Source of the DNA: a bacterium
GTDB lineage: Bacteria > UBA8248
NCBI GenBank assembly: GCA_965207065.1
Contig: OZ242260.1
Location: 96,001-160,000, forward strand
Direction: 5' to 3'
Length of the DNA: 64,000 bases
Shown here: positions 1-64,000 of the stretch, piece after piece
Position numbering within the stretch: the stretch's first letter is position 1
How the letters are laid out: each line of letters begins with the position of its first letter
Position numbers and translations under genes: made by a program
Notes under the pieces: generated by a model
Databases searched by the model: none
The model's input: only the letters and a program-made list of their open reading frames with translations
What the model was told of the DNA's origin: nothing

Positions 1-644
1 GGGTCGTTATCGGCAGGAAGCGCTCCATCCGCGACTTCGACCTCGACAGCACTTCCCGTGTGCTTGACTGTCACGACATAATTTTCAGTCGCAGTAGGAG
101 CATCTAAATCCGTTGGAGCTGTGGTCAAATCAAATGGTCGGGCGGCCGTGGTGGCCGAATCTCCCTCCGTGTTGATGGCCGTTTTTTTCGTGAGGGCGAC
201 TTTGTTCGCGGCCGCCTTGGTCGCCGCGGCGGCGGCGGACGCATCAGCGGTGCTCTTCGCGGTCGTCACCATGCCGACATATTTCATTACGTCGGCGAGT
301 GCGGCTTCCGCGTCCGCCTGGGCGTCTTCCGCATGCGCCGTGTTGTCGGCCGCCTGGGCCGTGGCATTCGCGGCCATGGCGTCCGCTACCCTGAGTTCCG
401 CTTTCGCGTAGGATGCCTCATCGTACATTTTATTCGCTTCGACAGCGGCCAAGGCCGCCTGCGCGTCCTCATAAGCCTGCATGGCCGCGCTCTTCGCATC
501 TTGGAGCGACGTGTCCGGCGTCGTTCCCGGATCCGTCGTGTCGGCAGTCCCGCCGCCGCCGCCGCAGCCTGCCAGCGCGATGGCGAACACCGCCGCCAGG
601 GCAAAAGCGTAAAACTTGCTTATCGATTTCTCTCTGAACATCAT
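1..644 (-). CDS. Surface lipoprotein, family A copy 1 (A1); partial, runs off the left edge
   Basis: Not in the ORF track because the stop lies outside the window. Reads MMFREKSISKFYAFALAAVFAIALAGCGGGGGTADTT..., with a LAGC lipobox and GGAGG RBS. 583-700 matches 25728-25845 in inverted orientation with 1 mismatch. Confidence 0.85.
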   Translation of the reverse strand, partial: MMFREKSISKFYAFALAAVFAIALAGCGGGGGTADTTDPGTTPDTSLQDAKSAAMQAYEDAQAALAAVEANKMYDEASYAKAELRVADAMAANATAQAADNTAHAEDAQADAEAALADVMKYVGMVTTAKSTADASAAAAATKAAANKVALTKKTAINTEGDSATTAARPFDLTTAPTDLDAPTATENYVVTVKHTGSAVEVEVADGALPADND

Positions 645-1684
645 TTAGTGAGTCCTCCTGAATACATAGAAAAAGGGATTTTCAGCGAATTTCCGGCTTT
701 CTCTAAATCTCTAACATCCTCCTCTCCGTTGAATTCCATTATCAAACCCTGGTTTATCTTTATTAGCCGGAGAGCGGATACTACCGGGCTCGCCTTCCGG
801 ACTGTATGGGACACGATACCTTATTGGAAAAAAGTTGCTCAGCCGATTAAGCTTCCTGTTACGTTGAACCCGTCTCCTCTTCCGGGCGACGACCACTCCG
901 TTCGAGAACCCTTCCACCGGGCCGATGCAACCTCGATACCGACATGCCTTCCGGGTCGGCTGCAACGTTTGCCCCGAGGCGCCAATTCCCGATATAGTAC
1001 CCGCCTGTTCCGAACCTCATTAGCTGAGTATATCGTTCCCGGCGAGCAACCCCGCGCCAATCGCGCCTCTTGGATTCTATTACTACACTGATATTGCTAC
1101 AGCTTTTTCCGTTTTGTCAAGGTGATTTTCTCGCTAAATTCGGCCCTGGGTCAGAAGACCTCAATCGGTGGGCGGGCGAAACATAAAAACCATCACCTTA
1201 TTCACTATCGTTTATATGAATATGAAGTAAACTCCGGTCGATTGTCAAGTTATTCCCTTTGCCCGGCGGGCTATTGCCGAACCCGGCGTGCCGACCCTGT
1301 CTCATCAAACGTTTGCCCCTTGTCTCCTTCCGGCCTGCCATCGTTCCTGTGTCATTCGCTCCAGGGTAGCTCGGGCGACCGGGATACCCTCGGGTTTCTC
1401 CCCGCCCCGGAACGCAATCCCCCGGGCCCGCAGGCGTATGCCCGATGAGCGGAGCGCCGGAATAGCGGCGAATCGAGCGTTCCGAGCGGCATTTTTGCCG
1501 CGAGTTGCGTCGCCGCGCATACGGGGTGATGACGGAAAAACCCTCGGGGAGGCGAGCCGGCGATGGCGGGCCGCACCGGACCGGACGCGTGGGTCCCGAA
1601 GCGCCGAACCACAAAACCGGGAGGTTCCGGCAGCCCCGTTGACAGCATGATGATGAAGGCCGTTTTCCGGATCGAGTCCTCGAC

Positions 1685-1927
1685 TCATCCACGGGCTCGG
1701 AGTTTCTTTCTTGTCGGTGAGCGGGGCAGGGCGAGAAAGCCGCAGGCCGGACCCGTAGCGCGGCCGAGCTTCAGGTCAAGCGTAATCAGCGGACAACCCG
1801 GCGCCACGTACCAGGCGTCGCAGCAGGCCAGGTTACTCCGCAATGCCCATATCCGTTCGGCAAACGGCGTGAAAGGAAACAACTCCAGGTGTATTCGCAG
1901 CAGAATGATTTCGTCCGGGGAGAGCAA
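1685..1927 (-). pseudogene. PIN-domain (VapC-like) toxin C-terminal remnant
   Basis: AERIWALRSNL..DAWYVA..PLITLDLKL resembles a VapC C-terminus; N-terminus missing. Confidence 0.6.
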
Positions 1928-2680
1928 CTGCTGCTGCGAGTTCCGTCATATCAGGCGCATGGGGGGTTGCGTCGTTGCGATATCGGCGTGGAGTCGAAGC
2001 GTATTATATATAGAGGAGGCGAACCCGACCGCGCCAGGGTCTGCCCTGGAGTCTGGTTGAAATTCATGAATTTTGCAGATTTTCAGGAAGACAGGCAAGG
2101 AACTTCATCACGGACATGGGTATGATGCGCATCTTGTTTACCATGGCGCCGGGCAATGTCCGGATATACGTATTCTCCTGACGACTCTCTCGCCGGTAAG
2201 GAACACAAAGCCGGGACTCCGATCGCGCAAGCAGCGCAGTCGGGAAATGAACGGAATGCCCGTTCAATATCCTTGCCGTTTCTCCCGCTCGGTGAATATC
2301 GATTCTTCTATGGGGAATGGGAACCATTACCACCAGGCGGGGGGAGAAGCCGAACGTATCCAACCGGAGCGTCGCAACTCATGGCCGGGGAAACGCCTTC
2401 ATCCCGAAAAAAGCGGCCCGCGACTTCATATCAGGCCGAACCGTACAATCGGTGACGGATGCCAGGCCAACCCGATGCATCGGCCGATACGGTGCGGAAG
2501 AAGCGGTGCGAGACCCGCAGCATGGCGGAGGGAGAAACATTACCTCAGATCAGGTTCGCTCAAAACGGGATTCGGCAAGTTGCGCCGAAAGAGTTGCGCA
2601 GACACGCATTCCTGCTAGAATCGCTCATTCCCCCGAGAAATACCCCGCCCTGGATGACCCGTAAAGAGACGGGAGAATCG

Positions 2681-4213
2681 ATGATGGCGACCGGATATTC
2701 CGGCGAGACCTGGAACACGAAGGAATTCTTCGAGCGCGCCGGCGCGGCGGATACTCTCCGCCGCCTGCAGGACGGAGACGATGTCAACGCGCGGGATGAA
2801 CGAGGATGGACGCCTCTTCACAGGGCGGCGGCGTTCGGCAGGACGCCCGGGGTCGTGACCGCGCTGGTCGAAGCCGGGGCCGACCCGAATGCGCGGGATG
2901 AAGACGGAGCGACTCCCCTGCACGCAGCGGCGCTCGGCGCGACTCCCGGTATCGTAACGGCTCTGGTTCAGGCCGGGGCCGAGCCGAACACAGCAGAAAA
3001 AACCGGATGGACTCCCCTGCACGCGGCGGCGCGGTTCAACGGAACCCCCGGGATCGTGACGGCCCTGGTGCGGAGCGGGGCCGACCCGGACGCTCGGTCC
3101 ATCAAGGGAGAGACGCCCCTGCACGAGGCGTCCGCCAACTGCAGGACTCCCGGGGTCGTGCTCGCGCTGCTGCGGGCCGGCGCCGACGCGCGCGCACGGA
3201 ACCAGGAGGGAATGACGCCTCTGCACCGCGCCGCTGACTCCGGCGCGATCCCCGGAGTCGTGACGGTACTGGTGCAGGCGGGCGCCGACGTGAACGCACG
3301 CTTTGACGGAGTGACCCCCCTGCACCGGGCGGCGGCGAACAGCGAAACCCCCGAGATAGCGGAGGCTCTCATCCGGGCGGGCGCCGACCCGCTGGCGCAG
3401 GATGAAACCGGCTGGACACCTCTCCACTGGGCGGCGGCGGGCGCGAAGGATCCCGGGATCGTTGCAGCGCTGCTCGATGCGGGGGCCGACGTGAACGCGC
3501 GCGCGTACGATGGGCAGACTCCCCTGTGCGTGGCGGCGCGGTTCTCCTCCGCCGTCGGGGTCGTGGCGGCCCTGGTGGAGGCGGGCGCCGACCCGAAAGG
3601 GGAAGATGAAAAAGGACGGACGGCTTTGCACCGCGCGGCGATGAACGGCGGTATCCCCGATGTGGCGTCGGTTCTCGTCCGGGCGGGCGCCGACCCGAAC
3701 GCCCGGGACAAAGCCGGTTGGACTCCGCTGCACCGGGCGGCGGCGGGCGGCAGGCATCCCGGGATTGTGGCGGCCCTCATCGAAGCAGGCGCCAATCCGA
3801 ATGCGCGTACCGGAGAGGGCGTGACTCCCCTGCACTGTGCGGCGGGCTCCGGCGCAACCCCCGGGGTCGTGACGGCCCTCATCGATGCCGGGGCCAACCC
3901 GAACGCCCGGGACAAGAGAGGATGGACGCCCCTGCATGATGCGGCGGGCGGCAGGACGCCCGGGGTCGTCACGGCCCTGGTCGAAGCCGGCGCCGCCCCG
4001 AACGCGCGGGACCGGAAAGGGCGCACGCCCCTGCACGTGGCGGCGTGTCTCGGCAAGGCCGTCCCTGCCGTCGCGCAGGCCCTGCTTGCCGCCGGCGCCG
4101 ACCCGGCGGCAAGGGACGAGGGCGATGAAACGCCCCGGGATCACGTCAGGATGGATTCTCCGCTCTGGGGAACGGAGGTTTTCCGGCGCCTGAAGGACGA
4201 ACGGCGTCCATAG
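2681..4213 (+). CDS. Ankyrin repeat protein (about 13 repeats)
   Basis: Repeated GxTPLHxAA...VVxALxxAGADPNARD units; start placed at ATG 2681 after GGAG. Confidence 0.93.
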   Translation: MMATGYSGETWNTKEFFERAGAADTLRRLQDGDDVNARDERGWTPLHRAAAFGRTPGVVTALVEAGADPNARDEDGATPLHAAALGATPGIVTALVQAGAEPNTAEKTGWTPLHAAARFNGTPGIVTALVRSGADPDARSIKGETPLHEASANCRTPGVVLALLRAGADARARNQEGMTPLHRAADSGAIPGVVTVLVQAGADVNARFDGVTPLHRAAANSETPEIAEALIRAGADPLAQDETGWTPLHWAAAGAKDPGIVAALLDAGADVNARAYDGQTPLCVAARFSSAVGVVAALVEAGADPKGEDEKGRTALHRAAMNGGIPDVASVLVRAGADPNARDKAGWTPLHRAAAGGRHPGIVAALIEAGANPNARTGEGVTPLHCAAGSGATPGVVTALIDAGANPNARDKRGWTPLHDAAGGRTPGVVTALVEAGAAPNARDRKGRTPLHVAACLGKAVPAVAQALLAAGADPAARDEGDETPRDHVRMDSPLWGTEVFRRLKDERRP

Positions 4214-4557
4214 CCGATAGAAATTGCGCGCGCGGCGTCACGCGAGGGGTTACTGTCCTTTTCCGCCGCCCTCACCGGTTCCGCCGCCTGAATCGTGGCC
4301 GGGGCGATCAAGGGGCAGACGCAGCACTTTCTTCTTTCCCTGCCGAATGCGTAATCGGGCACGCTCCCTTTTCATGTTTTTCGTTTTCCCGCCAATACGT
4401 GGTAAAAAGCTATAAACGCACCCTTTCGAGCGCAAAATTTTTTACAAAATAAAATGTATGCGAGGATAACGCCTGTATCAAGAATCAGGATTAATAGTTG
4501 CGATGCATTACCCGGGATTGGAACAACCACACACGAACGGGACAGGTGAGGGGCCGG

Positions 4558-5388
4558 ATGAGAAACATGTTCCGGAGTTTCATGCGATTACTTGAGGCTC
4601 GGCGCGAAGCCGGGGAGCCCGCTCAGGCTTCGGTTAGCACGGATACCGGGGAGGAGACGCTCGATGGGCGTGAACTGACGCCCGAGGCTCAAAACGCCCG
4701 GTTCCTGAGCGAAATCACCACCCGCTCCATTCATCTGAGCGAACGCGCCGTCGAACAGGCGCAGGCGGGGGACATCGAGGGCGCCATCGAGACGGCGCGC
4801 GGCATCGGAAGCTCTCTTTTCCACGCCTCCGCCCTGCGGGAGATCGCCATCGCCCAGGCGGGGGCGGGACAGATCAGCGAAGCCGTCGAGACGATTCGCC
4901 GCATCGACGACCCCGACGATCGAATGGTGGCGCTCAAGCACTTCTCCGCCGTTCGGAGCGGCCCCGCCGCTGCCATCGCCTCCCATACGCTGAACGCCGC
5001 CTTGGAGGCGATCGAGGAGATCCGCGACGAAAAGAGCGTTTCCGAGCAAGCGTGGAAAAACGTCATGTCCCTGGCCGGGGCGGGGGATTTCACCACCGCC
5101 GTTCAGGCAGCCCGCGAAATCGGCGACCCTTCCTGGCGCTCCTGGGCTTTGCAGGAAATCGCCACAGGCCAGGCGGGGGCGGGAGATTTCCCCGCCGCTC
5201 TCAGTTTGGCAGGCGGCATCGGCAAGCCGCTCTACCGCTCCTGGGCGTATCGGGACATCGCCGTGGCGCAGGCCGAAGCCGGGCAAATCGACGCCGCGGT
5301 GGATACCGCGCGCCGCGTGGAAGACCCCGAAGATAAAGAGCAGGCGCTCGCGGCCATCGAAAAGCAAAAGGAACAGACCGGCGCGTAG
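4558..5388 (+). CDS. TPR/HEAT-like helical repeat protein
   Basis: About 39-aa repeats AQAxAGDxxxAxxxARxIxDPxxRSxALxEIA. Confidence 0.75.
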   Translation: MRNMFRSFMRLLEARREAGEPAQASVSTDTGEETLDGRELTPEAQNARFLSEITTRSIHLSERAVEQAQAGDIEGAIETARGIGSSLFHASALREIAIAQAGAGQISEAVETIRRIDDPDDRMVALKHFSAVRSGPAAAIASHTLNAALEAIEEIRDEKSVSEQAWKNVMSLAGAGDFTTAVQAAREIGDPSWRSWALQEIATGQAGAGDFPAALSLAGGIGKPLYRSWAYRDIAVAQAEAGQIDAAVDTARRVEDPEDKEQALAAIEKQKEQTGA

Positions 5389-5891
5389 CGCGCCTGGCCG
5401 CATCAGGTAAGAACACGGTCCGGCGCCGAACTTTAAGTAAAATCGCCGCAGATGTCGTACGGACTCAGGTCCTTCACGACGGGTTATGAGAAAAACCTCT
5501 ATAATCGAAACCGAATCATGAGCCGTCCCGGCTCGCGCGCAAGGGTGGGGAGCTTTTCTTCCGCCTCACAATAATTTCCTTTCCGGCCTACAGAACGGCG
5601 AATTCACCATCCCTTACTATGGCATTCCTTTGATTTGACGGCTCTCGCGCTCGTTCCCAAGTAAATTTTTTCAATAGGGCCCCCGTTTGTTGAATGACAC
5701 ACTTGAGCGATCATGGTGGCAACTTTCCTATTGGGCATTCATGCGCCAAAGCGCAAGATACCTGAATCTTCAAAAGCATTTATCTCAGAGATGTTCAGAT
5801 AACTTTATTGCCAAAATACTATCGCATCCTAAAATTTGACCCAAAGCTCCACGATTCCCTGGAGACTGCTGACCGATTTGTTTCAGCCCTC

Positions 5892-6227
5892 TCAGGTTAG
5901 CAGGCGTAGCGCGGTCTCAGGAGCCTTGTCGAGCAACTTTAGCAGGGCTCGCGCTGCGCCGGTCGGATAACGCTTTCCCTGCTCCCAATTTCGGATGGTC
6001 TCATGCGGCACGTCGATACGACGCGCCAGCTCGACTTGAGAGAGCCCCAGACGTCGCCGGACCCGGCGCGCGTACCGCGCCATGTCCTGCATTGCCTCGG
6101 CGTCGTCTTCATGAATCTGCAAGGCGATCTCCGCCTCGGTAGTGGCGTCCACCACTGCAGGGTCGAACCGCTCCTTGGGGAAGGTCCCCGGGTCGTCAGG
6201 ATTAATCCTGACCTTTGTTGTACTCAT
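5892..6227 (-). CDS. XRE-type HTH antitoxin partner of BrnT
   Basis: RRVRRRLGLSQVELARRIDVPHETIRNWEQGKRYPTGAARALL; overlaps the toxin gene. Confidence 0.85.
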   Translation of the reverse strand: MSTTKVRINPDDPGTFPKERFDPAVVDATTEAEIALQIHEDDAEAMQDMARYARRVRRRLGLSQVELARRIDVPHETIRNWEQGKRYPTGAARALLKLLDKAPETALRLLT

Positions 6228-6483
6228 AGTCCTCGACCTCCTTCTGGTTGGCCTTGCGGGCCGATATGATGCGGATCGCAGAACCCCGGATCGTGTATAT
6301 GACGACATACGCTCTCCCGTCGATCATGCCGAGCAGCCGATAGCGAGCCTCGCCATAGTCGAGTCGGCGATCCTGCGCTACGAGCCGGTTCGGGTCGAAG
6401 AATACGCGAACGGCATAGGCGAAGTCGAAACCGCGACGAGCGAAACAGGCATTGTTCTTCGCATCGTCCCATTCAAATTCCAT
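6202..6483 (-). CDS. brnT: BrnT family (DUF497) toxin
   Basis: MEFEWDDAKN...GFDF...YGEARY..G...IRIISARKAN..E motif. Confidence 0.88.
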   Translation of the reverse strand: MEFEWDDAKNNACFARRGFDFAYAVRVFFDPNRLVAQDRRLDYGEARYRLLGMIDGRAYVVIYTIRGSAIRIISARKANQKEVEDYEYNKGQD

Positions 6484-6667
6484 ATCAATCATATAGGCCA
6501 ATGGCCTATCCCAGTCAAGCAGTCGAGTTCCAGCGGAGTTGTCAACTTACTGTTTCGACCAGAGAATCTGCTGGAATTACGTAGACGTGGTAAAGCGGTT
6601 CGGGAAAGCAATCGCCGAAGCCTGACGTGCTCGATATGCGCGGAGCATGAGTAAACTAGGCAATGAT

Positions 6668-8184
6668 GGGTCTGTTGAAAAACCCCCCACATTATGGTTC
6701 GGTATATGGATACTATCTCGCCCGAGATGGGAGTTCCCTCGATGTTGGACCGCAAGAGGCGCGAGCAGCTGGATTTGTTCGTGGCCGGTTCGCTGGATCA
6801 GCTGATCCCCGAGGATCACGTTCTGTACCGCGTGCATCAGGTACTGGATTTGAGCTGGCTTCGCGAGGAGGTGGCGGCGTGCTATTGCGCGGACAACGGT
6901 AGTCCGGGTTTGGACCCGGAGGTGGTGGTGCGATTGATGCTGGCGGGCCTGTTGCTGGGCTACGTTCACGACCGGCGTCTGCTTCGCGAGGCGAAGGTGA
7001 ACCTGGCGATCCAGTGGTTCATCGGGTACGGGCTGCACGAGGAGTTGCCGGATCATTCGAGCCTGACGCGGGTCCGTCAGCGGTGGGGGGAAGAGCGCTT
7101 CAAGGAGATATTCCGGCGCACGGTGCGTGCATGCCTGGAGGCGCAGGTGGCGAAGGGAGAAGTGGTTCACGTGGACGCTTCGTTGATACGCGCGGACGTG
7201 AGCTGGGAGAGTCTGGCGGAGCGTCACGCGAGCGAGGTGGTGCGGGAGAACGACTCGGAGGAGGAGACGGAGAAGAAGCGTGGTGGCCGGGGTTCGGGGA
7301 AGGTGAGCCGTACGGACCCCGACGCGCGCCTTGCGCGCAAGAGCGCTCGCGCGGGGTTCGAGCCGAGCTACAAGCACCACGCGGTGGTGGACGATGAGCG
7401 GGGTGTTGTTCTCGACGTTGCGGTGACGGAGGGGACTTTGAACGAGCGGGCGATGATGGCGTCCCAGTTGGAAGCGGTATGGGAGGTATCGGGTTGCCCG
7501 CCCGGGTTGGTGACGGCGGATTCGGGCTACGCCTACTCGGAAGTCTACGCGGCTTTGGAGCGGCTGGGTGTCGCTGCGCTGATACCGGCGAAGAAGGAAC
7601 CCTTGCAGAGCCGTGTTCCGTTGCGGCTGTTCCGCTACGACGCGCGCCACGACTTGGTGAAGTGTCCGCGCGGCAAGAAGCTGCTCCCCCGGCGGCCCGC
7701 CAAGGGGGGGCGTTATTATCGTTCGAGGACGCGGGATTGCGCGGGCTGCGCACTGGGCGCCGGTTGTTTGCCGAAGGGTTGGAGGAGCAAGGTGGTGCTG
7801 ATACCGCACAACTACCCGGCGCTGTTGCGCGCGCGTCGGCGCCACGCGCGCCGGGGGGAGGAGGAGCGTCGGCAGTGGCGCCGGCACATGAGTCGCTCCG
7901 AAGGCTACCACGGCGAAGCGAAGAGTTGGCACGGACTGGCGAGGGCGGTGCGCCGCGGACTCGACAACGTGCGGATCCAGTCCTACCTGACGGCGACTGC
8001 GGTGAACCTCAAGCGGCTGGCCGCCGCCCTTGCGGCGCATTTATTCGCCCTCAGGAGGGCCTGCGCCGCCCGGAGACGCGGAATGCGCGTTCCTGGCGGC
8101 TTCACGCGCCGATTGGGCTTGCTCTCCCAAGCCGCGTGAGCCGCCAAAACACCCGTACCCAACACCGGGTTTTTCAACAGACCC
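6668..8184 (+). mobile_element. IS1182-family insertion sequence
   Basis: 18-bp perfect terminal inverted repeats GGGTCTGTTGAAAAACCC (6668-6685 and 8167-8184); ATGAT direct repeat on both flanks (6663-6667, 8185-8189). Confidence 0.9.
6694..8139 (+). CDS. IS1182-family DDE transposase
   Basis: LIPEDH, PDHSSL, VDAS, SRTDPDA, ADSGY, a CP..K/C..C zinc segment and EG.HGEAK..HGL motifs; exact start uncertain. Confidence 0.9.
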   Translation: MVRYMDTISPEMGVPSMLDRKRREQLDLFVAGSLDQLIPEDHVLYRVHQVLDLSWLREEVAACYCADNGSPGLDPEVVVRLMLAGLLLGYVHDRRLLREAKVNLAIQWFIGYGLHEELPDHSSLTRVRQRWGEERFKEIFRRTVRACLEAQVAKGEVVHVDASLIRADVSWESLAERHASEVVRENDSEEETEKKRGGRGSGKVSRTDPDARLARKSARAGFEPSYKHHAVVDDERGVVLDVAVTEGTLNERAMMASQLEAVWEVSGCPPGLVTADSGYAYSEVYAALERLGVAALIPAKKEPLQSRVPLRLFRYDARHDLVKCPRGKKLLPRRPAKGGRYYRSRTRDCAGCALGAGCLPKGWRSKVVLIPHNYPALLRARRRHARRGEEERRQWRRHMSRSEGYHGEAKSWHGLARAVRRGLDNVRIQSYLTATAVNLKRLAAALAAHLFALRRACAARRRGMRVPGGFTRRLGLLSQAA

Positions 8185-8539
8185 ATGATAGACGGATTAG
8201 ACTAATCTGCCTTGCAGAACTTTCGCCATTCAGGAGTGCGCCATGAAGACTCGAAGCGACCCGTGACTCGACAGGGTGCTTCATGATACCGCGAAGGAAG
8301 TGCTCATGCGGCACGATGTTGAAGTGACGGCGAAATGGCTGGGCTGATTGGTCCACAGAAGGCTGATTTAATCCGTCGTCCCCGACCAGCTTTCTATACA
8401 AGTGCCCCGGTCTCTTGTTTTGATTTAGCGTAATATGCTATCCGCTACATTTGTATTATATTTAATTCGTCAGCGTCAGTCTTGTTACAGCACGAAAACA
8501 TGCAATTCGATTGCGCAAACAATCAGTAAATGATACTTT

Positions 8540-9349
8540 ATGCGCATGATAATGAAATCCCGTCGGGTACACACCAAAGATTATATCAGAAACCTTCTCG
8601 CTAGCGGGAGCCATCACTTTACTTCAAGCGACGCTCGCGAAGCGCTTGGCGTGTCTCCGGACGCCGCCAAACTCGCCCTGAACCGACTGGCCCGGCAAAA
8701 TATGATCGCCCAACCCTCCCGGGGCTTCTACGTAATCGTTCCTCCGGAATACCTCTCTCTGGAGTGTCTGCCGGCGGACCAATTTATCCCGGCGCTGATG
8801 GAGCGCCTAGGGCAAACCTACTATTCAGGTTTGCTTTCAGCCGCGCAATACCACGGCGCGGCCCATCACCGGCCCCAGGAATTCCAGGTGCTGCTACACA
8901 AAGCCCGTCGGCCGATCCGCTGCGGCCGGGTGCGCGTGGTCTTCATCGTCCGCAAGCATCTTCGGAACGTACCTGCAAAAAATTTCAACACGCCCCGTGG
9001 CACGATTCGGGTCTCGACGCCAGAAGCGACGGCCGTCGATCTCGTCGGCTATTCTCACCATGCAGGTGGACTCGACCAGGTGGCGACCGTTCTCTCCGAA
9101 CTCGCAGTGCAGATCGATCCGGAGAAACTGGTGACGGCCGCGCAGACCGCGCCGATCACCTGGGCGCAAAGACTTGGATACCTGCTCACGTTCGTCAATG
9201 CCCGCGAACGGATCGTCCCTCTGAAGGACTATGTCAGGAGAGAAGCCCGGAGAACGGTTCCGCTTCTCCCCGGCGCATCAAGTGAAGAAGCGCCTCGCGA
9301 TGCGGACTGGAAGCTCTTCGTAAACACGGACGTAGAGCCGGACCTGTGA
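8540..9349 (+). CDS. abiEi: Type IV TA antitoxin, AbiEi family
   Basis: RGFYVIVPPEY, YYSGLLSAAQYHGAAH..PQEFQV, STPEATAVDLV; overlaps the downstream nucleotidyltransferase gene. Confidence 0.88.
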   Translation: MRMIMKSRRVHTKDYIRNLLASGSHHFTSSDAREALGVSPDAAKLALNRLARQNMIAQPSRGFYVIVPPEYLSLECLPADQFIPALMERLGQTYYSGLLSAAQYHGAAHHRPQEFQVLLHKARRPIRCGRVRVVFIVRKHLRNVPAKNFNTPRGTIRVSTPEATAVDLVGYSHHAGGLDQVATVLSELAVQIDPEKLVTAAQTAPITWAQRLGYLLTFVNARERIVPLKDYVRREARRTVPLLPGASSEEAPRDADWKLFVNTDVEPDL

Positions 9350-10185
9350 TCCCGCGCGACTATATCACCGAGTGGCGGGCGCAGGCGCCATGGGTGCAGG
9401 ATTTCCAAGTCGAGCAAGACCTCGTCATCAGCCGGGCTTTGATCGCGATTTTCAATCACCCGATCCTGGGAGAAGCGCTGGCCTTCCGGGGAGGTACGGC
9501 GCTCTACAAACTCCACATTCATCCCCCGGCCCGCTATTCGGAGGACATCGACCTCGTACAGGTCAGGACCGAACCGGCCGGGCCGATGATGGGAGCGGTT
9601 CGAGAAGCCCTCGATCCATGGCTCGGGAAACCGCAATACAAACAGACCAAAGGACGCGTGACATTCAATTACCGCTTTCAGTCCGAGGATGCGCCGCCCC
9701 TTCCGCTGCGGCTGAAAGTGGAAATCAATTCACGGGAACACTTTGCGGTTTACGGATTCACTCGGCTGCCCCTTACCGTGTCTTCGCGCTGGTTCGAGGG
9801 TAGTTGCGCGATCACCACGTATACGCTCGAGGAGTTGCTGGCCACCAAGCTGCGCGCCCTCTACCAGCGTCGTAAAGGCCGGGATCTTTTCGATCTTGCG
9901 GTCGCGCTCGAAACAGGAGCGCTCGACCCGGATCGGGTCGTCGCCGCGTTTGTGAAGTATATGGAGCGAGACGGCCACGAAGTGATGAGAGCCCTGTTTG
10001 AGCAGAACCTCCAGGCGAAACTGCGCGACCCGCAGTTCAACGCCGATATCGGCCCGCTTCTGGCGACCGGATTTTCCTGGGACGCCGATCAAGCTGCGGC
10101 AATCGTCCGCTCCAGACTGCTTGCGCGATTGCCGGGCGAGCCATGGCAGGGCGGCAAAGAGAACAAGGGAAACACGGAGGAGTAA
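9346..10185 (+). CDS. abiEii: Type IV TA toxin, AbiEii nucleotidyltransferase
   Basis: VEQDLVISR, FRGGTAL, RYSEDIDL, KLRAL..R.KGRDLFDL. Confidence 0.9.
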   Translation: MIPRDYITEWRAQAPWVQDFQVEQDLVISRALIAIFNHPILGEALAFRGGTALYKLHIHPPARYSEDIDLVQVRTEPAGPMMGAVREALDPWLGKPQYKQTKGRVTFNYRFQSEDAPPLPLRLKVEINSREHFAVYGFTRLPLTVSSRWFEGSCAITTYTLEELLATKLRALYQRRKGRDLFDLAVALETGALDPDRVVAAFVKYMERDGHEVMRALFEQNLQAKLRDPQFNADIGPLLATGFSWDADQAAAIVRSRLLARLPGEPWQGGKENKGNTEE

Positions 10186-11350
10186 AAAGGGGCGCGGAAC
10201 CTGCGAGGATGGCTCGTCACTTTAGTTGGGGATGGGGTGACGGGCCCGTCTGCAAGTACTTGCCCCTCAACGATTTCTTGCCGGCAGCCATTCGTTACTC
10301 TCCGAGCGCCCTATCCTCAAGAATCTTTTCTTGATTCGATGTGTCGACACGCTCTCTTTTCATCGCCCACCAAGTATCGATTTCATCTTGAAATCATTCC
10401 TGTGATTGTGAATCCTGTTCTGAATTCGGCTTCAGGAACATGTGCTCAAGACGGAACGGGAATCGTTAAATTTTCGTATATCTCGATGAACCTTGATGGG
10501 CAGAGTGCGCAGCCCTTCTCAAAAGCCGGTTCGCGATAGCTTATCTCCGGGTATGCTACCCGGCCCTGAGAATTCCCTGATGAACATTATTCCCACGCCC
10601 ATGACGACCCCGGTTCGCACCTGCTGTGCCGTTTACAAAAATGACGATCTTTTTGACTGGTACTGCGACCGTGATCCAAAAAGTGTTTCCGCTCCGTCGC
10701 GGACTGGCAACAGAATTGCCGGGAGATTTACTGGAGACAATGTCGGAGAAGTACACGGCCGATCCTCGCTAAATACGGGAGCAAAAAGATTCGTCACTCC
10801 AAGGTCATTGCCTGGCCTTCGCTGCATCGGTCTGAGTGTGCAGGCTGAGATCGACGTCCGTGTTATTTTCATCAATACACAAATCTCCGTAACGTTGCTA
10901 TCGAATGCGCCACCGCTATAATCTCAAAATTCAGGTTTTTGAAGACATTATTAGGGTGAGATTCGAGCCGAGGCTTGTATGCACAAGGCGCAACGACTTT
11001 CGCCTCTGAGTGAATAAACGAGTTCGGAAACGTTTTGTCCAGAGGCAAAGAGGCAGCACCCAATGCGCAGGCTGGACTGATGATCGGCGACGAGAGCGGC
11101 AATCCGAGAAAGGTTGTTCTCGTTTCGCTATCATGTCACAAGCGCTTCCGGTGCTCTCTGGTCAGCAAAGCTGTCGGAGCTTAAATATCTGTTGACTATC
11201 ATGCCCCCACAAACCGTTATTTGAAATACGAGGAACCGTGGCGATGAGACAAGCGAAAATGCTGGGAGCCGTCGTGGTTTTGGCGGCAATTTTGTCCGGT
11301 TGCAAAACGACCGATACTGACTTCGATGAGAGTTGGAAGATGGCCCTGAT

Positions 11351-11490
11351 GCGCTCCGGATAGAGAAGGCGTTCGGCGTTTCGATGGACACGCTGATGCG
11401 GTTGCAGAACAGCCACGACATCGCCTAGGCGCGAAAGCGCGAAGGCGAAATCTCGCCCCGTACAAGGGGCGCGTCGCTTGAGGCGTATTG
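11351..11490 (+). pseudogene. HigA-type antitoxin C-terminal remnant
   Basis: ALRIEKAFGVSMDTLMRLQNSHDIA*; near-duplicate of about 22310-22440. Confidence 0.7.
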
Positions 11491-11811
11491 GGAGTTGGGT
11501 GAAAACGTTTCCAGGACGATAGCGGCCGTAACCCGGAAATGCGTTTCGTCAACTACTCCGTGCCGCTCCTCCTGCGTGGTGGCGGACCATGGCGCCTTGT
11601 CCATGAGCGAAGTTGCCGGGTGGGCGCTCGATCCCGACCCCCGGATGCGCGAGTTTCCATCAGTCGGCTTGCGATATGAGCACGAATTCGATCGAATCAC
11701 GCTCGACCGGCGAACGCCGCTGCGTCTCCGGGAACGTCGCCGCCTCGGGGGCGAGGGGCCACCGAACGCCCCCCTCTCGACCTACGAAAGCTCCTGAACA
11801 TCTTCCTGGCG

Positions 11812-12490
11812 AATCCTCGTGTTGACATGAATGCCGCATGCCGGATTGTGTTTTCTGCCTCTCGTGAAAATCTCACCCTGTATCCGGAATGAACGGGCGG
11901 TCTCGATTGCCACGCTCGAATGACGACACTCCCCCCGGGCGTCCGTCCGCTCACGCCGTGACGGCGGTTACAGGCTGGCCACGGCTTCGTACGCCGTCCC
12001 GACGGGACGGGCCCGGCGCGTTGTTTTCGGGACCATTCAAGTCGACAGAAGAGCCTGGCGCTTCGAGTGCATGAACGGAATAATAATATCCACTTTTTCT
12101 CGTAGAAGACAACAAAATCATCTGCATCTGGTTGGTGGTGAGGCCCACTTCGTCGCCTCCGCCGACGGCCGACAGCAGCGCGAAGGGGTGTGCAAAATTT
12201 GCAATGCATCCGATATCTTTTTGATTACGGGCTTTAAAATGTAGATTTCACGCCATAATATAACAATTATAACGAGATAAATATCAACTAGATATAAGAA
12301 TTCAACGCTATTCCAAAAGAGTCCTCCATCTAAAAAGCCGGAAATTCGCAGGAAAATCCCTTTTTCTATGTAATCAGGAGGACTCACTAAATGATGTTCA
12401 AAGAGAAATCGATAAGCAAGCTTTACGCTTATGCCCTGGCGGCGGTGTTCGCGCTGACGCTGGCCGGCTGCGGCGGCGGCGGCGGAACGG
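11812..12490 (+). repeat. Conserved upstream block, leader and signal-peptide region of A2 (paralog of about 25258-25885)
   Basis: Colinear similarity by eye, e.g. GGATTGTGTTTTCTGCCTCTCG and GATAAATATCAACTAGATATAAGAATTCAACGCTATTCCAAAAGAGTCCTCC occur in both copies. Confidence 0.85.
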
Positions 12491-14076
12491 CCGCCGTTGA
12501 AGAAGAGACGCCCGCCATGCCGACACAGCAGGAAATGTGTGAGGGTGACGGCGGTCGGTATAACGCGGACGGTTCATGCTCCTCTGCCGCGGAAGTTGCC
12601 GAAGAAGGCGCCCTGAGCGATGCGCAGGAAGCCGCCATGATGGCCTATATGAAGGCCAAGGATTATGTAGAAAGCGCGGTGGACCCTGTGGCGATGTCGA
12701 ACGCGTACAAATACGCGGCGATGGCCAAGGAATCTTCCGACGCGGCGGAGATGGCCACGACTTCCGCAATGGCCATGACTCACCAGACAGCGGCCGAGAA
12801 GTACCGTGACATGGCGATGGAAGCTTCCATGATGGACGGCCTGGGAATTACCATGCTCGCGAACAGGCAGTTGAACAAAGCGCCAGAAGATTTGCAGGAA
12901 CAGCCTGACCCGCCGAAACCCATCACGAATGTAAGAAATGTCCACGCCGAGATAAATACTGTTTCTCAGACTACGACTCCGAACAGCGACGGGGCTACCG
13001 TACCTACGGTCGCGGTAACTTACGCCGCAACGGCAACTAAACCAACCTTTACAATTACCGACTATGAGGCTGGCGAATCACCAAAGAGTTTCTCGATGGG
13101 AAGCTTCATGGGAACCGAATTGGTGAACATTGAGACTGATGTAGGTGGAGTGGCCGGAAGAACGAATGTCGTTCTTTATTCAGACAGGGCGCAAACTGAA
13201 TCTGTAACCAATTATGCCGATAGCGGAGACGATTTCGTTGATGTCGGCGCTCTGGTGGGTGGCGCAAATCATGTAACCTCACTGTCAGAGGGACAGATTT
13301 CAGGAGCGATGGGAGATAAGGTAGAGGGCACATATAATACGGATTCGAAAGACAATAACCCGGCTGTATCGGGCGCCTTCTACTGTTCTATGACTCTATG
13401 CACCTTGAACGTAAATTCCAAAGGAATGATAACCGCAAACGTCGGCTATCAATTCCGTCCGGAATCCGGCAAGACAACAAAAGATGATACAAGCTATCTC
13501 ACCTTGGGCTTCTGGCTTACCGCTCCCACCGCCTTGACTGCGGAAGGGGCGGCGCCTGGCGGTATCGTGGCAGGCGCTTTTGGGATGGGGCAAGGAACTG
13601 CTGTTGAAATACCGGCCGCGTTAGAAGAAACGGCCACCTATGAAGGTATCGCTACCGGCCTGTATGCAACAAAGGACGGTATCAGCTATTTCAGTGGCGA
13701 CGCCATGCTCGAGGCTAACTTTGGACAGGTAAAGGACCTGGCTGATGATGCTGATGATACTACCGCTGGTTTCCGGGGAAGTGTAAGCGGAAGCATTTCG
13801 AACATCACTGCTGGTGGAATGAAGATGGAAGGTGAGCTCGGCTTGTCTGCTGCGAATATAGCCGGTGATACAACTGGCACATATTCCGGAAATACAAAAG
13901 GCAGCGTAGGAGACAGCAGGTTTGTTGGAAGCTGGAGAGGAACATTCTATGAAGCAGGAAGAGCGACCACTCCAGCCGATTCAAGGTATCCGATGTCTAC
14001 GGCTGGAACGTTCAGCGGTTATGATGAATTCAACAACTCCAGCATCTTGGGCGCTTTCGGCGCGAACAAGCAGTAG
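12391..14076 (+). CDS. Surface lipoprotein family A copy 2 (A2), TbpB-like C-terminal barrel
   Basis: LAGC lipobox plus Gly linker, Ala/Met-rich helical segment, YLTLGFWL, ATYEGIATGLY, GSWRGTFY, C-terminal ILGAFGA. Confidence 0.85.
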   Translation: MMFKEKSISKLYAYALAAVFALTLAGCGGGGGTAAVEEETPAMPTQQEMCEGDGGRYNADGSCSSAAEVAEEGALSDAQEAAMMAYMKAKDYVESAVDPVAMSNAYKYAAMAKESSDAAEMATTSAMAMTHQTAAEKYRDMAMEASMMDGLGITMLANRQLNKAPEDLQEQPDPPKPITNVRNVHAEINTVSQTTTPNSDGATVPTVAVTYAATATKPTFTITDYEAGESPKSFSMGSFMGTELVNIETDVGGVAGRTNVVLYSDRAQTESVTNYADSGDDFVDVGALVGGANHVTSLSEGQISGAMGDKVEGTYNTDSKDNNPAVSGAFYCSMTLCTLNVNSKGMITANVGYQFRPESGKTTKDDTSYLTLGFWLTAPTALTAEGAAPGGIVAGAFGMGQGTAVEIPAALEETATYEGIATGLYATKDGISYFSGDAMLEANFGQVKDLADDADDTTAGFRGSVSGSISNITAGGMKMEGELGLSAANIAGDTTGTYSGNTKGSVGDSRFVGSWRGTFYEAGRATTPADSRYPMSTAGTFSGYDEFNNSSILGAFGANKQ

Positions 14077-14098
14077 AAACAGAGTATAACGCCATCAT

Positions 14099-14127
14099 CG
14101 GCCCCGGGCTCTCTGAGCCCGGGGCCG
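14099..14127 (+). other. GC-rich intergenic hairpin between the A and B genes (also about 27544-27570)
   Basis: CGGCCCCGGGCTC-TCT-GAGCCCGGGGCCG, 13-bp perfect stem, no U-tract. Confidence 0.7.
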
Positions 14128-14216
14128 GGGGTTCTCAAAGCAAACGATTTATTGGACCTGGTTTCAACCGCCCGCCCTCTTCTTTCCCGGAAGGGGACGT
14201 AACCCTCAGGGGGCAA

Positions 14217-15923
14217 GTGATGAAAATGCTCAGATATTCAGGATTGGCGGTACTTGTCGTGTGCATTGCGGCATTTGCCTCCGGTTGCGGCGGTGGCGGT
14301 GGCGGCGGTACTGCGGATGATATGACGACGGTGATGGAATGCCCGCAGGGCAAGATCGGCACGTACCCGGACTGCATGGATCCGCCAAAGACCGATGCTG
14401 ACAGGATAGCCGACGCGAGACGGGAACTTTCAATTATCCTTACGAATGCCCGGGCACGAGCGGGGGCGGCGAGTTCGGCCGCGGCCGCGATACGGACCAA
14501 TGCCGACGCCACGCCCGCTCAAATCACGGACGCCAACAGCGAGAGTAATACGGCGCAAAGCGCCCTGGCGCGTATCGTGAGCGCGAATACTGCGGCAACC
14601 CTGGCCACTACGCCGGCGGAGGCGAATACGGCGCTTACGGACGCGAGAGCGGCTCAAGTCACTCTCAACACATCCGCATCGGCAATATCCAGGATTCAGG
14701 GCGCCGTGCAAGCGGCCGCGAACCGTCGCAGACAACAGGCAGCGAACGAGGCCGTCTTGACGGGCGGGTCCTCGCTCATCAAGCACTTGAGGGACAACAG
14801 GAAAGTATCCGATGCGGTTCTGAGTGGACTAGCGGCCACTTCCCTCGTGGGGGGGGCAACAGGTTCTACTACAGGCACCGCCACTTATCCGTACCACAAA
14901 GGTGACCCCGCAACGCAATATCCAACCCCCAGGAATACAGATAGAGGCGTGCTGGGAGTAACGGTATCGGTCGGTACGACGCCCGTATCGTCGAATAGCC
15001 AGACGGGCAAAATCTCCGGGTCAGGGCGTCTCTCTAAAGGCTTCGACCTGAAAGACGGCGGTAGATTCGCCACTGTCTACACGGATATTACGGTAGACAC
15101 AAGGGTAAGGCAAAAAGATGGGAATACCGCCACAGATACTGCCACAGAGGACACTACTGTAGGGGATACTGACGACGGTATAGACCAGCGGTATCAGTAC
15201 GTCGCCGACGATGATTATCTGCTCGCCGGAATCTGGCTCGATGATGCAACTGCCAGCACTTCCACCCTGATGGCATTTGGGTTCGGGAGTCAGGCTCTAG
15301 CCGCGACTCACGATTTCTGCACCGCTGCTGATGTAACTAACACTACTTCGCTGTCTAGGGCGTGCGGTAATGCGACCGGTAGAAACTTTAACGAGATAGC
15401 CGGATTCGTTGACGAAAATGAGAGCACGGAAGCAACTTACCGCGGGGGTGTGAACGGCGCGTATTTCGCCGGCGGAAAGGCCAGCCATTTCAAGGCGAAT
15501 GTATCGCTCACGGCTACATTTGTGCGCGGAACCGGGACAGATGCTACGGGCAGCAAGATTTCAGGAGAAATCACGGGCATCAGCGCCGGTGGAAGTTCCG
15601 TCACGGGAAGCATTGATTTGAAGGAACAGGCGCTTGGAAATGACATCAGCGGCGCTTTTGGAACTGATGGGGCCGGTGGTGATGCCGCTGGCGTAATAGA
15701 GGGTCACGCCTATACCGGCAGCTGGAAGGGCCAGTTCTTCGGAATGAGAGCCAGGAAACTGACTCCCGTTACAACCGGAACAGTTGCTAATAACGATCGA
15801 ACAACAACGACAACCTACACCCCGGACAAGCCTGGTTCTGTTGCAGGCTCGTTTTACGTCAACAGACAGACGGTTGGCGAAGGAAACGCCGCCTTCATCG
15901 GGGCGTTCGGGGCGCACAGGTAA
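14217..15923 (+). CDS. Surface lipoprotein family B copy 1 (B1), TbpB-like C-terminal barrel
   Basis: ASGC lipobox plus poly-Gly, CPQG..GTYPDC, DYLLAGIWL, ATYRGGVNGAY, GSWKGQFFG, FIGAFGA. Confidence 0.85.
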   Translation: MMKMLRYSGLAVLVVCIAAFASGCGGGGGGGTADDMTTVMECPQGKIGTYPDCMDPPKTDADRIADARRELSIILTNARARAGAASSAAAAIRTNADATPAQITDANSESNTAQSALARIVSANTAATLATTPAEANTALTDARAAQVTLNTSASAISRIQGAVQAAANRRRQQAANEAVLTGGSSLIKHLRDNRKVSDAVLSGLAATSLVGGATGSTTGTATYPYHKGDPATQYPTPRNTDRGVLGVTVSVGTTPVSSNSQTGKISGSGRLSKGFDLKDGGRFATVYTDITVDTRVRQKDGNTATDTATEDTTVGDTDDGIDQRYQYVADDDYLLAGIWLDDATASTSTLMAFGFGSQALAATHDFCTAADVTNTTSLSRACGNATGRNFNEIAGFVDENESTEATYRGGVNGAYFAGGKASHFKANVSLTATFVRGTGTDATGSKISGEITGISAGGSSVTGSIDLKEQALGNDISGAFGTDGAGGDAAGVIEGHAYTGSWKGQFFGMRARKLTPVTTGTVANNDRTTTTTYTPDKPGSVAGSFYVNRQTVGEGNAAFIGAFGAHR

Positions 15924-15990
15924 CGAAGAAAAACGCCTCAGACCCCCGGGTGTAAGCTCCCAGGCCTGAGCGAAAGAAGGAGAGCGAAAA

Positions 15991-16093
15991 GGGGGTTGCC
16001 CGTTGGTTGCTTCCCTCGTGATGAAGCAAACTGTACCGTTCCTCGTCATGAGTTTGAGTCCTCGGACCGGGAACGGGAGTAACGGGCAGCCCC
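15991..16093 (+). ncRNA. Putative three-way-junction structured RNA, copy 1 (C4-antisense-like architecture)
   Basis: Closing stem GGGGTTGCCCGTT/AACGGGCAGCCCC, two internal stems, compensatory changes versus the copies at 20755 and 29375. Confidence 0.7.
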
Positions 16094-16133
16094 TGTTCTT
16101 CTTATACGCGATTCGTAAGTGCTTGATATATGA

Positions 16134-16193
16134 GAAAAAGGGACCTCCCTCTCTCCCAGGATCGACTGAAATTGAGAGAGGGCGGTCCCTTTC
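16134..16193. terminator. Probable bidirectional terminator-like hairpin (paralog about 29519-29582)
   Basis: AAAAAGGGACCTCCCTCTCTC...GAGAGAGGGCGGTCCCTTTCTT; stem retained in the second copy. Confidence 0.55.
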
Positions 16194-16755
16194 TTATGTG
16201 GACATCTATCAAGTTATGCGGTCGATGTAGATGCAGGAGTTTTCCGTTCTGGCTACCGTTCTTCGGTGCCGCGTATGCCTTTTCTTGTTCGTGCCTGCCT
16301 GTCGCAAGAGCACGAAAAACCTCCTGGCGGGTTTTCGCATCCCTTACCTCCAGGGAGCATATCATCGCACCATTTGATTCATGGTTTCGAAGCCGACCCT
16401 CTTGAATCGATGAATTTGAAATCAGGCAATTACTGATTCATGTTCCCGCCTTCGTGGGGATGAAGCGGGGAAGCCTGACGATGGATTCACCCGTAAACCC
16501 CACCAAGAAAGCAAATAAAGCTGTTTTCGCCGGGAGGCGATGGCGCACCCGGCGTTCCGGCCCCCCCGGTATCCGGTTCCGGCGGAAAACGCATGGCCTT
16601 GATCGCACGCCTGCGCGCGTCTGTCGTAAAACCGTCGAAATTCCGTTTTCTATCTGGTTGAAATCCTCATATATTCGTCATCCAGGACCACGGGAGCGCC
16701 GGCTGGAAATCCCCGGCGCCGCTCCCGCGACACGCAAGATGGGGAGAGCGACTCT

Positions 16756-17340
16756 TTGGGAATCCGCGCACGAGACAGAAATCGCAACGGCCGGAGGGCC
16801 GTCCTGGATCCGGCCGCGTGGTACCGCTCCTTGTTCTTGGCGGCAGTCTTCGTCGTTTCCTTGTCGGCGCTGGCCTGCGTCGTCGGTCTCGCTCGCGACA
16901 CGACGGGCCATGACTGGCATGCGAGCGGCAAGCTCTTTTGGGCGGAAACACTGCTCGCACTAAACTTCGACCCCAGGACACAGGTCAAATACCGGACGAG
17001 GGAGGGCAAGGAAGTGACTATCGCCCGCGGCGACCTCACGTTCAGCGGCGAAGCACTGCTGGCGCGGGACCGTCTCCTACACACGGCGAAGCGGTCCGCC
17101 GAACTTGGCGCCTGGTGCGGCATCGGCGGCGCGCTGATATGCCTGGCGCTGGTCTGGTGTCATGAGGCCGAACGCGGCGAGCGGCACACGCCGCAGGAGC
17201 CTCGCAGGATGAGGCCGGACTCGGGTTCACCGACGCCCGCGGCCACGGCGCACGTTCGCGCACCGGCGGACCGGCCGAAGGGACCGGATGCTCCGCGGCC
17301 TAGGAAACCCCGTCCTGCGGGTACGGACCGCAGGACGGCG
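16756..17340 (+). pseudogene. Membrane protein fragment resembling a conjugative coupling-protein (TraD-like) N-terminus
   Basis: Two TM segments around HDWHASGKLFWAETLLALNFDPRTQVKYRT; no ATPase domain follows. Confidence 0.4.
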
Positions 17341-17349
17341 GCCCCAGGC

Positions 17350-17830
17350 TCACCCGACGGTGGAGCTTCGCATCTGCGATACCTGCCCGCGCCTCGAGGA
17401 CGCCGCGAGCATCATCGCCCTCTACGCCTCCCTGATCCGGTGGCTGGCGCGCCTGGACGGCGAGGGCCGCCTGCCGCCCGAGCCGCCCACGGAGATCATC
17501 GCCGAGAACCGCTGGCTCGCCCAGCGGTACGGTGTGCTGGCCTTTCTCGGCGACATGGACCTTGGAGGGCGGGTGGACATCGAGGACTACGCAACGGAAC
17601 TGATCGAGAAACTCACCCCCGACGCCCGGGCGCTGGCGTGTGAGGATCAAATGCGCCACGCGCTCACCATCATCCGGGAGGGCAGCAGCGCAGACCGGCA
17701 AGTCGATCATTTCCGTCTTTGCCGCCTGAATGGCGAAAGCCGCGAAGAGGCCATGCGCTCCGTGGTGGATATGGTGCTCGCCGAAACCCGGGGGAGGGTG
17801 TCCTCTGAACGCCCGGACGGCTCGAGGTGA
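17350..17830 (+). pseudogene. Carboxylate-amine ligase (YbdK/GCS2 family) C-terminal fragment
   Basis: HPTVELRICDTCPRLED...ENRWLAQRYG...IIREGSSADRQ; N-terminal half absent. Confidence 0.75.
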
Positions 17831-18105
17831 AACGGAGGCCTCCCGCAGAGCGCACTCCGGTTTCCGTTCCGATAGAAACAAATCACTCTAAATGGGGTCC
17901 GAACGGCGAGGGGATCGGCGTAAACGCCGGCGGGCGGATGGATTCCATGTGAGCGATGTTCACGAGTCGCCCGTCAGGACAGGCGCTTCAAATCCGGTGA
18001 TCATCCAGGGCCGGGTGGAAAGCATGGTTTGTGATCCCCATTTTCTATTATGGGATATCCGGTGGCAAGCGGCTAGGATTGCGATTTCATGAGCGGGTCA
18101 TTGGG

Positions 18106-18279
18106 ATGAGAATCCTGGGACGGATCATGTGTCTTGCCGCGGCGCCTTTTCTGCTTGCGGGATGTGTGATCACTACCGGCCTGGGAGGGGCCGTGGGCGG
18201 AGCGCTGGCGATTTATCGCGCCCTGGAGATTACAGTCGTGACAGGCAAGGCGTTGTCGCCCAGGGAGCAGTCGGGCTAA
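18106..18279 (+). CDS. Small putative lipoprotein
   Basis: MRILGRIMCLAAAPFLLAGC lipobox, Gly-rich tail. Confidence 0.4.
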   Translation: MRILGRIMCLAAAPFLLAGCVITTGLGGAVGGALAIYRALEITVVTGKALSPREQSG

Positions 18280-19824
18280 GACGCCCGGTACGGTGAAATC
18301 GCGGAATGGGGCGAACCGCAAAGAATCGGCTGTTTTTCCGGGCCGGAAAGGCAAAAAGCCACGGCGAGCGGTGAATTCCTCGCACTGGAGATCGGGCGAA
18401 AAACACGCATGTTCCTGACGAATGCGAACGCTCGGGGTTGCCGGATTAGGCACCAGGGTGGAGCCCGCTCCATCGAACTCGGCGCGCCGACTCAAGCGTC
18501 ATTCGTTAACGTTTGCCGCGACCCCGTCTCCGGCCGTGATCATGCGTTGGTTCTCACGTCCGTCGGCGTACGATCGAGCGTCCAGGTCTGGTCCGTCGAA
18601 CCTGCGACGTAAACCCCGGTTTTTCTGTTTTCGGAGGATTTGGCGACAGTGAAGGATCGGGCCGGCGACGAATGGGGAATGGAGCGTCTGGTCGCTGCTG
18701 ACGGGGCCTGCCTCTGGAGAGGCCTGCGAGCCGCACGCAAGACCACCAGCGCCGCTATATCCGTCCTGGGCGTAGGCCGAGTGAATCGAGGTTCCGATGG
18801 AGGGGTCGTCCGTATTGCCGACACGCGGGATTCCGGCCGCGACGGCTCCGAAGAAAAAACGGTCTATGCCGACGACGCTGGGAGAAGCTCCTGGCGCATC
18901 GTCCAGGCGTTCGGCTCGGCCTCGTGCGAAACGGCGGAGGTGGTTCTCGTGCTGGACCGCCGCAGGAGTGCCTGGAGGTCGGTGTAAGATTTTGCGCCTG
19001 CGCATTCGAAATGTTTGAATTTTCCCTTGCGGGGCATGGTTGTGAGAGGTGACCGCCTGTTCGCCCGGATATGTGCGGATTGCGAATCGGACGGGCGCCG
19101 GGACTTCGTGATCGATTTATGCTCGTTCACGCTGAAGCGCCTGGATTCGGGAACCAGGCAGCCGGGAGCCGGCCCGACGAGAAATCCGCCGATCCCCGAC
19201 ATCGTCAAGGAGGTTTTCAGGGAATAGTCGATGACCGCCAAGAACGCACCGCACCCAGGCTCCGCCTTCCCGTCTCTTCCTTCGACAAGCCAATCAGAAA
19301 CGACGTCGGAGAAGGCGAGAGGCTTCACACTTCACCTCCCGAGTGGCAAGCAAACGCACGAACGACTCAAACACGCTCGCCGCGGAGGAGAGCAATACCC
19401 TGGACCACGGCGCGTAGTTTAAAGGACATCGATATTCAGAGCCGCAAGCAGCAGATGTATCGTGTCTCGGAGAGTTATGGGGAATTCGACGAATCTGTTC
19501 TTGCGCGTCGATATATACCGCACTTAATGAACGTTTGGTGTTTTGAGGTTCGTCGAGACGGTTCCGGGTCTTAGGTTTGCAGGTTGAATTGCTCCGTGAG
19601 AGTGGCGTTGCGCCACGAAACGGTTGCAGGCCCGATGGCATGAATATGATTTCTTGAAGAGAAAGCTCTCATGCCGGGAGCTTGCCGTACCGGGCCTGAT
19701 TAATGTTTGGAGAAGTTGAGCATATAATAGATAATACCCGGCGAATCGGGGGAACCCTGACGACCACGCCTCCCTGTCGATCCCCGGTTTCCTGTACGGT
19801 GTCACGAATCGAGAGGCCGGCGCA

Positions 19825-20319
19825 ATGAAACCTGTCGTATACATCGAAACATCGGTCATCAGCTATCTCGTTGCGCGTCCCTCACGGGATGTCGTGGTTG
19901 CCGCATATCAGGAAGTGACGCGCGAATGGTGGCGAGTGGCGGCGAGTAGATTCTCACTTGTTGCATCGGAGCTTGTCGTCACGGAATCGGGAGCGGGCGA
20001 TAAAGAAGCTGCCCGTGAGCGTTTGGAGGCGCTAAAGGCCGTTACGCTTCTCAACGTTACCGAGGAAGCCGAGGATTTTACCCGACGTCTGCTTGTTCTT
20101 GGCGCGGTCCCGGGCCAGGCCGCCGTTGACGCCGCGCATATCGCCTTTGCGTCCACGAACGACGCGGATGACCTGATCACGTGGAACTTCCGACATATCG
20201 CCAATGCCGCGATACGCTCAAGAATCGAGCGGGCATGCCGTCAGAACGGCTACCAACCGCCGATTATCTGTACCCCAAGCGAACTGATGGAGGTGGATCA
20301 TGAATCCGATAACGACTGA
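19825..20319 (+). CDS. PIN-domain (VapC-like) toxin
   Basis: VYIETSVISYLVARPSRD, DAAHIA, LITWNFRHIAN, PIICTPSEL. Confidence 0.85.
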   Translation: MKPVVYIETSVISYLVARPSRDVVVAAYQEVTREWWRVAASRFSLVASELVVTESGAGDKEAARERLEALKAVTLLNVTEEAEDFTRRLLVLGAVPGQAAVDAAHIAFASTNDADDLITWNFRHIANAAIRSRIERACRQNGYQPPIICTPSELMEVDHESDND

Positions 20320-20497
20320 CCCCATCATCGCCGAAGTTCGGGCGATTCGTGACGAATACGCTGCCCGGTTCAACTATGATGTGGGTGCGATCTTTCGCGA
20401 CATCAGGGACAGGCAGGAGACTTCCAACCGCAGCTATGTAAACTATCCACCGCGCCGCACAATTGATGAATTTAACGAATCGTCAATTTCAGAATAG
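20300..20497 (+). CDS. Small partner protein of the PIN toxin
   Basis: DPIIAEVRAIRDEYAARFNYDV..IF.D; overlaps the PIN gene. Confidence 0.7.
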   Translation: MNPITTDPIIAEVRAIRDEYAARFNYDVGAIFRDIRDRQETSNRSYVNYPPRRTIDEFNESSISE

Positions 20498-20754
20498 GGT
20501 TTGCTGAAGAATCGGGATAGGGAATGGTTCGTATTCAGGTTCAGGCGGTTTGGCTCACACCGGGGACATGGTGGAATTTGTGCTTGCCACGGGCATCCAG
20601 AGGGTTCTCCAGAGAGCGGCAGGCTGTTAACGGTTGCCTTGATTACATGGACAAAGAAAACTAAATCGTTCTTTAAAATCTACCATCAAGGCGCTGCAAT
20701 GGAAGCAAGGATAGACGCCCTTTAAAAAAAGTAACTGCTTCCGAAAGGTTATTA

Positions 20755-20861
20755 GGGGTTGTCCGTTGGTTGCCTCTACATCGTCGGGAGGTAAATTGTA
20801 CCGTTTTCCTGGTTAAGAGTTTGAGTCCTCTCACCGGGAATCGGGAACAACGGGCAACCCC
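20755..20861 (+). ncRNA. Putative structured RNA, orphan copy
   Basis: Same fold and invariant GAGTTTGAGTCCTC as 15991 and 29375; followed by ACTTTTT. Confidence 0.7.
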
Positions 20862-21061
20862 ACTTTTTGTAGCCGCTTTATAGGAAACCCTCCTGCCAGG
20901 GCGACCTTGAGGAGAAGCGGTGAGTCGCATGTTGAGATCGTCGAACGGCTGCAAATAGGAAAGCTGAACCATTACAAAAAAGGCCTGCTCAAAAAGATCG
21001 AAGATCGCGGAGGCAGTAGCAAGGATCTGATCGAAGCACTCCTCTACAAGCTGTGGCACTC

Positions 21062-21700
21062 CTATTGGGAGAAAGACCGAGCCGCCGATACCGACAGCGA
21101 TACACCGGAGTCGGCCCGCGCTGCATCCGGGTCGGGGAGCAGGTTGCCCGCCAGAATCGCATGAAGGTTGAGCATCGTGTGGCGATTGAAGCCGATGTTC
21201 TCCGCCGAATCAACGAGAAACTCGATTGCTTCATTATGGTTGAGGATCATCTGCGCTTCGTGTCGTTCCTTTCCTTCCGCTTCTTCACCGAGCTCAGGCA
21301 GACGCGTAGTATCGAGCAGAAAATAGGTGTTTCCCTCGAGACGGCTCGAGTTCCAGGCCAGATCGATTAACAGCCAGTTCAAGGTTTTTTTGACGTAGGC
21401 GCCGTCAGGCTGCGCCTCCATCTCCGGCCTTCCAACCTTGTGGAGGTTCGACCGCTCCGTATCTGAGAGACAGAAGGTGTCGTTGGGCCGGTGAGAATTA
21501 AGGAATTCCCGGTTATACCCGACCGGCTTACGTGACTGGTGGGCCGGTGGACATACTTCCGAATCTCGATGCTGGGACCGGAGATTGGCGGCAGGACTTC
21601 GAGACGTGCTCTAGCTGTGGAGTCTCCTGCAGGCACTTGTGGGCCTCCAGCGAAACCGCTCTTGGTACGCCGTAGCGCGCTCAGCGGCCCGAGCCCTTCA
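21062..21700 (-). pseudogene. Fic-family protein remnant
   Basis: VGYNREFL..RPN.TF, LLIDLAWNSSRLEGNTY.LLDT, EAQMILNH.EAIEFLV; the FIC motif region is missing; upstream boundary approximate. Confidence 0.75.
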
Positions 21701-22034
21701 CGAACAGACGATTGGCATCGACGAGAGAGACTTTAGGCGGTATTGCAGGGTAGGCGCGGCGGAGCGGACTTCAGTGCCTCGCTAATGCTGCGCGGTCATG
21801 TCTACTGGATGCCCACGAACGATCTCCTCGATTGCTCGCAGGTTTTCTTCTTGTACATGCCTCTCCACGTTTCTCTCCAAATTGCGCGTATATCTATACA
21901 CACAATTCAAGGCATCTACGCGCAGCTTTGAACTGTACGCGCAAACAATCTGGCGCGTATTCCTATAATGTTACGTGTAGAACACCTGGCGCAGCTTTGG
22001 AATCTGAATCTCTACCGGCAACCCTCGCCCGGGG

Positions 22035-22118
22035 GTTACGAAAAACAGGAGGCTCACTTTCCAGATTGACGAGGCCGAGATCGAAATCGCCGACCTGAAC
22101 CATGAAGACTATCACTGG
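22035..22118 (+). pseudogene. HigB (plasmid maintenance killer) toxin C-terminal remnant
   Basis: VTKNRRLTFQIDEAEIEIADLNHEDYH resembles the ...NWRLTF...DLNYEDYH terminus. Confidence 0.65.
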
Positions 22119-22127
22119 ATTGGGAGA

Positions 22128-22439
22128 ATGATGATGTGTGCAACCGGTGGTATACGAATGAAGAACCCGGCTCATACGGCGGCTTCGTAAAGAGCGAGAT
22201 CATCGAAGCGCTCGGCTTGTCGGTGACCGAAGCGGCAAGGGATTTGGGAGTCACTCGTCCGGCGCTCTCCGCACTACTCAACGAGCGCGTGGTTCTCTCG
22301 CCCTTTACGGCGCTCCGGATAGATAAGGCGTTCGGCGTCTCGATGGACACGCTGATGCGGATGCAGAAGAACGGCTGCGACATCGCCCGGGCGCGAAGGC
22401 GAAATCGACCTCGTCCCCTATAAAGGGCAGGTCGTTTGA
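22128..22439 (+). pseudogene. higA: HigA antitoxin, frameshifted
   Basis: IRMKNPAH followed by a frameshift into GGFVKSEIIEALGLSVTEAARDLGVTRPALSALLNER. Confidence 0.75.
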
Positions 22440-22551
22440 GGCGTATTGGAAGTTGGGTGAAAACGTTTCCAGAATTGCCGCCGTGCACCGACGCTCCTGC
22501 AATGCCTCTTGTTCACAGACCCAATATCTCGCCGGTAGAGCCGCCTTGCGA

Positions 22552-22764
22552 TCACGCGAGCATCAGGCGCTCGCCCTTGGGTTGCGGAACGGCGCGTCCC
22601 AGTTCCTTCGCCCGTTCAATCCAGAACTGCATGGCGTTCTTGATATTCCGCAACGCAGTTTCCTGATCGTCGCCGTGAGCCGTGCATCCGGGCAATTCGG
22701 GCGCCTCGGCGATGAATGCCTGATCTTCGTTGCTCCAATAGATGATGATCTCGTACTTGTGCAT
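22552..22764 (-). CDS. hicB: HicB family antitoxin (short form)
   Basis: YEIIIYWSNEDQAFIAEAPELPGCTAHGD..ETAL...W. Confidence 0.88.
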   Translation of the reverse strand: MHKYEIIIYWSNEDQAFIAEAPELPGCTAHGDDQETALRNIKNAMQFWIERAKELGRAVPQPKGERLMLA

Positions 22765-23018
22765 TAGTCGTCTCCACGCAGCTTATATTTCAGTACCAAC
22801 TGCCGAACCTGTCTCACCTGATAAGGTATCGCGTGTCCGCCACGGCTCTACAGGTTGATGATTTCCAGAATGCCTTCCTTGTCGAAGAGGTGATGGCTTC
22901 TTCGTATACGCTCCTCGAATCCCAGATACTCCATCAGGGTTCGCAGATCGGAGAATCGGATGTTCGCGTCCGACCTTCCACCGAGGATCGTCTGCAACAG
23001 TCGCTCGTGTCGGTTCAT
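22764..23018 (-). pseudogene. hicA: HicA family toxin with a single in-frame TAG
   Basis: MNRHERLLQTILGGRSDANIRFSDL...SHHLF...IINL*SRGGHAIPYQVRQVR; TAG at 22848-22850; TAATG-coupled to hicB. Confidence 0.8.
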
Positions 23019-23938
23019 TCGCTTTGTTCCTCAACTCGTCTGCATCACAGGCTTCGCGCGCTAACGGTGTCGCGCTGCTGGAGAATCTCCGTGAGGTTCG
23101 ACTCGGCGACGTCGACGGCGCTGTCGCGAAAGACGATGATGCGCTCACCGGCGGATCCGAGCGCATCAAGACAGGCAACGGGGCCGGACGCCAGCAATTT
23201 TGCATCATCTCGAAAATCGCCTCATCGAGGCAGGCGACAGTATCCGCCGTATGGGTTTCCGGATCGCTGAAACGATCGTTTCCCGTATACGCTTTATTCT
23301 CATAGTCTGGTCCGTGCCGGACTCCGGAAGAAGTACAGGTACTCCCATTCCAGATTTTTCCGGCTCGAAAGGAAATCTGTTCCTCCTCATCCTTCGATCA
23401 ACAATCGTAAAATAGCGAGGACATTGGTTCAATGATGAAAGCATATTCTGATTTTTTACACGATAAAAACGCAAGTCTTTTTCGCTCCATCGCTCAGGCC
23501 GGCGCCACGCCCGATAGCGCCGGCCAGGCATGCTCTCACGCAGTGAGGCGTGACGGTGGCGCCTGGATGGCGACGGATTACTGCAATCGAGGCAAAGAAT
23601 ACCGCAAATCGCCGATTTCTGCGCGGAAGCCATCTATGCCGCCATCGAGAGGGTCTTCACGAGCGCGCCCGGCGCCCCGCAGCAAAGAGCATGACCCGGA
23701 TGTGCCAAGACCTATAGAGCACCCGGAAATTCGTCGGTTAACTGGAGCGACGTGCAGACGCCTTCCTTGCTCACAATTCGGCAGTTTGAGCCAATGTCAC
23801 CCGAAACACCGGAAGTTAAAACTTATTCGAGTAAAGTACAGGATTTGTTATGGTGGACAAGACGATGATGAATACAACATCGGATTAGAGCGCGCCTGGC
23901 GCTTGAATGGATGTGCTCGCGTTGGAATCTTCTTCGAA

Positions 23939-24268
23939 TCAATCCTCTCGCGGCGCCCGCATCCAGCCTGCAATGTCCCGCGCTCCATGCAGGACGCGCC
24001 AGACGTCGATTTCGGTCTCCCCCTCGATGTAGAAGACAAGATACGGATACTTCCCTACGGTCCGGAAGCGCAGGCCGATGAGGTTGAGCTCATGCGCATA
24101 ACGGGGCGAACCCGCTTCCGGTCGCTCGCCGATATGGCGGATGGCATCTTCGAGCGCGTCGATGAAGCTCAATGCAACCGCTTCTCCCGACTCGGCTAGA
24201 TAATGCTCGACCGCCTCTTCCACATCGCGCCGCGCTCGCTCGCGAAGGACGACCTGTTTGTCGCTCAC
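23939..24268 (-). CDS. parE: ParE/RelE family toxin
   Basis: ARRDVEEAVEHY...GSPRYAHEL...YPYLVFY...VWRVLHGARDI. Confidence 0.88.
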   Translation of the reverse strand: MSDKQVVLRERARRDVEEAVEHYLAESGEAVALSFIDALEDAIRHIGERPEAGSPRYAHELNLIGLRFRTVGKYPYLVFYIEGETEIDVWRVLHGARDIAGWMRAPRED

Positions 24269-24504
24269 CGCGCAGGCGTTTTGCGAACCCGGCTGCGGAG
24301 CCGGTTGAAGTAGGCCGCATCGGCGGTGACTGCCGATGGAGTGGAGGCACCTTCGAGAAGCAGACCGCGCAGATGCTCGCGATCCCGGTCCTTGCGGATC
24401 AACTCCCGAACATACTCGCTCGAAGTGCTGTAGCCGTGTGCGCTGACTTGATCGTCAACGAAGGACTTCAGCGACTCTGGTAGTGATATGTTCATCGTAC
24501 TCAT
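24265..24504 (-). CDS. parD: ParD-like RHH antitoxin
   Basis: MSTMNISLPESLKSFVDDQV...YSTSSEYVRELIRKD. Confidence 0.88.
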   Translation of the reverse strand: MSTMNISLPESLKSFVDDQVSAHGYSTSSEYVRELIRKDRDREHLRGLLLEGASTPSAVTADAAYFNRLRSRVRKTPAR

Positions 24505-24741
24505 GCTCCAATACTGCCTGTATTGGCAAAATTTGTCAAGAATACACAGACATGTATGGGCCTCGGGCGCGACTGTAATCGCCGCCGTGGTCCGATACTC
24601 CTGCGGTCCCTAACGCAGATGCTTTCGATGGGATGGATTGGCCCTCCCATCGCCTGCTTCAATAAGGCATGTCGTTTTCAAAATTGTGGTCCACAGAAAA
24701 ATAAAAAGGCCGTTATCAAAAGAATTCGCCTCCCAAGAGCG

Positions 24742-25023
24742 TCAAGTCACCGGTTCAGGACCCTGGTGAGGAATTGCGTCAACGGGATTAGCGCTCTCAT
24801 CATCAACTCGTTCCCGTAAATCATCCACCGATTTACCCGGCAATTCGGGAACGACTTCGGAGAAGTGCCGAACAATTCGCTCGATCTCATCCTTTTTTCG
24901 ATCCCGTTCCATGTCTCGTATTATTGCCTGCGCTGCGAATATAGCAAAACACAACAGGTGGATTTCCACCTCGGTTCGCGGCCATTCCCGGCGCTTGATA
25001 GCCCCCATCGCGAGTTCGACCAC
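24742..25023 (-). CDS. Hypothetical protein (possibly a fragment)
   Basis: ORF with protein-like composition and no recognised motif. Confidence 0.3.
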   Translation of the reverse strand: MVELAMGAIKRREWPRTEVEIHLLCFAIFAAQAIIRDMERDRKKDEIERIVRHFSEVVPELPGKSVDDLRERVDDESANPVDAIPHQGPEPVT

Positions 25024-25783
25024 GAGCCTGTTGGGCGATTTTTCGCACCTTTCGGCTTCTATTACGAAGCACTTCCACTGCTTCGGCGTGACCCTGATGT
25101 TCTTTTGTATTGATTGGCCATCGGTTTTTGGCTTATCCTTTTGTGAAGTTTATCACGCTGATTGGTCTCCAATCGGGCTTAATAATTTCGCTGGCATCGG
25201 GCGCACTACGTTTGGAGCGCATACATCCCCAAAATGCCTCCTGAATTTCTTCCTGTCGAATCCTCGCGCCGGTATGAACCCCGCATGGCGGATTGTGTTT
25301 TCTGCCTCTCGCGAAAATCTCATTCTGAATACGGAATGAACGGGCGGCCATCATTACCACGCCCGAATGACGACACTCCCCAGTCTTCCGTCCACTCATG
25401 CCGTGACGGCGGCGACAGGCTGACGGCGCCATTCAATTCGAAAGAAGATACGGGCGCTTTGGGTATATGAACGGCTCTGCAAGATCGATTTTTTCTCGTA
25501 GACGGCAACAAAATCATCCGCATCTGATTAGCGGTGAAACCCGCTTCGTCGCGCCCACCTCTCCGACACAGGCGCGACAGGACGCGCAGAATTTGTAATG
25601 AATCCGCTATCTTTTTGATTACGGGCTTTAAAATGCAGATTTAACGCCATAATCAAAGAATTATAACTAGATAAATATCAACTAGATATAAGAATTCAAC
25701 GCTATTCCAAAAGAGTCCTCCATCTAAAAAGCCGGAAATTCGCTGAAAATCCCTTTTTCTATGTATTCAGGAGGACTCACTAA

Positions 25784-27526
25784 ATGATGTTCAGAGAGAA
25801 ATCGATAAGCAAGCTTTACGCTTTTGCCCTGGCGGCGGTGTTCGCGCTGACGCTGGCCGGCTGCGGCGGCGGCGGCGGAACGGCCGTGATGGAAGAAGAG
25901 ATGCCGATGCCGATGCCTGACCCGCAGGCGGATTGCATGGATGCCGGCGGCCGGTATAACGCGGACGGTTCCTGCACCTCCGCTGAGGACGTAGCCGAAG
26001 AAGGCGCCCTGAGCGACGCGCAGGACGCGGCCGCGGCGGCGGCAGCGGCTGCGATGATGGCCGTGGGCGGCGCGGTGGACCCCGTGGCGGCGCATAACGC
26101 GTACGGTTACGCGAAAATGGCAGCGGATGCCAACACGGCGGCGCAGGCGGCCACGACTTCCGCAGACGCCATGGGTCACCAGATGGCGGCCGAGACGGCC
26201 CAAGGCAAGGCGATGATGGCGGCTGGCATGCGCGGTCTGGGAATCACCAAGGAGGCGAACGCGATCACCAACCAGGCCGATATCGACAATGCCATTCTCG
26301 AGGGCCAGGATCCCGACGATCCCGATTCCAACGCGACAAGAGTGGGTACGGAGTTGGCCGCGACGGCTGCTGAAGAAGCCGCGCGGACTACAGTTGCAGA
26401 TAGTGGTCCTGGAAGCGTTTCTCAAGGCGCGCCGGCCACAAGTACAACGGTTACTTACGGCGCCAGTGGACCTACGTTCAAGGTAACCGGACCCGGAACC
26501 ACTTTGCAGCTGGGCGAATCTCCGGTAGGCGTGCTGACGACCCGCGGCGGCTGGAAGGGCAGGGAACTGGTGGAGAACGCCGCTTCCGACACTTACGTCA
26601 TGGCCTTCACGGACATCCAGGCGCCCACGATGAGGCAGAATTATGGAGATGCCACTACTGGTACAGAAGGCAATGAGGCCGAATTGGGAATAGGCCATAT
26701 CATCACCGGCGATATTCCGGGAGACGGCTCCACTTTCACGGGAACGCGTAACGTTTCCGCTACGGACAACATCCCGACACAGATGGGGCAGTTCAACTGC
26801 CCTGAAGCAGCCTCAGCAACCGGTTGTTCCATCAGCGTTGACGAAGACGGCGCAATCGTGTCGGTTCAGGGCTACGTGTGGCGGCCTCAGACATCCGGCA
26901 CGACCCCCGCGACCGACGCCGACTACCTGGCCTGGGGCGTCTGGCTGACGGTTCCGGACGGCACGGATGACTCGGACGTGGCCTTGGCAGGCGCATTCGC
27001 GAGCGGCAACGACGTGTTCACGGTCGATGCCGATCTCAAAGGCACGGCGACATATAACGGCGTAGCGAGCGGCCTGTATTCGGCGGCCGGCATGGTCGAA
27101 TACTTCGACGCGGACGTCACCCTGAATGCCAACTTCGGCGGAACCGTAGGTGCTGATTCCGATCCAGATACTGATGGCAACGACGGGGTGCTCATAGGCG
27201 CCGTCACCGGCACCGTCTCCAACATCAAGGCCGGCGGAATGGACATCGACGGTATGCTGACGCTGAAGAGAGCGCCCGTCATCGCTGGCGCACAGGACGG
27301 CGACAGCACGACCGGCTTCGGCGGCGACACCTCCGGTTCCCTGGCGGGCAGGGCAGTGTCGGGTGAATGGGGCGGCCAGTTCTACGGTCCCAACGACGCG
27401 AGCGGCAAGGGAGTCGAGACCGAATACCCCACGACCGCCGCGGGCACCTTCGGTGCGGCAGCGCCGGGTGTTGGCAGTGACATGGTCAGAATTCTGGGCG
27501 CCTTCGGCACGTGGAAGGCTGAGTAA
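25784..27526 (+). CDS. Surface lipoprotein family A copy 3 (A3), TbpB-like C-terminal barrel
   Basis: Signal peptide nearly identical to A1/A2; DYLAWGVWL, GTATYNGVASGLY, GEWGGQFYG, ILGAFG. Confidence 0.87.
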   Translation: MMFREKSISKLYAFALAAVFALTLAGCGGGGGTAVMEEEMPMPMPDPQADCMDAGGRYNADGSCTSAEDVAEEGALSDAQDAAAAAAAAAMMAVGGAVDPVAAHNAYGYAKMAADANTAAQAATTSADAMGHQMAAETAQGKAMMAAGMRGLGITKEANAITNQADIDNAILEGQDPDDPDSNATRVGTELAATAAEEAARTTVADSGPGSVSQGAPATSTTVTYGASGPTFKVTGPGTTLQLGESPVGVLTTRGGWKGRELVENAASDTYVMAFTDIQAPTMRQNYGDATTGTEGNEAELGIGHIITGDIPGDGSTFTGTRNVSATDNIPTQMGQFNCPEAASATGCSISVDEDGAIVSVQGYVWRPQTSGTTPATDADYLAWGVWLTVPDGTDDSDVALAGAFASGNDVFTVDADLKGTATYNGVASGLYSAAGMVEYFDADVTLNANFGGTVGADSDPDTDGNDGVLIGAVTGTVSNIKAGGMDIDGMLTLKRAPVIAGAQDGDSTTGFGGDTSGSLAGRAVSGEWGGQFYGPNDASGKGVETEYPTTAAGTFGAAAPGVGSDMVRILGAFGTWKAE

Positions 27527-27660
27527 CAGCGCACAACACCTTTGGCCTCGGGCTCTCTGAGCCCGGGGCCGGGGGTTCTCAAAGCAAACGATTCATTGGA
27601 CCTGGTTTCAACCGCCCGCCCTCTTCTTTCCCGGAAGGGGACGTAACCCTCAGGGGGCAA

Positions 27661-29310
27661 GTGATGAAAATGCTCAGATATTCAGGATTGGCGGTACTTG
27701 TCGTGTGCATTGCGGCATTTGCCTCCGGTTGCGGCGGTGGCGGTGGCGGCGGCGGTACTGCGGATGAAGAGATGACGCCGGTGATGGAATGCCCGCAGGG
27801 GCAGATAGGGACGTACCCGGACTGCATGGACCCGCCGCCGACTGATGAGGAAAGAATAGAAGCGGCGCAGGATAGGCTCGCCGGCATCGTGGCCGACGCC
27901 CGGACGCGAGTGGGGTCGGCGCAATCGGATGCGAACGCCGTGCAGGGCCACGCGGACGCCACGGAAGCGCAGAAGACGAACGCCGGCAATCTCGGCAACG
28001 CCGCGCGGGACGCCCTGACGGATATTTTAGGCGCGACAGCCGCGGCGAACGTGGCCACCACGGGGGCGCAGGCGGAAGCCGCGGTTTCGGACGCGCAGAC
28101 GGCGCTGAACGACCTGATAAGCGCGCAGCAATCGGTGGCGAACATCCTGAGCGCCGTGAATGCGATTGCGAACCTTCGCCAACAACAGGAACAGGACGAG
28201 CGCCTCGCGACGAACGGTTCCGGGCTTATCGAGCACGTGAGAGCCAACAAGATCGTCTATGACGCCATTCTGGCAGCCATGACGGCGGATGCTGCGGTCA
28301 ACATGACTGTTGGTGAGACTGGTAATACAGATAATATGGCTGAATACCCCAGGGATACCGGGACGGGCGCGGACAGAGTCGTTGGAGAGCGTGGAGTTAC
28401 CGTAAAAGCCCTTTCATCGAACAGCACGACGCCGAAACTCAGCGGAACGAGCCGCCTTCCTAACGGCTTCGACCTGAAAAACGATACCAACACCCTCTTC
28501 GTAAACGCCTACACGGACATTACGAAAACGAGGGCTGATGTAAGAATGAGAACGGATGTCCTGACAGACACTGATTTAAGTGATGGCGATGATAGGTATA
28601 CTACAGAAGATGTGGCCGACACAGACTATCTGGTGGCTGGAATCTGGCTCGAGAATAGGGCAATCCATGCATTCGCGTATGGGAGCCAACCGATTCCCAC
28701 TAGCAGTCAAAACTTCTGTACCGGTATTGAAAATGTAAATGACCCACAGGGTGGAACAGGTAATACCAGAAATTGCGGTGATACAGGAACTTTACACAAT
28801 ATCACCGATTTCGTCGCGGAAGACAAAGACATGACGGCCACCTACCGGGGGGATGCGAACGGCGCCTACCTCGCGGACGGCAATATGAGCTATTTCGAGG
28901 CGGACGTTACGCTTACCGCCGAGTTCCAGAATGCAGCCAATACGGGCTCTGGCAGTATCTCTGGCGCAGTCACGAACATCGTCGCCGCCGGAAAATCCAT
29001 CGCGGGGAGCGTCGAATTACAGGAACATTCCTTTACAGATGGTACTATCAATACCGCTTTCGGGGGTGATGCCGTCGGCGTGGTTGACGGCAAATCCTTC
29101 AGCGGAGATTGGGAAGGCCAGTTCTTCGGAATGAGAACCAGAAGGTCCACGAAAACGGAAACGATTATGGACAATGATCCAGAAAGAACGGTTACGACGA
29201 CGTACTCGGCCGAGGCGCCCGATGCAGTGGCGGGAACCTTTTACGCCACGCAGCAGAGCAACCCGGCGGGAAGCGCCGCCTTGATCGGGGCGTTCGGTGC
29301 GAAGAGGTAG
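27661..29310 (+). CDS. Surface lipoprotein family B copy 2 (B2)
   Basis: First about 55 aa nearly identical to B1; DYLVAGIWL, ATYRGDANGAY, GDWEGQFFG, LIGAFGA. Confidence 0.87.
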   Translation: MMKMLRYSGLAVLVVCIAAFASGCGGGGGGGGTADEEMTPVMECPQGQIGTYPDCMDPPPTDEERIEAAQDRLAGIVADARTRVGSAQSDANAVQGHADATEAQKTNAGNLGNAARDALTDILGATAAANVATTGAQAEAAVSDAQTALNDLISAQQSVANILSAVNAIANLRQQQEQDERLATNGSGLIEHVRANKIVYDAILAAMTADAAVNMTVGETGNTDNMAEYPRDTGTGADRVVGERGVTVKALSSNSTTPKLSGTSRLPNGFDLKNDTNTLFVNAYTDITKTRADVRMRTDVLTDTDLSDGDDRYTTEDVADTDYLVAGIWLENRAIHAFAYGSQPIPTSSQNFCTGIENVNDPQGGTGNTRNCGDTGTLHNITDFVAEDKDMTATYRGDANGAYLADGNMSYFEADVTLTAEFQNAANTGSGSISGAVTNIVAAGKSIAGSVELQEHSFTDGTINTAFGGDAVGVVDGKSFSGDWEGQFFGMRTRRSTKTETIMDNDPERTVTTTYSAEAPDAVAGTFYATQQSNPAGSAALIGAFGAKR

Positions 29311-29374
29311 AAGAGCATGACGCCTCACCCGGGGTTAAGCCCCGAGGCCTGAGGCGGTAAAAGGAGAGCGAAAA

Positions 29375-29477
29375 GGGGGTTGCCCGTTGGTTGCTTCCCT
29401 CGTGATAGAGCAAACTGTACCGGTCCTTGCTATGAGTTTGAGTCCTCGAGCCGGGAACGGGAACAATGGGCAACCCC
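29375..29477 (+). ncRNA. Putative structured RNA, copy downstream of B2
   Basis: Same fold with compensatory changes; same position relative to the B gene as copy 1. Confidence 0.7.
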
Positions 29478-29772
29478 TGCTCTTCTTATACGCCATTTCC
29501 GGCGTAGATGGCAAACGAGAAAAAGGGACTGCCCCCCTCTTCCGGCGATGCGGTAATTGAGAGGGAGGGCGGTCCCTTTTTTCGTGCGGGGATGTTTTGA
29601 GGGGGGGGTGGCGCGGCAAACACTTCCTCCTCGGGGTTGTTAAAAAAGGCCTTACGGATCACGCCAAACCATTCTCCCCATGCAGAGTCCCCCCAACAAC
29701 CACTCCCCCCTTGAGGGTTCTTGTCGTCTGACGAGAGAGGAAATCACTCCCCTTTGCAGAGCGCTCAACAAC

Positions 29773-29975
29773 CACTCCCCCCTTGAGGGGGTCGGGCTTC
29801 CCGAGGGGAAAGCCCGACAGAGGCCGAGCGGTTTGTGCGAAGGCCGATGTGGTGGGGGGTGAAATGCGTATTATCCCCACTCCGAGTTATACCCCCCACC
29901 GAATCGCTTTCGGGCTTACGCCCTCAGCTCTTCGTCGGCTTTCCCCTCGGGAAGCCGACCCTCAAGGGGGGAGTG
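29773..29975. repeat. Long inverted-repeat (REPIN/MITE-like) element
   Basis: CACTCCCCCCTTGAGGGGGTCGGGCTTCCCGAGGGGAAAGCC... mirrored by ...GGCTTTCCCCTCGGGAAGCCGACCCTCAAGGGGGGAGTG. Confidence 0.75.
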
Positions 29976-30129
29976 ATTGTTTTCTCTCTACTCGCTCGGA
30001 TTTGACCCCTATGTCAGGAACAGCAACCCCCCCTACCCCCCCTTGTCAGGGGGGTAAAAAGACCCTCTACCCGGCGGGGGCGCATCGCCTGGCAATGCCT
30101 CGCTCGCTCGCGGCAAACGCTTCCTCCTC

Positions 30130-30318
30130 GGGGTTGTTGAAAAAGGCCTCGTTGGAGGTGTGATGGTTTTGTAGGGGTCGCATATTATGCGACCCTCCCC
30201 GTTAGGGGCACGCGGGCCGCATATATGTAGCGCTCCCAAGAAGGGAGCGCTACCTACAAAAACCGTCCCTTCCCGGTCGAGTCGAATCCTCGTTCATAAG
30301 GACTTTTTCAACAGGCCC
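30130..30318. mobile_element. MITE-like element with IS1182-like ends enclosing GTAG-type REP palindromes
   Basis: Ends GGGGTTGTTGAAAAAGGCC and GGACTTTTTCAACAGGCCC; internal TTTTGTAGGGGTCGCATATTATGCGACCC...GTAGCGCTCCC/GGGAGCGCTAC-CTACAAAA; no target-site duplication seen. Confidence 0.55.
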
Positions 30319-30574
30319 GCATTGCTCGCGTCTGAGGGACGCGGAATTTTCGGGCCGGGAGATTGATTCGAAGACAGGAATTGCGTAGCATTCTCCCTGC
30401 CAAGCAAACCTTGCGGTCTGGAAATCCGGGCCGCCCGCTGAATACAATACGCGCTTCGTCTCCCGATGAAGCGCGGAACAGGCGGGAACCCACCCAAAGT
30501 GAGGTTTGTTTGGCGACCGGCCCGGTCGAGACCGGGTTCCGGCTTCCATCCATCCGGGAGGGGAGGCGCGTCCG

Positions 30575-31342
30575 GTGCTGCCGGCCTACGTCATCAACCT
30601 GGACCGCCGGCCGGACAGGCTGGCGTCCATCTCGGAAAACCTGGAACGGACAGGCGTCGCGTGGGAACGGGTGCGGGCGATAGACGGGATGGACCTGCGT
30701 GGAACGAAATGGCTCGACCGGGCGTCGCTGGCCTGCAGTCTCTCCCACCGCAAGGCGATGCGGATGCTGCTCGATTCGCCGCACCCCGCCGCCCTGATCC
30801 TGGAAGACGACGCGGAGGCCGGTGAGGATATTCCGAAGTTTCTGGAATCCGTCGACTGGTGGCCCCGGGACCACGGGCTCCTCAAGCTCGACAGCCCCGC
30901 GGGTCCCTGGCTGCTCGGCCCCTGGTGCGGCGGCGCGCCGACGGGCCGCGCCCTCCATGAAATCCCCTACTGGGGCATCCTGGCCACCGGGTACCTCATC
31001 CACCGGGACGCCGCCGAAGCCGTGCTGGCGTCGCCTGACTGCGCGTTCTTCCCGATAGACGCCGTCCTGTTCCATCTCGGGTGGTCGAGGACGGCCCGGA
31101 GGCTGCGCCCGCTGTGGGTCGTTCCGGCGGTGGTCCGGCCACGCCGGGCGCTGGGGTCGGACATCGAGCGCCACCGGAAAGGCGTGCGCCTGAAAAAGGA
31201 ACGAAGGGCGGCGAAATTCCTGTTCGAGGTGAAAGTCACCCTGCGCCGGCTGGCCGGCGGCGTGCGGCGTCAGGAAATACCCTACCGCGCCCGGATGCCG
31301 GGTGGAGGGGACATCCGGCCGGATACCCGCGGCGTATCCTGA
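30575..31342 (+). CDS. Glycosyltransferase family 25
   Basis: AYVINLDRRPDRL, RVRAIDG, ACSLSH, ALILEDDA, GYLI...A, PID. Confidence 0.88.
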   Translation: MLPAYVINLDRRPDRLASISENLERTGVAWERVRAIDGMDLRGTKWLDRASLACSLSHRKAMRMLLDSPHPAALILEDDAEAGEDIPKFLESVDWWPRDHGLLKLDSPAGPWLLGPWCGGAPTGRALHEIPYWGILATGYLIHRDAAEAVLASPDCAFFPIDAVLFHLGWSRTARRLRPLWVVPAVVRPRRALGSDIERHRKGVRLKKERRAAKFLFEVKVTLRRLAGGVRRQEIPYRARMPGGGDIRPDTRGVS

Positions 31343-32034
31343 GGGAGGGGTGAAGGGCGGGAGTGATTGTTTTCTCTCTACTCGGTCGACAAATTCACAA
31401 ATCCTCGCTCGGGTTCAACCCCCCCTACCCCCCCCTTAACAGGAACAGCAACCCCCCCCCACCCCCCCCTTAACAGGAACAGCAACCCCCCCTACCCCCC
31501 CTTAACAGGGGGGCAAGAAAAAACAAATCCCTTTCTCCCTGGCAGGGGACATCGCCTTTTTATACCCCCCTGTTAAGGGGGGGTAGGGGGGGTTGGTTTA
31601 TGGGGTTTCCCCTTAAAGGGGGGGTTGGTTTTCAGGTCGAGAGGGGCGTCTCCTCTATCCCGAAAAAGTCATCATTTCGTGATTCGGCGTATGGAGTCGA
31701 CCGGGGAGGGAACGGTAGGGACAGGCACAGGGGCCTGTCCGCTACAATGAAACGGCAAGGGCTTTTTCAACAACCCCTACTCGCTTGGATTTGAACTGCC
31801 CGGTCGCGTCAAACCCTCCCGCATTGGTCGGGTTTGACCTCCCGCATTGGTCGGGTCAAAAGCAACCCCCCCTACCCCCCTTGTCAGGGGGGTAAAAAAA
31901 AGCAAAGCTCCCCCGACAGGGGGAATAAAAAAAAGACCCCCCTGTTAAGGGGGGGGAGGGGGGGTTGCTTTTAGGGGGTTTCCCCTCAAGGGGGGGTTGG
32001 TCTTTAACAGGGTTGGTTCTGAAAAGGGGGCGAT

Positions 32035-32424
32035 TTGTTGAGAAAGAGCGGCCCAGGGGACCACGTTCCATACGACGAAGCGCTGACCGAAAAGGCGCGG
32101 GAAAACCGCAGGCGCCCCACGCCGGCGGAGAATAAGCTGTGGTTCGAAGTACTGCGGGATAGGCGCCTGTCCGGGTTGAAGTTCACCCGCCAAAAGCCGC
32201 TGGACCATTACATCGTCGACTACTACTGCGCCGAACTGATGCTGGCGATCGAGATCGACGGCGACAGCCACGACGGGAGCAGGCGATACGATGAAGCCAG
32301 GACGCGCAGGCTGAACGCGCTCGGCGTCGAGGTCGTCCGGTACGCCAACGCCGAGGTCATGAGTAACGTCGAAGGGGTGTACGTCGATTTGCAAAAACGT
32401 GTTTCGGATATGCGAACCCCCTGA
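32035..32424 (+). CDS. DUF559 (Vsr-like PD-(D/E)XK) endonuclease domain protein
   Basis: ARENRRRPTPAENKLW..LR, FTRQKPLDHYIVDYYC, IEIDGDSH, YDEARTRRL..GVEVVRY.N. Confidence 0.9.
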   Translation: MLRKSGPGDHVPYDEALTEKARENRRRPTPAENKLWFEVLRDRRLSGLKFTRQKPLDHYIVDYYCAELMLAIEIDGDSHDGSRRYDEARTRRLNALGVEVVRYANAEVMSNVEGVYVDLQKRVSDMRTP

Positions 32425-33093
32425 ATCGGCTTGGCCGCGCTTGCTTCCTGCATGAACAGCAACCCCCCCTACCCCCCCTTAACAGGGGGGTAAAAAGAAG
32501 CAAATCCCCCTCTACCAAGCGGGGGCGCATCCGGCGGGGGCACTCGCCTTTTTATACCCCCCTGACAAGGGGGGGTAGGGGGGGTTGCTGTTATGGGGTT
32601 TCCCCTTAAAGTGGTCAAATCCTCGCTTCTCGCTCGGAATTAACCACTGCCGTCATTCCGGTGTCGGAGCCGACCAATGCGGGAGGGTTCGACGGAATCC
32701 AGAGCCGATGTGTATGGAGTTACGGCTGCGTTTCGTTCTGGCACAATGATGCGGAAATAAAGCGTGAAAACAAAAAGACGAAAAACCCTTGGATTTCGGC
32801 ATTCATCAATCGCGTTTGAGCTCGCTCCTCGGTCGCCCTGACTCGGATCAAAAGCTGCAAACGCTCGTTCCTCACTCGCGTTTGACCCCTTGTCAGGGGG
32901 GTATGAAAAGGCGACGCCTCGCGACAGGAAAGGCAACCCCCCCTACCCCCCCTTGTCAGGGGGGTAAAAAGAAACAAAACCCCCTCTACCAAGCGGGTGC
33001 GCATCCCGGCGTGGAGACATCGCCTTTTTATACCCCCCTGACAAGGGGGGGTAGGGGGGGTTGGTTTATGGGGTTTCCCCTTAAAGGGGGGGG

Positions 33094-33312
33094 TTGCTGC
33101 CCCGAAGGGGACTTTATCGACACGCCCTCACCGCCTATGGCCTCTACATCGTGCGCCAGGCCGCGCGCCACCGCGACGCCCGGCACCGGGAAACCATGAC
33201 GGCGCTCGAGAACCGGCATCGCGAATCCATGGCGGTGCTGAAGGCTGAGCGCGAGTCGCTCCGGGAACTCATCCGCCGCACGTCCGCGCCGCCCGCCGCG
33301 AAGGATTCGTAG
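33094..33312 (+). pseudogene. Small coiled-coil protein fragment whose 5' end is replaced by a repeat
   Basis: AYGLYIVRQAARHRDARHRETMTALE..HRESM..L..LIRRT; the ORF start lies inside a repeat unit. Confidence 0.35.
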
Positions 33313-33566
33313 CCGGGCCGCGCTTCAAAAGCAACCCCCCCTACCCCCCCTTGTCAGGGGGGCAAGAAAAAACAAACCCCCTCTGCCCGGCGGTGCGCAT
33401 TTGCCCGCATCTGGCGTCATGGCGGGGGCTTCGGGGCGTGGCAGGATCTCCGTGCGATAAGGTGGGCCGTCCGTTCGCAAAAAATGGCGAATTTCCGTAA
33501 ATATCGATAAATTCGGATAAATACCCATAATTTAACGGAGGGGCAAATAGCTGATAATAAAGGGGT

Positions 33567-35204
33567 TCAGGCGTTTTCCGGCGCAATCGAGCCGACCGGA
33601 AGGGAAGCGGCCGAAAAGGCGTCTCCCTCTTTTTTCACGAAAACGTTCACCCGCCAGCGCGCGTCGTCAGGCTCCGGATAATCGGTGCGGTAGTGCGCGC
33701 CCCGGCTCTCGGTGCGGGCGAGGGCGGCCTCGGCCACCGCCTGCGCGCTCAGGCACATGTTCTCGGCCTCGACGGCCTCCACGACACGGGCGGGCTCGCT
33801 CCCCCCGCACGCCGTCAGGCCCTGCCCGATGCGGCCGAGTTCCGCCCGCGCCTCCTCCAGCAGGCCGCCCTCGCGCACGATGCCGGCGTTCTCCCAGCAG
33901 ACGCGCTTGATCTCGCGGGCGAGCTCCACGGCCCGGCTGGGCCTGCCGGCGCGCGCCGTGAGGGCGTCTGCGTGGCGCCTGGCGAGCGCAGGATCCGCCG
34001 CCCCGTCCGCGCTGCGGGCGTATTCAGAGGCCGCCCTGGCCGCCCGCCAGCCCAGCGTGTGGGCCTCGGTGAAGGCGTTGTTCGAGAGGCGGTTCGCCCC
34101 GTGCGCGCCCGCGCTCGCCTCCCCCGCCGCGTAGAGGCCCGGCATGGCCGTCGCGCCCGCGCCGTCGATGGGCACGCCGCCCATGAAGAAATGGGCCTTC
34201 GGGGTGACGTATATCTCGCTGCTGTGGGGCGATACGCCGCGCCTGGCGAAGAGTTTGAGGTTGTCCGGGGCGAAGTGCTCAAGCTCGGCCATCGGGATGC
34301 CCGAGAGGTCCATCTGCACGGCGCCGTCCACCCCGCCGCCCCCCATGAGTTCGAGGTATACCGCCCGCGCCATCAGGTCGCGCGTGGCGCCGCCGCCGCC
34401 GGGCACGTCGCGCAGGATGTCCTCGCCGTCCCTGTTCAGGAAGCGCGCGCCGAGCGGGAACAGCGTGGGCGCCACCACCATGTTGCTCTCGGGCCGCTTG
34501 ATGACGGCCGGGTAGAACTGGACGAACTCCATGTCCGAGAGCGCGAGACCGGCCCTAAGCGCCATGCCGAAGGCGTCTCCCGTGATGCCGCCCGCGTTCG
34601 TGTTCTCGGCGTATATCTGCCCCGCCCCGCCCGTGGCCAGTATGGTGGCGGGGGCCGATATGGCGTAAATCCGGCCGGTTCTCGTGTGAAAGCCGACCAC
34701 CCCCCGGCAGACCCCCTCCTCCACGAGCAAATCGACCGCCATGACGTTTTCGAGAATGCGCGCGCCGTCCGCATCGAGCTTCCTGCGCAGCGGCCGCGCC
34801 ACCTCCACGCCCCAGTTCCGGACCGGGTAGACCCCGCGGTCGCGCCTGTGGCCGCCCTGGGGGTGCAGGTCGAAGGCGCCGTCCTCGCGCGTGATGAAGG
34901 GGATGCCCCAGTCGTACAGATCGCGTATCCGCGCGGCGGAATCCGCGCACATGGCGTCGGCGACATCGGGGTGATTCAGGTGATCGCCGCCCTCCAGGGT
35001 GTCTTCCAGGAACAGGGCCGCGCTGTCGTCGGGCGCGAAATTGGCCGAATGCCCCGCGCGGGCCATGACGATGTTGCCCGAGTTTCCGGGGGACTGCTTG
35101 CAGACCAGGAGCGCATCCGAACCGCTCTCCATGGCGGCGATTGTGGCCGTCATCGCGGCGGGGCCGCCGCCCAGAACTACTACGTCGCAGGAGAGGTTTT
35201 CCAT
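33567..35204 (-). CDS. FAD-dependent oxidoreductase, SdhA/FrdA/NadB flavoprotein family
   Basis: DVVVLGGGPA, ILATGGAG, DMEFVQFYP, HFFMGG, GLYAAGE, HGANRL, RTESRGAHYRTDYP. Confidence 0.9.
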   Translation of the reverse strand: MENLSCDVVVLGGGPAAMTATIAAMESGSDALLVCKQSPGNSGNIVMARAGHSANFAPDDSAALFLEDTLEGGDHLNHPDVADAMCADSAARIRDLYDWGIPFITREDGAFDLHPQGGHRRDRGVYPVRNWGVEVARPLRRKLDADGARILENVMAVDLLVEEGVCRGVVGFHTRTGRIYAISAPATILATGGAGQIYAENTNAGGITGDAFGMALRAGLALSDMEFVQFYPAVIKRPESNMVVAPTLFPLGARFLNRDGEDILRDVPGGGGATRDLMARAVYLELMGGGGVDGAVQMDLSGIPMAELEHFAPDNLKLFARRGVSPHSSEIYVTPKAHFFMGGVPIDGAGATAMPGLYAAGEASAGAHGANRLSNNAFTEAHTLGWRAARAASEYARSADGAADPALARRHADALTARAGRPSRAVELAREIKRVCWENAGIVREGGLLEEARAELGRIGQGLTACGGSEPARVVEAVEAENMCLSAQAVAEAALARTESRGAHYRTDYPEPDDARWRVNVFVKKEGDAFSAASLPVGSIAPENA

Positions 35205-35239
35205 GAGTCACCCGGGGATATCAGCGAGTTTGCGAGAAT

Positions 35240-37522
35240 TCAAGAGGTATTCTGATTCCTGGCTTCTTCTATGGCCTCGAGGACGCGCTCGGGGCTGACG
35301 GGCAGGGTGCGTATCCGCGCGCCGCCCGTCGCGTGATAGACGGCGTTGCAGATCGCCGCCGTGATCGGGTTGATGGCCACCTCGGCCAGCCCCTTCGCGC
35401 CATAGGGGCCGTAGGGGTCCATGGACTCGAAGAAATCGTGCTCTATCGGCGGGGCGTCCATCGAGGTGGCGATGAGGTAGTCGTGGAAATTCCTGCCGCG
35501 CAGATGGCCTTCCTGCGGCGCCAGCCCCTCCATCATCGCGAAGCTCATGCCCTGCACCACGCCGCCCTCGACCTGGCCCTCAGCGCCCAGCCTGTTGATC
35601 ACCCGGCCGGGGTCGTGGCCGCAGCAAACCTGCAAGACGGTGACGAGGCCCGTCTCCATGTCCACTTCCACCTCGGCGCCATGGGTGCTGAAGGAATACG
35701 TGGTCGAGGGATTCCCGTATTTTTCCTTGTCGAGCACGTCTCCCCCGGCCAGCCACTTGCCCTCGCCCTCGATCACGCTCCCCGCACGGCTGACGACCTC
35801 GCCCACCGTCATCTTCCGCTCAGGCAGCGCCTTCGCCCGGATATCTCCCTCGACGATTTCGAGCTCATCCGCCGGGATCTCCATGAATTCCGCCGCCGCG
35901 TCCAGGAGGTTCCTGCGCGCGTCTTCGGCAGCGATTTTGACGGCGTTGCCGCCAATCAGGGTGATCCGGCTCGCGAACGCCCCCATGCCGAAAGGCATGT
36001 AGCCCGTATCCGTGGGGGGGACCTTGAACCGCTCGACCGGAATACCCATGACCTCGGAGGCGATGTAGGCCATCACGCTCGTGGCCCCCTGGCCCAGGTC
36101 CGACTCGCCCGACCATATCTCGACCTTGCCCTCCTCATCCACGCGAACCACGCCGCTCGAGGGGTCGGTGTCATCGGGCCCCAATTCCACGGAAAACCCT
36201 TTATTCCCGGAAACATGGATGCAACTGGCGAGACCCACGCCGCGGCCCTCCCCGCCCCGGGCGCGCTTGGCTTTCCAGTCCATCTCCCTGACAACGTGCC
36301 TGGTGGCGTCCGCCACGGCACAACTGGCGATTTTCCAGCCGTGGAGCGAGACGTCGCCCTTTTCGGTGTAGTTCTTGAGGCGGAGATCGGCCGGGTCCAG
36401 GCCCAGGCCATCGGCCACGTTGTCGAGGTGGCTCTCCCAGGCGTATGTCGCCTGCACGTTGCCGAACCCCCGCATCTGGCCCGAGGGGATGATGTTCGTG
36501 TAGACGAGCTTGCCCTGAATCTCGGCGGCGGGCGTCTTGTAGAGATTATCCGTCCTGAGGGCTATCGAACTCATGATGGCCGGCGAGAGCGAGCTGTAGG
36601 CCCCGTTTTCCGCCACGATCCTGACGCGCTTGCCCGCGAGGGTGCCGTCACGCTTCCAGGCGGACTCCAGGGAGATGTGCACCGGCATCCTGGGGCGCAT
36701 GGCGATCATGTCTTCTTCCAGGCTCATCATGAACTTGACCGGCTTTTCCGCCGCCCGGCTCAGCATCGCCGCCATGAGGGCCGCTTTCACGTCGAGCTTG
36801 CCGCCGAAGGCGCCGCCCGGCTTGGTCTGCGTCACGCGGAAATCATCGGGGGAAATGCCCATGACGGGCCCCAGCATGAAGGTGCGAATCAAAAAAACCG
36901 ACTGCAGACAGCCCCAGACGGAAATTTTCCCGTCAGGATGCCACTGCGCCGCGCAACCCGTGGGTTCGATATAAGCCTGGTGCGCGAGATGGGTGTGAAA
37001 TTCATCGGCAAAAGTAGCGTCCGCCGCATGAAACGCCTCGTCTATCCCGACGCGCTTGATGTGAAACTCGTTCGCGATGTTGCCGGCGACGGAATCGTGG
37101 ACGAGAGGCGCATCCGGCTCCTGCGCCATGAAAGTATCCGCGACCGTGGGCAGAACCTCATATTCGACGCGGATGAGCGAAAGCGCCTCACGGGCCGTTT
37201 CTTCATCAACGGCCGCCACGGCGGCTACTTCATCTCCCACGTAACGCACTTTTTCGCGGCAAAACGCGGCTTCATCCTTGTGATTGATGCCGAAGGGCGC
37301 ATCCGGCGTGTTGTTTTTCGACAGAACGACGGCGACGCCCGGCAGACGCTCGGCGTACGTAGTGTCGAGATTCAATAACCGGGCATGCGGATGGGGGCTC
37401 CTGAGCGCCATGCCCGTGAGCGCGCCCGGAAGCTCCAGATCGTTGATGAACACCGTGGCGCCCGAGACTTTCTCCACGGCATCGATGATGGGATGCGGCT
37501 GGCCGACGACGCGCGTGCTCAT
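35240..37522 (-). CDS. Xanthine dehydrogenase family Mo-hydroxylase, large subunit
   Basis: RSPHPHA, GGAFGGK, MRGFG, GQG, SR.T, QVEGGVVQG, GPYGAKGLAE. Confidence 0.92.
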   Translation of the reverse strand: MSTRVVGQPHPIIDAVEKVSGATVFINDLELPGALTGMALRSPHPHARLLNLDTTYAERLPGVAVVLSKNNTPDAPFGINHKDEAAFCREKVRYVGDEVAAVAAVDEETAREALSLIRVEYEVLPTVADTFMAQEPDAPLVHDSVAGNIANEFHIKRVGIDEAFHAADATFADEFHTHLAHQAYIEPTGCAAQWHPDGKISVWGCLQSVFLIRTFMLGPVMGISPDDFRVTQTKPGGAFGGKLDVKAALMAAMLSRAAEKPVKFMMSLEEDMIAMRPRMPVHISLESAWKRDGTLAGKRVRIVAENGAYSSLSPAIMSSIALRTDNLYKTPAAEIQGKLVYTNIIPSGQMRGFGNVQATYAWESHLDNVADGLGLDPADLRLKNYTEKGDVSLHGWKIASCAVADATRHVVREMDWKAKRARGGEGRGVGLASCIHVSGNKGFSVELGPDDTDPSSGVVRVDEEGKVEIWSGESDLGQGATSVMAYIASEVMGIPVERFKVPPTDTGYMPFGMGAFASRITLIGGNAVKIAAEDARRNLLDAAAEFMEIPADELEIVEGDIRAKALPERKMTVGEVVSRAGSVIEGEGKWLAGGDVLDKEKYGNPSTTYSFSTHGAEVEVDMETGLVTVLQVCCGHDPGRVINRLGAEGQVEGGVVQGMSFAMMEGLAPQEGHLRGRNFHDYLIATSMDAPPIEHDFFESMDPYGPYGAKGLAEVAINPITAAICNAVYHATGGARIRTLPVSPERVLEAIEEARNQNTS

Positions 37523-38001
37523 GAGTCGTCTCCTTCATTCATCTGCCGGGCAGCGGCCGATACCGCCTCGAAAATCTTTTTGTAACCCGTGCAGCGGCAA
37601 AGATTTCCGGCGAGGCCGCGCTGTATATCTTCGCGCGAGGGCGCAGCGTTCTCATCCAACAGCGCCTTCGCCGATACCACTACTCCCGGCGTGCAGAAGC
37701 CGCACTGCACGCCTCCTTTTTCGATGAGCTGCTCCTGAACCGGATGGAGATCGTCTTCCGTTCCGACCCCGCGCACGGTGGTGACTTCGGAGCCATCCGC
37801 CTGAGCGGCGAACATGAGACAGGCGTTCACGGCCACGCCGTCTAGCAGAATGGCGCACGCGCCGCAATCGCCCCCCTCGCAACTGAGTTTCACCTCGACA
37901 TAGCCGATTCGCCTGAGCGCGCGCAGGAGCGTCTCATCCCCCCGCACTTCGAGGGTTTCGTCCTTCCCGTTCACACGCATATTGATCTCGTATGTATTCA
38001 T
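37519..38001 (-). CDS. Mo-hydroxylase 2x[2Fe-2S] small subunit
   Basis: CEGGDCGAC...C, QCGFCTPG, GNLCRCTGY. Confidence 0.93.
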   Translation of the reverse strand: MNTYEINMRVNGKDETLEVRGDETLLRALRRIGYVEVKLSCEGGDCGACAILLDGVAVNACLMFAAQADGSEVTTVRGVGTEDDLHPVQEQLIEKGGVQCGFCTPGVVVSAKALLDENAAPSREDIQRGLAGNLCRCTGYKKIFEAVSAAARQMNEGDDS

Positions 38002-38031
38002 CGTCTTCTCAAGCAAAATATTAAATTCTCA

Positions 38032-38886
38032 TCACACGACCACAGCTTCAGGCATTCCCATCGCTTTCCTCAACATGCGGCGGACCAGTACGCCGCACAT
38101 TTTCCGGCGGTACGACGCACTCGCCCGCACGTCGTCAATCGGCTGTGCGCTATCCGCTGCGGCGGCTGCCGCCGACTCGATTTCCGCTTCCCCGATTTCC
38201 TTGCCGCGTAGATGCGCCTCCGCGTCGTGCGCACGATACGGGATCGCGGCCACCGCTCCCAGACCGATAGCGGCCTCCGCGCAAACGCCTCCATTCATCC
38301 GGAGAACGACCGCCACACCCACGACGGCGATGGCCATCGCGCGCCTGAGCTGGAGTTTGTAATATGCGCTACGATCCTCCGCCCCCAGCGGATCAATGAC
38401 GATGGCTGTCACGAGTTCTTCCGGACGCACAGCCGTTTTTCGGTAATCCAGAAAAAATTCCGAAAGCGGCAAGGCGCGCTCGCCCTCCACCGAAACCAAT
38501 TCGACGATGGCATCCTGCACCAGCAGAGGTGGAGCCAAATCGGCGGCGGGCGAGGCATCCATAAGGTTGCCCGCTACGCTCGCGCGGTTTCTCACCAAAG
38601 GACCCGCGAACTCAAGAGCGCTCTCATGCAAAGGCGAGGCTGCTGTGCAAATCAAGTCAGAATCCAGCAAATCCGTGACCGTCGCCAGCGCACCGATTCT
38701 GATTTTTCCGTCCGCCTCTTTGATGTAGCGAAGCTCATCCAGGCGGCTGATGTCCACCGCGCGCGCAATTTTCTTGCGCCCGAAGAGCACGTCCGGCACG
38801 AGGTTCGTGCCGCCCGCCACGAATGCGGCGCCATCGCGCGCAGCCGCCAATGCCTCATCCACCGATGCAGCGCGTAAAAATTCCAT
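38032..38886 (-). CDS. Mo-hydroxylase FAD-binding medium subunit
   Basis: VAGGTNL, IGALAT, RNRASVAGNL..ASPAAD, PIDDVRASASYR. Confidence 0.92.
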   Translation of the reverse strand: MEFLRAASVDEALAAARDGAAFVAGGTNLVPDVLFGRKKIARAVDISRLDELRYIKEADGKIRIGALATVTDLLDSDLICTAASPLHESALEFAGPLVRNRASVAGNLMDASPAADLAPPLLVQDAIVELVSVEGERALPLSEFFLDYRKTAVRPEELVTAIVIDPLGAEDRSAYYKLQLRRAMAIAVVGVAVVLRMNGGVCAEAAIGLGAVAAIPYRAHDAEAHLRGKEIGEAEIESAAAAAADSAQPIDDVRASASYRRKMCGVLVRRMLRKAMGMPEAVVV

Positions 38887-38961
38887 GTCCTGCCCTACCC
38901 TAGAAATTCCGTTTCGTCATATGCCGCGCCCACCATGCGCTCATTCAAAGCGCATCAAGAG

Positions 38962-39759
38962 TCACGGCCTGATGTCGGACTCAATCTGCATCCCCGTCGC
39001 CAGGGAGTTGAAGCTGTTGTAGTGGTCCACCACCCCGAGAATTTCGAGGATTCGCCCCGGACTCCAGCCCAGTTTCACCAGATAAGTATGAAAATACCGT
39101 ATGAAATACCTGGACCCGTTCGTGGCGCTCACGCCGTAGCCCACGGCCGCTTTGGCCCCTTTTTCGAGAACGCCTCCATCGAGCATGAGCTTGTGTTTGT
39201 TCCACGTGGATTCGAAATAATGCCGGTTCCGCGCCAGGCAGCGCCAATAGCGCGGAACACCGTCTACACCCAGACGCGCCGATTCGACCTCCGCCACCTC
39301 GTGCATCAGCTCCTGAACGACAGGTGTGATCTCCAGTTCATCTGGATAAGGCAGAAGGGGAGGCGTATCCTCATCCTCCAGCAACAGACCGAAAGCGACC
39401 TTGTTCATCCCCGATACATGATCCGTCAGCCCGATCAATTCCGTGATGCCCACCTCATCAACCCCCATCCGCATGACCGCGGCGATGTGAGAGTCGATTC
39501 AGTAATCACACGCATTGACGATGGAAACCGCCGAGGCGACCATCTCCTTGACCAGAGGCGGCACGTCTCCACGCTGCATCGTGGCGCGCGAACGCTCCCA
39601 ATTGGCCTTCATGTATTCGGGATGATGGGTCATGGAGCGCCAGATGTTCGAGAGCGTATCGATGCCGAACACGCGCTTCTCGCGCGTCTTGACGCGCTCG
39701 ACAAGCTCGCGAGCCGCCTTGGGCACCTCGTTGTCGGCCAACTGGTGAATCGTCGGCAT
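38962..39759 (-). CDS. AhpD/carboxymuconolactone decarboxylase-like two-domain protein, probable selenoprotein (CxxU)
   Basis: ORFs 39499-39759 and 38962-39474 are in frame across TGA 39499-39501: KEMVASAVSIVNAC-D-Y-U-IDSH; SECIS-like hairpin follows directly. Confidence 0.82.
39457..39498 (-). promoter_or_regulatory. Bacterial SECIS-like hairpin
   Basis: AUCGACUCU-CA-CAUC-GC-CGC[GGUCAU]GCG-GAUG-GGGGUUGAU; G-initiated apical loop 20 nt after the UGA. Confidence 0.7.
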
Positions 39760-39781
39760 CAAAACCCTCAAAACGCCAGAC

Positions 39782-39815
39782 CAGGAGCGCCGCCTCAACC
39801 AAGGCGGCGCTCCTG
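39782..39815. other. Intergenic hairpin after the substrate-binding protein gene
   Basis: CAGGAGCGCCGCCT-CAACCA-AGGCGGCGCTCCTG, 14-bp stem. Confidence 0.6.
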
Positions 39816-39837
39816 TACCCGGCCTGAAAACTATAAA

Positions 39838-41046
39838 CTATCTCGGATACCTGAACTTCGCGTTCGCCACGCTCTTCGGTCCCACCGTCTTGCGTTTTCC
39901 GTCCTGCACCTGGAACAAAACGATGGCGCTGGCCGCGTTCATGTTGAGCTTGTCGAACTTCACGGGGCCGAAGAAAGTTTTCAAGTTGGTATTCGCAATG
40001 GCGTCGCGAACTTTTTTCTTATCCAGCGTGCCCGCCGCCTCGATGGCCTTCTGGGCGACGATGCCCGCAGCCGTCGACGCCGCAGCGACGTAGTCCGGCT
40101 CCTGCTTGAACTTGGCGCGCCAGATTTTCCCGAAATCCCGCGCCGAGCCGATGAAACTGCCCTTGTAATCGAGCGCCTCGCCCCACCAGGCGGCGGTCAG
40201 GATGTTGTTGGCCGCGCCCTTGAGCGAATCCGTGAACTGTGCGTAGACCGGACCGACCATGGTGAACAGGATTTTGGGCTTCACTCCCAACTCGTTCGCC
40301 TGCTTGGTGGCGAGGAGGGTGTCGGGAAGATAGCCGGCTACCATGAGCACGTCGGGATTCTTGCCCTTCACGATCGTGAGCCAGGTGGACATGTCCTTGG
40401 AATCTTTCGGGAATTCAGCGTAATAGACATCCGTGAAACCCTGCTTTTTCGCCGCTTTTCTGATCATCCTCGTGACGGCGCGCGGGAAGAAGTCGTTGCG
40501 CGTCACGAACGCTATGGTCTTCGGCATCGGCTTTTGCTCTTTCAAGAGCGCAAGGAAATTGTTCGGCAAATACGCATTCGGCGCCAGAAGGCCGAAGAGG
40601 TATTTGTAGCCCTGATCGAAAATAGGCTCGGAACTCGCCACGGGCGCGATGAGAGGAACCTGATAACGCTCCGTAATCGCGGCGACTGATTTCGTCGCTC
40701 CGCTCCCGAACGGGCCCAGCAGAAGGTCCACCTTTTCCTTGGTGATGAGCCGCTCGGCGAGTTTGGTGGCCGTCGGCGTCTTGCTCTCGTAGTCATAGTA
40801 GACGATCTTCACTTTCATCTTCTTGCCGCCTACGTTGATGCCGCCCGCCTTGTTCACGCGCTCTCGCCAGATTTCATAACCCGCCTGCTGCTTTTTCCCC
40901 TCGGTGGCGAGCGGGCCCGTAAGTGGCAATGCAGCGCCGAACTTGACCTCCGCCGCCTGGGCGCCGCTTAGACCCTGTAGGCCCGTCACGCCGAAGGTGA
41001 CAAACAAGACAGTTGCGATGAGAAACAACAAATTCCGCCTTCTCAT
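39838..41046 (-). CDS. Liv-type ABC transporter substrate-binding protein
   Basis: Signal peptide; GAALPLTG, VNKAGGI, LLGPFGSG, TFFGPVKFD. Confidence 0.9.
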   Translation of the reverse strand: MRRRNLLFLIATVLFVTFGVTGLQGLSGAQAAEVKFGAALPLTGPLATEGKKQQAGYEIWRERVNKAGGINVGGKKMKVKIVYYDYESKTPTATKLAERLITKEKVDLLLGPFGSGATKSVAAITERYQVPLIAPVASSEPIFDQGYKYLFGLLAPNAYLPNNFLALLKEQKPMPKTIAFVTRNDFFPRAVTRMIRKAAKKQGFTDVYYAEFPKDSKDMSTWLTIVKGKNPDVLMVAGYLPDTLLATKQANELGVKPKILFTMVGPVYAQFTDSLKGAANNILTAAWWGEALDYKGSFIGSARDFGKIWRAKFKQEPDYVAAASTAAGIVAQKAIEAAGTLDKKKVRDAIANTNLKTFFGPVKFDKLNMNAASAIVLFQVQDGKRKTVGPKSVANAKFRYPR

Positions 41047-41143
41047 GATTCGCCTCCTCATTAAGTGAATGCTACCTCTTGCGTTCTCAAGTTCTCCACG
41101 ATTTTCATGCATTTTGATTCCAGGCAGAGTATATGAAAAGAAG

Positions 41144-41884
41144 CTACATGCCCAGATACGCTTTTTTCACTTGCGGGTTCGCCAGCAATTCATCCGAGGT
41201 GCCGGAGATCGTCACACGCCCCGTCTCGAATACATAGGCCCGGCTCGCGAGTTCGAATGCGGTCAGCACGTCCTGTTCCACGAGGATGATGGCGACGCCC
41301 TCCTCGTTTATCTGCCGGACGAAGCCACACAACTCCTCCACCAGACGGGGCGCTAGCCCCAGGGAGAGTTCATCGATCAAGAGCAACCTGGGACGCGCCA
41401 TCAATCCCCGGGCAATCGCGCACATCTGCTGCTCACCGCCGGACATACTCCCCGCAAGCTGGGATTTCCGCTCCGCCAATCTCGGGAAAAACCCGTACAC
41501 CCTCTCCAAATCCGCCGCCAGTTCCTGATCCGCCATTTTCCGGGCATAAGCGCCCATTAAAAGATTCTCCTCCACGCTCATCGCGGCGAAAAGACGGCGG
41601 CCCTCGGGCACATGGGAAATCCCTTTGGCGACGACACTTTCCGGCGCCATTCCCTCGATGGACTCACCACCGAGCGTTATCGTTCCCGCCTGATGAGGGA
41701 GAACGCCCGACAGCATTCGCAGGAAAGTGGATTTTCCAACGCCGTTGCTGCCGACGATAGCGACAATCTCGCCTTCGCGTACGTTCAAATCAATGCCCCA
41801 CAAAACCTGCACGACATCATACCCACCCGCCAAGCCGCGTACTTCGAGAAGGCTCTCCCCGCTGTGCGATTCATGCGTCATCAC
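41144..41884 (-). CDS. ABC ATP-binding protein (LivF-like)
   Basis: GSNGVGKST, VPEGRRLF, MSGGEQQM, DELSLGLAP, VEQ. Confidence 0.92.
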   Translation of the reverse strand: MMTHESHSGESLLEVRGLAGGYDVVQVLWGIDLNVREGEIVAIVGSNGVGKSTFLRMLSGVLPHQAGTITLGGESIEGMAPESVVAKGISHVPEGRRLFAAMSVEENLLMGAYARKMADQELAADLERVYGFFPRLAERKSQLAGSMSGGEQQMCAIARGLMARPRLLLIDELSLGLAPRLVEELCGFVRQINEEGVAIILVEQDVLTAFELASRAYVFETGRVTISGTSDELLANPQVKKAYLGM

Positions 41885-41886
41885 GC

Positions 41887-42654
41887 CTAAGACTCCTCGG
41901 CCAGTTTTTTCATCATCGCCACGTACTTCTCGCCCAGATACGCCTTGATGACCTGCTCGTCGCTCGTGACCTCGCTCGGTAAACCTTCCGCTATCTTCTC
42001 CCCGTGGTGCAGAACGACGACGCGGTCCGAGAGGTCCGTAATCACCTTCATCAAATGCTCGATCACCAAGATGGTCACGCCTTGTTCCCTCACCTTGTGG
42101 ATGAGCGAGATGGCGTTCTCGATCTCCGTCGTGTTGAGCCCTGCATTCACCTCATCAAGCAGCAACACCTCGGGTTCCGTGGCGAGGGACTTTGCAAATT
42201 CCAGGCGTTTTCTCTCGGCGAGCGTAAGCTGGGAGGCGAGTTGCGCGGCCTTATCGCTCAGCCCTACGAAGTCCAGCATTTCATCCGCGAGTTCCTGGGC
42301 GCGCTTCACCTCCTTCTTCGATTTCTGGGAGCCGAACAACGCGCCCATCACCACGTTCTCGCGCACCGCAAGGCCCGCAAAAGGCTGGACTATCTGAAAC
42401 GTCCGTGCGACTCCCATTCGCGTGATGGAGTGGGGTTTCAAGGTTTCGATGCGCTCGCCGTGAAAGAGAATTTCGCCTTCGTTTGCCGGGTCGAGGCCCG
42501 TGATGCAATTCAGAAGCGTCGTCTTACCCGCTCCGTTGGGGCCGATGACGCCCAGGATCTCCCCCTTGCGCACGGTGAAATCCACCGCCGAGACGGCGGT
42601 GAGTCCGCCGAAACGCTTCGTGACGCCCCTGCCCTCTAACAGTGTTTCGCTCAC
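41887..42654 (-). CDS. ABC ATP-binding protein (LivG-like)
   Basis: FGGLTAV, GPNGAGKTT, ARTFQ, LLDE.NAGL, IEH, AYLG. Confidence 0.92.
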   Translation of the reverse strand: MSETLLEGRGVTKRFGGLTAVSAVDFTVRKGEILGVIGPNGAGKTTLLNCITGLDPANEGEILFHGERIETLKPHSITRMGVARTFQIVQPFAGLAVRENVVMGALFGSQKSKKEVKRAQELADEMLDFVGLSDKAAQLASQLTLAERKRLEFAKSLATEPEVLLLDEVNAGLNTTEIENAISLIHKVREQGVTILVIEHLMKVITDLSDRVVVLHHGEKIAEGLPSEVTSDEQVIKAYLGEKYVAMMKKLAEES

Positions 42655-43634
42655 ACCTTGAACCTTTGTATGTTGCTCTTGAGAATCAGCCCCAAAGACC
42701 CCCATCCACGGCTCTTCACCTCCTGGGAGAGGGTCATGAGGCCGCGCGGAATGAACAATACGACCAGCACAATGATGATTCCCAAGAACGCGCTGTGGAA
42801 TTCCGTGAACGCCCCCCAGAGGTAATCCGACAGGTATTCCATCATCACCGCGCCTACAAGCGGGCCCATCACCGTTCCCACTCCGCCAAGCATCGACATC
42901 ACGATCGCCTTGATCGAGAACATGACGTCGAAAACATCGATTGGCTCCAGAAACGCGGCGCGATACGCGTACACGCCGCCGCCCATCGCGGGGAAAATGG
43001 ATGACAGCACGAAGGCGATGATCTTGTATTTCGTCGTATCCACGCCCGTCATGGCGGCCGCGTCCTCGTTCTCCCGAATAGCAACGAGTCCATAGCCCAG
43101 GCGGTGTCGTGTGACGAAGTACTGCGTCAAGACTGCCAACACGGCCACCCCGAGCATGGAGAAGTAGAAAAAGCGCGTAAAATAATCCGGCCCGCCCGTA
43201 ATCTGGGGAAGGTTGATGCCGTCCCCTCCGCCGGTGATGCGCAGATTATCCGCCAGTTCACGGAAGAATTCCGCTACACCGAAGGTGGCGATGGCGAAGT
43301 AGTGGCCCCTCAACCTCAATATGGGAACGCCCAGCGCGAGCGCCACGAGAGCGCCCAAACAGGCGCCGATCCCCAGCGTGATGAAGAAATTGAACCCTGC
43401 GTTCATGAGGATGGCCGTCGTGTACGCTCCAAGCCCGAAAAAAGCAGCCGGTGCGAAAGAGGGGTAGCCCGTCAAACCGCCGATGAAATTCCAACTCGTC
43501 GCCAGAATAGCCACCATCAGGATGTCCATCCACTTGCGAATCTCGTCGTTTTCCACGAAAGAGGGCAAGAGTATGAGGGCGAGGACACCCGCTCCTATGC
43601 CGAACCATTGAATGTGGGCCCAAGGCTTGAACAT
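42651..43634 (-). CDS. ABC permease (LivM-like)
   Basis: AFFGLGAY, RLRGHYFAIAT, AIRENEDAA, LGGVGT. Confidence 0.92.
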   Translation of the reverse strand: MFKPWAHIQWFGIGAGVLALILLPSFVENDEIRKWMDILMVAILATSWNFIGGLTGYPSFAPAAFFGLGAYTTAILMNAGFNFFITLGIGACLGALVALALGVPILRLRGHYFAIATFGVAEFFRELADNLRITGGGDGINLPQITGGPDYFTRFFYFSMLGVAVLAVLTQYFVTRHRLGYGLVAIRENEDAAAMTGVDTTKYKIIAFVLSSIFPAMGGGVYAYRAAFLEPIDVFDVMFSIKAIVMSMLGGVGTVMGPLVGAVMMEYLSDYLWGAFTEFHSAFLGIIIVLVVLFIPRGLMTLSQEVKSRGWGSLGLILKSNIQRFKV

Positions 43635-43635
43635 G

Positions 43636-44502
43636 CTATTCAAACCCCTTTCTGCCCAGCAAGCCCGATGGCTTGATGAAGAGCACCAGAATCAAGAGCA
43701 CATAGCCGATGGCGTTTTGCAGCCCGGGACCTAGATACAAAGCGCCAAAATTCTCGGCGAGTCCCAGGATCAGCCCCCCCGCCAGCGCACCCGTGATGTT
43801 TCCGAGTCCTCCGATGGTGCAAATGATGAAGGATTTCGAAAGAAACTCCACGTCGCTCACCGGCGATATGGCGAAACCAACGCTCACCAGGGACCCCGAC
43901 GTGGCCGCGGCGGCCGCGCCGATTCCATAAGTGATGGCGTAGATTCTTCCGATGTCGACGCCCATCAGCTGGGCGGAGTCCAAGTCCATCCGCGTCGCGC
44001 GTATGGCCCGGCCCGTGCGCGTGTGCCCCATAAACCAGAAGAGAATACTCGTGAGAACGACACCCAGCACGAAAATGGAAACTCGGACGAACGGTATCGA
44101 AAGACCCATGAGGGGAATGGAAAAACCCGCATAGGAGGGCTGAACCGACCTGAAATCGCCGGTGAAGAAATAAATCGCCAGCCTCACGACGAGCAATTGA
44201 AGGCCGAAGGTGAGAATCAAGGACATGAACATGGGCGCGCGAACGATTTTGTTGATCAGTCCGCGCTGCACAATATAACCGGCGCAGAACATGGTGACGG
44301 CGGAAACAGGAAGAGATAAAAACGGATCCACGCCGTAGAGCTTGAACATCCAAAACGTAACGTAGCCGCCCAGCATTAAAAACGTGCCGTGCATAATGTT
44401 GAGGATGTTCATGACGCCCCAGACGAGCGAGAAGCCGACTGCGATGCAGGCGTATATGCCTCCGAGGAGAATGCTGTTAATCAGAATCTGGGCGTAAACC
44501 AT
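43636..44502 (-). CDS. ABC permease (LivH-like)
   Basis: GFSLVWGVMNILN..HG, TGRAIRA, IGGLGN, KPSGLLG. Confidence 0.92.
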   Translation of the reverse strand: MVYAQILINSILLGGIYACIAVGFSLVWGVMNILNIMHGTFLMLGGYVTFWMFKLYGVDPFLSLPVSAVTMFCAGYIVQRGLINKIVRAPMFMSLILTFGLQLLVVRLAIYFFTGDFRSVQPSYAGFSIPLMGLSIPFVRVSIFVLGVVLTSILFWFMGHTRTGRAIRATRMDLDSAQLMGVDIGRIYAITYGIGAAAAATSGSLVSVGFAISPVSDVEFLSKSFIICTIGGLGNITGALAGGLILGLAENFGALYLGPGLQNAIGYVLLILVLFIKPSGLLGRKGFE

Positions 44503-44523
44503 TTGTCTTACCTGCGGTAGATG

Positions 44524-45579
44524 CTAGGTGATGATTTCCCATTCGCTCGAATACCGATCGAGTTGCGCCGCGCTGTATGGGTCCACGTGATGATCGCGTT
44601 CGGGAATATCGACGTGCTTCTCTTCCCCGCACAAGGCGGTGGTGAAATAGCGCTGTCCCGTGTCGTTGATGTTCGTGACGATGCTGGCGAGCTCGGGATG
44701 CCTTCTGGCCAGCTTGATGGCCGCCGCCACGTTGCAGCCCGAGGAGATGCCGCAAAATATCCCCTCCTCGCGCGCGAGGCGCTGCGCCATTTCAACCGAC
44801 TCATCCGTCGTCGTCGTCACGATGCCCGTGAGTTGCGACAGGTCGAGCGCCTTGGGCACGAAGCCGTCCCCGATGCCTTCGATGCCGTGCGGTCCCCAGC
44901 CCCGCTGGCTCAGGAGCGGACATTCCTGAGGCTCCACGGCGTAGAGCCTCACGTCCGGGTTGTCTTCGCGCAGGAATTTCCCCACGCCGCTCACCCAACC
45001 ACCCGTCCCCTGCGACGCCACGACTGCGTCTACGCGCCCATCCAACTGCTCGAAAATTTCTGGCCCTGTCGTGAGATAATGCGCCTCATTGTTGTCGAGA
45101 TTGTCGAACTGGGCGGGTACCCAGTATTTCTCGGGCGTAGCCGCGCGGATTTCTTCGAGTTTATCGAGCGCGAGATCGACGTCGCTCTCTCCTCCCGGTG
45201 TAAACACCAAATCGGCCCCGTAGGCGCGCATGAGTTTTTTTCGCTCATCGCTCATGCCCTCGGGCATGACGACGATACAGGAGTAACCCTTCACCGCGGC
45301 TACGAACGAACAGGCGATGCCTGCGTTGCCGGTGGAGCATTCGAGCACCGTCATGCCGGCTTTCAAGTCGCCGCGTTCCTCTGCGTTCAGGATCATGTTG
45401 TAGTAGATACGATCCTTGAGGCTCCCCGATGGCGAGTACCACTCGAGCTTCGCGTAGATTTCGGGCTCCACGTCCGCCGCCACCTTGTTCAGGCGGACCA
45501 GAGGCGTACCCCCGATGGCGTCGAAAATGTTTTCGGAATAGCGTCTGTAAGAATCCCAGGCTCTTTTTTGGATGCCCAT
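44524..45579 (-). CDS. PLP-dependent cysteine synthase family protein (2)
   Basis: IGGTPLVRL, KLEWYSPSGSLKDR, STGNAGI, GTGG, HGIEGIG, GISSG. Confidence 0.9.
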   Translation of the reverse strand: MGIQKRAWDSYRRYSENIFDAIGGTPLVRLNKVAADVEPEIYAKLEWYSPSGSLKDRIYYNMILNAEERGDLKAGMTVLECSTGNAGIACSFVAAVKGYSCIVVMPEGMSDERKKLMRAYGADLVFTPGGESDVDLALDKLEEIRAATPEKYWVPAQFDNLDNNEAHYLTTGPEIFEQLDGRVDAVVASQGTGGWVSGVGKFLREDNPDVRLYAVEPQECPLLSQRGWGPHGIEGIGDGFVPKALDLSQLTGIVTTTTDESVEMAQRLAREEGIFCGISSGCNVAAAIKLARRHPELASIVTNINDTGQRYFTTALCGEEKHVDIPERDHHVDPYSAAQLDRYSSEWEIIT

Positions 45580-45610
45580 CCTTTACACCTTGAAAAGAGG
45601 AGAAAAAACC

Positions 45611-46663
45611 TTATTCGATGATCTCCCATGAAGTTCTGAATTTCTGGAGCATCATCTCCCTGTCTCCTTCGACGACGTCCTGCAGCGCCGCCTCCATGCC
45701 CGATTCGTCATGACAAAGCGGGGTGGAGAAGTAGCGCTGCCCCGAATCCCCGAATATGGTGACGATTCGACCAGTTTCTGGATAGGAGCGCGCGAACTTC
45801 ACCGCCGCCGCCAGGTTACAGCCCGAAGATATCCCGCAGAAAAGGCCCTCCTCGCGCGAGGCACGCCTCGCCATGCGGAGCGACTCTTCGGTCGAGGCGG
45901 TGATGATGCCGTCGATGATGGACAAATCCAGGATGTTGGGAATCAGTCCGTCGCCGATTCCCGCGATACCGTGGCCGCAGCAAATCCCTTCGCTGATCAG
46001 GGGCGATTCCGTCGGCTCCACGCCGTAAATCTTGAGCTTGGGGTTTTTCTCCCTCAAAAACCGCCCTACTCCTGTGAGCCAGCCGCCCGTCCCTACCGCA
46101 GCGATGAGCGCATCCACGCGGCCATCCAACTGCTCCCAGATTTCTGGGCCCGAGGTGGTGTAGTGCGTATCCACGTTGTCCATATTCTCAAATTCGGCGG
46201 GCACCCAGTATCTGTCGGGGTCGCTCGCAGCCATTTCCTTCATGCGCTCTAGGGCGACGTCCACGTCGCTCTCTCCACCCGGCGTCGTAATGAGTTCGGC
46301 TCCAAAGGCGCGAATCATCTTCTTACGCTCGGGACTCATCAACTCCGGCATGACGATGATGCACGCATACCCCCTGACCGCGGCCGCCGCGGCGCAGGCG
46401 ATGCCCGCATTGCCGGATGAGCACTCCAGAATCACCTTGCCTGGGGTCAGCTCCCCCCTCGCCTCTGCGCGGGAAATCATCTGTTCATAGATGCGATCCT
46501 TCAAGCTTCCCGTGGGGGAATACCATTCGATTTTGGCGAAAATCTCAGGCGCAAGCCCCTGTGAGATTCGTCCCAGCCTCACCAGCGGTGTATAACCCAC
46601 GGCGTCGAAAATCGTCTCCGAGACCGAAGCCAGGCTATCCCATGCTATCGATGTCACTTGCAT
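45611..46663 (-). CDS. PLP-dependent cysteine synthase family protein (1)
   Basis: VGYTPLVRL, KIEWYSPTGSLKDR, SSGNAGI, VGTGG, DSGQRYFST. Confidence 0.9.
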   Translation of the reverse strand: MQVTSIAWDSLASVSETIFDAVGYTPLVRLGRISQGLAPEIFAKIEWYSPTGSLKDRIYEQMISRAEARGELTPGKVILECSSGNAGIACAAAAAVRGYACIIVMPELMSPERKKMIRAFGAELITTPGGESDVDVALERMKEMAASDPDRYWVPAEFENMDNVDTHYTTSGPEIWEQLDGRVDALIAAVGTGGWLTGVGRFLREKNPKLKIYGVEPTESPLISEGICCGHGIAGIGDGLIPNILDLSIIDGIITASTEESLRMARRASREEGLFCGISSGCNLAAAVKFARSYPETGRIVTIFGDSGQRYFSTPLCHDESGMEAALQDVVEGDREMMLQKFRTSWEIIE

Positions 46664-46701
46664 CTTTCTGCTCCCGTGAGGCGGCGCGTTATTTTCTTAT
46701 C

Positions 46702-47658
46702 TTAACCCGCTCTCAAACGAGGGATGATTTCTTTCGCCACGATTTCCACCTGCTCCATCTGGTATTTGTAGGGAACGAAAATGAGCCGGTCGACCCCGGT
46801 GTCGATGTGGGCCTGGAGTTGCGCAACGCACTCATCGACATTCCCCATGACGGCGCTATTGGCCGTGGACTCGCTCCAGGAGGCGTAGTCCCACTCCGTG
46901 TGGAGCCATTCGTTCATCGGCTCCTCGATGTCCGCGCGCGAATCGCCCACCATGATGGGAAGCTGATTTGTGCTCTCAAGCGCGGCGGGATCGCGCCCTG
47001 CCTCTTCCGCGAAGCGGAGAACTTTATTCCAGGATTCCGTAAAACTCTCTGGCGTATAAAAGTAAGTGAGCCAGCCGTCGCCCTTCTCTCCGGCGCGCTT
47101 GAGTACGCGGTCGACGTAGCCCCCGATGAGAATGCTCGGCCTCGGGCTCTGCACCGGCTTGGGGAACATGACGGAATTTCTGAGATTGTACTGGCCATAT
47201 TCGGCGCGCACCATATCCTCGGCCCACAGTCTCGTGATGATCTCGATGTTCTGATCCATGATGTTGCCGCGTTTCTCGAAAGGAACGCCCACCGCGTCGA
47301 ACTCGCGCTTGTACCAGCCCGACGCCATACCGACGATGAGGCGGCCGTTCGAAATCTGATCGATGCTCGATAATTGCTTCGCTACGACGAGCGGGTTCCT
47401 GAGCGGCAGGACGAGCACGCCCGTGCCGAGCTTGATTTTGCTCGTCCGAGCGGCTACCGCCGTCAGAAGCGTCAACGACTCGATGATGGGAAAGTGCGGC
47501 TCCACCCCCAGCAGAATGTGGTCCCACACCCACAGGGATTCGAAGCCCAACTCCTCCATGGCGACGCCGTATTCGATGAGCGCCTCCGCATCGGGGAGTT
47601 CTGGATACGCGGTGAAATTCCGCATGGCGATTCCGTACTTGACGTCTGTTCCTGACAT
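46702..47658 (-). CDS. LLM-class (luciferase-like, possibly F420-dependent) oxidoreductase
   Basis: GFESLWVWDH, IKLGTGVLVLPLRNP, DQISNGR, PKPVQ. Confidence 0.9.
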   Translation of the reverse strand: MSGTDVKYGIAMRNFTAYPELPDAEALIEYGVAMEELGFESLWVWDHILLGVEPHFPIIESLTLLTAVAARTSKIKLGTGVLVLPLRNPLVVAKQLSSIDQISNGRLIVGMASGWYKREFDAVGVPFEKRGNIMDQNIEIITRLWAEDMVRAEYGQYNLRNSVMFPKPVQSPRPSILIGGYVDRVLKRAGEKGDGWLTYFYTPESFTESWNKVLRFAEEAGRDPAALESTNQLPIMVGDSRADIEEPMNEWLHTEWDYASWSESTANSAVMGNVDECVAQLQAHIDTGVDRLIFVPYKYQMEQVEIVAKEIIPRLRAG

Positions 47659-47674
47659 GTCGATTCCCTCGGTC

Positions 47675-48943
47675 TTATTCCGCTCCGCACCAATCCAGAA
47701 TGGAGAGCGCCAGTGTTTTCGTCGCGTCGATCACGTCTTCCACCGCCACCCACTCGTTGTTCGCGTGCATCTGGGTGGTGGGGCCAGGGCCGAAGATCAC
47801 CGTCGGGATGCCGGCAAAACCATTCAAAAAGCGTGTGTCCGCCGCTCCCTGGCGTCCGGATATTTCAGGTGTATTGCCCGATACTTCGTGGTAAGCGCTC
47901 GCCACCGTCTTGACGATCGGGTGTTCAGCGTCCACCGCCGCCGATTCGGCGTAATACCCCACGAATCGCACCTCCGGCGGATGATCCTTCATCCAGGGAT
48001 CATCCCCTGCCGCCTGCGCCACCTGAGCGACCAGGCTCTGCTTGGCCGCATCGTGATCCTCACCCGGCACGGTGGCGAGACTCCCCTTGAGTACGCAGGT
48101 GTCTGGGAATGCGCTCGGGAAACTCCCGGCCTCCATCGAGCCGACCATGCAGGGAATCGCGTCGATGATCTTGGGATACAACGGATGGGATACCGTCTCC
48201 AGACGTTTTTTCTCGAGATCGGCCACCGCCTGAACGATCTTGTAGCCCAGGTCGATGGCGTTGACGCCCTGATATCTCCGCTGGATGCCCGCCGCCTTTC
48301 CGCGTACCAGTATCTCGAACCAGATTCTGCCGATGCAGCCGGGTTGGATGGCGTTCCCGCTCGTCTCGCAGCATATGCCCGCATCCGCCGTATAGCCGCG
48401 CAAAATGGTGTCGAGCGTGCCGTGGCCGCTCAACTCCTCATCCACGACGAAATCGAGAATCACATCGCCCTTGGGCCTGAGCCCCGCCGCCATGAAGCAT
48501 TTGGCCGCCATCATAATGGCCGCCACCCCGCTTTTCATGTCCGAAGCGCCGCGCCCGTACAGACGGCCGTCCTCGATGTCGGCGGAGAGCGGCCCATGCT
48601 CCCATGCGTCATCCGGGCCGTTGGGGACGGTATCGGTGTGGCCGTTCATCAGGAGCGACCTGCCTCCACCCGAGCCCTTGAGGACGGCGACCACGTTCGG
48701 CCTCCCCTCATAGCCCCTCGTGACGGGCACGTATTCGGGGTGTTTTTTAAGCTCCTCCCAGTCCGATTCCCAGACGTCGACTTCCAAGTTCAAATCGCGC
48801 AGGAAATCCGCGATGTAACCTTGAATCTCCTCCTCATCCCCCGTCACGCTCGGTATCTGCACGAGCTTGGCGAGCAGGGCGATTATCTCGTCCTGATGGG
48901 CGTCGACCTGGGCTAGAATTTTTTCTCTGTGCTCGGCGCTCAT
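47675..48943 (-). CDS. ArgE/DapE family M20 deacylase
   Basis: NGHTDTVP, GRGASDMKSG, DEE, FGPG...MH..NE. Confidence 0.9.
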   Translation of the reverse strand: MSAEHREKILAQVDAHQDEIIALLAKLVQIPSVTGDEEEIQGYIADFLRDLNLEVDVWESDWEELKKHPEYVPVTRGYEGRPNVVAVLKGSGGGRSLLMNGHTDTVPNGPDDAWEHGPLSADIEDGRLYGRGASDMKSGVAAIMMAAKCFMAAGLRPKGDVILDFVVDEELSGHGTLDTILRGYTADAGICCETSGNAIQPGCIGRIWFEILVRGKAAGIQRRYQGVNAIDLGYKIVQAVADLEKKRLETVSHPLYPKIIDAIPCMVGSMEAGSFPSAFPDTCVLKGSLATVPGEDHDAAKQSLVAQVAQAAGDDPWMKDHPPEVRFVGYYAESAAVDAEHPIVKTVASAYHEVSGNTPEISGRQGAADTRFLNGFAGIPTVIFGPGPTTQMHANNEWVAVEDVIDATKTLALSILDWCGAE

Positions 48944-48958
48944 GACGGCTCCATATGG

Positions 48959-49732
48959 TTATGCGGTGTAGATCTTGTCGGGATCCAGATGGCGAAGCGC
49001 GGCCAGTTCCTCTTCCGTGGGCGGCTCTGTGGTTCCCACCGATGAGTCAATGATAAGTTCGAAGCCCGTGTTCTCCTGCGCCTGCTCGGGCGTGACGCCA
49101 GGGTGCAGCGCCTCGACGCGCATCCGGCCCGTGTCGTCGTCGAACCCCAGAATCGCCAGGTCGGTGACCACTCGGTACATGCCGCCGGCTATCAGGCCCG
49201 AATCGCGCCTCGAGGTTCCGCCCCTGATATAGCCGGGACTGGTGATGAAATCCACGCTTTCCACAAAACGGCGCTTTTCCTGCGGCATCGCCACGATCAT
49301 CCTGGTGAGGCTCGAAATGTCGTTCCCCCCGCCCGTGCCGGGCAGCCGCACGGAAGGATCGTCAACGCTTCCGATGAAGGAGCTGTTCAGGTTGCCGTAC
49401 TGATCAATTTGAGCGCCTCCCATGAAGCCCACGTCCACATAGCCGCGCTGGAGCAAGAGCAGCACCTCGGTGATGCTCACCAGCATGTTCGCCTTTCGCG
49501 TACAGCGCTGCTCATTCGTGGTGGGCGGAAGCTGACCGGGCACGACGTGCGGGCCGATGGTGCCACCCTCGAAGAGAATCGTCACGCCCGGGGCATGGAG
49601 ACGCTGGGCCAGCGTGGCGGCCAAAAGCGGAATCCCCACGCCCGCGAAAACCACCTGCCCGTCTTCGAGCGCGCGGGCGCTCATGACGCACAAAAGCTCC
49701 GACGCCGTGAAATCTTTCGTCTCAGTCGTCAT
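48959..49732 (-). CDS. CoA-transferase beta subunit (glutaconate/3-oxoadipate type)
   Basis: FAGVGIP, FEGG, GGAQIDQYGNLNSS, RLPGTGGGND, VDFITSPG. Confidence 0.9.
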   Translation of the reverse strand: MTTETKDFTASELLCVMSARALEDGQVVFAGVGIPLLAATLAQRLHAPGVTILFEGGTIGPHVVPGQLPPTTNEQRCTRKANMLVSITEVLLLLQRGYVDVGFMGGAQIDQYGNLNSSFIGSVDDPSVRLPGTGGGNDISSLTRMIVAMPQEKRRFVESVDFITSPGYIRGGTSRRDSGLIAGGMYRVVTDLAILGFDDDTGRMRVEALHPGVTPEQAQENTGFELIIDSSVGTTEPPTEEELAALRHLDPDKIYTA

Positions 49733-50687
49733 AAATGCTCCTCCCCCTGCGGGCCGCATCCAGCAGCTTCTCCAGGCCGATGAGATTCAGATACTCCGTC
49801 CAGTTCTTCGGTGCGTAGAAGTATTCATCCAGATACGTCTTCACGCCTTCCATCGGCTCTTTCCTCGTGAGTTCCGCATAATAATCCATATGGGAAAACA
49901 AAGGCTCATAGACACCGAAGCACTCATGCGGCGCGCAGCCGTAAGGCGCCTCCACAACGGCGTCGACGGTGAAGAAGGGGATCCTCGTCTGATCGGGCCT
50001 TCTGCGAATCTGATCGTTCGAGATGATGCGCTCGGTGGTGATAATCACCCGGTTCGCCGCCATGGCCATGTCGATATCCATGAAGGTCAGGCCGTCCAGT
50101 TGGGCGTTGCCGTATGGGTCGCACCTTTGCACGTGTATCAGGGCGACGTCGGGGTTCAGGGCCGGGACCAGGAGGATTTTCTCGCCCGTGAACGGACAGG
50201 TCATCTCTTCCAGATTTTCGAGCTGCCCGGCCACGTCCGATCCCATCATCGAGCGCATCGGCATGAACGGAACACCCATGGCGCCCGCCCTGTAGCGCAG
50301 GCCGATGGACATATGGCTCCACTCCTCGAAACGGGCCAGCCTGTTCTCGGTGAAATGCCGCATGACGCGCGAAACACCCCACACGATTCCCTGACTGAAC
50401 CAACTCGTAAGAATGTGATTCCCGACCCCCGATGCGAATATGAGGTCGCCTTCGGTGGAGACGATGCTGCGCGAGAAGGAAAGATTTTTCTTCCTCGCGC
50501 GTATCAGCGCCCATATCATGGCGAAGGGGGTTCTCGAAGCCGTGGAGCCGCCCAGGCTGACGTGTTCGCCGTCGGCCACGAAATCGCAGGCTTCCTCGAG
50601 CGCCATCACCTTGTCTCTCAGACTGCGATCCCGCGACTGGGTTTTTTCCCTGAGCGTAAGATATTCTTGCGTCACAAGTTTCTCCAT
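49722..50687 (-). CDS. CoA-transferase alpha subunit
   Basis: EEWSH..I..RYRAGAMGVPFMP, PALNPDVALIHVQRCDPYGNA, PYGCAP. Confidence 0.9.
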   Translation of the reverse strand: MEKLVTQEYLTLREKTQSRDRSLRDKVMALEEACDFVADGEHVSLGGSTASRTPFAMIWALIRARKKNLSFSRSIVSTEGDLIFASGVGNHILTSWFSQGIVWGVSRVMRHFTENRLARFEEWSHMSIGLRYRAGAMGVPFMPMRSMMGSDVAGQLENLEEMTCPFTGEKILLVPALNPDVALIHVQRCDPYGNAQLDGLTFMDIDMAMAANRVIITTERIISNDQIRRRPDQTRIPFFTVDAVVEAPYGCAPHECFGVYEPLFSHMDYYAELTRKEPMEGVKTYLDEYFYAPKNWTEYLNLIGLEKLLDAARRGRSIYDD

Positions 50688-51001
50688 CACGTCGGGGCGG
50701 GGATTCGCCCCTCGTTCACAATGCGCTGAAACTCTCGTATCGGCAGCCGAAATAATATATGCCCCCGTTTGTAGATTAAACGGAAGGCAGCGGATTCGCA
50801 ATGGGGAAAATTTGAATCACATGTATTGAATAATTTAATGGATATCTTATATAATATTATCGCGTTTTGGAAGATCGTTTTCTTTTATCACCAGTTATTC
50901 GAAAGAAATACGAGAAAACGAGCCCGATGGGCATAGCACCGTACCATCAAAATTCATAATGAAATGAGTAGCATCACGGCAAATGTTTTCACGAGGCATT
51001 C

Positions 51002-51889
51002 ATGTTGAATCTGAGGCAACTCGAATACTTCTACTATGTGGCGAAACACGGTGGCTTCACCCGTGCGTCGAGGCGACTGCCCTTCTCCATCCAGCAGCCC
51101 GCCCTCAGCATCCGGGTGAAAGCGCTGGAAGAAGACCTAAAGGTGAAACTCTACCGGATCGTGGGCCGCAAGTTTCAGTTAACGCCGAGCGGAGAATACC
51201 TCTTCGACGCCATCAAACCTTTTTTCGAGTCCCTCGAGACGGTGGAGCGGCACCTGCGCGGGGAAACGCACGGGAGGCTCGTCATGGCCGAAGCGGCCCC
51301 CATGCTGATCCTGAAGGGTCACCGGGACGCGCTCCTCAAGTTTCGCGAACGCTACCCGAACGTCCAGATTTCCGTGCTGGAACGAAACTGGACAAACCTG
51401 CTCGAACACGTATCGGAGGGAGCGGTCGATTTCGCCTTCGGCTCGGCGCCCGAGGCGCGGGGAAATTTCTCCTTCGAAGAGTGGACGGAGACGGACTATC
51501 TACTCTTTTGTCCCGAGGGGCACGCAGCCCTGAAGGAGGAGGAGATCACTCTCGAAAAGATCGGGGCGCATTCGCTCATCCTGCTGGAACGCGGCACGGC
51601 GGATCGCCAGCACATCGAGCATACCTTCGATAAGCAGGGTTTATCCATCAACGTCGTTTTCGAAACGTCCTCCTACACCCTTATCAACGAAGCCGTTCTG
51701 AACGGGGCGGGCATCGCGGTCGTCAACGCGCTCTGGCCCCGGCCCGAAACTACAACTGGATGGCGAACCGCCAACATATCCCATCTTTTCGGGAAAAAAC
51801 GCATCGGCCTGTTCCGGCGAAACGACGTCTACCTCCCTCCCTACGCCAATGATTACCTCTCCATGCTGAGAGAAACCCTGATGACGTAA
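51002..51889 (+). CDS. LysR family transcriptional regulator
   Basis: LRQLEYFYYVAKHGGFTRAS...QPALS..VKALEEDL; divergent from the CoA-transferase operon. Confidence 0.9.
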   Translation: MLNLRQLEYFYYVAKHGGFTRASRRLPFSIQQPALSIRVKALEEDLKVKLYRIVGRKFQLTPSGEYLFDAIKPFFESLETVERHLRGETHGRLVMAEAAPMLILKGHRDALLKFRERYPNVQISVLERNWTNLLEHVSEGAVDFAFGSAPEARGNFSFEEWTETDYLLFCPEGHAALKEEEITLEKIGAHSLILLERGTADRQHIEHTFDKQGLSINVVFETSSYTLINEAVLNGAGIAVVNALWPRPETTTGWRTANISHLFGKKRIGLFRRNDVYLPPYANDYLSMLRETLMT

Positions 51890-51951
51890 CAAATACAATG
51901 CGCCCTCCCTGCGCTTTTGACGCCCCCCTCCCCATTTGACATCATACGCGT

Positions 51952-53280
51952 ATGAACGCTCACGATCTGAAAAGCTGGCTCGCTCGCCTCGATGAACGAG
52001 GATCGCTCAAGCGCGTATCCCGCAGCGTTTCCCTTCGTCATGAACTCGCCGCCTTGTCGCAAAAAGCAGATGGCCATACCGCACTCTTATTCGAGCGAAC
52101 CGACGGCGCGCCGATGCCCGTCGTCGCCAACATCGCCTGCAAAAGAGAATGGTACGCCGACGCCATGGGGGTGGCGCCCGGAGAATTGCTCACCGAGGTT
52201 CAGCGTAGACAGGAAATCAAGATAAAACCGAACGTAGTCGCCGATGCGCCGTTTCTCCACACAGTCATCACCAAAGATATCGACGTTCAGAAAATTCTCC
52301 CCCTCCCCACCTACCATGAGCTGGACGGCGGCCCCTACATTTCCGCCGGCGTCTTCATCGCCCAGGACCTCGATTCCGGCGCGGGCAACGTATCGATTCA
52401 CAGGATGCACGCCTTAGAATCCGACCTGTTCGGCCTGCTCGTCCTGCCGCGCCATCTGAAGGGGATGATCAGACGCGCCGGGGAGCGCGGAGAAGCTCTA
52501 AAGGCGGCCGTCTGCGTCGGTCTCGACCCCTTGCTCCTGATGGCGAGCCAGCTCGTGCTCGCGCCCGGGGAGGACGAACTGGAAGCGGCAGGCGGTCTCA
52601 AGGGCCGCGCCGTGGACGTAGCCCCCGCCCCCTGGTCGGGCATTCCCGCGCCCGCAGGCGCTGAAATCGTGATCGAGGGGGAAATTCCGCCGGACGAGCG
52701 CAGGCGCGAGGGTCCTTTCGGGGAGTTTCCACGCTACTACAGCCCGGCGGGAGAGCGCGAGGTGTTCCGGGTAAAATCCATCGCCATGCGCGAGGAGCCC
52801 GTTTTCTATTCCATCGTGGCGGCGGGCTACGATCATTTACTGATGGGCGCCGTGCCGAGAGAGGCTGGACTCCTGCGAGACCTCCAGAAAGCCGTACCGG
52901 CCGTTACGGACGTCGTGCTCCCTCTCTCCGGCGCAGGCCGGTTTCACTGCGTCGTCCAGATACGGAAAACCAACGAGGGGGAAGCGAAAAGCGCGCTCAT
53001 GGCGGCGCTCGCCGCGCACTACGACGTCAAGCACGCCATATGCGTGGATCACGACATCGACATCCACAACCCGGCGCAGGTCGACTGGGCGCTGGCCACG
53101 CGTTTTCAGGCGGATAAGGATTTGTTCGTCGTTCCCGGCGCGTGGGGCAGCCGTCTCGACCCATCGGCGCAGGACGGCGTGACGACGAAGATGGGCCTGG
53201 ACGCCACGGCTCCGCTGGGCGGGTTGGACGGCCACTTCCGTTCTCTAAAGATTCCGGGAGCCGAAGACGCGGGATTCTAG
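51952..53280 (+). CDS. UbiD family (prFMN) decarboxylase
   Basis: DGGPYIS, AEIVIEG, EGPFGEF, VDHDIDI, LDPS, KMGLDAT. Confidence 0.9.
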   Translation: MNAHDLKSWLARLDERGSLKRVSRSVSLRHELAALSQKADGHTALLFERTDGAPMPVVANIACKREWYADAMGVAPGELLTEVQRRQEIKIKPNVVADAPFLHTVITKDIDVQKILPLPTYHELDGGPYISAGVFIAQDLDSGAGNVSIHRMHALESDLFGLLVLPRHLKGMIRRAGERGEALKAAVCVGLDPLLLMASQLVLAPGEDELEAAGGLKGRAVDVAPAPWSGIPAPAGAEIVIEGEIPPDERRREGPFGEFPRYYSPAGEREVFRVKSIAMREEPVFYSIVAAGYDHLLMGAVPREAGLLRDLQKAVPAVTDVVLPLSGAGRFHCVVQIRKTNEGEAKSALMAALAAHYDVKHAICVDHDIDIHNPAQVDWALATRFQADKDLFVVPGAWGSRLDPSAQDGVTTKMGLDATAPLGGLDGHFRSLKIPGAEDAGF

Positions 53281-53396
53281 GCGGTCACATTAACTCCTGC
53301 CTATACACACCTACTTATTTTCCAAGAAATGAACCTTCCGTGAGTTGCGCACAAAATACGGCGCGAATTCAGGAATGAACGAGAGAGATTTTTACC

Positions 53397-54359
53397 CTAA
53401 TCCAGATTCAGGTGCGGCAGCACTTCACGGGTGAAGCGATCGAGCTGGCTCATCTGATCCCGGTGGGTGAAGCGCAGGGAAATGTGTTCCGCCCCCGCAT
53501 CGATGAAGGCGTTGATGCGCTCAATCAAGTCTTTGGCGGGGCCGTATGTGCCCCATTTCTCGATGGAATCGCCCCAGAACGGGGTGTAGTAGTAATCGAG
53601 CAGGAACGCCTCGCCATTTTTCATGGCCGATTCTTTGTCGTCGTCGATACAGGTGGTCATGTACCACGCGGGTGTGCCCGGGTCGCGTCCGCTCTCCTCC
53701 GCGAGACCGACGATCTTCCCCCAGGTATCGCCAAACTCCTCGGGCGTCACGCGGTTCGGGAACCATCCATCCCCATACTTCGCCACCCGCTGCCATGCGG
53801 TGTCCACTGTGGCTGAGGCGATCCACATGGGCACGGTTTTCTGGATGGGCCTGTGCGCCAGCGTCACGTTTTCCACCTGGTAATACCTGCCCTCGAAGGT
53901 TACGTTCTCCTCCGTCCAGAGCCTCCGCATGAGCGTCATGTGCTCCTGCATGTAGAACATGCGCTTTCGGAACGGAACGCCCAGGGTCTCGAACTCATGG
54001 ACGCATTCCTGGGGCTTCGGCGGGCCGATGCCGACGCCCAAAATGACGCGGCCGCCTGATATGACGTCGAGCGTCGCAACCTGGTAGGCGAGGAATACGG
54101 GGTCCCTGAGACAGGGCAGAAAGACGGCGGTGCCGAGTTTTACGCGCTCGGTTCTCACCGCCACGGCGGAAAGCACGCTGAGCGCCTCGAGCCTTGGCTT
54201 GGCGAGCACCGAATCGCCCACGAACACCGAATCATAGCCGAGTTCTTCCGCGCGCACCGCCAGGTCGATGATGGGGCCGACCTCCGGGGCGCCGTCGTTC
54301 CAGAGCAGCACGCCGCGCGTGGGAAGCAACACGCCGAGTTTTACTTTTCTATCCGCCAT
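53397..54359 (-). CDS. LLM-class oxidoreductase
   Basis: GVLLPTR, GYDSVFVGDSVLAKPRLE, KLGTAV, LDVISGGR. Confidence 0.9.
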   Translation of the reverse strand: MADRKVKLGVLLPTRGVLLWNDGAPEVGPIIDLAVRAEELGYDSVFVGDSVLAKPRLEALSVLSAVAVRTERVKLGTAVFLPCLRDPVFLAYQVATLDVISGGRVILGVGIGPPKPQECVHEFETLGVPFRKRMFYMQEHMTLMRRLWTEENVTFEGRYYQVENVTLAHRPIQKTVPMWIASATVDTAWQRVAKYGDGWFPNRVTPEEFGDTWGKIVGLAEESGRDPGTPAWYMTTCIDDDKESAMKNGEAFLLDYYYTPFWGDSIEKWGTYGPAKDLIERINAFIDAGAEHISLRFTHRDQMSQLDRFTREVLPHLNLD

Positions 54360-54366
54360 TTTTTGC

Positions 54367-55749
54367 CTAAAGGTGAATGCCCGCGCTCGCGAGGATTCCG
54401 CGCACGCGCTCTCGCTGCGCGTCGGGAATATGGAGCCGTTCCGCGAAGTCGCGGCCAGCGGGCTTGGTGGCGTCGATGCCCACCTTCGTGAGGGTATGAG
54501 TCTCGGGGTCCGAAGTCGGGTCCAGAATGGCGCCCATCGCACCGTGGATGAAGTTGATGTCCTTATCCGCGCGCGTCCTCGTGATGACCGCCCAGGCGAC
54601 GTCCGAGAGATTGAAGATGTCTACGTCCTCATCGACCACGACTACGCACTTGCAATAGAACTCGGTTCCCAGCGCCGCCATGATGGCCTGCTGGGGCTGG
54701 CCCTCGGCCGTCTTGTTCATCTGCACGATGGCGAGCAATGCGCCCGCCGTGTTCGAGGGAACATGCACGGCGGAGACGCCGGGCAGGTTGCGCCTGAGCG
54801 TGTTCAGGATTTCCGCTTCGCGGCTCACACAGGAGATGAGGATATGATCCGCCGACATGCCAGAGGCCACGCTGTGGAGCATGGCGTCGCCCCGCATCTG
54901 CACGCGCTTGACGACGAATACGTTCTGCGTGCTGCGGTAGGACGCATAGCCGGTGAACTCGCCGAAGGGGCCTTCCGGTTCACGCACCTCGGCCAGAATC
55001 TCACCTTCGAGTACTATTTCCGCGCCCTCGGGGGCTTCGAGGTCCGCCGTGCCGCATCTGGCGACGCGATAAGGTTCGCCGAACAATGCGCCGATGATCT
55101 CGTACTTCCGCACCCCCGGAGGGTAGTGATAGGCCATCGAACCCATGTAGTGCACCGGGTGGATGCCGATGACGACCGCCGCCGGCAAGGCCTCGCCTGC
55201 GTCTTCGGCTTTTTTATGGAAATGGTACATCCGCCGCCTAGAGTGCAGGGAGACGCCCAGCCTGTTTTTCCCCTTGAGCTGCAAACGGTGAAAGCCGGTG
55301 GTGTCCACGCCAGTCTCGGGATCTCGCGCCACGATCTGGCCCGCCGTGATGTAGGGAGCCGCATCCACGGGAAAATGAAATGGGATAGGCAGTTCGTTCA
55401 GGTCTACGTCGTCTTCTTCGATTACGACTTCACGCCAAGGGGCGTCCTCCACCACCTCCACGGGGAGGTAATTCTGGCAGCGATCCTTATACGCCGTCGG
55501 CAAGTCGCCCGGCTCCACGTCGAGACACGCCGCGAGCAGATTCCGGTTGCCCGCGATGTTGGTCACGACCGAACCCTCAAAACCCTCCACGCGCTCGAAG
55601 ATGATGACGGGGTATCTACCCGCGCGCTCGAACTCGAACACCGTGGGCGTGATGTCCTCCCTGCCGACGGGCTCCTTGATGCGCACGAGTTCTTCGGGGT
55701 GGTCTTTCTCCACCATCTCCAGGAAACCGCGCAGGCTTTGATCGACCAT
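54367..55749 (-). CDS. UbiD family (prFMN) decarboxylase
   Basis: DAAPYITAG, AEIVLEG, EGPFGEFTGY, VDEDVDI, LDPT, KVGIDAT. Confidence 0.9.
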   Translation of the reverse strand: MVDQSLRGFLEMVEKDHPEELVRIKEPVGREDITPTVFEFERAGRYPVIIFERVEGFEGSVVTNIAGNRNLLAACLDVEPGDLPTAYKDRCQNYLPVEVVEDAPWREVVIEEDDVDLNELPIPFHFPVDAAPYITAGQIVARDPETGVDTTGFHRLQLKGKNRLGVSLHSRRRMYHFHKKAEDAGEALPAAVVIGIHPVHYMGSMAYHYPPGVRKYEIIGALFGEPYRVARCGTADLEAPEGAEIVLEGEILAEVREPEGPFGEFTGYASYRSTQNVFVVKRVQMRGDAMLHSVASGMSADHILISCVSREAEILNTLRRNLPGVSAVHVPSNTAGALLAIVQMNKTAEGQPQQAIMAALGTEFYCKCVVVVDEDVDIFNLSDVAWAVITRTRADKDINFIHGAMGAILDPTSDPETHTLTKVGIDATKPAGRDFAERLHIPDAQRERVRGILASAGIHL

Positions 55750-55759
55750 ATCGCGCGCC

Positions 55760-56551
55760 TTATTTGGCCCAGGAGCCGCGATCCGTATAGGGATTCTCAA
55801 TCGGCGGCAGGGGAGGAGCGCCGTCGCGTGGCGGCTCCTCGTCCCAGAACTCGACCGCGATGACGCGCGCGGGGGCGCCCTCGGTGTCCTTGAGTTTCAC
55901 CGCGCCAGTCACGAGCAGGACGCGCTCTTTCTGGATGGCGCCCATGTTCGTGCACCACTCGATGAGGCATATCCCGCGCTCCAGGAACTTGATGTGGTTG
56001 GGGCTCCAGTTCGGTGCGGGCCACTTGCGCTCCTCGGGGGGATAAAGCGGCGAGTCGCACGTCATGAAATCCTGGACGAGCGCCTTAATTCCCTTGTCGA
56101 TGAGCCAATCGGCCGCGTCGGTCGAGAGATAGACCATGTTCTCCCAGAAATCGCGCGAGCCCCACATGCGGTCGGTCCATTCGGTGCTGACGATGGCGAT
56201 ATCGCCGGGGCGCACCTCGACGCCAGTGGCTTCGAGGTCTTCCGCCGTCACGGACTCGGAGTTGCCCTTCCCCGGCACCTTGAGCACGCAGGCGTCGCCG
56301 CATACGTGATCGAGCGGCAACTCGTCGTTCTTCAGACCGTCGTGAAAGAAGTGATAGGGCGCGTCGTAGTGCGTGTAGCTCTGCGTGGTGGTGGTGAAAC
56401 CGAAGTTGCAGATGTGGTCCACGTCCAGCGTTGCGATGGGGGTGATGGTCGTGCCCGGAGCCGGCTTGTCGTAAATCTCATCGCGCGGAAACTGAACGTA
56501 GGTGTCCTCCGGGTCAACGGTGAGCGAGAGATCGACGAAGCGGTACGGCAT
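55760..56551 (-). CDS. Cyclase family (kynurenine formamidase-like) protein
   Basis: FVDLS, SYTHYDAPYHF, GAPARVIA. Confidence 0.85.
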   Translation of the reverse strand: MPYRFVDLSLTVDPEDTYVQFPRDEIYDKPAPGTTITPIATLDVDHICNFGFTTTTQSYTHYDAPYHFFHDGLKNDELPLDHVCGDACVLKVPGKGNSESVTAEDLEATGVEVRPGDIAIVSTEWTDRMWGSRDFWENMVYLSTDAADWLIDKGIKALVQDFMTCDSPLYPPEERKWPAPNWSPNHIKFLERGICLIEWCTNMGAIQKERVLLVTGAVKLKDTEGAPARVIAVEFWDEEPPRDGAPPLPPIENPYTDRGSWAK

Positions 56552-56709
56552 GGCTTTCCCCCTGTAGGAGCAAACAAATTCTGAAATGGAAGGCTCCCGC
56601 CGCCCATCATAGACGGACGGCGGGAGTAAATCCTTCATCAACCAGTTTCGGTTCTATTTCTTGCTTGTTACTTCAGGCGGCGGAACTCTCCCCGCCCCTG
56701 GATGCTTAA

Positions 56710-57684
56710 CTAATTCCAGCCCTTCTCCTTGCAGTAGCGGGCCGCGCCATCGTGGAACGGTATGCCCATCTGCGCTTCCTTGCAGCCCGTCTTGGCCGGG
56801 TCGAAGCCCCTGAGTCCCTTATGCCCCGCCCGCAGATCCTTCACGTTGTCGAGCAGCGCCTTCACGATATTGTACGCATCTTTGTTGCTAAGCGCCGTGG
56901 AGGCGAGGACCGCCGTGGTGAAGCCGAACGTGTTCTTGGGCTTCTTCTGCCCCGGGAAGGTGTTGGCCGGCATGGTGGCTTTCAGGAAGCCAATCCCCAA
57001 GAGCTTGTTGCGGTACTCATCGGCTATTCCTAAGAATTTCAGCTTTTTCTGAACAGCGATTGATGTGAGCGCAGGGTGGCCCGCGTTCACGGTGTGGCTC
57101 AGCATGTCGGCCTGACCGTCCTTCATCCGGCTCTTAATGGCGCCGAAGCCGGTGTGCGTGGCCGAACCGCCCATTTTCTTGATGCCCTCATAGGTGATGC
57201 CGTGCGCACCGAGCATGGCACGCGTAGCCCACTGGCCCAGCCCTCCGCGCGGAACCGTCACGTAGTTCACGGGCACTTTCTTCAAGTCCAGGATGCCGTT
57301 CACCTTGGGGTTCGTGGTGACGATACCCAGGTAGTACTGGTCCAGGCCGCCAACAAGCCCGCGCAGGTTCTTGTAGGGCTTCTTGTAGGCCACCTTGCCC
57401 TGATACGCCCAGGCCGCCGCCACGCTGAAGGTGAGCCCCATGTTGAACTTGCCGGTGCCGACGAGCTTGGGGTTGCCCACGCCGCCGCCTTTGGAGAGGG
57501 CGTCGATCTGAACGCCCACTTTCGCGTTGTTCACGATGTTCGCCATGGTGGCCGAGTACACGTGCCAGCCGCTGCCTTTTTTCCAGCTGCCCATCGTGAG
57601 GCGGGCCGCCTCGGCCTGAACAGCCACGAATGCGCCGATGGCTACCGCAAGAACGAAAACCATTTTCCAGGATGTGCGCTTCAT
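56710..57684 (-). CDS. TAXI family TRAP transporter solute-binding protein
   Basis: Signal peptide, KGGGVGN, PANTFPGQ, IPFHDGAARY. Confidence 0.85.
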   Translation of the reverse strand: MKRTSWKMVFVLAVAIGAFVAVQAEAARLTMGSWKKGSGWHVYSATMANIVNNAKVGVQIDALSKGGGVGNPKLVGTGKFNMGLTFSVAAAWAYQGKVAYKKPYKNLRGLVGGLDQYYLGIVTTNPKVNGILDLKKVPVNYVTVPRGGLGQWATRAMLGAHGITYEGIKKMGGSATHTGFGAIKSRMKDGQADMLSHTVNAGHPALTSIAVQKKLKFLGIADEYRNKLLGIGFLKATMPANTFPGQKKPKNTFGFTTAVLASTALSNKDAYNIVKALLDNVKDLRAGHKGLRGFDPAKTGCKEAQMGIPFHDGAARYCKEKGWN

Positions 57685-57739
57685 TTTGAAAACTCCTCTG
57701 TTGGAAATGCCACGAATAGTTCCATCTGTATTGCGTTGT

Positions 57740-59614
57740 TCACGATGAAGCCGGATCCGCCGAAGTCATGTCGAGTGCGTTTTTCTTCGCGCGCGCCAGA
57801 TGGCGCCAGAAAACAATGACCAGCAAAACGGAGCCGATGACGTCCGTCAACTTCTCGGGAACGATCAGACCCAAGCAACAGATAAAGAAAACCGCCCTCT
57901 CCCAAGCCGCCAGGGGGATCGATATGTGCCCGGTGATCGCCGCCGCCAGGGCCGCCACACCGATAATGCAGGTGAGCGACACCCAGAGCGTCTCGCCGAG
58001 CGGGCCGATGAAAAGCATGGATGGATTATATACGAACACAAAGGGAATGAGAAATCCCGCCAAAGAGAGCTGAAACGCCTTCCAGCCCGTGGCGGTCAAG
58101 TCCGAGTCGGCCACGCCCGATGCGACATAGGCCGACAGCGCCACAGGCGGCGTGAGCATCGAGAGGATGGCGAAATAGTAGATGAACATGTGCGCCGCCA
58201 GAACGGGGAGGCCGAGCTTGAAGAGCGCAGGCCCCAGAAGCGTGCCCGCCATGATGTAGGCGGCGGCCGTCGGCATTCCCATGCCCATGATGACGCAGCC
58301 GATGAGCGTCAGTCCCAGCGCGGGCAGGATCATTCCGCTCGAAATGTTGACGATGAGGCCCGAGAACTTGAGACCGATGCCCGTATCGTCCACCACTCCG
58401 ACCACAACGCCGGCGATGGCGCAGGGAACCGCGACGGGGACCGTCATGCGACCGGCCTTCTCGAGCGCCTCGATTATTTTCTCAGGTCCCATGCGGGTCG
58501 ACTTGCGCACCCAACTGAGCACCACCACGCCGATGGCCGCCGAAGTGGCCGACCACATCAAAGTGAAACCGGCGATCATGTAGCCCAGGAGCAGGATGAT
58601 CGGGAATAGCAGAAGACCGCGCTCCAAGAGGATGCTCTTGAGCTCCGGCATCTCGTCTTTGCTCAGACCCTTCAAGTTCAGCTTCTTCGCCTCCAGATCC
58701 ACCATGAAGAAGAGCGACACGTAATAAATGATGGCCGGAATGGCCGCCGCGCCCGCCACCCTTAAGTAAGGGGTGCCCGTCATGTCCGCCAGGATGAAGG
58801 CACCCGCGCCCATAATCGGCGGCATGAGCTGCCCGCCCGTTGAGGCCACCGCTTCCACCGCGCCCGCGTAATGGGGGGCGAAGCCCAGGCGCTTCATAAG
58901 CGGGATGGTGAAGATACCGGTTCCAACGACGTTCGCCGTCGCGCTCCCGCTGATGGTTCCCATGAGGCTGCTGCTCACTATCGCCGCCTTGGCCGGACCG
59001 CCTCGGAATGCACCGGTGAGCCGGATGGCCAGATCGATGAACATGCGCCCACCGCCCGAGACCTCGAGCGCCGCCGAGAAGAGCACGAAATAGAACACGA
59101 CCTCCACGCTCACGCCCAGCGGAACACCCAGCAGGCCCTCGACACCCAGGATCTGGAACTCGATGAACTCGGTCAACAGGATGAAGCGGTGCCCCAGGGC
59201 GCCCGGAATCAGGTGGCCCAGGAAATTATAGACCAGCGCCACGACTGCCACCGAGGTGACGCCCCAGCCGAGATAGCGACGCGAAGCCTCGACGGTCAAG
59301 AGAATGTAGGCCAACCCCAAGTAGACATAGCGCGTGGGCACCTCATCCACGTCGCGGATGCGCTCGTTCAGGAAGTTCCACTCATACAAATACAGCAGCG
59401 CGATGACCATGGCGATAATAGTAAGAACATAATCGACGGGGCCGACGCGGCCTTCCTTGCGGAACGGTTTTGTGAGAAAGACGATGCCCAGCGCGAAGCT
59501 CAGATGGAGCGGCCTGGAGGTGAAGACGTGAAGCATCCCGAAAAAGGCCCAGTATAGCTGGATGACGGACCAGACGATGGCCAGCAGCGCAACCGGGTTC
59601 AAGAATCGCTTCAT
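57740..59614 (-). CDS. TRAP transporter fused (4TM/12TM) permease
   Basis: GGPAKAA..SS..MGTISGS..ANV, VEAVASTGGQLMPPIMGA, GMGMPT, TPPVAL. Confidence 0.92.
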   Translation of the reverse strand: MKRFLNPVALLAIVWSVIQLYWAFFGMLHVFTSRPLHLSFALGIVFLTKPFRKEGRVGPVDYVLTIIAMVIALLYLYEWNFLNERIRDVDEVPTRYVYLGLAYILLTVEASRRYLGWGVTSVAVVALVYNFLGHLIPGALGHRFILLTEFIEFQILGVEGLLGVPLGVSVEVVFYFVLFSAALEVSGGGRMFIDLAIRLTGAFRGGPAKAAIVSSSLMGTISGSATANVVGTGIFTIPLMKRLGFAPHYAGAVEAVASTGGQLMPPIMGAGAFILADMTGTPYLRVAGAAAIPAIIYYVSLFFMVDLEAKKLNLKGLSKDEMPELKSILLERGLLLFPIILLLGYMIAGFTLMWSATSAAIGVVVLSWVRKSTRMGPEKIIEALEKAGRMTVPVAVPCAIAGVVVGVVDDTGIGLKFSGLIVNISSGMILPALGLTLIGCVIMGMGMPTAAAYIMAGTLLGPALFKLGLPVLAAHMFIYYFAILSMLTPPVALSAYVASGVADSDLTATGWKAFQLSLAGFLIPFVFVYNPSMLFIGPLGETLWVSLTCIIGVAALAAAITGHISIPLAAWERAVFFICCLGLIVPEKLTDVIGSVLLVIVFWRHLARAKKNALDMTSADPASS

Positions 59615-59767
59615 GAAAAATCCATCCCCTTGGTGATGCGATTATTGCGGACAACCGCCAAACGCATCAAAAAGCGTCTCACATGAAAATTACAAGCGCA
59701 TTACGAGGGCATGGAAACCGATTCCCGCTTATCCGGCGATTTCATCCCCCGTCATGCGGTGCCTGAC

Positions 59768-60952
59768 TCACTCCGCCCAGGGGCGCGTGGTGGTCGTCGT
59801 GAGGAGTTCGCATCCATCATCCTCAACAAGCACCATCTGCTCGATGTTCGTGCCCCCCACCTCGGGTAGCACGAACTGCGGCTCCACGCAGAGCACCATG
59901 TTGCGCTCGAGAATCATCGCGTTATCGGGCCGGATGATGGGCGCCTCCACGGTTTCCAGGCCGATGCCGTGCCCCGCCATGGGAAAGAGATACTGCCCCG
60001 CCCCGTTCGCGTTGTCGTCCAGGAACCGGCTCGCCGCCTCATGAACGTCCGAGGCCTTTGCGCCCGCGCGAACCGCGCCCATCGACACCTCCGAGGTCGC
60101 GACCGTCAGCTCCAGCATCTCCTCCACGCTCTTATCGAGTTTCTTTCCCGGAACCACGGCGGTGCGGTTGACGTCGAACCCGTAGCCTTCCACCGCGCCC
60201 ACGTAGTCGAAGCGAATCAGGTCGCCCGCCTCGAGCTTCCTCTGCGTCGCCTGCGGCCAGCGCGAACCCCAACTCGCCCACGGGCCGCTGTGAACGCGGA
60301 CGTAGCGCACGAAATCGGCCCCCGCGCGCATACCCGCCGCGTGGCCCTCGGCGCAAAGATCGCTCTCGCTCACGCCGGGGCGAACCGCATCGAAAATGGC
60401 GGCGTAGCCCGCCTCGACGATTTCCGCCGCGCGCTTCAAGTAGGCGACCTCGGTTTCACTCTTCCTCGCGCGAAGCTGCTCCACCAGGGCGTTCGCGTTC
60501 GAGAATTGCGCATCGGGCAGCGCGGAGGTGAGGTCGATGTACATCGTCGCCGGCATGATGTCCTCTCCGGCGATCCCCACCCGAGCGCCCTCGGCTCCCA
60601 GGCGCCCCAGTTGATTCACCAGGCCCGCGGAGATGTTCGCCTCCACCTGGACGTTTTCGACGTGCACCATCTCTGCGCGATAGTTTCTGTGATCCACGAA
60701 GAGCAGCGGCTCATCCTCAATAGGCAGGACGAGCACGCCGTGGCCCATGCCGCGAACCGTATCGCTGAACGCTCCCGGCGGAAACGGCGGAAAATGGTTG
60801 GTGAGGTAGGTCAGGCTCCCCATTCGGTCGTAAAAAGAGCGTCCGATGACGAGGAGAACGTCGAGTCCCGCCTCGCGCATAAGGCCACGCGCATCCGCTA
60901 TCCTCCCCTTAATCTCTTCTTTGGAGGCTCCCGTTCCGTTCTCCAGGACCAT
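59768..60952 (-). CDS. M24 (Xaa-Pro peptidase/creatinase) family protein
   Basis: RARKS..E, D...GYGFD..RT, GHGIGL, CVEP, IEQMVLV. Confidence 0.88.
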   Translation of the reverse strand: MVLENGTGASKEEIKGRIADARGLMREAGLDVLLVIGRSFYDRMGSLTYLTNHFPPFPPGAFSDTVRGMGHGVLVLPIEDEPLLFVDHRNYRAEMVHVENVQVEANISAGLVNQLGRLGAEGARVGIAGEDIMPATMYIDLTSALPDAQFSNANALVEQLRARKSETEVAYLKRAAEIVEAGYAAIFDAVRPGVSESDLCAEGHAAGMRAGADFVRYVRVHSGPWASWGSRWPQATQRKLEAGDLIRFDYVGAVEGYGFDVNRTAVVPGKKLDKSVEEMLELTVATSEVSMGAVRAGAKASDVHEAASRFLDDNANGAGQYLFPMAGHGIGLETVEAPIIRPDNAMILERNMVLCVEPQFVLPEVGGTNIEQMVLVEDDGCELLTTTTTRPWAE

Positions 60953-61921
60953 CTACTTGAACCTCGGCAAGAGTTCGGAGACGAAATTCTCCAGTTGCTC
61001 TTCCTGGACGCCGCCCGCGAAGCGAACGACGAAGACGCGCGCTCCCTCCGCGGCATACGATCTGAGATCTTCCTCCACGCGGTCCCCATCTCCGGCAAGA
61101 ACGAGGAGCTGCTTGCGCACTTCATCGAAGCTCTTGTGGTAGTACTTGGAGAGAAATTCACCGCATTGGGCTTCCGCCTTCGCTCCGTCGGGATTGATGT
61201 TCATCGTCACGTAGAGGCACTGGGGAATCTTCTCGACTTCTTCGGTTCTGCCGAACTCATCGGAATACGAGAGTATCTTCTCCCAGCACTGGCGGTAGAG
61301 GTCCGCCGTGATGGAGTTCGTGATCCAGCCGTCGGCAAAGCGCGCCACACGCTTCAGGCCCGAATCCACCAGATTGCTCGAAAGCCAGACAGGGGGGCCG
61401 CCGGGGGTTTTGGGCCTCGGCTCGAGCGCCACGCCCTCGAAGGAGAAATGCTTGCCCGCATAGTTCGCCTGTGATTCGCGCATGAGGAGCTTGAGTATCT
61501 CCACGGTCTCGGAAAACCGGCGCGCGCGCTCGTTGATCGGCACACCGATGGTCTCGAACTCGAACTTCAAGTCCGTTCGCCCCACGCCCAGACCGGGAAG
61601 GACGCGACCGGGGAACATGCAGTCGAGCGTGCTCATCGACTGGGCGAGCATGACCGGATGCCTGAGCGCCGCGAGCATCACCGCCGTGCCCACCTGAACG
61701 CGCTCGGTCGAGGCGAGAACCGCCGCCCAGGTGGTGAAACTCTCCATGCGCGGTTTGGCCAGTACGCTGTCGCCGAGCCAGACGGAATCGAGGCCGAGGT
61801 TCTCGGCCCTTTTTGCCAGTGAAAAAATGGGGTCAGTGTCCGGCGCCTCGCCCGCCGCCGCCACGACGACTCCGCGCGTGGGCAGCAGATAACCGAAATG
61901 AAAGTTTTCAGTGTCATCCAT
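60953..61921 (-). CDS. LLM-class oxidoreductase
   Basis: GYLLPTR, DSVWLGDSVLAKPRME, ADGW; paralog of 53397-54359. Confidence 0.9.
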   Translation of the reverse strand: MDDTENFHFGYLLPTRGVVVAAAGEAPDTDPIFSLAKRAENLGLDSVWLGDSVLAKPRMESFTTWAAVLASTERVQVGTAVMLAALRHPVMLAQSMSTLDCMFPGRVLPGLGVGRTDLKFEFETIGVPINERARRFSETVEILKLLMRESQANYAGKHFSFEGVALEPRPKTPGGPPVWLSSNLVDSGLKRVARFADGWITNSITADLYRQCWEKILSYSDEFGRTEEVEKIPQCLYVTMNINPDGAKAEAQCGEFLSKYYHKSFDEVRKQLLVLAGDGDRVEEDLRSYAAEGARVFVVRFAGGVQEEQLENFVSELLPRFK

Positions 61922-62159
61922 GGAATGGAATCCTTACCTCGTCATCAAAAGAAAAGATGCCCTTATCAATGGGCAAACAAGTATGTCAGGTTTGATACAT
62001 TAGTAACACTTTTGGCGCGCGCCCGCAAAAACTCGGGCCTACGGGAGTCAATCGTCGGGATTTGGCCTCACCTGGCGAGGAGCGCGCGGCGTGAGGGCAT
62101 GCAATCTCCCTGCACATTTTTTCTTGACATCTCCCGGCGCATATTTTACTTAGTTCTGC

Positions 62160-63188
62160 ATGCGACACTTTTCACTGATGTCTCTTTTATTACTTTCGCT
62201 TACCGTCGGCTGTGTCGGTGGCGGTGGTTCCCCTCCGCCTCCCATCCCGGCGCCGGCACTCATGCCCACTCCCCAACCGTTTCGAACGCAGACGACCTTC
62301 GTCGACAACGTCCTCAGTGTTGACGTGCGCTACCACGAAGGCCGCACCCGCACACTCGATACCGTCAGGCATCAGCAAGCCTCATGGGGGCTTTACCTCC
62401 CCCGGCCCTTGCAACCCGGCCATACCAGCCGCGAATGGCTGCTCACGGAAAACCACTACGACGGCAGGATTCTGCTCTACACCGTCGTCGATTGGGATGA
62501 CGACAACCCTGCCGACTACCTCGCGGCCGGATGGTGGCTCGTCTATCCGTCCGGCGCACCCCATTTAGCCGTCGAATACGCCACGCGCGGCGTCTTTGTC
62601 GATGGCCCGGAACTCGACCCCGCCCGACCGCCCGACCTCCCCCTGACCGGCACGGCCACCTACATCGGCGGCGCTGGCGGCCTCTACACGTACAACTACG
62701 GCCGCGACTGGGGCAAGGAGTTGGTCGGTTCTTCCGAGATGACTGAATTCGCGGGGGTTATCGCTTTTACCGCCGACTTCGACAGCAAGCGCATCACCGG
62801 TTGCCTCGGGTGTCTCGAGCCGATCGAGACCTCACCCGGCCGCCACCTCTATCCGATCTTGTCCTGGCGGAGTCCCGATCCCGCATCGTTGCCGTCCGAT
62901 TACGACCTGTACTTTTCCGCATCCTTCAATGCCAAGGGCGCATTCGAGGATACCGCGATCAGCGTCACGCATTCCGAACGCAATATCATGACCTCCGCCG
63001 GGACGTGGCGCGGCCAGTTCTCGAACATACCGGACGTCGACGGCCACCCCCGCCGCGTGGTCGGATCGAGCGATGTTCATTTCGCCGAAGATGATGGCTC
63101 GAGTGGACGCTTTACGGGCATCTTCGATGCGCTTACGCCCGCAACGATCACGCCACCCGATGACGGCAATGTGGGCAATTCGAACTGA
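62160..63188 (+). CDS. Lipoprotein with a TbpB-like barrel, distant member of the A/B family
   Basis: TVGC-VGGGG lipobox; DYLAAGWWL and GTATYIGGAGGLY match A3 motifs; GTWRGQF. Confidence 0.78.
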   Translation: MRHFSLMSLLLLSLTVGCVGGGGSPPPPIPAPALMPTPQPFRTQTTFVDNVLSVDVRYHEGRTRTLDTVRHQQASWGLYLPRPLQPGHTSREWLLTENHYDGRILLYTVVDWDDDNPADYLAAGWWLVYPSGAPHLAVEYATRGVFVDGPELDPARPPDLPLTGTATYIGGAGGLYTYNYGRDWGKELVGSSEMTEFAGVIAFTADFDSKRITGCLGCLEPIETSPGRHLYPILSWRSPDPASLPSDYDLYFSASFNAKGAFEDTAISVTHSERNIMTSAGTWRGQFSNIPDVDGHPRRVVGSSDVHFAEDDGSSGRFTGIFDALTPATITPPDDGNVGNSN

Positions 63189-63523
63189 AGCACACCCCCT
63201 GCGATCAAAACACTCCTTGCCACTGACTGAACTTCGCCCGCACGCACCGCCCACGCGACCACCCATATCCTGAACAATCGCCCCGATGACCAAGGGCGCA
63301 ATTGGACGTGCCCGGCCATCATCCAAATCGGCGCAAACGTCGACCCGTATCCGCCTGTACCTACAGGTGTTGCAATGAATCCGCTTTCGGTTTCATTCAG
63401 CCCTGGAGAAACCCCAGGTTACGACGATTGAATTATTATCTTGAAATTATGATGCGCCAGGCAGAAAAACAGACATGGAGAAATTCACCGAAAAACAAAA
63501 TCCTTCCAAGTCATTGAATTTGT

Positions 63524-63570
63524 TGGTGGAGCTGAGGGGGATCGAACCCCTGACCTCATGACTGCCAGTC
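63524..63570 (-). tRNA. 3' fragment of tRNA-Ala(GGC); probable att duplication, not a full gene
   Basis: Minus strand reads GACTGGCAGTCATGAGGTCAGGGGTTCGATCCCCCTCAGCTCCACCA (anticodon loop, T-arm, acceptor 3' strand, CCA); 5' half absent. Confidence 0.82.
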
Positions 63571-63719
63571 TTGAGATGTGGTATACCGAGCTACAACGAT
63601 AAACCCTTGAAAAACAACTTAAAAGACAATAAATTCAATAAGATAGCAGTGAGTTTAAGTCTTCAAATTTAATCTCTCTACCCCTTTATATATCCTGAAA
63701 TATCTATGTAACAGCCATA

Positions 63720-63743
63720 AAAACGTCCACTAAAACGTCCACT
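63720..63743. repeat. Tandem 12-bp direct repeat, candidate integrase arm-type site
   Basis: AAAACGTCCACT x2, about 150 bp from the tRNA fragment. Confidence 0.5.
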
Positions 63744-64000
63744 CGATTTTCTGATCATCCATATACAAAATTTCAATTTCAGGGGAAGTTTCTACCCTAT
63801 TTTCGACACGATCTAAGGTTTTTTGCACGTAGGAAAAGTAGTAATTCACGCTTAATATCATGTCTGGGCAAAGCGCTCTTCAATGAGACGTTCTCAGCCG
63901 GATAGTGGCGCATCTCTTATGTGCTGAATGACCGGGCTTCTGACAACCCTATTTCAGCAGGATGCGCCGCCTTCTTCAATTCACCCCATACACAAGATCT

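Follow-up and report, generated by a model that had tools for sequence, protein, structure and literature searches.

Two gene pairs in this bacterial DNA repeat one layout, in which constant blocks alternate with strongly divergent gene bodies, and the question they raise is by which process the blocks stay alike within the genome while the bodies differ. An initial annotation had read the pairs as cassettes of a surface-variation system. We analysed the window, i.e. the whole stretch of 64,000 nucleotides, together with the genome of its source, an uncultured and probably sponge-associated bacterium, and with related assemblies.

Constant and divergent parts of the A-B units

Pairwise alignment of window positions 11500-16500 and 24950-29950 in 60-nt windows bore out the layout common to both units that had been described before. 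Across 11793-16195 and 25240-29582, DNA blocks of 85-100% identity alternate with gene bodies of approximately 50% identity. Between the units, identity was 68-98% over 11793-12630 (the upstream block and the first ~80 codons of gene A, interrupted by an indel of ~50 nt near 11973), 88-100% over 14094-14387, which covers the spacer and the ~55 near-identical N-terminal B codons already recognised in the initial annotation, and 68-92% over 15959-16195, while the A and B bodies mostly gave 27-70% match. A separate repeat search returned the same blocks (D6, 216 nt, 98%; D9, 161 nt, 95%; D7, 196 nt, 88%; D10, 144 nt, 88%; D11, 144 nt, 85%). The spacer, previously put at about 120 bp, measures 137-143 nt, and the third A-type gene, said to start at 644 on the minus strand, was confirmed as A3.

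Features of the A-B units and related elements in the window
Feature	Position	Strand	Basis
Unit 1 upstream constant block	11793..12390	+	Alignment to 25240-25783
Gene A1, 561 aa	12391..14076	+	ORF
A-B spacer, unit 1, hairpin 14100-14126	14077..14216	+	
Gene B1, 568 aa	14217..15923	+	ORF
3' structured RNA element, unit 1	15987..16096	+	R1 121 bits, folding z -6.8
Terminator-like hairpin and U-rich tail, unit 1	16134..16195	+	z -5.65 for 16097-16215
Orphan 3' RNA element copy	20750..20864	+	R1 98.1 bits
Unit 2 upstream constant block	25240..25783	+	Repeats D7, D11 and alignment
Gene A2, 580 aa	25784..27526	+	ORF
A-B spacer, unit 2, hairpin 27544-27570	27527..27660	+	Repeat D6, 98%
Gene B2, 549 aa	27661..29310	+	ORF
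3' structured RNA element, unit 2	29371..29480	+	R1 121.9 bits
Intrinsic-terminator-like hairpin and U6 run, unit 2	29525..29582	+	z -5.3
Solo gene A3, 5' part; 547 aa in genome	3..644	-	A-type signal peptide and linker

The upstream block of unit 1 contains an AT-rich promoter-like stretch (~12190-12376) followed by the ribosome binding site AGGAGG at 12377-12382; as a scan of the block for the sigma-70 consensus gave no site, its promoter role is a putative one. The spacer hairpin of both units is a GC stem of 12 bp without a U-run. The structured RNA and the hairpin reported behind gene B were corroborated by folding, by covariation and by the U-run of the hairpin. The 3' element of ~110 nt is predicted to fold into a three-way junction that a stem of 15 bp closes and whose GAGTTTGAGTCCTC loop region is invariant, and compensatory double changes were found at 10 of the 32 predicted pairs among 22 copies, a covariation that argues for selection on the element. 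It belongs to no Rfam family: nowhere in the window did a match reach a gathering threshold, and two chance-level matches below threshold (E 0.02-0.03) concern the terminator hairpin only. ARAGORN gave no tRNA or tmRNA. R1, the model of the element, is strand-specific, reaching 121 bits on the sense strand at unit 1, while antisense matches, where there are any, score 29-31 bits. The element lies at the 3' end of 21 of 23 A-B cassettes and also of the solo A gene, which it directly follows in the genome (R1 117.7 bits, L017:4760-4869). Two orphan elements are present in the genome; near the one at 20750-20864 tblastn detected no A or B remnant.

This position at the cassette end, the orphan elements and the 54 tyrosine-recombinase matches in the genome, some of them at a distance of 2.6-3 kb from two cassettes, c3 and c4, could also be explained by mobile cassettes moved by a site-specific recombinase, for which the 3' element, as ssDNA or RNA, would serve as attachment or recognition site. 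We regard this as very unlikely, because a recombinase gene lies neither inside nor directly beside the window units and breakpoints occur in the spacer and in the N-terminal coding regions as well as at the 3' element. Moreover, the many G-U pairs of the element and a sense score ~90 bits above the antisense score are more in keeping with a transcript than with a site in duplex DNA.

Predicted lipoprotein fold and probable route to the surface

A lipobox is found in all window proteins, LAGC in A1, A2 and A3 and ASGC in B1 and B2, each time followed by five to eight glycines, and lipobox and glycine linker are likewise present in 15 out of 15 genes of the genome, signal peptides and lipoboxes being judged by eye and by pattern. 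In the predicted model of A1 (pLDDT 76) the LAGC motif is followed by a Gly5 linker, a Cys loop, a helical bundle (~66-158) and a handle with an 8-strand barrel (~187-561), and that of B1 (pLDDT 69) consists of ASGC, a Gly7 linker, a Cys loop, three long helices (59-181) and a handle with barrel (206-567). The best structural match of A1 was fHbp (4ayi_D, Z 15.5, rmsd 4.7, 204 aligned), with its barrel alone matching 4ayn_A (Z 15.4, rmsd 2.3, 116 aligned), followed by hemophilin (Z 14.1) and the TbpB C-lobe (Z 13.2). B1 matched the TbpB C-lobe (5kkx_B, Z 13.2, rmsd 4.3, 193 aligned) and hemophilin/HphA (Z 12.7), and the barrels of A and B are homologous (hhalign probability 99.95%, E 1e-37). 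The TbpB/fHbp-like barrel fold suggested for both proteins is therefore upheld by the predicted structures, according to which A and B are distantly related lipoproteins sharing one plan. The Pfam domain TbpB_B_D (PF01298) matched none of the five window proteins at E<=1 and none of its 18 matches in the genome falls inside a cassette; A and B gave no Pfam hit at all, and A1 was assigned to no NCBIfam family either. The presence of PF01298 in 16-47% of the members of atlas neighbours is a lead only. The most variable part of the proteins is the handle domain, which in known SLPs is the ligand-binding part.

The same C-terminal handle and 8-strand barrel occur in the Slam/T11SS SLPs (TbpB, LbpB, HpuA, fHbp, NHBA, PmSLP) and in hemophilin/HphA, and the lipobox and flexible linker are also those of the Slam/T11SS SLPs. 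In contrast to these, the cassette proteins are without a TbpB_B_D match and have one lobe only, positioned after the Cys loop and a three-helix stalk, and the A-B pairs are unlinked to Slam or, in the scanned neighbours, to a TonB-dependent receptor. Furthermore, the related loci are labelled 'Nitrospinota', 'bacterium' and 'Ca. Binatia', whereas the T11SS literature, in the part available, describes the system across Proteobacteria.

A search for a Slam-type translocon, suggested by the initial annotation, revealed three SlipAM matches in the genome, of which one was confirmed along the full profile with 102.7 bits. This Slam gene is located directly downstream of an A-like lipoprotein paralogue with 35% identity to the A3 body. 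Within the genus, 22 of 23 genomes have a Slam. None of the three genes adjoins a cassette, the nearest being ~470 kb from the window units. This separation, together with the nearly equal match of hemophilin/HphA, which is secreted, and of fHbp (Z 14.1 and 12.7 for the former), might indicate SLP-fold lipoproteins facing the periplasm or secreted hemophore-like binders, with a diversity reflecting substrate range. Such an alternative is unlikely in our judgement, since A and B carry the lipobox Cys that secreted hemophores do not have and the A-like paralogue occupies the classical position upstream of Slam. We prefer surface localisation, with one of the three Slam/T11SS proteins as the most likely exporter of A and B, both of which are probable surface proteins.

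Histories of scaffolds and bodies

The two units and one A gene counted initially are part of a larger set, as the genome contains 7 A-B pairs and one solo A gene, 15 genes in total. Six of the eight loci are positioned at 40-125 kb or within 20 kb of the contig end, in a mobile-element-rich region. The full conserved upstream block is found in four copies; in A3 the shared part of the 5' scaffold is confined to approximately -57 to +103, and the body differs. Relatives yielded 16 further A-B pairs. A search of 18 other genomes of the genus detected the spacer DNA in 9, with 3-7 copies in six of these. An obligate physical pair of A and B, as proposed, may be suspected from their co-occurrence at 7 of 8 loci of this genome and in the 16 pairs of relatives, but the partners have been re-assorted.

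Synonymous divergence, determined for 15 pairs of own copies per gene, was 0.09-0.56 in the leaders versus 0.58 to >3 (saturation) in the bodies. Among 16 eligible cassettes, the nearest copy was in the same genome for 8 upstream blocks, 10 A leaders, 9 spacers and 11 downstream segments, versus 4 A bodies and 3 B bodies, the same-genome signal being weak in the B leader (6 of 16) and the B N-terminus (5 of 16). Scaffolds are therefore nearest to copies of their own genome and bodies to copies of other species. The spacer is 91-100% identical to its nearest own paralogue in 5 of the 7 own copies, with a mean of 71% between genomes, and the 600-bp upstream block is 73-97% identical between c1 and c2 and 28-52% identical to that of another species; the unit 1 block at 11793-12390 matched the DNA ahead of orthologous cassettes in another species at 34-45%. 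Exact tracts common to paralogues extend up to 396 and 332 bp, and one of 158 nt is common to c1 and c2 at the A-B spacer. In a block-correlation matrix of 23 cassettes (253 pairs), correlations were high among A-body blocks (r 0.55-0.84) and among B-body blocks (r 0.49-0.79), and low between A-body and B-body blocks (r 0.01-0.29); the cassettes, drawn from 8 related assemblies, are non-independent, and these values are descriptive rather than a formal recombination test. The first A block gave ~0 against the A body, a value possibly deflated by the low information of this short conserved block. Linkage blocks end at the scaffolds.

Cassettes c1 and c2 are explicit mosaics. Cassette c1 combines an L030-type A body (79-97%) and an L022-type B N-terminus (79-88%) with scaffolds of its own genome. 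The leader of A2 is near-identical to that of A1, whereas its body has 46% nucleotide identity to A1 and 72-84% to the A bodies of two cassettes of another species. The B2 body is 72-90% identical to L021 of another species and 48-68% to L022, of the same species, while the L022 A body is as close to A2 as that of L021. Contrary to this pattern, the c7 type, which has counterparts in three other genomes, behaves over most of its segments like a fairly stable orthologue.

Old tandem or dispersed duplicates that never recombined, with the constant parts kept by purifying selection alone, would account for the conservation of leader and N-terminal peptides across species at the protein level and for the selection implied by covariation in the 3' element. 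We rejected this explanation as extremely improbable, as it is contradicted by the dS, nearest-copy and block-correlation results: synonymous divergence of the leader is several-fold below that of the body, the upstream block and the spacer, both non-coding, hardly differ within a genome yet diverge between genomes, and module histories are uncorrelated. Recombination is the reading we retain, and over evolutionary time the scaffolds, as far as sequences can tell, behave as recombination arms. The homology-arm role initially given to the conserved blocks holds in that scaffolds mark the changes of history (dS, tracts, linkage and mosaics), and not for programmed switching. Nor are the bodies hypervariable, as had been stated; they represent divergent lineages common to other species, and since these share 71-88% protein identity across species, they are old and not rapidly generated.

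Programmed variation versus a probable recombining family

Programmed high-frequency surface variation, in which bodies are swapped or converted or cassettes switched within a population, could be suspected from the variable bodies between long exact homology tracts, from the mobile-element-rich setting of six of the eight loci and from two scar-like structures near the contig ends, one a fragment of the B N-terminus and the other an upstream block fused out of frame to an A3-like segment. In addition, the A1 homologue of a close strain is patchy, with 70-80% identity in 3 of 14 windows and 90-100% elsewhere. Population-level data consist of assembled short-read contigs, which break at the constant blocks. 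On the other side, all 15 genes are full-length with start codon and lipobox, each of the four copies of the upstream block is whole, and the bodies are old. No array of promoterless partial copies was found by tblastn; the only incomplete copies were an 880-bp B fragment, which a contig-end inverted repeat makes appear twice, and one out-of-frame stub. No recombinase is located inside any unit, and no frame-shifting simple repeat was noted in the stretches read. With intact genes, no silent array and no internal recombinase, the programmed sense of the surface-variation system was not sustained, and we consider it improbable. As all copies look expressible, they fit a recombining family and not a one-at-a-time antigenic switch.

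Helicobacter pylori babA/babB/babC and Neisseria opa are paralogous outer-surface families with conserved ends and gene conversion. In the A-B cassettes, likewise, the ends at 5' and 3' are near-identical while the middles diverge, inter-locus exchange is deduced from mosaics, and the features of concerted evolution (conserved ends, divergent middle, signs of inter-locus conversion) were all found. Unlike them, the A-B proteins are lipoproteins of another fold, encoded in a two-gene operon with an extra internal constant segment (spacer and B leader), four exchangeable modules and a conserved structured RNA within the 3' scaffold. In Campylobacter fetus sap, one promoter is moved by inversion among promoterless homologues. 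The A-B units resemble sap in that some 600 bp at the 5' side, upstream DNA included, are constant and the 3' parts vary, but every intact copy comes with start signals of its own, the upstream block is common to four, and no invertible promoter segment was identified. No array of silent cassettes of the sap, pilE/pilS and vlsE types was found, 15 of 15 genes being full-length. Mosaics of Neisseria fHbp combine alleles that different strains have at a single locus. A 'natural chimera' structure of fHbp (7nru) was among the structural matches of A1, and the A-B proteins are likewise probable surface lipoproteins of the same predicted fold with variants built of segments, although their exchange takes place among 7-8 paralogous loci within a genome and also across species.

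We propose a multicopy operon that begins with a promoter region and gene A, continues after the hairpin spacer with gene B and closes with the structured 3' RNA and a terminator. In the predicted proteins, a lipid anchor and a Gly linker are followed by a small disulfide loop, then by a helical stalk and finally by a single lobe of the TbpB/fHbp type, and a Slam/T11SS outer-membrane protein would carry them to the surface. Gene conversion among paralogues would keep three constant segments near-identical within a genome, namely upstream region with signal peptide and N-terminus, spacer with B leader, and 3' element, and crossovers at these segments would have re-assorted four modules, namely the N-terminus and the body of A and those of B. 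Each genome would thereby have ~15 different lipoproteins as a standing combinatorial repertoire. On balance, the A-B cassettes are probably a multigene family whose recombination diversifies surface or ligand specificity on an evolutionary time scale, the shuffling of bodies providing the bacterium with a mixed repertoire of probable surface proteins.

Layout and genomic distribution of the cassettes

We aligned window positions 11500-16500 with 24950-29950 and scored identity in 60-nt windows. The alternation of constant and variable DNA proposed in the initial annotation was borne out, with identity between unit 1 (A1 and B1, cassette c1) and unit 2 (A2 and B2, cassette c2) changing sharply along the alignment. 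It was 68-98% over 11793-12630, except for an indel of about 50 nt near 11973, 88-100% over 14094-14387, 68-92% over 15959-16195 and mostly 27-70% in the A and B bodies. An independent repeat search of the window returned the same constant blocks (families D6-D14, D18 and D20). Each of the five window proteins starts with a lipobox followed by a poly-Gly linker, in which the run of Gly codons varies in length in frame, giving 5-8 Gly residues. Four loci carry an upstream block that is AT-rich and contains the ribosome-binding site AGGAGG, and an intrinsic-terminator-like hairpin lies 3' of the 3' element, the structured RNA motif downstream of B. A scan for promoter and terminator consensus sequences found no more sites than in shuffled sequence.

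Coordinates of genes, 3' elements and other features (window positions unless stated otherwise)
Feature	Coordinates	Strand	Basis
A1	12391-14076		ORF
B1	14217-15923		ORF
A2	25784-27526		ORF
B2	27661-29310		ORF
A3, third A-type gene	start 644	minus	
Orphan 3' element	20750-20864	+	covariance model
Orphan 3' element	genome 1626569-1626675		covariance model
Tandem 3' elements	locus L052, 4236-4346 and 4676-4789		
Mobile-element and toxin-antitoxin neighbours	6694-10185, 11351-11514, 19825-20319, 22136-22472, 23939-24268		
Duplicated 3' part of HTH antitoxin-like gene	11351-11514		
Ankyrin-repeat gene	2459-4213	+	Ank_2 E 1e-137
TPR-like ORF	4498-5388		
Palindromic repeats (families D3-D5)	30015-33404		
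Weak TbpB_B_D match	62637-62807		
B N-terminal fragment near contig end	genome 4468947-4469826		tblastn

The window corresponds to bases 96001-160000 of a single 4,476,866-bp contig. The genome-wide search for further copies suggested at the outset, performed by BLAST of four constant blocks followed by ORF extraction, did reveal more cassettes: seven A-B pairs (c1, c2, c4-c8) and one solo A-type gene (A3, cassette c3). Beyond these, a tblastn search with all 15 proteins returned only an 880-bp piece of a B N-terminus close to the contig end, some less closely related lipoproteins in other parts of the genome and an A-like gene adjoining a gene of the Slam/T11SS outer-membrane export system. 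At the contig ends, bases 1-7000 are an exact inverted copy of 4468075-4475074 (loci L018 and L019); a copy of the cassette upstream block precedes the final 84 bases, in which ATGATG is joined out of frame to an A3-like internal segment. Either an assembly artefact or a past recombination event could account for this arrangement.

Spacer DNA between A and B was present in nine of 18 other genomes of the genus searched, in 3-7 copies in six of the nine, and 16 further A-B pairs were extracted from relatives. Related loci are titled "MAG: bacterium", "MAG: Nitrospinota bacterium", "Candidatus Binatia bacterium" and once "Chloroflexi bacterium", and several sequencing runs containing small shares of the window sequence are labelled sponge metagenome; among the runs listed as containing it, none is recorded as RNA.

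The units are surrounded by mobile-element and toxin-antitoxin genes (DDE transposase, AbiEi/AbiEii, ParE and an HTH antitoxin-like gene, whose duplicated 3' part is 87-95% identical); a PIN-domain match near the units is weak (E 0.005, below the cut-off). Elsewhere in the window, a 584-aa protein consists almost wholly of ankyrin repeats, encoded in a 73% GC stretch with a DNA periodicity of 99-102 nt and followed by a TPR-like ORF; eukaryote-like repeat proteins are typical of sponge symbionts. Beyond unit 2, a C-run/G-run palindromic repeat (CCCCCCCTACCCCCCCTT..CAGGGGGG and its complement) occurs in 4-7 copies spaced 0.4-1.5 kb apart.

Predicted fold and putative export of A and B

Sequence searches assigned A and B to no described family. 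Pfam gave no family at E<=1 for any of the five window proteins, a profile search of PDB sequences with A and B gave nothing meaningful, and NCBIfam matches were all below threshold and confined to the signal peptide and linker region. The NCBIfam 'invert_tail' match (23.8 bits against a cut-off of 37), which spans the signal peptide and linker only, was rejected. The database search found 233 homologues, all without a Pfam domain; where a name is given, in a few cases, it is "hypothetical protein".

Structure prediction gave models that agree with the TbpB/fHbp-like beta-barrel expected from the barrel motifs. In the AlphaFold2 model of A1 (47-sequence alignment, pLDDT 76), a disordered anchor and linker lead into a small loop bounded by Cys residues, after which come a helical bundle (about residues 66-158) and an all-beta region (about 187-561). 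Among the significant Foldseek matches of the model, Slam-type lipoproteins and hemophilin make up nearly the whole set, joined by two OmpU porin chains of low probability. In VIA-align comparisons A1 matched fHbp with Z 15.5 (rmsd 4.7, 204 aligned) and the fHbp barrel alone with Z 15.4 (rmsd 2.3, 116 aligned), followed by hemophilin (Z 14.1, rmsd 3.7, 198 aligned), the TbpB C-lobe (Z 13.2, rmsd 4.0, 193 aligned) and NHBA (Z 13.2, rmsd 2.8, 143 aligned). The B1 model (22-sequence alignment, pLDDT 69) has three long helices at 59-181 (pLDDT near 90), a low-confidence handle and a barrel, and matched the TbpB C-lobe with Z 13.2 (rmsd 4.3, 193 aligned). The likeness of the B helical stalk to a trypanosome surface three-helix bundle (Z 13.3) is within the range common for helical bundles, and nothing was drawn from it.

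Since the A and B profiles align across the barrel (99.95% probability, E 1e-37), the two proteins are ancient paralogues with a shared plan of lipid anchor, stalk and one TbpB-type lobe. A complex prediction with A residues 28-200 and B residues 24-215 gave a score of 0.00, which argues neither for nor against binding. The closest database homologue of A1 (P0006, 92% identity, on another closed contig) differs from it in patches: identity is 70% at residues 41-80, 75-80% at 281-360 and 90-100% in the other 11 windows, eight of which are at 97-100%. This patchiness hints at recent small exchanges or at hot spots in the handle. Outside the cassettes the genome holds 18 TbpB_B_D matches, including a weak one in the window.

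The search for a Slam-type translocon proposed in the initial annotation returned three SlipAM matches in the genome. The best is a 460-aa protein (genome 596016-597398) covering the full profile (102.7 bits); the gene immediately upstream encodes a 535-aa lipoprotein with an A-leader-like N-terminus and a body 35% identical to A3. The other two Slam genes each adjoin a protein ending in a barrel-like GGFVATK motif. No Slam gene adjoins any cassette of the genome. Slam was found in 22 of 23 genomes of the genus, so its presence cannot separate cassette-bearing from cassette-free genomes. In their predicted structures A and B resemble Slam-dependent surface lipoproteins, a resemblance that Pfam does not return at the sequence level. 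From the fold, the position of the A-like paralogue and the gene content we infer that A and B are Slam-dependent.

Scaffold similarity, module histories and the 3' element

The constant blocks and the bodies differ in divergence and in nearest relatives. Between paralogues of the genome (15 pairs per gene), dS was 0.09-0.56 in the first 80 A codons and first 55 B codons and ranged from 0.58 to saturation in the bodies. For five of the seven own spacers the nearest copy lies within the same genome, at 91-100% identity, against a between-genome mean of 71%. Likewise, the 600-bp upstream block of c1 is 73-97% identical to that of c2, compared with 28-52% to other-species cassettes with orthologous bodies. 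When same-genome nearest copies were counted per segment among 16 eligible cassettes, the upstream block (8/16), A leader (10/16), spacer (9/16) and downstream segment (11/16) stood apart from the A body (4/16) and B body (3/16), the B leader (6/16) and B N-terminus (5/16) being intermediate. The longest identical tracts shared by paralogues measure 396 bp (c4-c5) and 332 bp (c1-c5), lengths that far exceed the requirement of homologous recombination.

For 23 cassettes we then divided the alignment of A proteins and that of B proteins into eight blocks each and correlated the pairwise-identity vectors (253 pairs); the cassettes, drawn from eight related assemblies, are non-independent, and the coefficients are descriptive. 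A-body blocks 3-8 intercorrelate with r 0.55-0.84 and B-body blocks 4-8 with r 0.49-0.79, compared with r 0.01-0.29 between A-body and B-body blocks and about 0 between the first A block and the A body. Ties among the three B N-terminal blocks are loose (r 0.22-0.48), as are those to the B body (r 0.01-0.45). Two cassettes, c1 and c2, are explicit mosaics: c1 carries own-genome scaffolds, an A body 79-97% identical to L030, a cassette of another species, a B N-terminus 79-88% identical to L022 from the same species as L030 and only 45-59% to L030 itself, and a B body near both. The c2 A body is 72-84% identical to L022 and to L021, a further other-species cassette, alike, and its B gene is nearer to L021 (72-90%) than to L022 (48-68%). 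Homogenisation of scaffolds alone is insufficient for such re-pairing of A and B bodies, which requires exchanges with breakpoints between them. One type of cassette, that of c7 and its counterparts, acts as a fairly stable orthologue. The overall pattern suggests that conversion keeps the constant blocks alike and that histories change at those blocks; we consider a recombining multigene family the probable, though by no means certain, reading.

The 3' element of about 110 nt is predicted to fold much more stably than shuffled sequence, with z -6.8 for 15924-16200 (terminator hairpin included). Among 22 aligned copies, 10 of 32 predicted pairs retain pairing through changes on both sides and the motif GAGTTTGAGTCCTC is invariant; the motif resembles a tRNA T-loop, and ARAGORN called no tRNA. 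A covariance model of the copies (R1) detected 10 copies in the genome, eight of them immediately following the seven A-B pairs and solo A3. The two orphan copies have no A or B gene nearby, so the element is not strictly tied to cassettes. It is present in 21 of 23 A-B cassettes; of the other two, one has a truncated B gene and lacks the element, and the other runs to the end of its locus before the place of the element. R1 scores of 95-125 bits on the sense strand, against 29-31 bits for the antisense matches that appear, together with many G-U pairs, favour a transcript rather than a DNA site. No Rfam family matches the element. An integron-like reading was rejected: no integrase adjoins the units, the pairing is strand-specific, and the attC arm order does not fit. 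In L052, a MAG whose title (Ca. Binatia) points to another lineage, two tandem 3' elements are found 3' of an A-like gene of low similarity (26% identity).

Standing repertoire and biological meaning

That the cassettes form a programmed surface-variation switch appears unlikely. All 15 genes are intact, and tblastn with all 15 A/B proteins found no partial silent-copy array in the genome; no frame-shifting simple repeat was noted in the stretches read, and no recombinase lies inside a cassette unit. The genome has 54 tyrosine-recombinase (PF00589) matches, some 2.6-3 kb from c3 and c4; many PF00589 genes form identical groups of two or three neighbours, repeated around the genome. Body lineages are common to other species at 71-88% protein identity, and the variation is therefore a standing repertoire. 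In four sequencing runs, short-read contigs stop at the constant blocks, where summed depth rises, and none spans a whole cassette; low-depth (3-6), short-sided contig joints, including one from 12482 to 14287 through the Gly-codon run, may be assembly-graph artefacts.

An alternative we regard as unlikely is a combinatorial surface-variation device with the scaffolds as built-in crossover sites. Homogenised promoter and leader, spacer and leader, and tRNA-like 3' RNA would then continually re-deal the four modules (A N-terminus, A body, B N-terminus and B body) among 7-8 loci, the 3' RNA being a new, cassette-dedicated cis-acting motif. Cell lineages in the same host would each carry their own set of Slam-exported lipoproteins and so evade phage or host recognition more readily, in what would be an uncultured sponge symbiont with relatives labelled outside Proteobacteria. 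The defining features of expression-site antigenic variation are not seen at the cassette locus. With the bab and opa surface-protein paralogue families the preferred recombining family shares concerted evolution; the cassettes differ in being a two-gene, four-module unit with an RNA-bearing 3' scaffold.

Work on Slam/T11SS cargo has centred on proteobacterial pathogens, where the genes stand singly beside the translocon or receptor. The present case departs from that picture in that the same predicted fold makes up a large unannotated family, the related loci belong to MAGs with titles such as "bacterium", "Nitrospinota" or "Ca. Binatia", and the genes are arranged in paired, probably recombining cassettes. 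The T11SS is described across Proteobacteria (PMC5449769, PMC8406197, 10.1101/2024.09.26.615229). A literature search pairing sponges or sponge symbionts with Slam, surface lipoproteins or transferrin-binding proteins returned no paper. The 3' element, with its covarying pairs, may represent a new RNA family, and the scaffold-and-module design would offer a natural model of surface diversity built without a dedicated switch. If A and B are exposed at the surface, host recognition, diversity of phage receptors or capture of nutrients would be the foremost roles to consider for them in sponge symbionts.

Follow-up and report, generated by a model that had tools for sequence, protein, structure and literature searches.

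A covarying three-way-junction RNA family in the 3'-UTRs of multiplied lipoprotein operons, with loops complementary to Shine-Dalgarno regions

Results

Genes and RNA copies in the window

The DNA analysed here (64,000 nucleotides, referred to as the window) is part of a bacterial genome assembled as a single contig of 4.48 Mb with 59.5% G+C; window positions are genome coordinates minus 96000. Two two-gene operons lie on its forward strand. In operon 1, gene A (12391-14076) encodes a 561-aa lipoprotein with a probably TbpB-like C-terminal domain and gene B (14217-15923) encodes a 568-aa lipoprotein, while gene A (25784-27526) and gene B (27661-29310) of operon 2 encode proteins of 580 aa and 549 aa respectively. 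A third A-type gene, on the reverse strand at 3-644, runs off the window. Both B genes are followed on the same strand by a structured RNA: copy 1 (about 15991-16093, 131.6 bits with our covariance model) begins 68 nt past the stop codon of operon 1 and copy 3 (about 29375-29477, 128.7 bits) begins 65 nt past that of operon 2. Copy 2 (20755-20861, forward strand, 102.4 bits) has no lipoprotein gene upstream, and the copy that belongs to the third A-type gene is found outside the window, at genome 94755-94867. The covariance model placed the bounds of the three window copies at 15988-16100, 20751-20868 and 29372-29484.

The region between the stop codon of B and copy 1 consists of a hairpin without a U-tail (15935-15971) and a purine-rich linker (15972-15990), both on the forward strand. 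About 40 nt after the RNA there is a long G+C-rich hairpin flanked by A- and T-runs (16132-16197), which is likely to be the two-way terminator of the operon, and a similar hairpin follows copy 3 at ~29521-29583. Nearly all of the printed subtype I and II copies of relatives show the same succession of a gene end with a conserved C-terminal motif, the tail-less hairpin (sometimes missing), the purine-rich linker, the RNA and a pyrimidine-rich tail. A scan flagged this tail as terminator-like.

The two lipoproteins have a C-terminal domain in common (27% identity, E 2e-9), and neither gave a match in Pfam at E up to 0.01 or in sequence searches of the PDB. A language-model search pointed weakly to TbpB-like clusters (0.88-0.90). 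The AlphaFold model of B, made with 8 aligned paralogues, was of middling quality (mean pLDDT 59.6), with a confident N-terminal helical bundle and a fairly confident C-terminal 8-strand barrel. This barrel aligned with the C-barrel of fHbp (Z 11.8, rmsd 2.5 Å over 115 residues), with NHBA (Z 11.7) and with the C-lobe of TbpB (Z 11.6), at 16-20% identity across the three, although unrelated 8-strand membrane barrels scored equal Z at 6-10% identity and the Foldseek E-values were just 0.02-0.15. The family consensus has a lipobox-like N-terminus, as do three paralogues from other parts of the genome. We therefore regard A and B as probable surface lipoproteins of the TbpB/fHbp kind; the barrel alignment and the lipobox speak for this assignment, and the weak Foldseek values and the equal scores of unrelated barrels keep it from being firmer.

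The RNA folds as a three-way junction on the coding strand

The window had earlier been read from its sequence alone, and that sequence-only reading had placed a three-way-junction RNA at these three sites on the forward strand, with compensatory changes in P2 and P3. Sequence comparison and folding bear this out. Every window copy folds as a three-way junction, with minimum free energies (MFE) of -54.9, -54.4 and -48.8 kcal/mol for copies 1, 2 and 3 and z-scores of -5.5, -5.4 and -3.3 relative to dinucleotide shuffles. P1, the closing stem, has 14-15 pairs, and P2 is a short hairpin whose loop measures 9-11 nt (11 nt and C-rich in copy 1). The RNA also has a conserved single-stranded linker and a long hairpin, P3, with a small helix and a loop of 8 nt at its tip. 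Mean column identity in the alignment of the three window copies is 86%, and the compensatory changes in P2 and P3 are present. All three copies fold better on the forward than on the reverse strand, the genome copies score 65-135 bits on the forward strand versus ~20-26 bits on the reverse strand with the covariance model, and many G-U pairs would become A-C on the opposite strand; the RNA strand is therefore sense to the neighbouring operon.

Covariation across relatives

RNAalifold analysis of nine copies from this genome found double changes at 10 of 36 pairs. We then used a larger covariation set of 76 matches (68 distinct rows) from 17 genomes, in which standard pairs occupied 95.4% of the cells, compared with 39-60% paired cells in a control where the 3' partner was slid by 1-3 columns. 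A lack of covariation among homologues had been named beforehand as the result that would speak against a structured RNA; instead, at least one double change was seen in 28 of the 36 pairs, with all four helices involved, and none of 500 shuffles attained the observed covariation values. The pair types were varied e.g. GC, AU and GU at one pair and GC, AU, UA and CG at another, and the small apical helix of P3 covaries too. The alignment was fitted to the model and its sequences are related to each other, but the slid-partner control and the many pair types leave little doubt about the structure despite this. The RNA structure is clearly beyond chance and under selection.

Searches against Rfam returned no family for the whole window at gathering scores and no match for the stand-alone locus (described below) at E up to 0.01. 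The region 15900-16200, searched at E up to 10, gave only chance hits on the neighbouring terminator hairpin, with no C4 or related model among them, so the suggested link to the C4 family found no footing there. ARAGORN identified no tRNA or tmRNA genes in the window, RNA-like DNA was found neither in a plasmid collection nor among 50,697 phage records, and the 14-nt apex string occurred, as DNA or RNA, in no paper of a full-text search, where 9-mers appeared only by chance in unrelated papers. The RNA is thus a well-supported new family of ~105 nt, previously undescribed and without an Rfam entry.

Other kinds of structured element were considered and set aside. Judged by eye, the junction and loop sequences fit neither a hammerhead or other self-cleaving core, nor an L2-L3 kissing aptamer, nor a tRNA-like T-arm, and Rfam was silent. 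For an integron attC or inversion site the conserved end bases are wrongly ordered, the leader boxes are permuted in the RNA and do not form an inverted repeat, and the ORFs scanned contain no integrase.

Copy number, range and genomic placement

Two covariance models were used, the first built from nine copies and the second from 76 matches. What had been taken for a three-copy element is far more numerous: the first model found a total of 10 forward-strand copies in this genome, seven of them within ~145 kb, and there are ~100 forward-strand matches among those listed for the genus. With the same model applied to 101 genomes, the RNA was detected in 16 of the 22 other genomes of the genus, which hold 2-18 matches each, and in 0 of 78 genomes of other genera. 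The second model counted 5-18 matches in each of these 16. With it, 17 of 44 genomes across the order were positive, all from one genus, and the members of the order outside the genus (20 genomes) gave zero matches. Across the phylum 18 of 51 genomes were positive, the extra one being a genome of another family (G047, 41.7 bits), in which the apex is kept while the stems differ and the copy lies ~280 nt after a lipoprotein gene bearing the same C-terminal motif. Apart from this weak relative elsewhere in the phylum, the RNA is confined to a small, uncultivated lineage. Gene A was absent from four of the five RNA-less genomes of the genus that were searched, and the fifth contained a weak match of 33%.

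In this genome a same-strand lipoprotein gene precedes eight of the 10 copies; two-gene A-B operons account for seven of these and a single gene with an A-type leader for the eighth. We located 18 loci in this genome by tblastn with the C-terminal domains. Among these, the RNA lies 62-94 nt 3' of the stop codon in all seven B-type genes, and it is found downstream of none of the seven A-type genes or the four singleton barrel genes. Nearly all printed subtype I and II copies of the relatives also follow a gene end of this C-terminal type, the exceptions being window copy 2 and a few relatives' copies for which the 110 nt shown stop short of the gene end. The copies thus keep to one type of lipoprotein gene end and do not show the scatter through unrelated contexts of MITE-, REP- or ERIC-like repeats. 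The RNA is a 3'-UTR element of a multiplied lipoprotein operon family; like small RNAs born from 3'-UTRs, it lies past the stop codon in the same orientation as the gene, and no terminator intervenes.

Tandem partial duplications occur in this family, comprising either the gene 3' end together with the RNA or the leader together with the gene 5' end. The 28 window ORFs scanned include no phage family and no RNA-binding family, no candidate partner gene travels with the RNA, and no recombinase or transposase family is found beside the window copies.

Four subtypes differ in their loops

The copies fall into four subtypes, which track the operon clades and across which the bases of the junction and linker are kept. 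Subtype I (window copies 1 and 3) is found after A-B operons, and has a C-rich P2 loop of one kind and the P3 apex that the sequence-only reading had singled out. Subtype II comprises window copy 2 and a copy at a diverged operon (genome 3.99 Mb); its P3 apex is that of subtype I and its P2 loop is different. Subtype III is 109 nt long and stands alone at one locus, which occurred once in each of the 16 relatives' loci that were fetched; its P2 loop is like that of subtype I and its P3 apex is changed. Subtype IV is the tandem partner upstream of subtype III in many genomes, with a P2 loop like that of subtype I and other P3 apex loops. The apex is identical across all subtype I and II copies while the stems vary, but it cannot be called invariant, as it had been at first, because subtypes III and IV bear other apex loops. 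The C-rich loops of P2 and P3 are alike, with CCUC in both.

The stand-alone III and IV copies are preceded by non-coding remnants of a lipoprotein gene end. No sigma-70-like promoter was found on the RNA strand before the two stand-alone copies, a search to be read with the possibility that sigma-70 is not this lineage's type. Among public sequencing runs, none of RNA was listed as containing the sequence.

The P3 apex is complementary to an extended Shine-Dalgarno box

The apex 9-mer TGAGTCCTC of copy 1 occupies 16055-16063. Its reverse complement had been noticed at the Shine-Dalgarno (SD) boxes of three A genes, and the match is exact in each case: 12378-12386 (forward strand) for operon 1, 25771-25779 (forward strand) for operon 2 and 649-657 (reverse strand) for the third A-type gene. 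Throughout the genome the SD 9-mer precedes seven intact A-type genes and one A-type leader with a different reading frame. It also stands before three genes with otherwise unlike leaders, which encode a lipoprotein (genome 599412), an autotransporter-like protein (1865486) and a dioxygenase-like protein (1343296). The 9-mer is therefore kept where the flanks differ i.e. in the subtype I A genes, in A of the subtype II operon and in the three further genes. It is present in 10 of 11 A-type leaders of relatives, and the eleventh has a C-to-T change that preserves a G-U pair. The bases after GGAGG in the SD box do not extend the complement of the 16S 3' end, which is itself ordinary. In this genome an anti-SD sequence in the 3'-UTR faces an SD box in the same mRNA in the operons of copies 1 and 3 and in five further cassettes. 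The operon at genome 2574680 lacks the SD 9-mer, and in the relative from the other family the 4.6-kb locus contains no piece of the 9-mer of at least 7 nt, its gene having an ordinary SD.

Taken on its own, the 9-nt match carries little weight, with genome counts at chance level. The SD 9-mer was seen 43 times genome-wide versus ~35 expected, and complements of the apex of 10, 11 and 12 nt were seen 121, 27 and 7 times versus 111, 25.6 and 5.9 expected. By a crude criterion, 12 of the 43 occurrences of the SD 9-mer lie before start codons (one of these being the RNA's own reverse strand), and for another word of GAGGA plus four bases the share was comparable at ~1/4. The 9-mer alone is weak evidence because an SD word with four further bases often precedes start codons. 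In addition, three to four bases of the 9-mer sit in the small apical helix of the predicted fold, outside the loop.

When 5,256 crude start sites were ranked by duplex energy, the dioxygenase-like gene took rank 5 and A of the subtype II operon rank 7; two A genes of subtype I came near rank 26, with many false ORFs ranking above. Co-folding of the RNA with the leaders gave 0 kcal/mol for most pairs; this result is uninformative because the program cannot model pairing of a loop to a strand. The best single target was the dioxygenase-like gene (12-13 nt plus 7-8 nt), a match that recurs in just one of 14 homologous gene copies of relatives. A candidate target for subtype III at genome 775025 was not found in the leader of the one homologue that could be aligned.

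A second loop, a bipartite leader module and cis partners

Several leader classes have a second box, a few bases before the SD box, to which the P2 loop is complementary. Across these classes the matches are 9-13 nt for the P3 apex and 7-10 nt for the P2 loop, and the subtype I A leaders match the apex only, not P2. The P2 loop of subtype I has a 9-10 nt match to repeated short-ORF modules upstream of the subtype II operon, and that of subtype II an 8 nt match to the leader of the lipoprotein gene at genome 599412, a leader class present in most RNA-bearing genomes. RNA, leader module and gene family share a common descent, so finding them in the same genomes is not independent support.

We searched for a bipartite module of TCACGA, a spacer of 1-11 nt and the SD 9-mer. 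It was matched 67 times, in 14 of the 23 genomes of the genus, and never in a reversed control or in the 6 genomes of the genus without the RNA. TCACGA itself was seen 48 times versus 31.8 expected, and is not a general leader word in this genome. The module count cannot show that the boxes outlast the spacer, because the search pattern demands that both boxes are intact.

The leader boxes also have putative partners in cis. Five A leaders of this genome contain an internal anti-SD box ~50 nt upstream (e.g. 12319-12327, forward strand), which matches the RNA apex in sense and almost in sequence. Pairing of this internal box with the SD box is predicted (z -2.7 to -3.0); the A leaders of relatives have a different sequence at this position. 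The short-ORF modules are hairpins with both boxes in the 5' arm. The 3' arm has 7 nt in common with the P2 loop and falls within a frame of 11-12 codons, which is open in some modules only. These cis partners alone could explain the conservation of the boxes, without any RNA acting in trans. The loops of the RNA look like copies of the leaders' sequestering arms, as those of a competitor or a reinforcer would.

Discussion

A candidate riboregulator of the lipoprotein family

The fixed position of the RNA after the lipoprotein genes and the complementarity of its loops to their leaders suggest that it could be a riboregulator that masks the ribosome-binding sites (RBS) of the lipoprotein family by base-pairing, in cis or in trans; we hold this reading to be about as apt to prove right as wrong. 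Transcription and processing of the RNA, its pairing in the cell and the direction of its effect are steps that we infer from sequence. Operon transcription would pass the tail-less hairpin and the purine-rich linker into the RNA, which would then either remain on the mRNA or be released by cleavage as a small RNA. The two loops, predicted to be exposed, bear C-rich anti-SD-like sequences; the P3 apex would pair with the extended SD box of the A-type genes and the P2 loop, in several leader classes, with the second box just upstream of it. Both loops would in this way mask the ribosome-binding site, and less of the multiplied gene family would be translated. The outcome would be either (i) feedback of the 3' end on the 5' end within one mRNA or (ii) dosage control in trans over the paralogous operons and a few other genes. 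Pairing within the same mRNA is equally possible as pairing in trans, because most copies lie in the 3'-UTR of an operon whose leader matches. Mutually exclusive expression of the A family, which the sequence-only reading had entertained, has no basis in these data: apex and SD box do not differ among the paralogous operons, which leaves the RNA no means of recognising its own.

If the pairing is real, it would explain a balanced output of the ~8 paralogous surface-lipoprotein operons, and would provide a clear bacterial case of a structured 3'-UTR element feeding back on the RBS of its own multiplied operon family. A wider form of the proposal can be imagined, in which the sibling 3'-UTR RNAs make up a genus-wide network with a two-loop 'address'. 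Every lipoprotein cassette would send out its own RNA copy. The apex would read the shared SD box and the exchangeable P2 loop a class-specific box, and the cassette classes would repress each other as well as leaders with short-ORF hairpins, by out-competing the sequestering arms. We think this extension unlikely; were it true, the make-up of a variable coat of surface lipoproteins would be set by a modular RNA code.

Other explanations

The same structure could serve as a 3'-end module for mRNA stability, termination or processing e.g. as a shield against exonucleases or a processing mark, with loop complementarities that have no function. The site 62-94 nt past the stop codon is fixed, the closing stem has 14-15 pairs in a fold with an MFE down to about -55 kcal/mol, the pyrimidine-rich tail is terminator-like and is followed by a further strong hairpin, and the genome-wide counts of complements are at chance, all of which fit such a role. 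A plain barrier, however, needs neither a three-way junction nor a loop and linker that stay the same amid changing stems, and it would leave unexplained the stand-alone subtype III locus in 16 relatives, the bipartite leader module and the two loop-and-leader pairs, so we see this role as rather unlikely. We are more doubtful still of an RNA that works by binding something other than RNA, whether as a decoy for a regulator, a signal that localises the mRNA to the membrane or a ligand-binding fold, with the loops and junction as the binding surface. Junction and linker bases that are conserved across subtypes, two C-rich loops that share CCUC and an association with secreted lipoproteins only would all be expected of it, but no partner gene travels along with the RNA, the 28 window ORFs contain no RNA-binding family, and a protein that bound one sequence would not be expected to bind the leaders' complement of it as well.

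Selection might instead act on the DNA, in a repeated palindromic or mobile element or in a homology anchor for the exchange of lipoprotein cassettes with the leader as the other anchor. The strand asymmetry, the G-U pairs and the compensatory changes in three helices point to selection on RNA, and make this improbable. The closing stem can be read as inverted ends and resembles terminal inverted repeats, the element is multi-copy (up to 18 matches per genome, and seven copies in ~145 kb here), and the tandem partial duplications of the gene 3' end with the RNA and of the leader with the gene 5' end would suit an anchor. Its copies are nevertheless not scattered in unrelated contexts, its subtypes follow the operon clades, the window copies have no recombinase or transposase beside them, and there was no plasmid or phage match. 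The least credible explanation, which we regard as very improbable indeed, is a short protein-coding gene with a TTG-initiated frame through the subtype I copies; an SD-like purine run precedes the RNA and copy 1 has an open frame of ~28 codons, but the frame ends after ~11 codons in copy 2 and continues past the RNA in copy 3, the subtype III copies vary in frame and in the presence of a start codon, and the substitutions compensate pairing, not coding.

Comparison with known systems

Intergenic palindromic repeats such as ERIC/IRU and Correia elements are transcribed among unrelated genes and can affect mRNA stability. The RNA described here is like them in being ~100-150 nt long, multi-copy, with inverted ends, and presumably co-transcribed at gene 3' ends; it is unlike them in keeping to one gene family, in its helix-by-helix compensatory change and in its strand asymmetry.

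Small RNAs that come from 3'-UTRs, and those whose C-rich loops pair with SD sequences, include CpxQ and the UCCC-loop small RNAs of Staphylococcus. The present RNA shares with them its location at an mRNA 3' end, a stem with a pyrimidine-rich tail and C-rich loops complementary to G-rich ribosome-binding sites. It differs in its number, with up to 18 matches per genome that are tied to one gene family, and in that its main predicted target is the parent operon family.

The target of C4 RNA has two boxes at its RBS, and a separate loop of the RNA is complementary to each. The original paper on this antisense RNA is that of Citron and Schuster (1990). The comparison with C4 made in the sequence-only reading is apt as a two-loop analogy, in which P2 supplies the second complementary loop, and fails as a claim of membership, there being no model match (E up to 10) and no phage or immunity context. 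Two loops here are likewise complementary to two RBS boxes of a gene in the same transcription unit, with the subtype I A leaders matched by the apex only. The RNA also differs from C4 in lying downstream of its target genes, not upstream, and in forming a three-way junction of ~105 nt. The C4 antisense RNA of phages P1 and P7 (Rfam C4) is described as a small structured RNA in the same transcription unit as its target (PMC8201110).

The icaR mRNA of Staphylococcus aureus is similar in another respect. Its 3'-UTR is reported to hold a C-rich anti-SD motif that pairs with the SD region of that mRNA, and this 5'-3' UTR pairing blocks initiation and forms a substrate for RNase III (PMC3868564). 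The likeness lies in the C-rich anti-SD motif of a 3'-UTR that is complementary to the SD of its own mRNA, with a block of translation initiation as the expected outcome. Unlike icaR, where the UTR is long and unstructured, the motif here sits on a discrete covarying three-way junction, which is repeated behind ~8 paralogous operons, has a second complementary loop and occurs in stand-alone copies too. icaR and the present RNA, which is itself known from sequence, are not related in sequence. If the pairing is real, the RNA would join 5'-3' UTR pairing with small RNAs born from 3'-UTRs, both of which are known mainly from single genes.

Leader regions of the lipoprotein genes

Outside the window, the operon carrying a subtype II copy of the ~105-nt structured RNA at 3.99 Mb of the same genome (GCA_965207065.1) is preceded by a leader of ~800 nt (3991574-3992410, minus strand), which is also found in relatives (loci L098-L102, L127, L132 and L135). 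A promoter-like site was recognized by eye at the 5' start of this leader, and within the leader there are between one and four tandem modules of ~60 nt each. Each module consists of a hairpin that encloses an SD box together with a frame of 11-12 codons whose peptide is conserved; in some modules the start codon is gone and the sequence is kept. Taken as a whole, the leader looks like a translation-coupled attenuator array.

A leader is also duplicated elsewhere in this genome. At 599412-599671 (minus strand) a tandem duplication covers the leader of a gene for a 529-aa lipoprotein together with its first codons, with the upstream copy holding a 45-codon frame only. The same tandem pair is also present in most of the RNA-containing genomes.

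Surroundings of the stand-alone subtype III copy

The subtype III copy, which stands alone, has upstream of it a non-coding stretch of ~270 nt (about 1626165-1626440 of the genome, corresponding to about 1100-1370 of the fetched locus L020) that is conserved in loci L075-L079. The stretch has a promoter-like start, as judged by eye, and a terminator-like end, and a search of Rfam with E values allowed up to 0.01 gave no matches to it. A second RNA of unknown family may be encoded here. The interval from this stretch to the subtype III copy holds a conserved and perfect palindrome with 5-nt arms and a 4-nt spacer (L020 about 1396-1424; genome about 1626465-1626493), which overlaps the sole promoter-like match in the sequence scanned, on the opposite strand. 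The palindrome may be an operator.

Genomic context of the RNA copies

The first 33 kb of the window (1-33000) form a poorly annotated island, with core metabolic genes following from ~33.5 kb onward; 26 ORFs of the island were scanned, and 19 of them gave no Pfam family at the thresholds used. Seven RNA-bearing cassettes are clustered, in both orientations, in ~145 kb around the coordinate origin of the genome. Between lipoprotein cassettes of the window, the antitoxin AbiEi is paired with the toxin AbiEii (8540-10185, + strand), i.e. a type IV toxin-antitoxin or abortive-infection system, and at 2459-4213 (+ strand) a 584-aa protein is encoded that has ankyrin repeats over almost its whole length, which is unusual in a bacterium.

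In relatives, tandem arrays of the RNA were found at G006:C7:478167-478648, G004:C3:1933114-1933408, G014:C4:790917-791214 and G018:C200:9576-9865 (genome:contig:positions). These arrays hold two or three copies at a spacing of ~180 nt, and before each copy there is a non-coding remnant of the 3' end of the lipoprotein gene. In G047, a genome of another family with a distant RNA copy, the lipoprotein gene preceding that copy has directly upstream of it an ORF (locus L179, 1070-2041) with zinc-ribbon-like cysteine pairs, which we take to be reminiscent of an IS-family transposase.

Predicted structure of the B N-terminus

In B, the second lipoprotein of the first operon, the N-terminal region is confidently predicted to form a long helical bundle (model residues 58-169; window 14388-14723). 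The best structural match to the modeled bundle was a surface protein of a trypanosome (Z 13.2, rmsd 1.6 Å over 111 residues), a score that may reflect only the common arrangement of helical bundles.
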